Source: Raja brachyura (Eukaryota). Taken from it: a DNA stretch of 64,000 nucleotides. The DNA is taken from NCBI GenBank assembly GCA_963514005.1, contig OY740798.1, positions 11,098,001 to 11,162,000 of the forward strand, read 5' to 3'. The translations under genes were made by a program, and so were the position numbers. The first letter of the stretch is position 1. Each line of letters opens with the position of its first letter. Shown piece by piece: positions 1 through 64,000 of this stretch. The notes below the pieces were generated by a model. It saw nothing but the letters and a program-made list of their open reading frames with translations, had not been told where the DNA came from and searched no databases.

Positions 1-12230: not shown

Positions 12231-13429
12231 AAACTAGGATACCCAAGTGATAGAAATCAAATCAAAGGATGTATTTTCTATATTGCCCTCAAACCCATAG
12301 ATTAATTCGTATCATGATGATCTTTGAACGTCGAAACGAACCAACGCATAATGACCCACTGACTATTCTCCCCGTTCTAAGCGGCGGGGCCGGTAAATGC
12401 GAATAACAATCTGTGTCTGTTTCGCGCTTTTATACGTGTAAACGCGCGCCCCTTGCCTTGAGCGGATCAACTCGCTCATGTAATGTCGCCATCGCTATCC
12501 AGTCCCTTCCGCAATTTCGGACAAGAATGTTATGTGCGGCGTAGCTTCGTAGCCCGGGATCTCCAATGACCGAGGGTGTTGCTTCGCCCAGAGTTGACCC
12601 ATTCATTTGGCTACAACTTTCCTCCTTTTTCCCTAATTTAAAAATAAATAATCCCAAGTACCAACAAATTCACGCTGACATTAAATAACTAGAACGTATT
12701 TTGTTGCGAGGGGTCTGATTAACTCACTGAGCGCCTTCCCTTTCATCTTTTTACCTCTTCAATATAAAAACAATCTTCATTGAGAAAGAGGTTTATAGTG
12801 CGTGACAATGCTGATAAGAAACAAAAACGTTCAAGAGAGGGAATCGAAAGAATAACGAGGGTAAACGAGGGCAGCGTATCCCCGGATAGGATAGAAGAAG
12901 ACGTTAATTAAAAAAATCTTAATTGGGGAATGACCTTAACCTTGAATACTTTGCCGGAAAGTTAAGAAAAACCTAAATCACATTTGGCAGAAACCAAATG
13001 CCTGGTGCAAATTTATTTAAGTAATCTTATCTCTTCGCACAATAACCCGGTTGACAATGAAGAACGAAGCTGCTCCAAGGCCAGAGATTCTGCAAACCAA
13101 AAAAAAAAGTTTCTAACAAACTACACTGTATGTTGCAATTGCGTCCCTTTAACTAAATTACTGTCCAATACTTTGAGAAACATTGTAAGAAACAAGTTCA
13201 ATGGTTCAATTGTTCAAAGTTTCACAAGTTATTGGACTTTACATTATTGCACGCAACTTTCTGCGGCTGATGCCAACTGCGCGGCTGACGCCGTACATGT
13301 TGAAGGTTGGCCGGTGTTTATTATCGCGATAGCGGCGAGATATTGTGCAGTGTAATTGGATGTGATGTTGCTCGCTGGGTTAGAGGGGAGGGAGGTTGGG
13401 GAGGGGGCAACGGGGAAGGGAAGGGAGAG

Positions 13430-13880
13430 CGGCCAGTGAGGCACATTTTCCCCCTTCCCGTGCATCCCGTGTGTCATTAGTGAGCCTGTGAGTGGCAGTC
13501 ATCAGCTCGGGGAGGAGGTATTTCGGCCACAACCTGCTTTTTGTTCACAGATTCAGCAACAGTGTGCGCAATATATTGTACAAAGGATGTTTCTGCCACA
13601 CGCAAGAATTTGTTATGGGAACAATTCTGTCGCTATGTAATTGCTCATTAGAGAGCGTTTTGTTTCTCATTAAGCAACATGAATAAGCGTCTAGTTCTAG
13701 GAGACAGCTGTAGAAATGTTGCACGTGAGACCCCTGGACACCATATCGCACCACTTGCCAATTAGACGTGTCAGCTTTCTGAGAAGCAAACAATATAAGA
13801 AGGGCACTAAAAAGATACACAGCAGCGGATTGCTTTCTGTAAAATATCCCCAGCTTGTTATAGCACTCTTAATGAAGCCA
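13430..13880. promoter_or_regulatory. Candidate intron 7 conserved enhancer (7CE2-like)
   Basis: Dense TGTCATTAG, ACAAAG, ACAAT and TAATTGCTCATTAG motifs in non-repetitive sequence. The 7CE name is assigned by order only. Confidence 0.45.
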
Positions 13881-14814
13881 TCGACGCAACTAACAACCAA
13901 TGTATTGCAACACAGGGGCGCTTCAGAAGTCCAGACTCCAAACTTCTAAACAACTTGAACTCGCCCCTCGTCCCAATGAGAGACAAACAAATCCTGGAAC
14001 CCAACTATTGCCGAAAGACTCGGTGTGGAAGTACAGTTGTTTCTGCAGTTTGGAGTATTTGTAGATGTGAAGTGTCGGGGTTGTGATTCGGGAGAGGGCG
14101 ATACAAACCTAACGCCCGGTACTTGCATTCAAGGCATTTTTTTTTAAGTCTGTAACCTTGGGCTTTTGTTTTAAACCCCCCGTTTCGATGCTGCTTACTG
14201 TACAACCCCGCTGAGAATTACATGCAGGATGTCATGGGTCACTGGTCCTGGCGTAATTTCAATACATTGCAAGATAAGGCGATTTTTTAAAACAATAAAA
14301 TGAGACTTTGAGATACTTTCGTTTTTTATGCCATATTGGAGCCACTATAGAACAGTTATAGGTCAAGATTAAAATCACGGACATAAGTAATTACCACCAT
14401 TTATTCCGTCCCATGGTGTGTTTCCCATGGCTTGCAAGGGTGGGCCATAAACGCGAAGTGACTGCTAAGGCTGTCTGGATATTTTAGGTGAATTATGTTG
14501 ATTGGAATCCCCAGGGATAGCCGGGGAAATCCAAACTTGTTTACTGCAATTACACGGTAATGATGTCGGTGGAGGTGGGATTTGTCTGACAGTTGTTTTA
14601 AGTAGTTAGGACCATGCAGGCCGCGGGGAGATTTCATACCGAGCTGAGACTGCTCTCCGTTCGAACCCTGGTTGCCTGTTTAATAAATATACTCCACGGC
14701 AGAACCTAATGGGCTACTTCGGGCCTCAACGGAGCAAAAGTCTGCATAACGTTTGTGAACTCGGAAATATTCCTCACACAACGTATACTCACAGAGCCGA
14801 CAGCAGAGAAAGAT

Positions 14815-15495
14815 ATGTATAGAAAGGAACTACAGATGCTGGTTTACATGCTTGTTTGATAGAAACAAAATGTAACTCAACGGGACAGTTGAGGAAATCT
14901 GAGGAAAGACATCCTTGCCATAGAGGGGGTACAGAGAAGATTCACCAGACTGATTCCTGGGATGTCAGGACTTTCATATGAGGAAAGATTGGATAGACTC
15001 GGCTTGTACTCGCTGGAATTTAGAAGATTGAGGGGGGATCTTATAGAAACTTACAACATTCTTAAGGGGTTGGACAAGCTAGATGTTGGAAGATTGTTCC
15101 CGATGTTGGGGGAGTCCAGAACAAGGGGTCACAGTCTAAGGATAAGGGGGAATTCCTTTAGGACCGAAATGAGGAAAACATTCTTTACACAGAGAGTGGT
15201 GAGTCTCTGGAATTCTCTGCCACAGAAGGTAGTTGAGGCCAGTTCATTGGCTATATTTAAGAGGGCGTTAGATGTGGCACTTGTGGCTAAAGGGATCAGG
15301 GGGTATGGAGAGAAGGCAGGTACGGGATACTGAGTTGGATGATCAGCCATGATCACATTGAATGGCGGTGCAGGCTCGAAGGGCCGAATGGCCTACTCCT
15401 GCACCTATTTTCTATGTTTCTATGTTTCTATGACAGGCATAATCTCTGGAGAGAAGGAATGGGTGACGTTTCTGGTCGAGACCCTTCTTCAGACT
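14815..15495 (-). mobile_element. Penelope-like terminal repeat split by a CR1 insertion; hammerhead motif at 15461-15495
   Basis: 14815-14888 and 15432-15495 are two halves of the repeat consensus (gtaactca.cgggacag / acaggca..tctctggagagaaggaatgggtgacgtttc). Confidence 0.75.
14889..15432 (+). mobile_element. CR1-type LINE 3' fragment (ORF2 C-terminus, 3'UTR, tandem tail)
   Basis: Encodes GLSYEERLDRLGLYSLEFRRLRGDLIETY...RTRGHSL...FFTQRVVSLWNSLP; ends in (TTTCTATG)n. Confidence 0.92.
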
Positions 15496-15739
15496 GCGAT
15501 ATCATTTGTTCTTTCTGAAGGATATGCCTCCACTCTGCCCATAGTTTTGTAAAAAACAAAAAGTTTCCCCTCTATCGTGCTTCTTTCTATTTGAAGCATT
15601 GTAATTTATGCAATGTCATGATTGCAATCGCCTTAACACAGTCGATTGGCCCGTCGCTGTCGTACTGTTGTTTGTGCAAACTTGCTGAGGGTAAATTGGC
15701 TGCCATCGCAAGCGAGATGCTTGGCAAGAGAGGGGCCCT

Positions 15740-16060
15740 GATCAGAAAGGTAGCCTATCCATGTCCTCCGGAGATGCTGCCTGGCCCGCTGAGTCAGTCC
15801 CGCACTTTGCGCCTTTTTTTATTTGTAAACCAGCATGTGCAGTTCCTTGGGTCTACGAGAACTTGATTGGTGCGCGGCAGGCAGATCATCTGAAAGATAC
15901 TACATTATTGCGAGTCCGTCAGTTACCAGTCTGAAGAAGGGCCCCCACCTAAAAGGTCCTCTGTCCATTCCCTGCACAGATGCTGCCTGGCCCGCTGAGT
16001 TCCTCCAGCACTTATTGTGTTTTGCTCACGATTCCAGCATCTGCAGTTCCATGTGTCTTC
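15740..16060 (+). mobile_element. Two tandem degenerate Penelope-like terminal repeats
   Basis: gatgctgcctggcccgctgag..ccagca..ccagcatctgcagttcc units, with a degenerate CTGAAGAAGGG motif at 15931. Confidence 0.7.
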
Positions 16061-16099
16061 AGATACTAGTCTCAGCTTGTCATTCTCTGATCCCAAAGT

Positions 16100-16400
16100 G
16101 TAATCATCGTGTTCTATTATACATTAAACCGAGGAGGGATTATATTACCAATGACAGCCGATTGTATCTCCGCGCTGTTTTCAGCAGAGAAAGGCTTTCC
16201 CATCATCTGTTACAAGATATCATTGGTCTGGATTAGAGCAACTCTACATTTCGCCATTAAAAAAAAAATAATGTCTTAATCGCATTATCAATTCCGACCA
16301 TTAACTTTCCCTTAGCAAAGCAACTTGTAACCCCAACAGGAAATCTGTAATCACACCTCTCTCCGAGATGATTAAGAGCAACCCTCCACTGAAATAGAAC
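16100..16400. promoter_or_regulatory. Candidate intron 7 conserved element (7CE3-like)
   Basis: TAATC/GGATTA (K50 homeodomain) sites, TGACAG (Meis) and CCAAT/ATTGG in non-repetitive sequence. Inferred. Confidence 0.35.
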
Positions 16401-18689
16401 TCGAGATAAATATTGAAACTGAGCACAAATCAGAGTGTCCATAAACGAAATAAACATAAACATGGAAACAAGTTAGCCTATAACGTCACGAAACAAGTTC
16501 GCTTCACTTCCTCATTATGAAATATTTCATAGAGTATCCGTCCCAACTTGGTTCGACTAGTATTCGAAGATATCTGACCCTTCATTACAGTCTTGCAGAG
16601 GAATGTTATTTTACGCTTTCCCAATGACCAGGCGACCCGATGATTAGTGAAAAAATATGGCGATTAATATTATTTCCAAGCCACGTGTTACGGAAATATA
16701 TTGCAAACTAACTTTTACATGAAGTTAAACATGATTTCGGGCCTTGATGATTATTTCAATGAGCTCAACCATGCATGCAATATTATCCACAGTAGTTTCT
16801 AATTCGATGCCACTTTAAAAATATAGGAGCCACGAGGAGGGAATAATTGCTTTAATGTCCAAGTTCCAACGAATTGTTCCCCTCGATCCAACTGAACGAC
16901 GACCTTTGTATCTTTGACCAATAAAGCGACACGGAGCAGATGTGTTCCCCAAATAATAAACGGGATTCCTTTAAGAATATCCACACCACTTCTTAATGCT
17001 CCGGATCCAACTCGTGCCTCGATGTTTGAGTAGGTTTTTAAAAGTCCATTATGTGAAGCGCAAGTCAGGGTTAGATCTCAGAGAGGGAGTATGGTTTCAG
17101 GACCATTTATGTCAACCGGCAGAGGAGAAAAAAATAATAGCAATATCGAGTGTGATAATAGTTTAAGGGAGACATCTTTATCAACCCTGTCCTTTAGATC
17201 AGACAGTGCGACATTCTCCAGCGAATTAGGGGGTTTAAGCATCGCTGTGACAGTTTGTTCTTAATCTTTTTTTTCTTAAAGCCTTCTACAGGATTTAGAC
17301 ACTTTTCTTTCACAAGGTTTATAGTGAAAGCCAGTGTGTTTCTCATCTGTGCTGGTGCGCTGAAGAGTGCCGCAATCCGTTTGCTATCTCCTTGCTTGTT
17401 TTCCGCGTGAATGATTAAGACACTGAGAAACTAAGGAATGATTTTATTTCCCAGAGCCTTATTGTAAAAAACAAATCCTAACCCCAGCGTCAGTTGGTCT
17501 GGCTGTGGGATAAAAGGACGCACATTTATCCTTCTTTTTACGGATTAGCTCTCAGGAGTAACAGCACCAGGGACCGAGGTATTCAATTGGTTCTTTCGGA
17601 GATTTCAAACCGCCCTCCCCAAAAAGAGACATAAAAGAAAGATAACTTAATTGTCTGTCGTTTGGTGTGTGTTTTTTTTAAATTCCTGTACCGCCTTTAT
17701 TTCAAAGACAATCGAGAATAATCGGTTTATGTCTGAAGAAATTGACAATATTATTGTGTTTTACTTCACCTGTATTCAAATACCGTGTGTATTGGGCATG
17801 GAAGCCTTAATCTATATTGCTTGGTCTATAGCATGTAGATTTTTAAATGGTGATAGTATGTAAGGTGCAAGTTGAAATGTTGTATTCAACTAGAGTGATG
17901 GTTGGGAGCGCTTATTATTAGTTTTTAATTTGAGGATTAACAGCAGACTCCAGAGTTCATTCGCCCTAATTAACCGTTGTTCTTCGGCAGTCTTGGTTTG
18001 TAGTGCACAAACCCAAGCTTTCTCTTCGAAATGTTAGGAAGGAGGTGAAAATCAGTTAAGCCAACGAATATCAGGTGAACGAGTTACTGGAATCTGGATA
18101 TTTGATGGAGAGTGGGGGAGGGGGGAGGGGGGAGGGGGGAGGGGGGGGGGGGTGCAGGGCGTGTAGGCTTGGAGGCTTGAAAATTCGTTGAAGAACAGGA
18201 GTTCGTTCAGATTCCTGCATTTAGAGCAACGGGAGGGAGAAAAAAAAACTTAAAATAGAAAGCAAAGTTGATGGCAAGCGGGGAAAATCGTGTCGGCCGC
18301 AAATCCACCCAGGGAGGTTGTGCAGGTGCAAAGTGTTATAGATGTGGACATTGAACAGGGGATAATAGGGTCGATAAAAATGTCACATTGCGTCCTGCAA
18401 AGGCATAAAATAACGTTGCTTCGATCCCGGTGAACATACTCCAGAGGAATAGTTTCCATTACCGAAAGCGGCCAAAACAAATGACAAGAAAAACCTTGCA
18501 ACGTGTTGGGGGGACGCAGGAACTAATATAAATGTAAAGGTTGATTTTGCAACCTGAGTTAAAGAATATTTTATTTTCTTGTTAGCTAACAGACTGGCGC
18601 ATAGAGAGAGAGTCTCATTCAAACTGTTGTCCCAAATGCTTTGGCCCATTCTCCTCCTATAGAATGTATACGCGTTGAACAGTCCAACT

Positions 18690-18950
18690 CGGAGGACAGT
18701 GATTAATGATAGTGCCGTACAAAGGTTAACATACTTCACTGAAAAGTCTGTTGACTGTGATGCTTGTGTGACAATGTGGAGAACTGCCCGCCTGAAGAGA
18801 ATCCTTTTGTTGCCTTCCCGCGATAACTAGCGATTGTATTCTCAAAATTCTGCCCAAGAAAATTTGCCAAACCTTCTGGCCTGGGACTTTAATGGTTTCC
18901 GTCCCTATGCTGGCATTGTGCGCCTGAAAGGCTATTCAAGAGTTGGCGGC
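18690..18950. promoter_or_regulatory. Candidate distal intron 7 conserved element
   Basis: GTGATTAATGATAG..ACAAAGG..TGACAATG motifs. Inferred. Confidence 0.25.
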
Positions 18951-19824
18951 CACTGCAAAAGACATTTAAAAACCGCCCATATGGTGGTCAGGAACATAGA
19001 GACAATCTCTATTTTAAAGGAAATTCCTTAACTCTCGGAATTTTTATGTAGCTTGGCTTGTGAAACGCGGGTTTCCGTCAGTTTCTAAATGGGCTACGTT
19101 TAAAATGCAAGTGGGTCCGAATCATAGACTTTTCTTTAATTAATTAGGGATTGTGTGTGTGTGGAAATCGGGGTGCATCGTAAACCATTGACTTCGATGG
19201 CCATATGACACGATAATTCTCGCTGGGTTTCAGCCTTAACGGCTCTTTAAAAGGGTTCGATCAACCATGAATCATATGAAAATTGTTATCTCATAAACCT
19301 TGCAAAGATGTGATTGAGCAGTAATATTGACATATGTTTACAGGATTCTGCTTGCTTTGTTGCCAGAGTTTAATAATGTGAGGTATGTGCTGACAGATGC
19401 ACTTCTCTGCACTTGTTTGGTTCTTTAGGCATTGAGTACAGTCCTCCCCTATTACAATCAAATATGAATCTAAGCAATCTGGGTCGCTTCAGTTAACCAA
19501 AGTGTTAAAATTTGGATTTATTATAGCGCTCGTCACAATTCTGTTCCTTTTTTAAAAAGTACTTATGTATCACATGTACGAGCTGTCCTTTATTCTATAT
19601 ATAAGAAAATTATAGGCTGTTATTACTGATAATATAATTGCCGGCAGGCTCAGCAGTGAGAGGCCAAGATTATGAGCTTTCAGACTTCTACTTAAATCAA
19701 CGAAGAGATAAATTCCGGGGTTTGAACTTCTGGAATGTACCGTCTGTAAAGTTACTGGGTGACTTGGCGAAGAGAGGTTTGATTAAAACAATTACTACAG
19801 TAGGGAATATACGGTAAATACTAG

Positions 19825-20085
19825 TATGTAGGAAGGAACTGTAGTTTACATCGAAAGACAGAAAAAACTCATCGGGCCAGGCAGCATCTGCGGGGAAAAG
19901 GAATAGGTGACATTTTGAGGTCTACTGTGGGCTCTTTAGCCATCGGAGCCCTTTTCATACCTCTGGTTTCCCTTTCCCGGACTCTCGGTCTGAAGAAGGG
20001 TCTCGACCCGAAACGTAACTTATTCCTTGTATCACAGAGATGCTGCCTGACCCGCTGAGTTACTCCAACATTTTCTGTCTATATT
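19825..20085. mobile_element. Head-to-head pair of Penelope-like terminal repeats
   Basis: Minus copy about 19825-19915, plus copy about 19960-20085. Confidence 0.8.
19987..20020 (+). ncRNA. Minimal type-I hammerhead ribozyme motif (best-preserved sense copy in Pax6 intron 7)
   Basis: GGT-CTGAAGA-A-GGGTC(TC)GACCC-GAAA-CG-TA-ACT: intact core, stem II, palindromic ACGT stem III and a 3-bp stem I. Activity is not shown. Confidence 0.65.
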
Positions 20086-20479
20086 CATGGAGAATACTAG
20101 TTTGAGAAGGAAACTCTGGGGTATTGTCGTTTCAAATGGTAATCTGCATATTAACAGTATCGGGATACTGTCATTTGGGGACTGGAGTTGGACTGGCCGT
20201 TGCACGGAGCTCAGCAATTAAAGACTTGTTCACTAATAGTGTAACAGAGACGCCGATGGTTACGAGGACTGGCGACTCCTAACATCGTAGATGATTCTAT
20301 GGTAAATTTATCAAGTTATCAAAAGGTCCAAAAGTCTTGCCGTGACCTGTCCCTGTAGCCCGTTCGGTGCCAAACACTGCGAGTGGTTTCACACTTGGTC
20401 CCAGCAATCGGATGTCCTCTTGACCCATGAGGTTACTGCCGGCTCCTATCCAGATCGTTGTAATAGTGCAGAGAGTGTG

Positions 20480-20840
20480 GAAAGGAACTGCAGTTGCTGG
20501 TTTAACAAAAAATGTAAAGACACACAAAAAATCTGGAGTACCTCAAAGGGCCAGGCAGCATCTATGGAGAAACGGAATAGGTGATGTTTCGGGTAGTTTC
20601 CACCTAGCCAACAGCTAACAATGGACCGTTTCCTTGATTATCGTTACTTTTTGGCATAGTAATTCGTTCATTTGTTCTAACATCTCTCCATGTCACCGTT
20701 TACATCTCTCGTTTCCGTTTCACCTGACTCTCCGTCTGAAGAGGAGACTGGACCCGCAATGTCAGCTGTCAGGTTGTTCTTCCTTTTCTCCAGAGAGGCT
20801 ACCTGACCCGCTGACTTATTCCAGCTTGTTGTGTCCATCT
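20480..20840. mobile_element. Head-to-head Penelope-like terminal repeats (degenerate)
   Basis: Minus copy about 20480-20593, plus copy about 20595-20840, with a degenerate CTGAAGAGG..GACCCG motif. Confidence 0.7.
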
Positions 20841-21236
20841 AATATTAGAGATTCTGGTACCTCTAAAGCAAAAGACCATGCCTGCTTGAAGTTGCAATTT
20901 CCCCACTCCCATCAATTTAACGTTAGCTTCATCTTAACAATCAACTAATTACATGTTTATTGGTGAATTAAGAATGTAATAGAATATGTTGTATAGGGCC
21001 AGGCCATTATGTCCATCTAGTCGTGTTGTTAATAATGGGAATAACCAATATTGGAATGAAGGATTGATAGTACAATGTATAAAAACGATTAAATAATATG
21101 AAATGAATTATTTAATCAGTGTTTTTTTATTCTTAAATGTAAAACAATAAAAAAAATGGGTAAATAGGTTGTACTGTATTTGGTGTAAACCAGCATCTGC
21201 AGTTCCTTCCTGCACAAACTATTACTTAAGTCGTGA

Positions 21237-21521
<285 letters not shown>

Positions 21522-21528
21522 TGAGTGC

Positions 21529-21686
21529 NNNNNNNNNNNNNNNNNNNNNNNNNNNNNNNNNNNNNNNNNNNNNNNNNNNNNNNNNNNNNNNNNNNNNNNN
21601 NNNNNNNNNNNNNNNNNNNNNNNNNNNNNNNNNNNNNNNNNNNNNNNNNNNNNNNNNNNNNNNNNNNNNNNNNNNNNNNNNNNNNN
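21529..21686. other. Assembly gap (158 N)
   Basis: Run of N next to a GA-rich microsatellite. Confidence 1.
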
Positions 21687-21899
21687 GAAATGGAGATGGA
21701 TGGATAGAGAGAGATAGGGAAAGAAGGGAGGGAGGGAGAGCGGGAGGGATGGAGAGAGAGAGAAAGAAAGAGAGTGAGAGTGTGCATAAGAGCGATTTTT
21801 TCATTTCTACACAGATTTTCAGGCAAACATTTAACGTCCATCCCTATTTGACCTTGAGAAGGCAATAATAAAGACAATGTTGCAATCACAGAGTAATAG

Positions 21900-22270
21900 A
21901 GTTTCATAGAGAAATACAGGATGGAAATAGCTCTTTCGCCCCAACTCATCCATGCTGACTAAAATGCCCATTTAAGCTTGTCCCATTTACCCGTGTTTGG
22001 CCAATATATTTCAAAACATTTATAATGTATTTGAAATATTGTAATGTTACCTGCCTCCACTATTTTCTCTGGCAGCTCATTCAATATACCCACCATCCTC
22101 TGTTTGAGGAAGTTACCCCTCAGGTCCATTTTAAACCTCTCCCCTTTCACCTTAAATCTCTAATTTATCTCTGGGGAAAAGGCTGTGTGCATTTACCTTA
22201 TCTATGGCCCTCCTTATTTTGTACAGTTCATAAGGTCACCCCACTGTCTTCTAAGCTCCAAGGCATAATG
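21900..22270 (-). mobile_element. CR1-type LINE 3' fragment
   Basis: Minus-strand translation KGERFKMDLRGNFLKQRMVGILNELP (CR1 ORF2 end). Confidence 0.8.
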
Positions 22271-22284
22271 TTCTACTTTAGGAG

Positions 22285-22385
22285 GGTCTAAAGAAGTCAG
22301 AAGGTCACCATCCTGAAATGTTGTCGGTCCATTCCACCAGATGCTGCCTGACCCTCTGAGGTCTTCCAGCATGTTGTGTTTTGAA
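22285..22385 (+). mobile_element. Degenerate Penelope-like terminal repeat
   Basis: cctgaaatgttgtcggtccattcc..gatgctgcctgacc..ttccagca. Confidence 0.6.
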
Positions 22386-23859
22386 TAAAGCCCTAACCTG
22401 CCCAACCTCTCCCCACAACACAGATCGTTGAGTCCTGGATATTATTTGCACTCTTATATTAAGAGTGGAAATATTATTATTAATTGCATATTTCCCTATA
22501 GCTGGGTGGTCAAATCTATACCCAACATCCAAGTCTGTGTGCTAATTGTTAGATTTGCTACACATTAAGGGAATCAAGGTATATTGAGTTGCACATAAAG
22601 GTTAAAGGTCAGCCATGTTTTATTGAATGGCTGGTAGCAAATGGGTTGAGGGGCAGGTTTGACTGATCTACTCCTGTTCATTTTTTTATGTTCTTATAAA
22701 AGCTCTCTCATTGTGCTGTTGCTAGAAATTATAAGGACTTGAGCCCACAGTGATGAAAGATTAATTATATACTTCCAAGTAAGGATGGTGTGTGTTAGAG
22801 GTTGTGATATTCCCACGGGCATGCTGCCTTTATTTAATGCACTATAGATGGCAGATTTGGAAGATGCAGCCACATAAGCTTTGATGGGTTGCTGCAGTGC
22901 ATATATTAATTTAAAGTTTAATGCACATATAGCAGCAACAAGCACTGTTGATGGAGAAAGCGATGTTTGAAGTGATAAAGTTATATCAATCAGGTGACAT
23001 TCATGGCAGAATACCAGCTTTTGAATGTCCTTACAGCTACAGTATTTTCATATTTGATGCAACTAATGTTCTTCTCTATGCTGAGCTCCCCTTGATGGTA
23101 GACCATAGAAAAGTACAGAACAGGAACAGGCCCATTGGCATACAATTTCTGTGCCGAACTTGATGCCAAGTTAATCTAATCTCACCTACCCGCATTTGCT
23201 CCATATCCCTCTATTCCCTGCATATCCATTTTGATGAGGATCCAGCTACTGAAGGCCATAGTGTGGTATTTGCTTTCTTTTGTTGGAGATGATCACTGCC
23301 TTGCGCTTATGCATTACAAATATTATTAATGAATATCAGCCCAAACATTGTTGCCCAGGTCTTGTTGCATGTGGATAGACACAGCTTGACTTCAAAGGGG
23401 AAGCGAGAGAGATAAAAATGCAGAGAACATGAGGGGGGTGGGATTAGCAAAAGAGCAGTGTGAGACTGGTGGTGAATGAGTTTGTGGATGAGAAAGCATA
23501 GGAGCCAAGAGTCAAGAGACACAAGAGTGTTTTATTGTCATATGTCCCAGATAGAACAATGAAATTCGTACTTGCAGCAATACAACTGATTATGCAAGTG
23601 AGTATGTGAGACAAATTGTTTATGAAAGTACGTATGAGTGAAAGAGTGAGATCAGGAACATGGAAGTGTGAGTATGCACATAAAAATGAAATAATTTGAT
23701 AGAGAACAGTGAGATAGTGAGGTTGCGTATGAAAGAAAAAGAGAGAGACAGTGACAAGAGAATAAATGAAAAGTGGAGCATTGTGATTGAAAAGTAAACA
23801 ATCATATTTTATGCTCCCTACCAACCCGTTTTATTTTATTTTTGGAACATCTGGGAGAT

Positions 23860-24340
23860 ACAGCATGGAAATGGGCCCTTTGGCATAACCCAGACATGCT
23901 GATCAAGATTCCTCCTTGAGCGAATTACATGTTTTTGGTCCATGTCCCTCTAAAACCTTCCTATCCATGTACCTGTCCACATGTTGTTTAAATGCTGATA
24001 ATGCATGTACCTCCCCAAATGTTGTCTTACAAAGAACATTTGGACAGGTTAGAACCATGAGAGGTGACTTGATTGAAGATAAGATGGAGGTCTTGATGAG
24101 AGAATTGTTTCCACTCAATAGAGAATGGTAAACTGGGGTCAATATCTCAGAACAAGGAGACACCAAGTCAAGATTCAGATCATGTGAAACCTGTTCTCTT
24201 GGAAGGCCACAAGACTTTGGTACTCTCTTCCTCAAAGGATGATGGAAGAAGAGACTGGATATTTTAAGACAGAATTATACAGACAGTTGATTAGCAATAA
24301 GATGAAATGTTTGCCAGGGATAGGCTGGAATTTTGAATTG
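23860..24340. mobile_element. Old CR1-type LINE fragments (minus about 23860-24010, plus about 24030-24340)
   Basis: ccctctaaaaccttcctatccatgtacctgtcc (LINE tail, reverse strand) and an RGDLIE-encoding segment. Confidence 0.6.
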
Positions 24341-24372
24341 ATGTTAGAGCCACGTCAGTCATTACTTTATGA

Positions 24373-24621
<249 letters not shown>

Positions 24622-24739
24622 TAAATCAGTGTGTTTTGAATTGTGGTGACAATATTTCCCAGGATTTGGACCTGGAACTTTTTTTTCCTGTCTGATGTGG
24701 ATCTGGAATGATGATTTCAGTCCCACTCTGTCAGAGTGG

Positions 24740-25230
24740 AACCCCTGATAGAAGCAGGGTCGGTTCACCAGGTTAATTCCCGGGATAGCAGGACTTTTCA
24801 TCATTCCCAAAACGATGAAAGAATTGAACGACGGGGCTTGCATTCACTGGAATTTAGAAGTATGAAAGGGGAGGTTATAGAAATGTATATATTGTTTTAA
24901 GGGACTGGACAAGCGAGATGCAGGAAACATGTTCCGGATGTTGGGAGAGCCCAGAACCAGGGGCCACAGTTTAAGAATAAGGGGTAGATAAGGAAAAACG
25001 TTTTCACCCAGAGAGTTGTGAATTTGTGGAATTCTCTGCCTCAGAAGGCAGTGGAGGCCGATTCACTGGATACATTCAAAAGATAATTAGATCGTGCTCT
25101 TAGGGTTAGCGGAATCAAGAGATATGGGGAGAAGGCAGGAACGGGGTACTGATTGTGGTTGATCAGCCATGGTCTCATGGAATGGCGGTGCTGGCTCGGT
25201 GCTGCCTCCTGCATCTATTTTCTAATTATC
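24740..25230 (+). mobile_element. CR1-type LINE 3' fragment in intron 9
   Basis: Close paralogue of 14930-15420 (agaaccaggggccacagtttaagaataaggggt; gagagttgtgaatttgtggaattctctgcc). Confidence 0.88.
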
Positions 25231-25293
25231 TGTGTATTTTTTTTCTTTAAATTGCTACTGATTAAGATTTCTGTTCCATTTCCGTTTTGGAAG

Positions 25294-25444
25294 GTTTGGT
25301 TCTCCAACAGGCGAGCAAAATGGAGGCGAGAGGAAAAGTTGAGGAATCAAAGGCGACAAGCTAGCAACACGCCGAGTCACATCCCCATCAGCAGCAGTTT
25401 TAACACCAGTGTTTACCAGCCTATCCCACAGCCCACGACTCCTG
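25294..25444 (+). CDS. pax6: Pax6 exon 10, homeodomain helix 3 and start of PST domain (151 nt)
   Basis: ggaag|GTTTGG...CCTG|gtgagt; encodes [36 protein letters not shown] (S50 homeodomain). Confidence 0.97.
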
Positions 25445-25469
25445 GTGAGTTCAATGGCCACCGTCAACC

Positions 25470-25555
25470 CAAAAAGGATTCCAACTCGAAACGTCACCTA
25501 TTCGTTTTCTCCAGAGTTGCTGCCTGACCCGCAGAGTTACTCCAGTGTTTTTGTG
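25470..25555 (+). mobile_element. Penelope-like terminal repeat fragment just after exon 10
   Basis: cgaaacgtcacctattcgttttctccagagttgctgcctgacccgc..gttactccag. Confidence 0.75.
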
Positions 25556-25790
25556 GCCATCTTCAATCCACGGCTAAATTCAGGCCTTGAGCTGCATTGC
25601 CCTAAACACCACACCATCAGTCATCCAGTTACGAAAAAGTGCAACAAAAAAAAAACAGTGCAAAGCCATTAAAGTAGTGAATGATTTAAGAATCCGTAAG
25701 CTTTGTAAACATCAAGCTTAATATCTTTGAAGGAACGCCAACATCTTCTAAACCGCCAACTACTGTCGATTTAATTTAAAGATATCAAGT

Positions 25791-25791
<1 letters not shown>

Positions 25792-25872
<81 letters not shown>
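25792..25872. repeat. (CA)~40 microsatellite
   Basis: Perfect dinucleotide run. Confidence 0.99.
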
Positions 25873-25875
<3 letters not shown>

Positions 25876-26509
25876 TAATCAATTGAGTATTCAGATCCTG
25901 TAATTATGATTCCCCAAGATCTGGAAAGTGCAGTGATTATAATGAGAGAACATGGTAAAATGTTATCTGCTTTTGCGGCCCATTTGTCCACAGACCCCCC
26001 GAGGGCATCGTAAGAAAAGAAATATGTACATGGAATTGTAGCCTTAATTGGGTCAGGGCTAATGGGAAACATTCCGTTGAAGCTAGAATTTTCTCAGTGT
26101 GTTAAACCAGGGACAGATGAGTTGTCCTTAATGGGGAAGCTGTCTGATAAGGGAGACAATCTGTTTCTATCAAGGTAGTTAGGACTGGGTCACAATGTGA
26201 ACACACTATCAAATCATCTACAGTGCCGCAATATTAAATGGGGAATTATCTCTGAAATCCCATGCGATTTATGGTGCGAGGGTTGTAAATTTCACTGCGT
26301 TACTTACAATGCGTCGGAGAAACTGTATTCATTCCCCCCTCCACGGTTCAAAAGACAAACCCGGTGAGCTCACCATGTTAGGAAGGGATAGAGTTGACCC
26401 GCTGAGCTTTGTCAAATCAAGATAGCGTTTGGTGAGGAGAATGGTCCCGGCTACTTGGTGGCTATGATTACATTTGCAAAAGTCCAGTTCGGCAACACAT
26501 TTTCAATGG

Positions 26510-26705
26510 TTAGAGCAAAACGCAACGTACTGGAGGAACTCAGCGTGTCAGGCAGATCTGCGGAGGGAATTGTCAGGCGACATTTCGGGTCTGAAGAGGG
26601 GCTCCCAACCCGAAACATCATCAGCCCATTCTCTTCACAGATGTTGCCTGACCCGCTGGGTTCTTCCAGCACTTTGTGTTTTGCTAAAGATTCCAGCATC
26701 TGCAA
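26510..26705. mobile_element. Palindromic head-to-head Penelope-like repeat pair with a central hammerhead motif (26588-26622, +)
   Basis: 26513-26590 is an imperfect reverse complement of about 26608-26688. Confidence 0.8.
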
Positions 26706-26759
26706 CTAAATGTATCTTTAGTGGCTAGAGGTCGCCTACATTTCCACGCAGATATACGG

Positions 26760-27010
26760 AAAAAAAAATTCACCCAGAGAGTTGTGAATTTGTGGAATTC
26801 TGTGCCTCAGAAGGCAGTGGAGGCGGATCAATTGGATGCATTCAAAAGAGAGTTAGATTGAGGTCTTATGGCTAGGGAAATCAAGAGGTATGGGGAGAAG
26901 GCAGCAACGGGGTGCAGATTGAGGATGAACAACCATGATCTCATTGAATGGCGGTGCTGGCTCGAAGGGCCGAACGGCCGACTCTTGGACCTATTTTCTA
27001 TCTTTCTATG
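26760..27010 (+). mobile_element. CR1-type LINE 3' fragment
   Basis: Same family as 25000-25230. Confidence 0.85.
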
Positions 27011-27098
27011 TAAGGAGAGAGGGAAAGCAATCTCCAGCAGATCTTTGGAAGTAGTGGGAGAACTGGATCACGAACGGGGAGGAGAGAAGGGTTAGGGT

Positions 27099-27131
<33 letters not shown>

Positions 27132-27284
27132 GGGATGGGGGTGATTAAGTTTTAAATTCAGACGAGGGGGCTAGCAAAAAAGTAAAAAAAATCCCATTAG
27201 CCCTGACCCAAAAATAACTCTCCCTGAAAATTATTAAATTCCGCGTTTGCGGGTCAATTGAAACTGACCAAACCGCGGTTGATA

Positions 27285-27380
27285 GATCTGAAGAAGGGTC
27301 GTGACCCGAAACATCACCCATCCTTTTTCTCCGGGGATGTTGCCTGACCCGCCGAGTTACTCCAGTACTTTGTGTCTCTC
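27285..27380 (+). mobile_element. Penelope-like terminal repeat with hammerhead motif (27285-27318)
   Basis: GAT-CTGAAGA-A-GGGTC(GT)GACCC-GAAA-CA-TC-ACC followed by the repeat body. Confidence 0.75.
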
Positions 27381-27715
27381 TTTGGTCAGATGACTGTAGC
27401 GTAAAGTAATTGAGATTTTTTTTTTTAACCGAAGCAGGTAAATTTAGTTTAAAAACAGACCAGTTATTGTCCAAATCTTCCGATGAATGGGAGTTGTGAA
27501 GAGTCTGTAAGTGAGAAACTGCCGAAGGATTGGGTGGGGAATGGTAATAGTAACATCATAAGAAGCATAAACTGGACTAGGACATGGACTGGGCCTCTCT
27601 TCCCACTGTTCAGTGTGCTAAATAAAATGCGTGCATTGGATAATAAGAGCTTAATGAGGTGGCTATGGCGCAGAATGTATCATAATTCTAGCGTGTTCTC
27701 TTCTTCCATTTGCAG

Positions 27716-27831
27716 TGTCCTCTTTTGCCCCGGGCGCAATGCTGGGCCGGGCAGACACGTCTCTTACTAACACTTACAGCGCGCTGCCACCAATGCCCAC
27801 TTTCAGCATGGCAAACAACCTGTCTATGCAA
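27716..27831 (+). CDS. pax6: Pax6 exon 11, PST domain (116 nt)
   Basis: tgcag|TGTCC...ATGCAA|gtaagt; encodes [39 protein letters not shown]. Confidence 0.96.
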
Positions 27832-27930
27832 GTAAGTATGGACCAGAGCAAACAGAGTCAAGAGCCATTCAATGCTTTCTCTACGGCATGCACAAACGGA
27901 TCTTGTGTTTTCCATTTATTTTTCGACAAG

Positions 27931-28081
27931 TCGCCAGTATCCAGCCAAACGCCGTCATATTCCTGTATGCTGCCCACCAGCCCGACAGTCAATGGACGCA
28001 GCTATGACACGTATACGCCGCCTCACATGCAGTCACATATGAATCCTCAGACCATGGGCTCTTCCGGCGCCACATCCACAG
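27931..28081 (+). CDS. pax6: Pax6 exon 12, PST domain (151 nt)
   Basis: gacaag|TCGCCA...CCACAG|gtgaga; encodes [50 protein letters not shown]. Confidence 0.95.
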
Positions 28082-28204
28082 GTGAGAACCATCGGAAAGC
28101 CTTCAGCAACACTGGCCCAGATATATACGAGTTAATTGTCTATGAAATTGCGCTTTTTTGCCTCTCCGTTTCTCAATTAACCCATCTCTGCACAATTTTA
28201 ACAA

Positions 28205-28630
28205 CATGGAACTGTAGATGCTGGTTTATACCAAAGATAGACACAAAATTGTGTAACAGACTGGTTGTAATAAGGGGGAGTAAGTTGGAAAAAGGACAGA
28301 GGCGGGGCAAAATCTGGCAAGTGATAGGTGGATACAGGTTGATTGGTAGATGAATGGTCAAAAGGTCGAGATTAAGAGGAAACAACAAGGTGTCAGAAAA
28401 GAGGAATGATATGTAAAGCTTGAGGGTGGGTGGGGGATAGGTTGGAGGGTACCTGATATTGGGGGGGGGGGGGGGATAAGTGGGGAAAGTAAGGCAAAAA
28501 TGGGATGAGGGTGACACGGGAAAGAGAGTGGGGAGAACGGGCGTTACTAAAAATTGGAAAAGTCAATGTTCATACCTTTGGGTGATAGGCTACTCCAGCG
28601 GAAAATGAGGAGTGCTGTTTCTCCCGGGGA
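28205..28630 (-). mobile_element. Penelope-like element 3' fragment (GIY-YIG C-terminus and 3' region) in intron 12
   Basis: Minus-strand translation LIFRWSSLSPKGMNIDFSNF, plus the repeat end ggaactgtagatgctggttt. Confidence 0.75.
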
Positions 28631-29178
28631 GGCTTTGCTTGGCGCGGTTAGATACGAGTTAACCGGTTATCTAAAATAGGAGTACCACAGCAGTTTTATT
28701 TAGGAGGAAAGTGTTTGGCCAGTGTACACAATGTCCTTCAGTAATATTAAAGGTAAAAGGGAGGGAATAGAAGGGCTCGCAGGAGCAAACGCCGAGTAAA
28801 TGGATAGGTCAAAATAAAGGCCCGGTTTAATTGAGACGCTGTTACTTAAAATAGCAGCAACCCTCTTGCACAAGTGCAGCAAACATTATTATATTTAACC
28901 TCCCCCCGAGGGACGGTGCAGTCAAGTCAGATAATAAACAAGTTATGTTTTTTTTTAAGTGAATTATTTGGGGAATTAGGACGCGCCGATAATAAATAAA
29001 TACTTCTGTTTTTCTGATGATTTTGTTTTGTGGCGTTTCAATATTATCCCGTTGCACAACACCCTTGTTATTGTAAAATTGGAAGAAAAAAACCCCACAA
29101 TCGCGTGCAGAATAAAAGGCGTAAATTAAGAGGTGGGAGGTTTAATTTTTGTTGTTGTTATTGTTGTTAATGTTGTAG

Positions 29179-29307
<129 letters not shown>

Positions 29308-29899
29308 AGGGCAGGATGGATGGACAGAGACTATGGAGAGTCGGACCCCCAGCAGTATTTGTTTTCCAAGAAGTGACTCTGAAGGTATCTTTGTTCTGGG
29401 ACTGCGACCAATACACTCAACTTTGAGAAGACTCACGTCGACGTCTTGTACCAGACGTGTGAAGTCGATGGAACAAACGTCTCATTGTCCCCCCGGCTCC
29501 CGAAATTCTTCTCTCTGTGTATTATTTGTAAATGGACATTTCTGTATGTTTAAAACAAGAACAACGTGACTCGATGGACCTATGGTATACGTAGCTCATG
29601 GGATAATTACCAGACGCCATGGACAACATAGCAGTCAACAATTAGACCGCCATCGAGTGCTTTTACCATGACGTTTCTAGATTTATGGACTTCGATGTTA
29701 CCAACTCGTACCATTGCATTACACTAAATATTGGTCGATTTTATTTTGGGGATGGGAGGGAGGGAGGGGAGGGATGGGGCGGGGGAAGGGAAGCCAACTT
29801 TAGTTGTGTATAAGCGAACTCTATCTGTTTGGGTTTTCCCAAGGTCGTCGACAGATAAGTTTATGTTCAAAGGTAACAGAACTTCAAGGAAGTGGACAA

Positions 29900-30020
29900 T
29901 TTGGTAGATAAAGGTAGATTGTGTCTTCGATATAATCCATTTGTTATGTCGAAATGTAAGTATGTGTCTTCCCTAGAAATCTCCCAGAATGATTTCTATA
30001 ATAAAGTTAATTTCGTTTAT
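29900..30020 (+). terminator. pax6: Conserved Pax6 3'UTR block with polyadenylation signal AATAAA (30000-30005) and miR-7 seed match (29966-29972)
   Basis: TGTCTTCGATATAATCC..TGTCTTCCCTAGAAAT..GAATGATTTCTATAATAAAGTTAATTTC matches the recalled mammalian Pax6 3'UTR end. Confidence 0.75.
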
Positions 30021-31054
30021 ATTCACCCGAATACGCTAGAGATGATTTATATCCACCCACGCATCATTATAGTCAACAACTTTCTATTTTTCTTCGTTAA
30101 CACCGTGCAAGCTAGTTGTTCTGATATTTGTATATAGGTAGCTGTCACGTTCAAAGTTTATTTCGTGCAAGTGAAACGATGTTCCCGACAAAATTAAACT
30201 GGTTACCAAGAGATTTACAACATTAAGTGTTTCAGTTACGTCGGATTACATATCATAGCTTCGATCAAGAGACATCTGCAAACCGTACCAAAGCATTCAT
30301 TTCAGTTAACACCTGCCTCCTTGTTAAACGCAGTATTGTGTTGATTTTTTAAAAACATTTTAAATACATTCAGAGCGAGTGAATCGATCCCTTACTTTGG
30401 AAAGGCTATCCTTACTTGTTCAGCGATATTTTTTTATGGAAAGTAAAATAAATGCTATGTTAATGGAGTTATCAAGGAATTCATAAAACGATCAGACGTT
30501 GGACTTTTTAAATAATTCTTGGCTGAGTGAGTTCATAAATGTAACTGGTGGTATTCACATTGTAGACGCAGTACGCTTTTTAAAAAAGTTCTGGCTTAAA
30601 CACTGTAATTTTTTTGTTGTTCATACAGAATACAGCTACTAGCAGAAACAAAAAAAAAACCTGTAAAAATGTACATATTTTGTACAAGTATTAAAATGTC
30701 GATTGAAGGGTGACACCCCTAAATTATCAATTATGAATAATGTCGTTCTTTATGCAGTAGCTGGCGTCAGCTGTCCTTGTAGTCTGATCTCAATCCACTT
30801 GCTGTGGGATGGAACACGGGCAAGGTACTTAACTGGATGAAATTAGGCGAAGTGAGGAAGTTTCCTCTGCGGACTTTTCCATTAACCTGTAACCTATTAA
30901 TCAGAGGGCTGAATGGGAGGGAAGGAGGGAATAATCTAGCTTGAAACATTACAATACATTTAAACTAGGTCAATGTTTACAAGGAGGTAAACGAGTCAGG
31001 GGCTTTCTCTTCAAACAAGAGGAATATTTAAAAGTGACTTATAGACATGTGTCA

Positions 31055-31170
31055 ATAAGGCCCGAAGGACGGGCCCACCTGTCTATTCCCTCCACAGACG
31101 CTGCCCGAACCGCTCCTCCAGCACACTCTACTTTGCTCAAGATTCCAGCATCTGCCGTCCCTTGCGTCTT
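31055..31170 (+). mobile_element. Degenerate Penelope-like terminal repeat
   Basis: ttccctccacagacgctgcc..ctccagcac..gattccagcatctgc. Confidence 0.6.
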
Positions 31171-32969
31171 CGTGGTAAAGGGAATTCATCAAGGTCGAGG
31201 TTCAATGGAAAGGAATAGGTTCGAGAGGCTGAATGTCCTTCCCTTGTGCCTAATGGGGATTGGCGAGATGAATGTGCAGACTGTTTATCCCGGTAAGATG
31301 CATATTAAACATATTCGGCACTAGCTACCCAGCCAAATCATTAATTGTTACTGAAAATTATGGTGTAATTTGTCCATCGTGTTTTCATTGAAACAAACGT
31401 GTTTGAATCTTATAGAAATTTGCAGAACAACCCGGGATTCGGGCACTCGACCATCGCAGACCCATTGAAGTCCAACGACTCGACACCCTATCCACGGGAT
31501 GGTGAAGTGGCACCAACCCAGCACCAATTAATTCCAAGAAGTTCTCCCTTTCGCGGCCAATTGACTTAGGAACAAATTCGCCAATTCCCAACCTCAAGCA
31601 GTTAAAGAAGGTCAGATCTCTCGGCGTGAAACAAGTTTGCTCGAAACCTCCATTAGTCAAGAGTCGAGAGTGGTTTTAGTCAGTGTTGTTCAGATCTATT
31701 GATCTGGTGAATGGCAACCGAACTAAAAGTCCAAAAAGTCTAAGTAGGGTAACAATGGTGTAACTATGTCTCGATTGACCAACAAGAGCCTGGATCGCAC
31801 CCCTGATCTTCCTAATGTTATATAGAACACGAAGTTGCCATTCACTGTATTTCGGTGGACCTTACAATAATAAATCAATATTAATACTATTAATTGTTGT
31901 TTTTGGTTAAACACAAAATTTAAATTGTTGGTTATATACACTCTAAAACAATAGATGTAACACACTATGAGCATTTTATTGCCTGAAAGGCACCATGTTG
32001 AAACTACAAAAAATAATGGGAAATTCATTGAAGATTTTCAGCAGTCCAGGTGTCATTTAGGTAGAGGTTTCTTTTCCAAAGCGCAGCAACGCTTATGAGG
32101 TTTTTTTCTGCGTGGTCTACGTGTTTTTTACTCGGGTTTTATCTTTTCGTGAAATATGCTTTCTAATTCAACTGGTACGGAAGGGAGGTGATTATTAAAT
32201 GGAAACAAATGTATAATGTTATGTGTTACGGAATGTGCTGAACCGGGGGATCCGTCAACCATTGAAAAAAAACCCAACACAATTCCGCGGAAAGTGGAAA
32301 TGGAAATAAATATTCGATATTAAACAATGTTGAAAGTCCCGCCGGTAGCCAATGTTTGTGAATACTTGCGACAAACCTTTCACACAGTTCTTTGATTAAG
32401 CCTTGCTTTTTTTCCTGGCTGCAAACGTATGACTTGACTGGTTACAGCAATTTCAGTTTATAAATATCGATTGTATCCTCGAGTAAGATTTTAACTTTGA
32501 GTCTCTTTTGAGCAGGAATTTAAATATATTTAATATGAAGGCGCAGGTCTTTAAAATCCACCATTCCCGCTAAATACCAATAGAAACTTCACCATGAGCT
32601 CCACGAAGTTTTTCACTGCATCTCGGTACACGTGGCAATAATAAATCAACACCATATATATATATTTCGTTTTACATAACCTCCAGCTTTAATCCTGGTT
32701 TTGTTAGACTGAAAGAGTGAAGAAGTTTAAAATCCCGACCTAAGTCCACTAGTCCAGGCCGGGTGGGATTTATCGTTGCTGGAAGTCTTTGCTTGACAAA
32801 TTGGAACTTGAGTTATGGGTGGTAGTTTTGAACCCTGCCAATCTCGGGGCCTGACGAACACACTGTCCATGTCGCACAGAATGTTGTCTCATTGAGGGCC
32901 CCCCATGTGTTGGAGTGGGGCAGATAAATTAGATTGGTGAAATGTGATGTTTTGGGGGCGAGAAGAAAC

Positions 32970-33500
32970 TAGAGCGCCACAACTCAGGGGTAACTCAGCC
33001 AGTCTGGCATCATGGGTTACACAAAAAGCTGGAGAAACTCAGCGGGTGCAGCAGCATCTAAGGAGTGAAGGAGATAGGCGACGTTTCGGGTCGAGACCCT
33101 TCTTCATCTTTGGAGAACATGGATAGGTGATTATTCAGTCGGGATCCCTCTTCAGACTGGTTTTAGTGGTGGCCAGAAAGCCGAAAAAGAGGTGGGGGCG
33201 GGACAAAACCAGCAAATGATATGTGGATGCGAGTTAGAAGGCTCCATTAGCATGTGTAGGAAGGAATGCTGATTTACTGCGAAGATAGACACCAAATGCT
33301 GCAGTAACTCCGCGGGTCAGGCAGCATTTCTGGAGAAAAGGAATAGGTGTCGAGATCATTCTTCTGACATCAGCAGATAGGTAGACAAATGCCAGAGATG
33401 AAAAGGAGACAAAGGGCTGTAAGATACGGAAATATGTACGAATTGTGAGGCTAGAGGAAGGGATGCAGGTGGAGAGGGACAGGAGTATAGGGACGTGGGA
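32970..33500 (-). mobile_element. Cluster of tandem Penelope-like terminal repeats with degenerate hammerhead motifs (33075-33110, 33125-33158)
   Basis: Repeated gctggagaaactcagcggg..gcagcatc..ataggcgacgtttcgggtcgagacccttcttca. Confidence 0.8.
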
Positions 33501-34769
33501 AGGACCATTCTTCTCACAACGTGCAAAAGTCTACTCAAAAGATAGTCTACTCCAAAAGTGACAATTTTTAATGGGATTAAAATATGGAGCAGGATAAACC
33601 TTGAGCCTACCATAAGAACGTTGGCTGCCGGGATACAGACCGTTGCATCATCACTGTAGTTCAACTCGGGTGAACATGGAAGTTAGTTACGGTTCGTCGA
33701 ATATTTCCTGCAACAAGGTGCTGGATGTAGCGTGGTTATGTAAATATTCCAAAGCGATTTACAAGCAATTCGGTAGTTTTGAACTGTAGTTATAGACAAG
33801 GTGTCCATAAATAATAATGTGCTAATGACCAGAATAACAGCATTGCTTGAGAGATGTCCAACAATATTGGTCAGGGTAACATGTTTTTTTTGTGGGGGGG
33901 TAAGAAACTTTACATTTTATATTAATAAAAGTAAAGCGAGGAATGTGACCTACACCCACTCGCCTAATCTGAGTCGCGACTGCAACCAAAGTGCTGGGCG
34001 ATTTTTGAAATTAAAGCTAGATAATACAAGCACAGCTGGAGTGTCCAGAGCAACAGACAGATAAACAAGAGACAGATAGACAGGAAGAAAGTCAATTCCA
34101 AAAACGACCGACAATTTAGTACTCTCAGCATGCAATTCTTAAACTAGGCAGTCATTGAACCCGTTAGATGCTCTTTGAATAACAAAGCAACGAGTAGGCA
34201 CTCTCAGACTAAAATTACAATTAAACAAACAAAAGTGCGGACCATAAGGATTAACAGGGGGATAAAATTCAGAGGGGGGAGATTAAATTAGCAGTTTGCC
34301 GTGTCCTGCCTTAACAATCATTTTATGTCGGCAAGGCATTAACAAAAATTAATAAGGAAAGCTTGCTGTTTCTTTAAATTCACATGTTGACATATAATTC
34401 ATATGGAAATTAGAATTCTGAGTGGATTCCACTAAAATTATATAAATAACATTTGCTACAATTTCAAATTGAGACATTTCCATTGAACGCCCTTGGCTGA
34501 AATGCTTAGTAATTAAAGTTAAAAAAAAATCCATGTATCTATGGTACTTGGTTTAAGAATATATTTCCTTACTATATCATCGAGATGAAATATTAACACT
34601 ATTTTCACTATTTTCACTATTAACACTATTTTCTCTCCTCAGGTACTGCCTAACCTGCTGAGTATTTCCAGCATTTCTTATTCGAATTTTATCTTTTTAT
34701 CTATCTCGCTCTAGTTTCTTCTCGCCGACTACCTTTTCATTGCTAATACTGTATACAAGTATATAAAAT

Positions 34770-35105
34770 TATGGAGTCATAGATAGGGTAGATAGTCAGA
34801 ACCTTAGTCCCAGGGTGGAAATGTCAAAACCTAGAAAGTATAACTTTATGATGAGAGGGGAACATTTTAAGGAGATGTGCGGGGCACGTTGTTTACACAC
34901 AGGTTGGTGGGTGCCTGGAACACGCTGCCAGGAGTGATACGATAGTGGCATATAATGGGTTTTGAGACAGATACATGAATAGGCAGGGAATGGAGGGATA
35001 TGAATCATGTGCAGTGAGTGGAGATTAGTTTAACCTGATACCACATGCGGCACTGATATTGTGGGCAGAAGGGCCTGTCCTATGATGTACTGTTCTATGA
35101 TGTTT
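34770..35105 (+). mobile_element. CR1-type LINE 3' fragment
   Basis: gatagggtagatagtcagaacc..gggtggaaatgtcaaa..gtgggtgcctggaac..gtgggcagaagggcctgt. Confidence 0.8.
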
Positions 35106-35469
35106 CTGAATAGTAGCCAATAATTTGAAAGTTTGAATTACTCTTAGGTATAGTGTGTGAAAGCTTGGCTGGACTAAGTTAAAATGACATTTCAGAACAT
35201 CAATAAATGTGCACAGTGAGAGGGTGCAAGGAAGGGTTAAGTCAGGTACATACACAAAGACCATGGCAAGGTTCTGGGAGGGTTAGATCAAAGTGTAGTC
35301 TTAAATTGCAACAGAATTGATTGTTGAGGGAGATAGGTGGATTTGAGTGTGTGGACATTATTCAGTCATCATAGTTCATGGAGTAATGTAGACTGAGTCA
35401 GTGCTGAAGTTTTACACTAATCCCGCACTGATCTGACTTTATTCTCCCCAATTCCCATAACCGCCTCTC

Positions 35470-35850
35470 CAGATTCTACCATCCATCTACACATTATGGA
35501 CAATTTACAGCGGCCAATTATCCTACCAAACACCACCTTCTCGTCCTGAGGGGGAAACACAACCAGAAGAAACTCATGCAGTCACTGAGGGGACATAATC
35601 CGGACCACGGGTGCTGTCTGTGTGGAGTTTGCTCAACTTTCCTGTGACCACGTGGGCTTTCTCTGCGTGCTCTTGGTTCATCTGACATCACAAAGACGTG
35701 ATGGTTCGCAGCTTAATTGGCCTCTCTAAAATTGTCCTTAATGTGTAGGGAGTGGAAGGAGAAAGTGGGATAACATACAACTAGTATGAAGAATTCATCA
35801 AAGGTCAGCGTGGCCATGGTGGGCCGAAGCACCCGATTCCATGCTGCATC
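35470..35850. mobile_element. HE1/V-SINE fragments (minus about 35470-35590, plus about 35600-35850)
   Basis: V-domain-like tgtgtggagtttgc..cctgtgacc.cgtgggctttctc..aaagacgtg..ttaattggc. Confidence 0.75.
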
Positions 35851-36559
35851 TCACACAAAACAAAACTAAATGCAAGATTTTAAAGTCCAGTTGAATTGAG
35901 TGTGATATGCGTATGTACCATGAGGTTCAAGCACAATGAGAATGTTGTTAGCAGCATCAATCAATGCTCTATCGGACTTCTACAGGTGTATTGGTAGATA
36001 GCATACTGACTGGGTGTGTCATCGCCTGGTTCAGCAACTTGAACCCCCAGGAACAAACCAGACAATCAATCAATTGTAATGAATGAATTAAGAACTCAGG
36101 GTTATGAAGCTTGCAACAATAGTTCTTAAAAATAACCAAGAAAACATGCTGAATGACTTCAATTGTTTACCACTGAACTTTGGTTTAAAAAAAATCTATT
36201 TTCACTCCATTATCTGGGTTCATCACAAACTAATATTAAAATTCAATCTTGTAAGGTAACATTGTGTACTTGGCAGAGTTCAAGTTTGTGGTAATATACT
36301 TTGAGATGAGGCATGTAACCTTTATTTTTAATATCAATAGGTGCATCTTTCATGTAGAAGCAAGCTGGCTGGAGTATCAAAAGCTCAATCAGCTTTAGAT
36401 GTTCCAGTGTGCACATTCTGTCAAGGCATTTTTGTAATTCATTTTTCTGTTTGACAGCCTTTTTAATCTTCATCTTCCCAATGCTCTGCTTGTCCAGTGA
36501 ACAATGTGCAACCTGAGGTAGCAATCTCTGTTTTGTAATTTAAATCAAGCAATTTGAGC

Positions 36560-36810
36560 AATCAGTTTAGTTTATTGTCACGTGTACCGAGGTACAGTGA
36601 AAAGCTTTTGTTGTGTGCTATCCTGTCAGCAGACAGACAATACATGATTACAATCGAGCCATTTACAGCGTATAGATACATGATAAGGGAATGACGTCTA
36701 GTGCAATGTAAAGGCAGCAAAGCCCGACCAAGGATAGTCCGTGGGTCATCAACGAGGCAGATAGTGGTTTAGCACTGTTCTCTGGTCATGGTTGGATGAT
36801 TCAGTTGCAT
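36560..36810 (-). mobile_element. Non-LTR (Rex1/L2-like) 3' tail
   Basis: tttagtttattgtcacgtgtaccgaggtacagtgaaa; related tails at about 23515 and 52955. Confidence 0.55.
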
Positions 36811-37284
36811 GAATACAATCATACTGGTGTCAATCAAATTATGAATACAATTTGTCTAAAAAAACTTTGCAAGCCCTATGTTAAATTAATTGACATCAAC
36901 TCAACGTTGGTGATTATTTTTGTTTCAAGGGGAGAGTATAGGGGAGTGGGACTAGTTTACGATTCGACTAACAATGTGTCCAGACAGATACAGTGGGCCG
37001 AATGGCCCGACCACATGTGGTACATTTACATATGATTTAACTGTATGTGTGTTATGTGTTCAATCTTCAAATTTATCATATCCATACCATCTGTCTTTTC
37101 AATACTTACATTTCAATACTTACAGAAACTTTGAAGTATTTGATCATTCGAATAATAATTCTATGTTTTCATTGAAATTTCCCCACACATGTATCCAACA
37201 AAAAACAGCCATTCTATTTACCTTAGCTACAGATTCAATGCCACAGTTTTTAGGAAACATGAACAAAATATTTTATTTTATTTA

Positions 37285-37855
37285 AGCAAATCACAAAATG
37301 CTGGAGGAACTCAACGAGTCAGGTAGCGTCTGTGGAGTAAATGGACAGATGACATTTCAGGTCAGAATCCTTCCTCAGACTTTGTCCGTCAATAGTTTGT
37401 CCCCCTATGATGGAGATAATAGATCGAGAAAGGGAAGAGAGGTGTCAAAGTTAGTCCACATGAACTTAAGGGCAGGGTTGAAGTTAGCAGTAAAGTTGAT
37501 TAAATTAACAAATTCTGTTCAGGTGCAGGAAGCAGCCCCGATGCGGTCGTCGGTGTAGTGGAGAAAGAGTTGGGGAATCATGCCAGAGTAAATTTGGAAT
37601 AAGAACTGTTCAATGTCCTTGTTCCAAACGAACCCCAGCACTATTCTCCATCTCTTTATCCGCTACATCAATGACTGGATCGTGGCTACCTCCTTCAATT
37701 AGCTTGTTTCTCTTCCTTAATGTAGCAGTGCATATGGTACCCACACCCCCTTCTTTCAGTCTGAAGAAGAGTCCCAATCCAAAACATTATCCATTATTTT
37801 TCTCCAGACATGCCACCTGACCCGTTGAATTCCTCTAGCACGTTGTGTCTATCTA
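37285..37855. mobile_element. Penelope-like element remnant: RT fragment (minus) flanked by inverted terminal repeats
   Basis: Minus 37400-37575 translates PQLFLHYTDDRIGAASCT*..FNPALKFMWT..SLPFLDL (RT motifs). Plus about 37650-37695 translates LFIRYINDWI. Terminal repeats at 37285-37380 (-) and 37755-37855 (+). Confidence 0.8.
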
Positions 37856-38394
37856 TACTACCAAAAGTGAATTGGGAGGATTACATAACCTTTTCTAGGT
37901 TGTGATGCCTTTGGGTTAGTTTTGTAATGCTGAAACATTAATGATCCATAATTACAAAGAGCAATTTCTTAATTGTAGTTCTTTGAGAGACTTGTGCTCT
38001 TCTTCGAGTACTTGGTGATTTCATAATAAAATGCTCGCTTAGATTTTATATTAAAAATTATATTAAAAATCACCAGTTTAAAATCTCTCCAAATATTCAG
38101 AAACGTATAAAACAAATACATGAAATAAGCAATTCAAAACATTAAAACAGTAAAAATAAAACTTGCTAAAATATAATAGCAGTCATGAATTTACAATTGC
38201 CATTGCTTTCTTCTTTGACCCTAAATCATTGGGATCACGGATCCTTTATCAATTAAACCTAGGTCAGAATATGTATTAATTTCCCATCAAAATAAGTGGA
38301 GTTTAATGTTCGCTCTGGTGGATTCACAATGATGCACACCCGCAGCGTATCTGGACATATCTCGTGCCCATTACTGCCTAGCAGTTTCTCGAGT

Positions 38395-38905
38395 CACACA
38401 GCACAGAAATAGGCCCTTCAATCCATCATATCCATGCTGACCATCAAGTATGTGCTTGCATGACTACTGTTCTCCAGCACTTCATCCCAATCTTCTATGC
38501 CTTGGTAATCATTGTCTGGATAATTCTGAAATGTGGGAGTACCTGCCTGCACCATTCGTTCAGGCTGCGCATTCCAGATGCCAACCACCCTCAACTTCCT
38601 CCTCAGATCCTTTCTAAATTTCTCACATTCAATCTATATCTTGCAGTTTTAGTTTCCTCTGGTTTGGGAAAATCCTACCATGTACTTTAATTTCTCATAT
38701 ACCTTTATCAGGTCTTCCCTCAGTCTCCCTCACTCCAAACTCAGCCTTTCCAGACTTTCCATACAACTGAAACATGCAACATCTTGGTGAATTTCCTCTG
38801 CACCATCTCTGAATTTCCTCTGCACCTTTGGTGACCATAGTGCAATCTTGCCATAGTGTGGTGACCAGAACTGCACACAGTTGTGGTCTGACATATCTTT
38901 TATAA
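38395..38905 (-). mobile_element. CR1-type LINE fragment
   Basis: Reverse-strand LINE tail and ORF2 end (accagaactgcacacag; tttatcaggtcttccctcag). Confidence 0.7.
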
Positions 38906-38907
38906 AG

Positions 38908-39150
38908 TTTGCACCCCAGCGGTATGAACATTGACTTCTCTAATTTCATGTAGTCCTTACTTTCTCCTCCCCTTCTCAGCTCTCCCTCAGCCCACTGGCT
39001 CCTCCTCTTCCTTTCTTCTTCCCGACCCCCCCCCCCCCCCCCCACCCTCACATCAGTCTGAAGAAGGGCTTCGGCCAGAAACGTTGCCTATTTCCTTTGC
39101 TCCATAGATGCTGCCTCACCCGCTGAGTTTCTCCAGCATTTTTGTCTACC
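38908..39150 (+). mobile_element. Penelope-like element 3' end inserted in a CR1: GIY-YIG C-terminus, polypyrimidine spacer, hammerhead motif (39055-39088)
   Basis: Encodes LHPSGMNIDFSNFM*, then AGT-CTGAAGA-AG-GGC(TTCG)GCC-A-GAAA-CG-TT-GCC. Confidence 0.82.
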
Positions 39151-39154
39151 ATAT

Positions 39155-40130
39155 ATTTTATAATGTTGAACCAAAACCTCCACATTCTTATATTCTGTGT
39201 GCTGGCTAAAGAAGACTACTATGCTATTTCACTAGCTTATCTGTCTGTGTTGCCACCTTGAGGGTTCCTTGGACATGGACACCAAGGTCCCCCATTCCTT
39301 ACTACTCCATAGGGCCACACCGTTTATTGTATCTGCCCTATTCTTAATGATCCTCCCAAAGTCAATCACCTCACAGTTACCAGGATTAAATTCCATACAT
39401 CATTGCTCTTCCCATTTTATTAGCATCAGTATTACCTTGAAGCCTATGCTAATCTCCTCACTATCAACAGCACCACAAATTTTCTTCTGCAAACCTGTTA
39501 ATCACACCTCCTATGTTGTTATCCAAGTTGCTAATGTATATAACAACAGGGTTCTAGCATTGATCACTGTAGTACACTAATGGTCACAGGTTTCTGGTCA
39601 TTAAAACAACCTTCCACCATTCCCTGCCTCTGAATAGAAAATCAAATTTAGATCTTATATGGTAACTGGTAACTTGCCTTGGATTTCATGAGTTCTCACC
39701 GTTTGGAGCAGTTTTCATATGAGACTTGTCAAGAATTTATTTAAATCCACATAGACACCAACAACTGGGCTGCCTTTATCAATGCATTTCATCACCTCTT
39801 CAAAATATTTAGTCAAACTTGTCAAACAGGATCTAACCCTAACTAAGCCATGCTGTCTATTTGTGATTATTTTCGATCTTTCCAAGTATAGATAAATTCT
39901 ATCCCTTGGAATAACTTCCTTACCACTAATTTACAGGTCTGTGATTATTTGCATTATTCCTGTTGCCTTTCTTGAATAAAATCACCACATTTACTCTCTC
40001 CATCAAACATCTGGCATGTTACCTGTAGGCTACAGATTTCAAAATTTGTCAGGGCTCCAGCAATCTCCTTGCCTCCGGTCATAGCCTGGGATATATCAGG
40101 CTCTGGGGACTTATTCCCCTTTAGTTCCAT
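39155..40130 (-). mobile_element. Degraded CR1-type LINE ORF2 (RT region), continuing 38395-38905
   Basis: Typical reverse-strand CR1 segments (ggacatggacaccaaggtccc; ctaactaagccatgctg; tgttgcctttcttgaataa). Confidence 0.7.
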
Positions 40131-40139
40131 TTGACCTTG

Positions 40140-41690
40140 CCTGTGACTGCTTGAACCTGCAGAGAGTAGTGAGCACTAACCCAGTCCATCACAGGCTTGT
40201 TCCGTCCTTTCATCCAGTCCATCTTCATGGTACGTTAGCTGAGGAAGGCTGGGAGTATCATCAACGATGTCTGCCACCCTGGCCAATTCCTTTTTCTCTC
40301 TTCTACCTTCTGGGAGAAGATACAGTAGCTTGAAACCTCGGATGTCCAGGCTTAAGAACAACTAGGACACAAAGTGTTGGAGTAATTCCGAGTGTCTGGC
40401 AGCATCTCTGGACAACATGGATAGATAATGTTTCAGAGCAGGGCCCTTCTTTAGACTGATGAACTATTCCCTCCACAAATGCTGCCTGACGCCCTCAGTT
40501 CCTCCAGTTCCACCTTATGCTGCGTGGCCCGTCGGAAAACCCTGATCTGGTGGTCATGGTTTTCAAGCTTTCGTGCCTTCTTCCCAATGGTAGTAATGAA
40601 ATGAGAGCGTGGGACTTTGATAATATAGGCTGCCATTTTGAGACGGTGGTTCAGTCAGATGCCTTCGATGGTGGGGAGGTCGGTACCTGCGATGGACTGA
40701 GCAAATGGATAATGTGATGAAAATTGTGTTGACCCCACTCTTACATGGATAAATAAATAATAATGTCATCATTTGGGAGAATAACACTGTACTTCAGCGG
40801 TTGATGGTGGAAAGAAAGAGCCATCCAAAGGGTTCCAGGAGAAGAACCTTGGGTGTAGATGGCTGTAGTGCTCAATGATAGACACAAAGTGCTGGAGTAA
40901 CTCAGCGGGTCAGGCAGCATCTCTGGAGAAAAGGAATAGGTGACGTTTCAAGTCGGAACCCCCGTTCATACATTTTTTCAGACCTCTTCCGGCCAGTGGT
41001 CAGTGTCTGGAGTCAAGTCCCACTCGACATGGCCAAAGTGCAACACAAATTAATTTATTCAACTCCCAGATACCGTCTTCTAAAGCCATAAAGGCACCAA
41101 GTACATCGCTAGTCTCACATATGATACAATACATTATGATACAACTTAATTTATCCTGGAGGTAAATTGGTCTGCCACCAGTCAAAATATAGTTACACAG
41201 CATTGAAAGTGTCATGTACATTATAATAACAATGACATATAAGTGACCAGTTATTGCACAGCACATATGTAATATTGCATATACATGAAATTAAGTTATC
41301 GAGTGGAATACTCCACAATGAGGGATGTGCAAAGATGGGGGGTGGGTGGGTTACTCCATGACAGAAGGGGTAGGAGTTGCACAGTTTGATAGCCACAGGG
41401 AAAAAGTATTTCCTGTGGTGTTCTGTGCTGCACATTGGTGAGACCAGTCTGTGCTGAAGGTGCTGCTCATGTTGACCAGTGTGTGTTGGAGGGGTTGAGA
41501 TGTATTGTCCAGTTTGAGGAACATCCTCCTTTCCAAGACCATGTCCAATTAATCCAAATCCACTCCCAGGACGGAATCTGCCTTTGTGATGAGTTTGTTG
41601 ATTCTGTTGGCATCTGCGGCCTTCGCCCTGCTACCCCAGCACACAACAGCGTAGAAGATGTCATTGGCCACCCAGTCCACACACCACCCC
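40140..41690. mobile_element. Mosaic of Rex1/Babar-like LINE fragments and Penelope-like repeats (inverted pair 40365-40520; minus copy 40878-40970)
   Basis: Minus translation VANDIFYAVVCWGSRAKAADANRINKLITKADSVLG (Rex1-type C-terminus), plus the PLE repeat consensus. Confidence 0.7.
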
Positions 41691-44039
41691 CCCATTGCTC
41701 TCATAAAAGAACTCCAGCAATTAGGATTCACATCCAATGTTTATACGTTTAGCTCACCTTCACTTCCCCACTATCACGAGCCTCACAGTCCTATTCCATA
41801 GCATTCAGTTTCCAACCATGGTGGCCACATCATTCACATTGTGCATGGGTTCACTAACCCTCTTTCCCATGTCTGCAACAGCAAGAAAGCTAAAGAGGGA
41901 AGAGTATGTCTTTGGTTTCCTATCCCCATTGATGCGATAGCACTCATCACCACTGGCCTGAGATCATTGCTCAGCTCATAGGCCCGGCTAAGGTACAAGG
42001 GGCTTCAGAATCTGTTGATGGTCAGAATCTGTTGACGGCTTTTGGATTCATCAACAATTTAAGATTCAACTGCTCCCATTTACACCCGCACGATCATCTT
42101 TTACTGTTATGCATCCTAATATATGCCTTTAATGACTTTTGCCTTTTGATCCCACCTGCTTTTCACCATATCACTCTGGTGAGCTTCCTTCCTGTTGTGG
42201 AATATGTGTTCAGCTGTGTGAGATTAAGAGAAAGCATTAGCTAGAGTGTTGAGCTCCAAAATGGCAATGCTGGTGTCAAATCAGCATTCATGCTGCTTGA
42301 CAACAAGATCTCCCTATGGTGCATACGTCTGGTGTGTGCGAGTTACATGTATGCTAATACTAATGCCAACGTGAACCAAACAACTCTTACATCAGCTGCC
42401 CTTGTATGAAAGTAATACCTGCAGCACGCAAACAGTGCAGGATTCAGAAGGAACTTTACATCCTGCGTTATTTAATATACACATGTACGTCAATAAAATA
42501 TGATGATAATATTCTTCCGTGTTGAGAAATATCCCACTTGACTTGTGCAGACTAGTCAAGCAGAGAATTTTACTGATCAACGGTAATATGAGTAAGGAAA
42601 GATTCTGACAATGTTTTTGAAGAATTGAGGCAAGAAATGCATAATTTTCCAGTTGGAACTTGCTGTAAGATGACCAACCTTATGACAGGCAAACAAGCTT
42701 GCTGGATCTGAACCATAAGCCAAAACTGCAGAAATCATGCATGTATCACTCTTTTACTGCTGAATTTCATTTTTAGTCCTCATTCTCAGTAAGATTATGA
42801 GATATATCAAAGGTTAAGCCAAAAAAAAGAATCTGAACTATGGGAAGGTGAGCGTGGTTTCAGGTGCTAGATAAGTTGTTTTCTGATCTTGATGCAGTGA
42901 ACAAATAAAATGATTGTAAAATTTAATGGAAAGTTTTAAAATGATCAAACCCCTTCCTCTTGTAACATTGCCTGTTTTGATGCTAAGTGCTCTGTGAGGA
43001 GATTTGAGTCTATTGTTGTTACATATTAAAAAAATGTTATCTGGTGAACTGGTTGCTAGGGAGCAGTGTAAAATCTATTAAATACACAGTGGATGCAGCA
43101 ATAAATTTGACTATTTTCCCCAAGACAGGTGGTTAGGTTTGCTCTAGATGATCTTTTGTTTCACTAAATTTTCTTTACAAAAGGTCATATGACAAACTGC
43201 ATTTGTGTTTCTTTCAATAAAAAAGCGACACTTCAAGTGTTGGCTGTGTATTTTTATTCGGCTCATTTCCCTGAAATAGCATCTGTTATATAATTGTAAC
43301 ATTGTCATAATCACTTTAAAAGGATAGCAAATAATCTGGCACTTACAACCTTTTATTCTAACCTTATTATCCATATTGCAAGCAACTGACTTGAGGAAAG
43401 CCAAACATGGCAGGAATATTAATGTGTCTGTCAGAACATCACTAAATGTCTTAAAATGACTTGCTTATCTCCTGGCAGAGAAAAGGGCTTGCATTTATAT
43501 AGTACCATTTACATTCTTGTCAGGATGCCCCACAGTATTTTACAGTAATATAAAGGAGCAGATGATAAAAGCACATCATCCCATTTGACCATAACCTTCC
43601 AGAAAACAATTGCTTGATATTCAATAGTGTCTTTAATGTAGCAAAACCCTCCAAGTTTCTTCACAAAGGCTTAATTATTGACAACGAGCACAAGGATGAG
43701 GTAAGGAGAGAGCTAACCAAAAGCTTGGTCAGATATAATGTTTAGGAGAAACTTGAAGGCGTGCTGGCAGTGATATTTAGTGGTGGAAGTTGGAGCCTGA
43801 ACAGTTGAAAATCAAGGCAAGGGAAATGAGAGACACAAGGTTACCAATTACAATTTCATTTGATTGCTCCTTAAATGAATTAATTACTCCTTGCCTGTAG
43901 TTGATCCTCATCTATTCAAATAAATATTCACTGTGGTTTGTCCTTGTTTTGCCCTCTGTACAGATAAGGTACCAAATCATCAGTACCAATTTGCCAATTG
44001 AATGCCATCAACGGTAATGGACAAGGTTCTCATATAGGG

Positions 44040-45215
44040 CTATAGAGCCAACAATACTGGAACAGACCCTTCAGCCCACCTTGTCCATGCCAACCAATTT
44101 GGCACATTGGGATAGTTCAATTTTCCTGCATTTGTCCCATCTCCCTCCTAACCCTTCCCACCCATATATCTGTCAAAATGTATTTTAAAATTTAGATTTG
44201 TATCCACTTCTATAGATTCTTCTGGCAGCTCATTCCAGATATAGTCTACCCTCTGAGTGAACAAAGTACCCAAGAGGTCCCTCTGAAATCTTTCCCCTCC
44301 CATCTATAATCGGTTTGTGCTTTTAAACAGTGTTGTCCAACATGAATATGCAGCCGTTATATCACAATATGTATTGTGATATAAAATGTAAATGCATATG
44401 TAACAATAATAGGAAATGCATCAATTCAGATGAAGCCCTTCTTAATAGTGATGTTTTAACTCAGTGCAGACTGTGGGTAGGTATAAGGTTAACGACAAGA
44501 TCCATAACAACATTGATGTGCAGCAGAATATTGGGGTCCAGGTCCGTAGTTCCCTGAAAGTGGCAACACAAGTAGGTAGAGTGGTAAAGAAGGCGTATGG
44601 TATGTTTACCTTCATTGATTGGGGCATTCGTTATAAGAGTCAGGAAGTCATGACACAGTCTTTTAGAATTTGGTTAAGCTGCAATTGGAGTAATGCAAGC
44701 AGTTTTAGTCCCCCTATTACCGGAAAAATGTGGAGGCTTTGCAGAGGATTCAGAAGAGGTTTACCAGAATACTGCTTGGATTAGAGGATATTAGCTATGA
44801 GGAGAGGTTGGACAAATTTGGATAGTTTTTTTCTGGAGCGTCGGAGACTGAGGGGAGAAATGTTAGAAGTATATAACATTATGAGAGGCATAGACAGGGT
44901 AGACAGTCAGAACATTTTTCCCAGGGTGGAAATGTCAAAAATAGAATGCACAGGTTTAAGGTGAGAGTGGCAAGGTTTAAAGGAAATGTGCTGGGCAAGT
45001 TTATACAGAGTGGTGCGTGCTTGGAATGCACTGTCAGGGATGGTGGTGGAGGCATATATGATGGTGGCACTTAAAAGGCTTCTGAATAGCCAGCAAATGG
45101 TCTTCTGCCAGCATATGGATCATGTGCTGGCAGAAGACATTAAGTTAATTTGGCATCATGTTTGGCATGGACATTGTAACACAAAGGGAGTGTTCTTAGT
45201 CTGTGCTATTCTGTT
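44040..45215. mobile_element. CR1-type LINE fragments (minus about 44040-44300, plus about 44490-45215)
   Basis: Encodes GVQVRSSLKVATQVGRVVKKAYGMFTFI..GIRYKS and RVVRAWNALSG (CR1 ORF2). Confidence 0.85.
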
Positions 45216-47099
45216 TGTGATGTGAAATGTATATATACATGTGTGCGGGAATGGAGCAATTGCATTAATCTAGATGAAGCCCATCTTATACTGATGACTC
45301 AATTCATTGCAGACTGTGATCACCATACTCTGCTTACAACTACCATCTTGAGCATCCTCTCAGCTGGAGGCAAATTAAAGGTGAGCTCTAAAGATAATGC
45401 AGAAAATAGATATACAATATACTTAAAGTCACACAGTGTTTGCAGAGGATGTTAAGAATAGCTCGGTAATCTTTGTTTGATTAAACAATAGTTCTTTTCA
45501 TTATCTGCAAAATAAAAAAGGCACATTCGCATTATCCAGGAAAGTTATTTCCTTAAATACACCAGAAAAGGATCTGAATTTTCTTTTTAATGTAGAGCCC
45601 TATAATTCCCTGAAGCAAAACTTGTGTATTAACCTAGAGCAATCCCTCAGACTGAATTTATATGTGTATTGAGCTACATACTTCACTCGTGTTCTTAGAA
45701 CATCTATAGATTATTTGTGTACTGTATTTTCTTCAGAAATTTTTACATTTAGTTAAACGCTTAAAGGGGAAATAATTCCAAATGGGGAAAGAGTGGGATA
45801 ATCAGATAGCCTTTAAAGAGTCAGCAGATGCCATCTGAAATGCAATAAAGAAATTGCATTAATCTGACTCTAAGCATTTACTGCTGAATTTAAATAAAAA
45901 TGAAATCCTAAAACAGCACTTAGATATAACACCTGCACTAGCTTATCAAGGGCATCAACTCTTGTTAAATAAAATAAATGTGAGGCTGCACTAGGAGGCA
46001 TACATAAATAGCTAAGGATAGGTAATGATGGACAGTTTTGACATGGGTTTCTAGCTTAAATGACAGTTATAGCTAGCACACTAATCTGAAGACGATTCTG
46101 GCTGACAGTGATGCCTGTTCAGTCTTCGAGGAGACTAATAAAGGACATGGTGAGATAGAAAAAAGGATGTTGGGATAATAACTAGCATTGTATTGTTAGA
46201 AAATAGTGCCATCCAGAAAATAACTAAGATTAAATAAAGAATTTGGATTTATAAATTTGCAAAAAAAAAGTGCATTGTTCAGATCTTTTAACACATGAGC
46301 AGATCCCTGAGACACAACAAGGGTAGAATTAGCTCCACTAGTCCAGAGGGTCGCAGGGTCTTGAACCTAAAATGTTCTGTTTACTGTTTCTCTTCCCAAA
46401 GATGCTGCCTGACCTACTGAGTGTTTCCAGCAATTTTAGTTTTAACCTTAGTACAATCACTAGTCTGGTTGATATCTTAAAGAGTGCTTGAAAATTGATA
46501 AACATTCATAACTAACTTATTACCAACAAAATTTTTATTTTCCAATTTACATGTAAAAATGTTTTGAGACAGTTTGATACTTTAAATGTAAGTTGCTGCA
46601 ATTATCCAAATGCTACAGATTGTGGCTTATCTCCGAACTTCACTTAATTTAACTGCAAAGAGCAAACTAATCAGTGCAAGAACATTGGTAATCATTTAAT
46701 GATACCAGATCTGGAAAAGATTTGGCCTTAACACTCTTTCTATGTTTTAACACCGGATTGCATTTCAGCAATATTGGTACAATGTTTGAGTTGAAATGTA
46801 TATATGCAAAAGAGCTCTGATTGTTTTCTACATTGATACGCAGAGTTATGGGCATCCTTCGTAAACTCTGCATTTATTGTGTATTACTTGATGCTTTGTG
46901 AGGTTGGTGACATTACCATATTTCTTGCAAGGGCATCACTGAGTCACTCACATTGGTGTAGGATTCAAGTCACATAAAGGTCACATTGGGGAAAAGGTGC
47001 CAGGTTTCTTTCACTAAAATAATTATTAATGAATCATCTGGGCCTTTACAGCAATTTGACAGCTTGATCATCATTTTTACTAAGACTAACATGTAAATA

Positions 47100-48065
47100 T
47101 GTAAGAGCTAGGAGCAAGAGCAGTCTATTTCTACCTTCAAACTTGCTCTGTAATTCACAGGTTTTCCGCTCTAACCCCAAATCCCTTCATTTTTCTAAAG
47201 TGCAGAAATCAATCGATATTAGTTTGAGTGCAATTATTAATAAACCACCACAACCCTTCTTCTAACTGGAGATGTTTCCTAATTTCAATCCTAAATAGAT
47301 TAATCCTTATGAGAGTGTGACATCTAATTCTCTACTCGGCAAAAAAGGGGAACACACTCCTTATATCTAGTCTGTTGAGGCCTCTAAGGAAGTTGTATAT
47401 ATCAAATACATCACAAATCACTTTCCCCATAAGCGTAGTCTATTCTATCTCTGCTGCTTTGACAGATTTAGCATCCCATGGAACAGTTCCATTAAGATTT
47501 CAGAAAACTCTCTGCTCCCTGTCATTGTTTTAGAGGATTGCTCCCTTCATGACTCCCTTGTCCTCTCCACTCCCTCTGCCTACCATTTCCAATCAAATAA
47601 CATTTTCCCAGCCAACGCCTTTCATCACTTCCTGCAAAGTAGGGAGCCAGTCTTTCCAACTCTTCCACTCTGCTTACATTAATCGGTGGTCACAATGTGT
47701 CCTTCTCAACAATGCAAAATACAAATGCAGATTGGTAATTGTTTTTCTGATAAATGTTAATTCAATTTTAATTGCAACTTTAATTTGCTGTCCCATTGCC
47801 ACTCTAGTTCATTATTTCTCTTTAGGATCATACAGCACAGACGCAGGCCCATAGGTTTGAACTTATCCAATGTGCCCATCCTAGCTGCTCCCACATGCCC
47901 ATGTTTGGCCCAAATCCCTCTAAACCTTTCCTATCCATGTCCCTGTCCAAACCTCTTTTAAATATTGTTATTGTATCTGCATCAACCATTTCTTCTGGGA
48001 GCTCATTCCACATACCCACCTCCCTCTGTGTAAATAGTTGCCCCTCATGTGCCTAATAATTCTCC
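47100..48065. mobile_element. Mixed old CR1 (minus) and Penelope (plus, about 47490-47750) fragments
   Basis: Minus translation WNELPEEMVDADTITIFKRGLDRDMDRKGLEG; plus segment gaggattgctcccttcatgactcccttgtc. Confidence 0.6.
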
Positions 48066-48589
48066 CTTCCCTTCACTTTCCTTCATTGAAGGGAATTATC
48101 CACCTCGTTCTGGTCCAGTCTATATGCACATTCGGACCCACCAATGTGGTTGACTTTTAATTACCTTCATAGTATAAAGGAATTAAGGATGAATAATTCA
48201 TGCATAAATTGCTTGTTCCATCCTCAATCCATGAACTGAAAAGTTATTATTTCTCTTTACAAGTCTATTATTTAGCATTACATTGGATGAAGTTAAACAG
48301 ATAGAGGAAACAAATCATCCAATTAAACAAGATAATACCATAATGTGTATACATTGCTATCCCAAACCAAACAGATAGAGTTTATTTTGTGTATCAAATC
48401 CATTCACGTCTATTCATGTTTTAATTGGGAATCTGTGTGTTCAGGATTAGTTGTAACAGAGCACCTATAAACTAACCAAACCTTATTCTGACCTGATTTT
48501 TTTTGTCTTTTTACTTAAATAATTTTGCTCTTAGTGCTTTAAAAGATGAGTGCTATCAATTTATCTGTGGCCTTGCCCGTCTCATTGCG

Positions 48590-49640
48590 TGCCACCTCCA
48601 ATAGTCCTGCAAGTCCTAATGACCACCGCACAATAGCCCCACCATTAATCATAATGAAGTGCTTAGAATGATTGGTAATGGCCCACACTAGCACCACTCT
48701 CCTGGACAATTTGCGTACAGTCTATGGAAGATGCCATCTCCCTTGCACTACATTCAGCTCTGGATCACCTTGGCAGTAAGATCCCCTAAGTCCGGATACT
48801 CTTCTTTGACTACAGCTCAGCCTTCAACACCACAATATTGTATAAACTCATCCTTAAATCTCTGGACCTTGGCTTGAGGCATTCATCAACAACTGGCTTC
48901 TGGACTTCCTGATCAACAGATCTCTATCAGTTAGAATTGATCATAACATTTCCTCCACTTTAACCCTCAACACTGGTATCTCTCTGGATTATGTTCTCAG
49001 ACCTCCGTTCTAGTCCTGAATACCCATACCTGAGTGGCTAAGTAGAGCAACAAATTGATCTTTACATTAACCTATGTTACTACTGTTTTTGGCTGGATCA
49101 ACAACTATGAGATGACTATATGAAAGAGATTGAGAACCCTGCGTCATGGTGTCATAACAACAACCTAGCCCTTAATGTCAGCATACCAAAGAGTTGGTTG
49201 TTCTTCTAAGGACAGGTGAACACAATTCTGTCCTCTTCAATTAAGCTGCCGTAGAAATGGTCGACAACTTTAAGTTTGTTGGCATCTATGTCACCAGCAA
49301 CCTAATCTGCTTCCTTCACGTTGATGCAGGATCAAGAAAGCACATCCGTGTATTTATCTTCTAAGATATCTGATAAGATTGAGCTTGTCCGGGGGATTCT
49401 CTCAAAACTTCTACAAATGCACTATGAACGTATTTTGGTGGGATGGATCTCAACTTGGTTTGGCAACTACTCTGATCTTGACCTCCTTAACCAGCAGAGA
49501 ATGGTGAACACATCCCAGTCTATTGCAGGCTCATCACTTCCGTTCAGCCAGTCCAGTTTCACAGTGTGTTGCATGAGGAGGGCCAAGGTAATGTCAAGGA
49601 TGCTTGTCATTCTGGCCATTCCTTTTTCTCTCTTCTACCT
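48590..49640 (+). mobile_element. Rex1/Babar-like LINE reverse transcriptase pseudogene
   Basis: Decayed RT motifs IIMKCLE.LV, RILFFDYSSAFNT, NWLLDFLINR, TLTLNTG, WCHNNNLALNVS and FKFVGI. Confidence 0.85.
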
Positions 49641-50567
49641 TTGCTCCGCAATTAATAGACCTGATTCACTTTGGCATTTTATTATATGTTACTCAGATTG
49701 TACTACAATCATTGCTGCATTCTGCTGTTTAGCTTTGTCGTCGTATTTATTGTGTAGTTAAGTTATTTATTGATTGTGCTGCGAACGTGGAGAACTGGAA
49801 TTTTCATTGGACCCTAGTGTATATGACAATGTTAACATGATTCTGAATTCTCTGAAATCTCAGCTCTTTTCGAAACCTGTGTTCATACATCAACAATATT
49901 TATGGAGACGAGTCTACTACCTGACCTCGACACTCAATAATTCCCTCCTTGAACATCTAGGTCTCTCCTACTTTCAAAGGTCTTCTTGAAACCTATGTCA
50001 TTGACCAACATTTGGCTCATTAGTCCCAGCATTTCTGTCAGTGGCTTGCTGTTATGTTTTCCCTGATAATATTCCCACAACATATCTTGAGCCCTTATGT
50101 TTCTCTTGACAGAAAGTTTGCATTGTGCTGGGAAGCTCCAAATGGATTGAGTTTATTGCACATTCATTTCTTTACAATTTAGTTATTAACACATATTTAT
50201 AAATAGTTGCTTAAGAACCTGAAATTAAGTAGCAGCTTGTCACATCTCTTAGAATCCGCCTTGCAAAGAATGAGCAGCAATGGGTGTGTGTGCAAAGACA
50301 AAGATGTTGTTTCTTCAAAACGCATAGACAAAGCTTTACAAAATCCTGTACATATAGTAATTCAACAAATCCAACCTGGCTTCCTTTGCAATTTTCTGTC
50401 CTCTGACCACAAATAAATATTTTATGGCCTGATTTTGATTCACTTGTAAACAAGAGGGAGTTTTATTTGATAAAATCCTTCACATGGTCAACTCATTATC
50501 ACTGCGATGTGTGCCAATTATGTGGGTTATGGAGAGAATATGTTTACTAATGAACCAGACAATAACA

Positions 50568-50582
50568 TTTATTGCTTTTATT
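50568..50582 (-). terminator. elp4: Probable ELP4 polyadenylation signals
   Basis: Two AATAAA on the minus strand (tttatt at 50568-50573 and 50577-50582), about 70 nt after the stop. Confidence 0.5.
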
Positions 50583-50647
50583 TATACACTAATGATTTAT
50601 AATAACATATGATGAGAATACAGAGTGAAATGGCTCAACAAAAGTCA

Positions 50648-50779
50648 CTAGAAGTCCAGGTGCTTATTGCCGCTGGCTACACCACCACATCCTGAGCTCA
50701 GCAGTTTGGCTGATTCTGCCACATCTTGTTTGCTTGATCGGCTCACTGTGTCCGACAAGTCTGGAGGCAAATGCAGTCT
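50648..50779 (-). CDS. elp4: ELP4 (elongator complex protein 4) terminal coding exon
   Basis: Minus strand ttttaacag|AGA...TTC TAG; encodes [43 protein letters not shown], matching the vertebrate ELP4 C-terminus. Shows the conserved tail-to-tail synteny with Pax6. Too short for the ORF track. Confidence 0.95.
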
Positions 50780-51989
50780 CTGTTAAAAGGAGAGAAAGGA
50801 AGAAAAAGACTTTAAAATCTGTTAAGGCTATCTAAGATAAATCACTACAATAATAATAAAAATCTGAATTGCAGAGAAAAATCAATGATTATTTCATTCT
50901 TTTCAGAAAAGTTGACGTCAAAGAACAAAAGCAATGGCACTTTCTAGTAACAATTTGCAGTTGCACACTGCATTTCACTTGCTTAAGAACCAATGTATCT
51001 TTGAAGTGCAGTCATCGTTTTAATGGGGGAAATATTCCAGTGAATCATTATGCTTTAAGGTCCCACGACTACATGTGTGTCAGTTGAGTCACTCCTGGGA
51101 AATCACATTTCTCTTCTAGTAATGCTGCAGGATCTTTGACATTTGCTTGAGAGGGAAGAACGGACTCTCTGCAGAGTGCTTACAGTAGTTTGCTGGTATT
51201 AGCTTAGATCATCTGTTCAAACCTCTGGAAGGGGATTTGTCCCTCCAGTTTGAGAGGTGAGTTTGTTGTCGACTGTCACCGCAGAACATTTCTGCAATTA
51301 AATCTTGTGGCTTAGCAGATCCTAAATTAATCATTCATGGCACCATAAACATTTTAAACCCCATGTGAAAAAATAAAGCACAAAATCTTAATGCTGCATA
51401 AAAGAGCATGCAGTAATTCAAATTGGTTTATATTTATAACATTCATTCATTCATTCATTTGAATCACCCTATAATTCCCACCAGGGAGGACTGACATATA
51501 ACATACATCTTTGTAAATGATCAAATAAGTGTCAGGCAGTGAATTGGAGTGGAGTGGAAGGATCTATAGTCCAAGTCATTCACCAGTCTTGCTTTGAACA
51601 TGGAATAACTTTGTGTCTTCATCTGTGGTATAAGGTGGACACAAACTCACCCAATGTACACACACATTTATGCCTAACACTTAGTTGTGTTGCATCTGTT
51701 TCATCAGAACTAGGAAATGTTAGATAGAAATATTAGAACGTTTCAAAGAAGGGAGAATGATGGAGGGGTCAAAGGGAATATCTGTGATAGCATGGAGACC
51801 AAACATCACTGAAAGATGTCATGTTGGCTGATCATAACACCTTTCCCAATATGACTACCAATAAGTCTCCTTCTTTTTCTCCACCATAGTTCAAAAGGTT
51901 TCCAACTCATTTTCATTTTCAGCACTTTTCTGCCCTTACCCCCTCCACCTCGACCATTTGTCCTCATTATTTTCTCCAGTCTGTTCCAC

Positions 51990-52625
51990 GTTCAAAGTAC
52001 ATAGTTTCTGATACCTTCAGCATAATGACACTGTCACATCTTCTCCCACTACCACTCCACACTACTTTCCCCAACTCCACTTCTTTTAAGGTTCTGAAGG
52101 ACCATACCGTCTATGACTCCCTGTACTGCACTCGGTGCTTACAATGTTCTCTCCTCCGTACTGGACAAAACTAAATGCAGATTAGATTACGGTTTTGTAC
52201 AATGACTCCATGCAAGCTTCTAAACTGATCCTCAACGTAAGTTCATCTCACTCTCACCTGGTTGTCTGTTCCAAATAAACTTGAGGAACCCCATCTCATC
52301 TTGTTACTCAACTGGCACCATCATCATTTGTGTCATGGAGACACAAGAAAAATATTTTTTTGATTCTTTATTCTTTCCATCAACCTGCCCCCACCACCAT
52401 CTTCCCTCTCTGCCACTTTAAACATTTTCAGCCATGACTGAATGGTGGAGTAGATTTGATGGACCAAATGGCCTAATTCTGCTCCTATAACTTACAAACT
52501 CATTTGCTTTGTGAACTTCACTATTTCTAAAGAATGATCATTGAACTGAAATTTTAACTCTGTTCCTCTCACCACAGATGCTGCCTGACCTGCTGAGTAA
52601 TTGCATCATTTCCTGCTTTTATTTT
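51990..52625 (+). mobile_element. Old Penelope-like element fragments with an interspersed CR1 tail
   Basis: KLEEPHLI-like segment (aaacttgaggaaccccatctcatc); terminal repeat at 52540-52620. Confidence 0.5.
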
Positions 52626-52949
52626 CATGAAATGTTCCCAGAGATTGACTCATACCATTTTCTGAGAAGATGAATAATGAATTATAATTTTAAGCAATCA
52701 GTCGGTCAATGAGTAAATAGCTTGGATATTATTGTGAGGGGCCTGTGTCCCACCTTCCCTCACCCTCCCTATGTGGGGATAACTTCTGGGGGAAGTAAGA
52801 AAATATGCCAAAAATATTGTGTATGATGATATATAAGACTATATAAGATTTGTCCATCTACCAAGGTTAATGCCTTGTTCAAATTCTAGTACCTTTTCCA
52901 AAAAGTAAATAGAACACACTGATCTATAACATTCCTAGTTTATTCCCTG

Positions 52950-53665
52950 TAAATACAATACAATTTATTGTCATTGAATCTCAAATGAAATTTGGTTTCT
53001 GCAGTTATACAACAAAAAGAAACAATTAACAAGACACACAATTAACACAAACATCCATCACAGTGAATCTCCTCCTCACTGTGATGGAAAGCGAAGTCAT
53101 TGTCTCTCTCCTGTTTTCCATTCTTCTCCCGATGTTAAAGCCCCCGGTGGGCAATGGCAAGTCCCGCGGCCATTAAGGCCGTGGCGGGCGATGTAAGGCC
53201 CTGCTCCGGGTCTTGATGTTGGAGCCCCCGGCGGGCGATGGTAAGTCCTGCTGCCGTTAAAAGTCGCGCCGAGCGATGTAAGGCCCCGCTCCGGGTTGTT
53301 TTCAACCCCGCAATTCGGGCGGGAGAAGTTGCCGTTGTGGGAGCTCTGAAAAGTGGTCTCCCACCAGGGACCCGCGAGCTCCCGATGTCACCGTCCACGG
53401 GGCCTGCGGCTGGAGCCTCCGAAGCTGGGTCACTGTCTCGCGCCACCACAGCTCTCCACGCTCTGAAGTCGGCCAGCTCCACGATGGTGAGTCCGCAAGC
53501 TCCGTGACTGCAGGGACCTTTGGACAGATATATGGGTAGGAAGGGTTTAAAGAGCTATGGGCCAAATGCAGCAAATGGGACTAGTCCAGTATGCCAACTT
53601 GGTCAGCATGCACAAGGTGGGCTGAAGGGCTTGTTTCCATGCTCTACAGCTCCGACTCTATGAAT
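52950..53665. mobile_element. GC-rich retroelement 3' region with an internal ~86-bp tandem duplication (minus), then a CR1 tail (plus, 53520-53665)
   Basis: aatacaatacaatttattgtca tail; duplicated unit gcccccgg.gggc.atgg.aagtcc..gcgatgtaaggccc.gctccgggt. Confidence 0.6.
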
Positions 53666-53979
53666 GCTTACAAATGAGCTATTATAACAAAAAGGTTTCT
53701 TCCTGCCACTCAATGTATCCAACATTAGAAAAAAAAAATCTTACAATAGCATTAGTGTTATCAATTGGGAATGATATCGAATATTAACACAAAACAACAA
53801 TTGTATTTATGCAACGCTTTCCATGCAGTAAATTGTCCTAAGGCAACATATTCCATCTCAAAAAAAATGTAACTTGGCTAGAAGGTGATGCTAAGGCGGC
53901 TAGCCAAAAGCTTGATCAAAAGAGGTGGGTCTTAACAATGTTTTGATTGAAGAAACTAAAGAGGCTTTTATGATGATAC

Positions 53980-54620
53980 CAAGTATACAGTGGAGAAAAA
54001 TGGCAGCTGAGCCAAAATTCCTTTTGTGATATTTATAGAACAATTCAAAGTGCTGCCATAACAACTTTGTTTGTGATAGACCTGCCATAACCAGTAGTTC
54101 ATCAATAAATGCTTGGTTGGTTCAATCGGCCGCTTGCAAAATGGAGTTGTACATTTCTTTACATTTAGACAGTGAACGCAATATATAAAATTATAAATTC
54201 TGGTTTACCGTAAATGACAATATTGATATAAATTGAGAAGTTTCTAGATTTCAAAATTCAGCAATGCTACAGGCTATGCCTGCTTTATCATTTCACCAGT
54301 ATTAAATATTTTCAGTGAGTACACCTCTGCATAGCTTAATTGCCTTTGCATCTAGATGGATGTGAAAAATATGGTATAACTCGGCTTCACGTGGCATTAG
54401 GCTAATACCCATGAGTACAAAGCCTATATGCATCGCTGTAAAGAAAATACACTTAAAAATAGTAAAAGCAGTGTCCATTGCTTCACTCGTCCACGTTTGC
54501 ATGAAGCCGTCCAATCATAATTTCTGTCCAAAAAAAAACAGTTTACCAACACAAAATACAATAATAAAAAATATTACAAGCCTTAAAAACTATTGGTTGA
54601 CTCGGTCAGGTCCGACCCCT
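53980..54620. promoter_or_regulatory. Candidate long-range Pax6 enhancer (conserved non-coding element) in the last ELP4 intron
   Basis: About 600 bp free of repeats with retained CpGs inside TE-rich DNA; ACAAT/CTTTGT, TCAATAAA, TAATTG and CACGTG motifs. Pax6 enhancers are known to lie in ELP4 introns. Confidence 0.45.
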
Positions 54621-55787
54621 CTGGCAGTGGTAGACAATCACGCCACATCACTTGCATCCTAAAGCCTGAACAGGCCTGTAATTAGTTGGTGAATCCAATG
54701 AATATACTTGATTTTCTGAGCTTCCTCTAAGCATCACAAATGGAGGAATGCTAGTCCCTGAACATTGATTATTATCTTAAGCTCAATAAAAGCATAGCCA
54801 CTGTCCTCATTGTTTGAATTCCAAGCATTTTCTGTTTACAAAAACACAAAGACAGCTACTTGACAAGTGGATATCTTCAAGATCATTTGACTTCCAGCCT
54901 CAAGGCTTAAGCCAAAATATATTACTTGACTTGCATGGTGTGGCAGGAGCTCACACATCACAAACCTATCAATTTCATCACCGTGTCTCAATATCAGCTT
55001 ACAGTGGTGACATAATACCCATAACATAATTATTTCTAATATGTAGCAAACCAAGATCCAGTATTGCAGTTGGTCAGCTTATTTGTTCTAATTAGAGTTC
55101 AGTTCAAATGACAGAGTTCACTGCAGGAGCCTGTGGCTCACATGTGCCTTTACATACACTTTCAGTTGCCAACGTTCAAATGAAACAAGACTCCCAATTT
55201 CCACCTGTATATGTGCAATGAAATACTTGAGATACACGAGTCACTGACTCTTGGATCAGCTGCTGATAAGACCGTAAGACATAAGAACACAGAATTTGAC
55301 CATCGGCCATCGAGTCTGCCATTCGATCATAGCTGAATTTTTCCCTCTGAACCCCATTCTTCTGCCTTGTCCCTTGACCTTAACCTTTGACGCCCTTACT
55401 AATCAATATTCGCTTCTGATCCGTGGTACTCAACCTCAGCCACATTAGGAGAGTATTCACTGCGTGAAGCTTCCTGAAGAAAGGAGGAGAAAAATTAGAC
55501 TGGAACCGTCTGCCCATGACTCCAAATAGCTTAAAAAATAAATTACAATCGTAATCTGTATTCGCAGACTATAGTGTCCTCCATAATGTTTGGGACAAAG
55601 ATTCGTCATTTATTTATTTGCCTCTGTACTCCACAATTTGAGATTTGTAATAGAAAAAACATATGTGGTTAAAGTACACTGTCAAATTTTAATAAAGGCC
55701 ACTTTTTATACAATTTGGTTTCATCATGTAGAAATTACAGCAGTGTTTATACATAGTCCCCCCATTTCAGGGCAGCCTCTGTATTTC

Positions 55788-56059
55788 TGTTCATGAATGT
55801 AGATTAGTATTTCTTTACTGTATATATATATATCACCACACAGATTATGCATGCTACACATTCCTTATGTAGTCCAGTCCAGATCGTCATCCCCACCCTG
55901 GTCACACCGGTCCTATAGTCAGTGCGTCACTCTCTCTCTTTAGATTTGATGCAGACCACGGGGATGAAAGCATGTTGTGTTCCCTCCGGTTGTACTTCAA
56001 TAAAGAGTTATAACCTCTATGTGTTGTCTGATCATTCAACATGGTGTCAGAAGTGGGAT
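55788..56059 (+). mobile_element. Gypsy-type LTR (TGTT..AACA, internal AATAAA) followed by a tRNA-Leu primer binding site
   Basis: ...cattcaaca|TGGTGTCAGAAGTGGGAT (56042-56059), complementary to a tRNA-Leu 3' end. The LTR 5' boundary is approximate. Confidence 0.7.
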
Positions 56060-57445
56060 GGACGTATATGTGCGCGGTCAGGATAATCCGGAGGTGGTGC
56101 TGGTCCGTTCAAAGGCAGGATGTGCTGTCTATTACGTCTGTAGGTGCCGTCATCGGCACTGACCAAATATGAATGTGGTTCGGAAGCAGTTCCAGAAATT
56201 ACATCAAGGCGGTCTTGACCCTTTTCGGTTTGCAGGCGGACCACCTGTCCCTTGGCTACTGGTGGAAGTGGTCTGCTCGTCATACCATCCTTTTTGAACG
56301 CTGCGCTTTTGTTGTAGCCTGGACTGGATTTCGGATGGTGGGATCACTTGCGGTACTAGTGCCTGTTTCGTCACAGGTAGTGTGGCTCGGGTTTGCCTTG
56401 ACATCAGTCGCTGGGCGGGTGAACCCAATATCGGGTCACGGGAGATGTTGCGCAGGTTGAGCAGGTCTAGGTATATGTCTGATCCTGCTCTGTGGGATCG
56501 TTCCATCACTTGTTTGGTACTCCTGACGGCATGTACTGCCAGCCCGTTTGACTGTGGGTATGCGGGGCTGCTGGTGATATGACGAAAACCCCAGCGTGTA
56601 GTAGGCTTTGAAGTACTGGCTGATAATTTGACTGCCATTGTCAGACAATAGCTGATACGGAGACCCGTGAACAGAGAAATGGCGTGCCAACTTCTGGACT
56701 ACCCCTGCAGTGGTGGGGCTACTGAGTAGATCGATTTCAAACCATCTGGAATACGAGTCGACTAGGACCAGGTATTGTTTGCCATGCCACTCAAAAATGT
56801 CAGTTGCCAATGTGGACCATGGGAGGTTGAGAACCGAGTGTGAGAGAAGTGGCTGCTTTTATTGGTGTGGTGTCAAACTGTTGTACACTGCACAGGACTT
56901 TACTTTCTCACGAATATAATCAGCCATGCCAGGCCAGAAAAACATGCTGTTCACTAGCAGGACAGTTGCCTTTGCGCCTGGGTGTCCCGCATGGATGGCA
57001 TCAAAGTACTTGTTGTGTAAAGAGGCAGGAATTACACCTTTGTGGCCCTTTCCGATAATGTCTTCTTGTAGTACTAGTTCACCACGAATGGCAAAGGAGG
57101 GCTGGATTGGGAGTGGTAATCTGTATTGCTTGTCTGGCCACCTGTGCTTAATGACGGAGGAGAGCGGTCATAAGGTATAATCAGCAACAGTTTGGGCTAC
57201 CAGGTCCTTCAAACAGGACGAAGGAACATCGGAGGCTGTCATGACAGGATGATTTCGCACAGGTCTTCCGTGGAGCACGTGACAGGGTGTCATCCAGGTG
57301 CATGTCCTTGCCACGTTTGTAGGTTAGAACAATGTCATACTTCTGTAGCTGTAGCAACATATACGTTGGAGGTGTCCTGGAGAAGCGTGTATTGGTTTGT
57401 TCAGAAAGCTGATTAGGGGTTGATGGTCAGTGTCAATCGTGACCC
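56060..57445 (-). mobile_element. Gypsy/Ty3 pol fragment (RNase H and integrase), frameshifted
   Basis: Encodes VTIDTDHQPL, MLLQLQKYD, KDMHLDDTLSRAP, ATDIFEWHGKQYLVLVDSYSRWFE, LLSDNGSQ, HITSSPAYPQSNGLA and YRRNRQHI. Confidence 0.9.
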
Positions 57446-58359
57446 GGGTACTTTAGGGTGGGCTTTCAGATGCGACCTGCACGCGTACGGTCCATTCCTG
57501 CATTTTCTCCCTTCACCGGAGATGCGATTGGTGGTAGAACAGGAGATTGAAACAGCATCCCTGGCGATGAAACTGGAGACCTTGGTAGGGGTTCAACAAT
57601 GAAGTCTTCTGCAAACAGTGGTCATTGACAAATCCACACCTAACTCCTGAAGAGTGCTTCTGATCTGTCGGACAGGTGTTTGGGGATTTTTCTTTATTAT
57701 AGAGAGAATTCTTCTGTCATCAGCTGGAGGTCTTCCTTGACCTGCCAGTACCTTTGCGATTAGGAAGCTCACCAGTGCTCTCTTACTTCTTAATGATGTT
57801 CCAAACAGTTGATTTTGGCAAGCCTAAGGTTTGACTGATGTCTCTAACAGTCTTATTCTTGTTTCTCAGTCTCATAATGGCTTCTTTGACTTCCATTGAC
57901 ACAACTTTGGTCCTCATGTTGATAAACAGCAATAAAAGTTTCCAAATGTGATGGAAAGACTGGAGGAAATACTAGGTGCTGAACACACCTGATCAATTAC
58001 AAATACCTGTGAAGCTATGAGTCCTAAACATTATGGTGCCCTGAAATGGGAGGACTATGTATGAACACAGCTGTAATTTCTACATGGTGAAACCAAAATG
58101 TATAAAAATACTCTTTACTAAAATCTGACAATGTGCACTTTAACCACATGTGATTTTTTCTATTACAAATCTCAAATTGTGGAGTACAGAGGCAAATAAA
58201 TAAATGATGTGTCTTTGTCCCAAACATTATGGAGGGCGCTGTACATCGAGTTCCCAAGGGTTGTGCAGGAACAGAAAAACATGGTTGAACACATTTTGTT
58301 TAGCAGGTGATAGGGCATGTTGAGCTAGTGATTAGTAAACCACAGGGAAACCTTGGATT

Positions 58360-58730
58360 CATACATAGAACATATCTAACACAGAAATTAAGGCAATGAC
58401 TGGAATATCACATCCAATTCTGCACACCATTCTCGGAAAAATATGTAGATGTGTAGAGGGGCAGAAAAGATTCACTGCATTGATCCCAGGCATGGGAGAT
58501 TTGAGATAAAAGGTGAGATTGGAAAAGTTGGCATTATTTCCTTGAAGCAAAGTAGATTTGATAGCGGTAATATAATCGTGATTGGTTTAGATTAGGTAAA
58601 CAGAGGAAAGTGAATGCTTCAAGGGCCACCGGCACAGATTTAAAGTTTTGCCCACAGGATACTAGAGGGATGAGAGCAAAATAACATTTATGCAGAGAGT
58701 CATACCAATCAAACAGGGATTTCAACAGGG
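58360..58730 (+). mobile_element. Old CR1-type LINE fragment
   Basis: gcagaaaagattcactgcattgatcccaggcatggg..gattggaaaagttggcatt. Confidence 0.65.
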
Positions 58731-58919
58731 TAGGTATTCCAGGAAAATTAATTTGAGACTAATGGGATTGCTCCACTCGTAGCTGACACACACTCGAGGG
58801 ACTGAAAAGATTTCTTCTGTGGTGTAACATTCCATAATTTATGCCACTCAACGGTCCTTTCAGCATCAGTTAGACTTTAAAATGCAACTACACTCTGTTC
58901 AATTGGTGAAGAATTTTAA

Positions 58920-59243
58920 GGTAGACACAAAATGCTGGAGTAACTCAGCGGGTCAGGCAGCATCTATGGAGTGAAGGAAAGGGTGACGTTTCGGGTCGAG
59001 ACCCTTCTTGAGACCGATGACAGGGGAGGCGGCGGGACAAAGATAGAATGTAGTCGGAGACAGTAAGACTGGTGGGAGAATTGGGAAGGGGGAGGGGATG
59101 GAGTGAGAGGGAAAGCATGGGCTATCTGAAGCTAGTGAATTCAATGTTCATATCGCTGGGGTGTAAGCTACCCAAGTGAAATATGAGGTGCTGTTCCTCC
59201 AATTTGCGCCGGGCCGCACTCTGACAATGGAGGAGGCCCAGGA
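58920..59243 (-). mobile_element. Penelope-like element 3' end: GIY-YIG C-terminus, 3' region, hammerhead motif with a G5C core mutation (58981-59016)
   Basis: Minus 59122-59242 translates LGLLHCQSAARRKLEEQHLIFHLGSLHPSDMNIEFTSFR*, followed by the terminal repeat. Confidence 0.88.
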
Positions 59244-59547
59244 AGCTTGGGAACAGTTGTATATTGCATAGTTAGGTGCTGGAACACTTGTAGTTTGTAA
59301 CATTAATATTTTGATGCAAACACAGGAAGTATGATTTGCAGTTGTATGTTTACAGACAACATGAAATTTAACTGTAAGGAGAATAGTGTTCACCTATAGA
59401 ATGATTCTGCCAAAGGGAAGATGGGAAAGCAATGGCTGACGGCATTTCTTCCTGAAAATGTGAGATAATGCATTTTGGGAGGGTTAATAAGACTAATAAC
59501 AGTGAATGTATGGATTCCTTGGAACTACCAAGGAACACAAGGATCTG

Positions 59548-59675
59548 AGTCTGAAGAAGGGTCTCGACCCGAAATGTCGCCTATCTCCTTCGCTCCTTAG
59601 ATGCTGCTGCAACCGCTGAGTTTCTCCAGCTTTTTGTATAACCCTCGATTCTCCAGCATCTGCAGTTCCTTCTTT
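59548..59675 (+). mobile_element. Penelope-like terminal repeat with hammerhead motif (59548-59581), inserted in a CR1
   Basis: AGT-CTGAAGA-A-GGGTC(TC)GACCC-GAAA-TG-TC-GCC; flanked by CR1 sequence, with a near-duplicated aacacaa(g/a)gatct on either side. Confidence 0.8.
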
Positions 59676-59699
59676 AACACAAAGATCTTGGTGTACTGT

Positions 59700-60320
59700 A
59701 TATGTTCAAGGAATCAAGAACTAGAGGGCATAGATTTAATGTGAGAGGGGAAAGATTTAATAGGAACCTGAGGGGCCACTTTTTCACACAGAGGTTGGCA
59801 AGTATATGGAACAAGCTGTGAGACGTTGAGGCAGGCACAATAACAATATTTAAAAGAGTTTTGACCAGATATACAGATATGACAGTTTAGAGAGATATGG
59901 ACCAGGTGCGGGGAAATGGCCAAACATGGATGGGGCATCTTGGTCAGCATGGACAAGTTGGGCCGAAGGGCCTATTCCCCAGCTTTATGACCCTATAATT
60001 TCTGAAGATAGCAGCACAAGTAAATCAGATGGTTCGGAAAGTATATGAGATTCCTAGTTTCAGGTTTAGCAAAGGTTTAAGAAAAAGGGTAGGAGCTTCA
60101 GAAGGGATTTGAGAAACTTTTTTTTAATATCCAAAGGATGGTTGAAATCTGGAATATGGGGTGATGGAGGCAGATTCTCACACAGCACTTTAGTATCTGA
60201 AAGAGCAATTGAATTGGTAAGAACTACAGGATGTGTGCTGGGAAATAGGGTTAATAACAGATAACTTATTGACAGCCAGTATGGTCACAGTAGGCCAAAT
60301 GGCCCTTTTCATTGCCCTGT
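59700..60320 (+). mobile_element. CR1-type LINE 3' fragments
   Basis: agaactagagggcatag..aggaacctgaggggc..ttttcacacagagg..gggccgaagggcct. Confidence 0.8.
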
Positions 60321-60894
60321 GATAGATAGGATGTATGATCTGTGCCACCCATCTCAGCGGCTTAGGTATAGTATTGCCAGATGTATACTCCTGCCTATGG
60401 ATCATTCTCTGAACAATTACTCAGTTATGCAACAGAATAAGCAAACCAGATGACGAACTGTAAAACCTGCTGCAAGTTTGCATGGCCAAATGCGGTTTTG
60501 CAGAAACTGCTTGAATTCTAGGACCTGAGTAATAAGCAAAGGCTAGAAGCATCTTGGCTTATTTGGAAAATCAGTCAAGCGTAATACCTGAACTTGTAAC
60601 CCTTCAAATACGTCAAGTCTCTCTTGCTTCAGGTTACATGTTTAACATTTTTTCTGTAAGTACTCACTAAAGAAGAGCTAGGATTCAAACTACAAGGGTA
60701 TTAAGTGACAATTGATTTTAAATAGCTCAAAAATTCATTATTACCCTTTAGGACCATTCTTTCCAGTTGTATTCCGCATTATTTCTGGACCTGCATTATT
60801 CTGGAAAGATACAACTGCAAAAAATGTAACATCAGCAAGAATTTATTTGGAATATACATGCTGCTTTGATTCAGTGTTATCTATATAGACAAAG

Positions 60895-61910
60895 CTCAGT
60901 CCAAAGAAAGGTTTCGACCCAAAACGTCACCCATTCCTTCTCTCCAGAGATGTTGCCTGTCCTACTGAGTTACTCCAGCATTTTGTGTCTACCTTGTATA
61001 TATTGGATTATCAGTATAAATTCAGCCAAGATATGTAATCTCATGAAGGAATATGCCAGTTTTTGCTCATTTAGTAGAATTCTTGGATATGAGCCAGAAT
61101 GTTAAAGGTTTTACTCTAGAGACTTGAATTCAACAATCTAGACAGACATTTCACTGCAGTGCCCAGGTTTGAAGTACTGTTGACAGTGTTGTCCTTAAAC
61201 CAAGGTCTCATCTGCTCTCTCAAAAAGGATAAACAGCAATAGAATCTGCCTTGTTTGCTGACTAATAATTAGTACCCAGTTAACATTACAAAAACGGAAA
61301 TATGTGTGGGCGCTAGCTGCATTTGGATGTGTTGCTGCACTACCTATTTCTATTTTCTCCCTTCCCAGATACTGCCCCCACTGGATTTCCTTTCCCCCTC
61401 CCCCAATGGTCCCCACTCCTCTCGGTTTACTGTTCCCATCGGTCACCACCCTCTGAAGGGTCACGACTCGAAACGTCACCCATTCCTTCTCTCCAGAGAT
61501 GCTGCCTGTCCTGTTGAGTTGCTCCATCTTTTTGTGTCTATCTTCGGTTTAAACCAGCATCTGCAGTTCCTTAAATTCAATTTTCTCCTTCCTTTTGTTT
61601 CCGATTCCAGAATCTGCAGGTTTTTGTTCTCCGTCTATCACCTCACAGCTTCTGTTGCCAACTCTACTCTTCACTCCCCCATCTGACCATTATCTGCAAA
61701 GCAAGGCTCTCAACTGTATCCAGGCTACTGGCCTTTGCCTCACCCATTCCATACCTCTTTATATTCACTAATTATCCTCTACTCTTTCAGTTTAGAAGAA
61801 GGATTCGACTGGCATATCCCTCCACAAATGCTGCCCAACCCTCTGATTTCCTCTGGATGCTCTCCTTTTTTTTTTGCAACAGATTCCCAGCATCTGCAGT
61901 TCCTTGTACC
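60895..61910 (+). mobile_element. Several tandem Penelope-like terminal repeats (60895-60995, 61330-61625, 61780-61910)
   Basis: Repeated aaacgtcacccattccttctctccagagatg.tgcctg and ccagcatctgcagttcc. Confidence 0.75.
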
Positions 61911-63230
61911 TCCAACTGTGACAACCCATTCTGTGAATTTATTACAGACAATCTGAAATTCATAAAAAAATAATTGGTTGAATATTGAAATTCTTCTTGT
62001 TGGAAATGAGGAGCTATTGCATTCATCGTGAGGAGGCAAGATACAAGAAAACAATGCTGAACTCACAAGAAACTCTCTGACTGTCTACCCTACCTAGGCC
62101 TCTCATAATTTTATATACGTCTATCAGGTCTCCCCCCAGCCTTCGATGCTCCAGAGAAAAGTTGCATTGGCGTTGTTATTACAAATAAGGTATTAAAACA
62201 TCCTTGCATTACATTGAGTTAAATCAAATTACATAAGTTCATTCATTATCTATATGCTCTCAAATGTTTTCTTCTTTCAAATGTCTACTTCATATATCCA
62301 TTAAGATAACAAAGTCTGATGAATTTAGAAGATTAACATTTTAGTTTATCTGTTGCAGTTAAACCATCATGTTAGAATCATACATCTCAGTCGTGCACAA
62401 TGTTCTCTTGTGACCAGATATTTTCAACTGTGCAACTTTTCCATGAAATGCTTAAGGCAAAGATGATTATTTGGGTTATTAACTTAGCAGATTATGGGAG
62501 AATCAAAATCATCCACTGTTCTAGAATCTTTCCATGTACCAAAAGACAAACCATTTTACAATTGTGACTTACATCTTGGCAATGAATTTCTTTGAAAGTA
62601 ATATGATTTTTTTTTGCTGCATTATGTCACCCCTGACGTCCTACATTGCAGCAGGTATAAACCCAGCCTCTGCAATTTCTCCTTATAACTATAGCCCTTC
62701 ATTCCAGATAACACTCACTTGAATTTCTTCTGCATTTTCTTTATTGCTACTACATCCTTCCTATAGCGTGACAACCAGAACTCTACACGATACTCTATGT
62801 GCAATCTTACTAATGTTTTGCACAGCTGCAACATGGCATCTGAACATTTATATCTAATGCCTTAGCCTAAAAGGAAAACATTCCAAATGTCCCATTCACT
62901 ATCCTAAACACATGTGGTGCCACTTTCAGGGAGCTATGGACTTTGAGGTAATCAGAGGCTAAATATAAAACTACCAAGGTCACAACATACTGTCCGATCT
63001 TAAATATGTAATTGATAAGCTAAATAGTTGTCTCTCTCATGTTGCATTATGTTTTTAAGCCATCCAAACTACCATGAAGGCCACCGTTCCATTTCAGAAA
63101 TACCAGTCATTGGAAAAAGGCTGAAAACTATTATTCTAGAAGCATGCTACCCCTTAAGTATGAAGATGCTATAGTTCAAAGGGTGACACATTATTTTTAA
63201 TACAAGCAGTGAATAAGGACTGCTTGTTTT

Positions 63231-63530
63231 GAGGTGGCACAGCAGTGGAGTTGCAACCTTACAGCGCCAGATACCTGGATTCGATCCTGACTACAGGTGC
63301 TGCCTGTATGAAGTTTGCATGTTCTCCCTGTGACCTCATGTGTTTTCTCCAGGTGCCCCAGTTTCCACCCACATTCCAAAGACGTAGAGGTTCTTAGGTT
63401 AATTGGCTTCTGTAAAAATTATAATTTGTCCCTAGTGTAGGATAGTGCTAGTGTAAGGGGTGATCGCTGGTCCATGTGGTCTCGGTGGACTGAAGGGCCT
63501 GTTTCCGCACGGCATTTCTAAAGTCTGTAG
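63231..63530 (+). mobile_element. tRNA-derived HE1/V-SINE, near full length
   Basis: A-box-like GGTGGCACAGCAGTGG, B-box-like GATTCGATCC, V-domain agtttgcatgttctccctgtgacc..cccacattccaaagacgt, and a LINE-like tail gaagggcctgtttcc. Confidence 0.85.
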
Positions 63531-64000
63531 TCTAAAAGGAGAAGTAAGATGTTCTCGGAGCACAACTGCTTCTCGCTGCAGTTAGTTACAAAGAAGCACA
63601 GCTAGTTTATATTTTCTATCAACAATAAGAACTCTTATGTAGTAGTGTAGGGAACATTTGATGAGCATTTATGATTTTGCGCCCGGAGAACTATTTAAAA
63701 ACAGGAAAAGAATAGTAACATAAATAAAAATCTATGTTCTTTACCTGCATCTGAACAATTTCATAGTGCTTTGCCGAAGTCCTGTCACAATTAAAAAACC
63801 CTGAAGGATAAACTTGATGGATTATACTTAATACCTATTGCATTGACTAAACATTTAATAAGTTATCAAGAATCCTCTGCTACCTTTAAATTTACCAAAA
63901 AATAAAAGTTAATACACTACACAATAATGAATGAAAAAAGAAATCACACTAGTTCCTGGTAGTCATTCATTTTCATTTTGGAGGTCAGCAGCCCAAAGGT

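What the first reader, a model, noticed from the sequence alone, without database searches (positions are those of the whole stretch)
15461..61480. Dispersed family of Penelope-derived minimal hammerhead ribozyme motifs, including sense copies in Pax6 introns
The commonest repeat here starts with RGT-CTGAAGA-A-GGGTC(TC)GACCC-GAAA-CG-TH-ACY. This is the hammerhead core (CUGANGA...GAAA...UH) with stem II, an extra A after A9, and a palindromic ACGU stem III that can only close in a dimer. That layout is established for Penelope-like element hammerheads. Linkage to GIY-YIG C-termini (38908, 59122-59242, 28545-28625) and RT motifs (37400-37575) supports a PLE origin. Copies with an intact core: 19987-20020(+), 26588-26622(+), 27285-27318(+), 39055-39088(+), 59548-59581(+), 15461-15495(-) and about 37350-37380(-). 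About a dozen decayed copies also occur (e.g. 15931, 20736, 33075, 33125, 37761, 40430, 58981, 60900, 61453). Stem II varies while keeping its pairing (GGGTC/GACCC with TC or GT loops; GGC-UUCG-GCC). Three core-intact copies are sense in Pax6 introns 7 and 10, so the pre-mRNA of a dosage-sensitive gene may carry self-cleaving potential. The ELP4-sense copy at 58981 has a G5C core mutation. Caveats: stem I is only 2-3 bp, and the intron 10 copies have lost the ACGU palindrome.
Basis: partly seen in the sequence, partly recalled or inferred. Interest (0 to 1): 0.8.

Follow-up and report, generated by a model that had tools for sequence, protein, structure and literature searches.

The report
Penelope hammerhead repeats, neutral in introns
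These repeats are the end pieces of a recently active Penelope-like jumping gene and carry its known minimal hammerhead-ribozyme motif (74,406 intact copies in this genome); they are as common on the read strand of introns as on the other strand, so the copies in Pax6 are likely harmless passengers.

Summary
The motifs are real: 7 hammerhead cores in the window against 0.1 expected. They head a ~100-135 nt repeat that is the pseudo-LTR of a Penelope-like element. Intact 1,192-aa RT + GIY-YIG copies and a 3,965-bp tandem array exist, with the motif 166 nt before the ATG. The genome holds 74,406 intact core + stem II + ACGU motifs. This is the min-HHR class of Cervera and De la Peña 2014; this scan noted the same kind in other genomes.

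The Pax6 idea fails its own tests. In 1.6 Mb inside 35 genes, intact cores were 78 sense to 65 antisense, and strict motifs 25 to 26. Cores decay like the rest of the repeat, and covariation is at shuffle level. Only copy 19987 is fully intact, and its active fold is not predicted. No cleavage assay was possible.

Possibly new: copies begin at the first base of the hammerhead, not at its cut site, and end at two sites about 35 nt apart. That suggests reverse transcription of the uncut 5' leader.

The parts
19987..20083 (+). Solo pLTR. Hammerhead 19987-20020 is the only copy in the window with core, 4-bp stem II, ACGU and 3-bp stem I. Predicted cut after 20017. Sense in the Pax6 intron between the exons at 11607 and 21315.
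   Evidence: insertion shared with coded relatives E and F
26588..26710 (+). pLTR with tail; core intact, stem II 3 bp, ACAU instead of ACGU; sense in Pax6 intron
26505..26592 (-). 5'-truncated pLTR, head-to-head inverted partner of 26588 (typical PLE arrangement)
27285..27382 (+). Solo pLTR; core intact, ACAU, stem I 1 bp; sense in Pax6 intron
15432..15495 (-). pLTR 5' part, antisense in Pax6 intron; G10.1-A11.1 mismatch; abuts the 3' end of a CR1-like LINE (label recalled)
38908..39147 (+). 5'-truncated PLE: GIY-YIG C-terminus, ~115-nt spacer, pLTR 39055-39147 (G10.1-A11.1 mismatch)
37289..37614 (-). RT fragment (37614-37387) joined directly to base +1 of a pLTR (37381-37289)
58919..59241 (-). 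5'-truncated PLE: GIY-YIG C-terminus 59241-59125, spacer, pLTR 59015-58919 with G5C; sense in ELP4 last intron
59548..59680 (+). Solo pLTR with tail, of the young subfamily; core intact, AUGU; antisense to ELP4
28200..28625 (-). GIY-YIG C-terminus, spacer and tail remnant; hammerhead part missing; antisense in Pax6 intron
15729..61855 (.). About 22 further decayed or truncated pLTR copies (15729+, 15928+, 19918-, 20595-, 20734+, 22286+, 25471+, 31076+, 33013-, 33106-, 33158-, 33368-, 34631+, 37758+, 40457-, 40467+, 40971-, 46353+, 52527+, 60898+, 61455+, 61795+)
9943..29310 (+). Host gene Pax6, coding exons located by short recalled peptide motifs
50650..50785 (-). Host gene ELP4, last coding exon (name recalled from the peptide); its last intron runs about 95 kb, to window position ~145,950 in the neighbouring stretch

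Best explanation
The repeats are pseudo-LTR copies of a recently active Penelope-like retrotransposon, each headed by the element's minimal hammerhead motif, and after insertion they likely decay as inert passengers, in Pax6 as elsewhere. Shown: in intact elements the order is GIY-YIG stop, a variable spacer (about 100-250 nt), hammerhead (+1 to +34), pLTR body (to about +97), tail (to about +135) and, in tandem units, the ATG at +167. Inferred: reverse transcription starts inside the RNA at two sites (+93-99 and +131-136), as measured for the anole element, and runs through the uncut hammerhead. It often stops at +1, likely the RNA's 5' end, giving solo copies; priming on the downstream pLTR gives longer and full-length copies. 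The ribozyme likely matters only in the element's own RNA, as a protein-assisted dimer. A lone intronic copy has 2-3 bp of stem I and a 4-bp intermolecular stem III and is predicted not to fold active.
For: PLE link: 9 of 10 GIY-YIG loci have the motif downstream on the same strand; two intact 1,192-aa ORFs, 99.2% identical, with weak RVT_1 and GIY-YIG Pfam matches; 3,965-bp tandem array. Hallmarks: 227 of 675 copies have a head-to-head partner and 188 of 586 carry the tail; 3' ends cluster at +93-99 (39 of 88) and +131-136 (19 of 88). Neutrality: intact cores 78 sense/65 antisense (sense fraction CI 0.46-0.63), broken 114/126, Fisher p=0.21; strict motif 25/26 and 31.9 per Mb in genes against 27.6 genome-wide; core substitutions 120/2456 against body 400/7109, sense 62/1254 against antisense 58/1202. 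Uncut template: 2 of 80 near-identical alignments start at the cut site +32. 52 of 118 young non-inverted copies have no detectable element sequence upstream of +1. Folding: P(stem I) 0.01 or less in 8 of 8 natural fragments.
Against: No cleavage assay and no RNA-end data; only contigs were available. The strand test has no positive control: a CR1-like LINE is also unbiased (136/148). It covers 1.6 of 2,700 Mb and 35 genes, and cannot exclude depletion below about 15% or an effect at one locus. RNA contigs (kind guessed) of a related organism hold thousands of repeat copies, so copies probably meet in cells. Reading +1 as a transcription start is inferred from copy ends alone; a 3' splice site or an endonuclease site at the TCAG-T-CTGA palindrome fits the same position.
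Confidence: 0.85

Rival explanations
1. One reading: sense intronic copies cut Pax6 (and other) pre-mRNA as dimers and affect gene dosage.
For: 19987 is fully intact and sense. Copy 25471 keeps ACGUCACC and could in principle be its substrate strand. 8 of 12 copies in Pax6 introns are sense. PLE hammerheads can cleave as dimers or with protein (PMC4209133, PMC11167929).
Against: No sense depletion or enrichment in 35 genes or in the ELP4 last intron (relaxed cores 3/4). Sense cores mutate at the antisense rate. With 40 nt of native upstream context 19987 has P(stem II)=0.00. About 1 in 36 kb of the genome holds an equally intact motif, so one in a 9.5-kb intron is ordinary.
Confidence: 0.04
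2. The short copies are a separate non-autonomous family (SINE-like or retrozyme monomers) with its own RNA cycle.
For: Very high copy number and a sharp 5' boundary. Retrozymes related to pLTRs are reported in one chondrichthyan (bioRxiv 10.64898/2026.07.22.740005).
Against: Solo copies match the pLTR of intact elements, subfamily-diagnostic bases included. Their 3' ends match those of the long elements. They are dispersed or inverted rather than head-to-tail arrays, and they do not start at the cut site as cleaved monomers would.
Confidence: 0.08
3. The motif is kept in the element as promoter, splice or protein-binding sequence, and the hammerhead never cleaves in vivo.
For: No covariation above shuffle level, no footprint of cut templates, and a core predicted to be paired with downstream pyrimidine tracts. 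No RNA-seq ends were found at the anole cut site (PMC11167929).
Against: Every catalytic position, G10.1-C11.1, the extra nucleotide and ACGU are kept across subfamilies whose spacers differ in length and sequence. Subfamily changes in the stems keep pairing (U-A/U-G). The anole motif does cleave with protein. This rival is compatible with the main conclusion about Pax6.
Confidence: 0.2

Closest known systems
Minimal hammerheads (min-HHR) in pLTRs of metazoan PLEs (Cervera and De la Peña 2014, PMC4209133)
   Same: Type I core, extra nucleotide between 9 and 10.1, G10.1-C11.1, palindromic 15.2-16.2, location in pLTRs, mostly single dispersed motifs, some on opposite strands close together.
   Different: Stem II is 4 bp and stem I 2-3 bp, against 7-8 and 4-5 bp in their Schistosoma families. 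74,406 strict copies here, against about 9,000 in Xenopus and 4,000 in coelacanth. Cartilaginous fishes are not named in the two parts I read.
PAc, Poseidon element of Anolis carolinensis (Frangieh et al. 2024, PMC11167929)
   Same: Hammerhead in the pLTR, tandem units, two 3' ends separated by a 30-40 nt tail, uncut RNA as apparent template.
   Different: In PAc the ORF starts at stem II. Here the ATG lies at +167, beyond the tail, and the protein has the CX4CxxC linker of Neptune/Nematis type.
Neptune/Nematis EN+ PLE clades (Craig et al. 2021, PMC8557442)
   Same: Single ORF, RT then C-terminal GIY-YIG, Zn-finger-like linker, 5' truncation, partial tandems, inverted 5'-truncated copies, tail.
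   Different: No tree with named references was built. The ORF has a long Pro/Ser/Thr-rich insert and is 1,192 aa.
Animal non-LTR retrozymes (PMC7229834; bioRxiv 10.64898/2026.07.22.740005)
   Same: Non-coding hammerhead-bearing repeats related to pLTRs, at very high copy number (126,247 canonical motifs in axolotl).
   Different: Retrozymes are tandem units of about 170-400 nt with cleaved or circular RNAs. These are dispersed 100-135 nt pLTR pieces that do not start at the cut site.
Ultraconserved intronic hammerheads of amniotes, e.g. RECK (via review PMC6155905)
   Same: Hammerhead motif inside a host intron.
   Different: Those are few, canonical and conserved across species. These are minimal, repetitive, unbiased in strand and decaying at the neutral rate.

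Membership tests
PLE minimal hammerhead (min-HHR) | Conserved core CUGANGA / GAAA / UH in type I order | tested here: met
PLE minimal hammerhead (min-HHR) | Extra nucleotide between 9 and 10.1, and G10.1-C11.1 pair | tested here: met
   A at +11 in 241 of 259 copies; G-C in 191 of 273, G-T (CpG decay) in 39
PLE minimal hammerhead (min-HHR) | No helix III; palindromic 15.1-16.1 | tested here: met
   ACGT is the commonest form
PLE minimal hammerhead (min-HHR) | Lies in the pLTR of a PLE | tested here: met
PLE minimal hammerhead (min-HHR) | Compensatory stem changes across families | tested here: inconclusive
   Within this genome only one-sided wobble changes; covariation score 0.127 against 0.125 shuffled.
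PLE minimal hammerhead (min-HHR) | Self-cleavage as dimer or with protein | not testable with these tools
   needs an assay
EN+ Penelope-like element | Single ORF with RT and C-terminal GIY-YIG | tested here: met
   1,192-aa ORFs. Pfam RVT_1 E=2e-4 and GIY-YIG E=0.002, both below curated cut-offs. The best homologues, at 45-48% identity, mostly carry PF00078 and all carry PF26215.
EN+ Penelope-like element | Tandem units, inverted 5'-truncated copies, 30-40 nt tail | tested here: met
Neptune/Nematis clade | CX2-5CxxC linker between RT and EN | tested here: met
   CNRKRCYTC; definition from PMC8557442
Neptune/Nematis clade | RT phylogeny with named references | not tested
   no named reference sequences at hand
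Non-LTR retrozyme | Head-to-tail tandem non-coding units, each with a hammerhead | tested here: not met
   3 same-strand core+ACGU pairs within 2 kb in 1.6 Mb; the tandem seen is the coding 3,965-bp unit
Domesticated intronic hammerhead (RECK type) | Canonical helices and constraint at the host locus | tested here: not met
   Minimal fold, neutral decay, no strand bias. The relatives laid were too close (about 1-3% flank difference) to test constraint on 19987 itself.

The most novel reading that the evidence does not exclude
The roughly one million solo pLTRs (extrapolated from 675 in 1.6 Mb) are a built-in by-product of PLE replication. Transcription starts at the first base of the hammerhead, and the RT primes internally on that same 5' leader, so it copies only 100-135 nt of uncut RNA. 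The hammerhead is held off, possibly by pairing of its core with the tail, until the element's protein licenses it. An intact, recently active 1,192-aa element of this type is available to test when and why PLE hammerheads cut.
Probability: 0.4. Interest if true: 0.5.

Novelty: new member of a known kind. Interest (0 to 1): 0.24.

Why it matters
The class is known and its function is still open: PMC8557442 says HHR function in EN+ PLEs is unclear. This genome gives a large natural test. Tens of thousands of intact motifs sit in introns with no orientation bias, which argues that lone min-HHRs do not cut host pre-mRNA enough for selection to see. The copy ends argue that the template for insertion is uncut RNA, extending an in vitro result from one lizard element to genomic scale. 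Had the Pax6 claim held, it would have been a new route to host gene regulation; the evidence is against it.

Tried and rejected
Rfam scan: 9 weak hits, none a hammerhead. Cleaved-template model: no peak of 5' ends at +32. Spacer as an intron from the stop codon to +1: many subfamilies read AG|GTAG at the stop and CAG at +1, but the young family reads GTTAAC, and 0 of 61 ORF-end-plus-motif loci show the spliced join; not supported. Cap-derived extra G at the 5' end: G at +1 in 22% of 88 short copies against about 6% of 85 long ones, but no clear G excess at -1; inconclusive. Core sequestration by the pLTR body: core unpaired 0.34 against 0.41 shuffled, lower in 6 of 8 copies; too weak to claim. 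Positive control for strand bias: CR1-like LINE 136/148 and PLE ORF pieces 30/26, so none was found. Expression: no RNA holder listed, and contigs cannot show RNA ends. Pfam on five short fragments: one weak unrelated hit. The first GIY-YIG query returned only broken copies (10 of 10 examined); intact ones came from an N-terminal query. Lünse et al. (PMC5785218) is not held. One Sushi cluster on C3 and the mixed-strand clusters on C10 and C24 were left out of the strand test before counting, because gene limits were unclear.
Full report
Observation. All seven named cores are present at the stated coordinates, against 0.1 expected in 200 shuffles. The motif heads a longer repeat; nhmmer finds 31-32 copies in the window. 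Pax6 coding exons lie on + from 9943 to about 29310. The ELP4 last exon lies on - near 50785-50650, with a ~95-kb last intron. Gene names and exon numbers are recalled, not returned by a call. Of 12 copies in Pax6 introns, 8 are sense. Only 19987 passes a strict pattern requiring core, stem II and ACGU. 39055 and 15461 have a G10.1-A11.1 mismatch, 26588 and 27285 read ACAU, and 59548 and 37381 read AUGU.

Scale. The window is G000:C18:11098001-11162000 in a 2.70-Gb genome. One exact 33-mer occurs 9,355 times and the strict motif 74,406 times (37,084 forward, 37,322 reverse; reversed control 0).

Origin. A GIY-YIG query gave 121,032 first-look candidates. Of 10 long-frame loci examined, 9 have the motif downstream on the same strand and all are broken. 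An N-terminal query found a young family with many open frames of about 1,203 codons and four tandem units 3,965 bp apart on C18. [quoted passage not shown] In these the hammerhead begins at +1, the ATG is at +167, and a pLTR follows the stop. Several subfamilies with spacers of about 105-125, 200 and 230-245 nt share the same hammerhead head. That fits selection on the motif while elements are active.

Test of the Pax6 idea. I located multi-exon genes with four Pfam searches and took 160 stretches of 10 kb inside 35 of them. They hold 675 copies, 326 sense and 349 antisense. Among 383 that include the hammerhead region, intact cores are 78 sense and 65 antisense (CI 0.46-0.63), broken ones 114 and 126 (Fisher p=0.21), and fully intact ones 26 and 17. 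The strict pattern gives 25 and 26, at 31.9 per Mb against 27.6 genome-wide. By gene, 17 lean sense, 10 antisense and 8 are equal. Core positions differ from the commonest letter at 120/2456 sites and body positions at 400/7109, alike on both strands; CpG sites decay at 20-30%. In 62 distinct core-intact copies every covariation measure is within the shuffle range. Limits: 0.06% of the genome was sampled, gene spans were inferred from domain hits, and no positive control was found, since a CR1-like LINE is also unbiased.

Folding. In 8 natural fragments stem I has probability 0.01 or less. Stem II forms in some (0.68 for 19987 without upstream flank, 0.00 with it). The ACGU duplex is -1.7 kcal/mol and the stem I duplexes are positive. 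These are predictions.

How the copies arise. 227 of 675 copies have a head-to-head partner within 60 nt, and 188 of 586 complete ones carry the tail. Against the young leader, 3' ends cluster at +93-99 (39 of 88) and +131-136 (19 of 88), matching the two RT start sites measured for the anole element (PMC11167929). 5' ends do not cluster at the cut site (2 of 80 at +32). Instead 52 of 118 young non-inverted copies have no detectable element sequence upstream of +1, and bases -2 to -4 of such copies look like background. Three of 30 ORF-start loci also begin at +1. I infer that the template is uncut and that +1 is likely the RNA start. A splice acceptor or a nuclease site at the same position is not excluded. 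In Drosophila Penelope the promoter is in the pLTR (PMC2377424) and an intron ends at helix I (PMC4209133).

Relatives. Contigs of coded organisms E and F run from unique flank into the 19987 copy, so the insertion predates their split, but flanks differ by only about 1-3%. No RNA holder was on record.

Known status. Min-HHRs in PLE pLTRs, their dispersal as single motifs and their weak dimer activity are described in PMC4209133 (parts 1-2 of 4 read). Protein-assisted cleavage and internal priming are in PMC11167929 (parts 1-2 of 4). Clade features are from PMC8557442 (passages). Retrozymes: bioRxiv 10.64898/2026.07.22.740005 (parts 1-3 of 5; 8 of 9 dimers did not cleave) and PMC7229834 (passages). 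PMC2377424, PMC6155905 and PMC6765202 were seen as passages. Searches for a cartilaginous-fish description and for a strand-bias test listed no such paper; the library is partial and supplements were not read. Three earlier notes of this scan reached the same classification in other genomes. I saw them after forming my reading, and they are not independent support.

Verdict. A real feature and a new member of a known kind. The host-regulation reading has probability about 0.04. The residual value lies in the scale, the negative strand test, the end distribution and an intact young element.

Noticed in passing
G000:C18:46361412-46373675 (L219-L222, L243): Four head-to-tail 3,965-bp PLE units on the window's own contig; the unit examined has a stop after 313 codons, while many dispersed copies keep ~1,203-codon frames.
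   Followed up: partly
window 37387-37381 (-): An internal RT fragment is joined straight to base +1 of a pLTR, another junction at +1.
   Followed up: partly
L243:150-284; window 59548-59680: In the young subfamily the tail is predicted to pair with both the pLTR body (AGAUGCUG/CAGCAUCU) and the hammerhead core (about 10 bp). By eye the core pairing is weaker in older subfamilies. Both 3' ends lie about 20 nt after a CCAGC motif.
   Followed up: partly
pLTR -2 to +7: TCAG-T-CTGA in several subfamilies is at once a DNA palindrome, an initiator-like sequence (consensus recalled) and a 3' splice-site-like CAG after a pyrimidine tract. Some head-to-head pairs join at this palindrome.
   Followed up: partly
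L071:7026-7175: A telomere-like TTAGGG run replaces part of the leader between tail and ATG in one copy.
   Followed up: no
L051-L210: A CR1-like LINE also shows no antisense bias in introns (136 sense, 148 antisense), unlike the bias recalled for mammalian L1.
   Followed up: partly
window 14893-15430 (+), 24988-25198, 26754-27011: 3' ends of a CR1-like LINE in Pax6 introns; one keeps a 146-codon open frame and abuts the 15461 copy.
   Followed up: no
window 55570-55774 and 58037-58243: Inverted arms at 93% complementarity, 2.3-2.5 kb apart, in the ELP4 last intron; possibly a DNA transposon.
   Followed up: no
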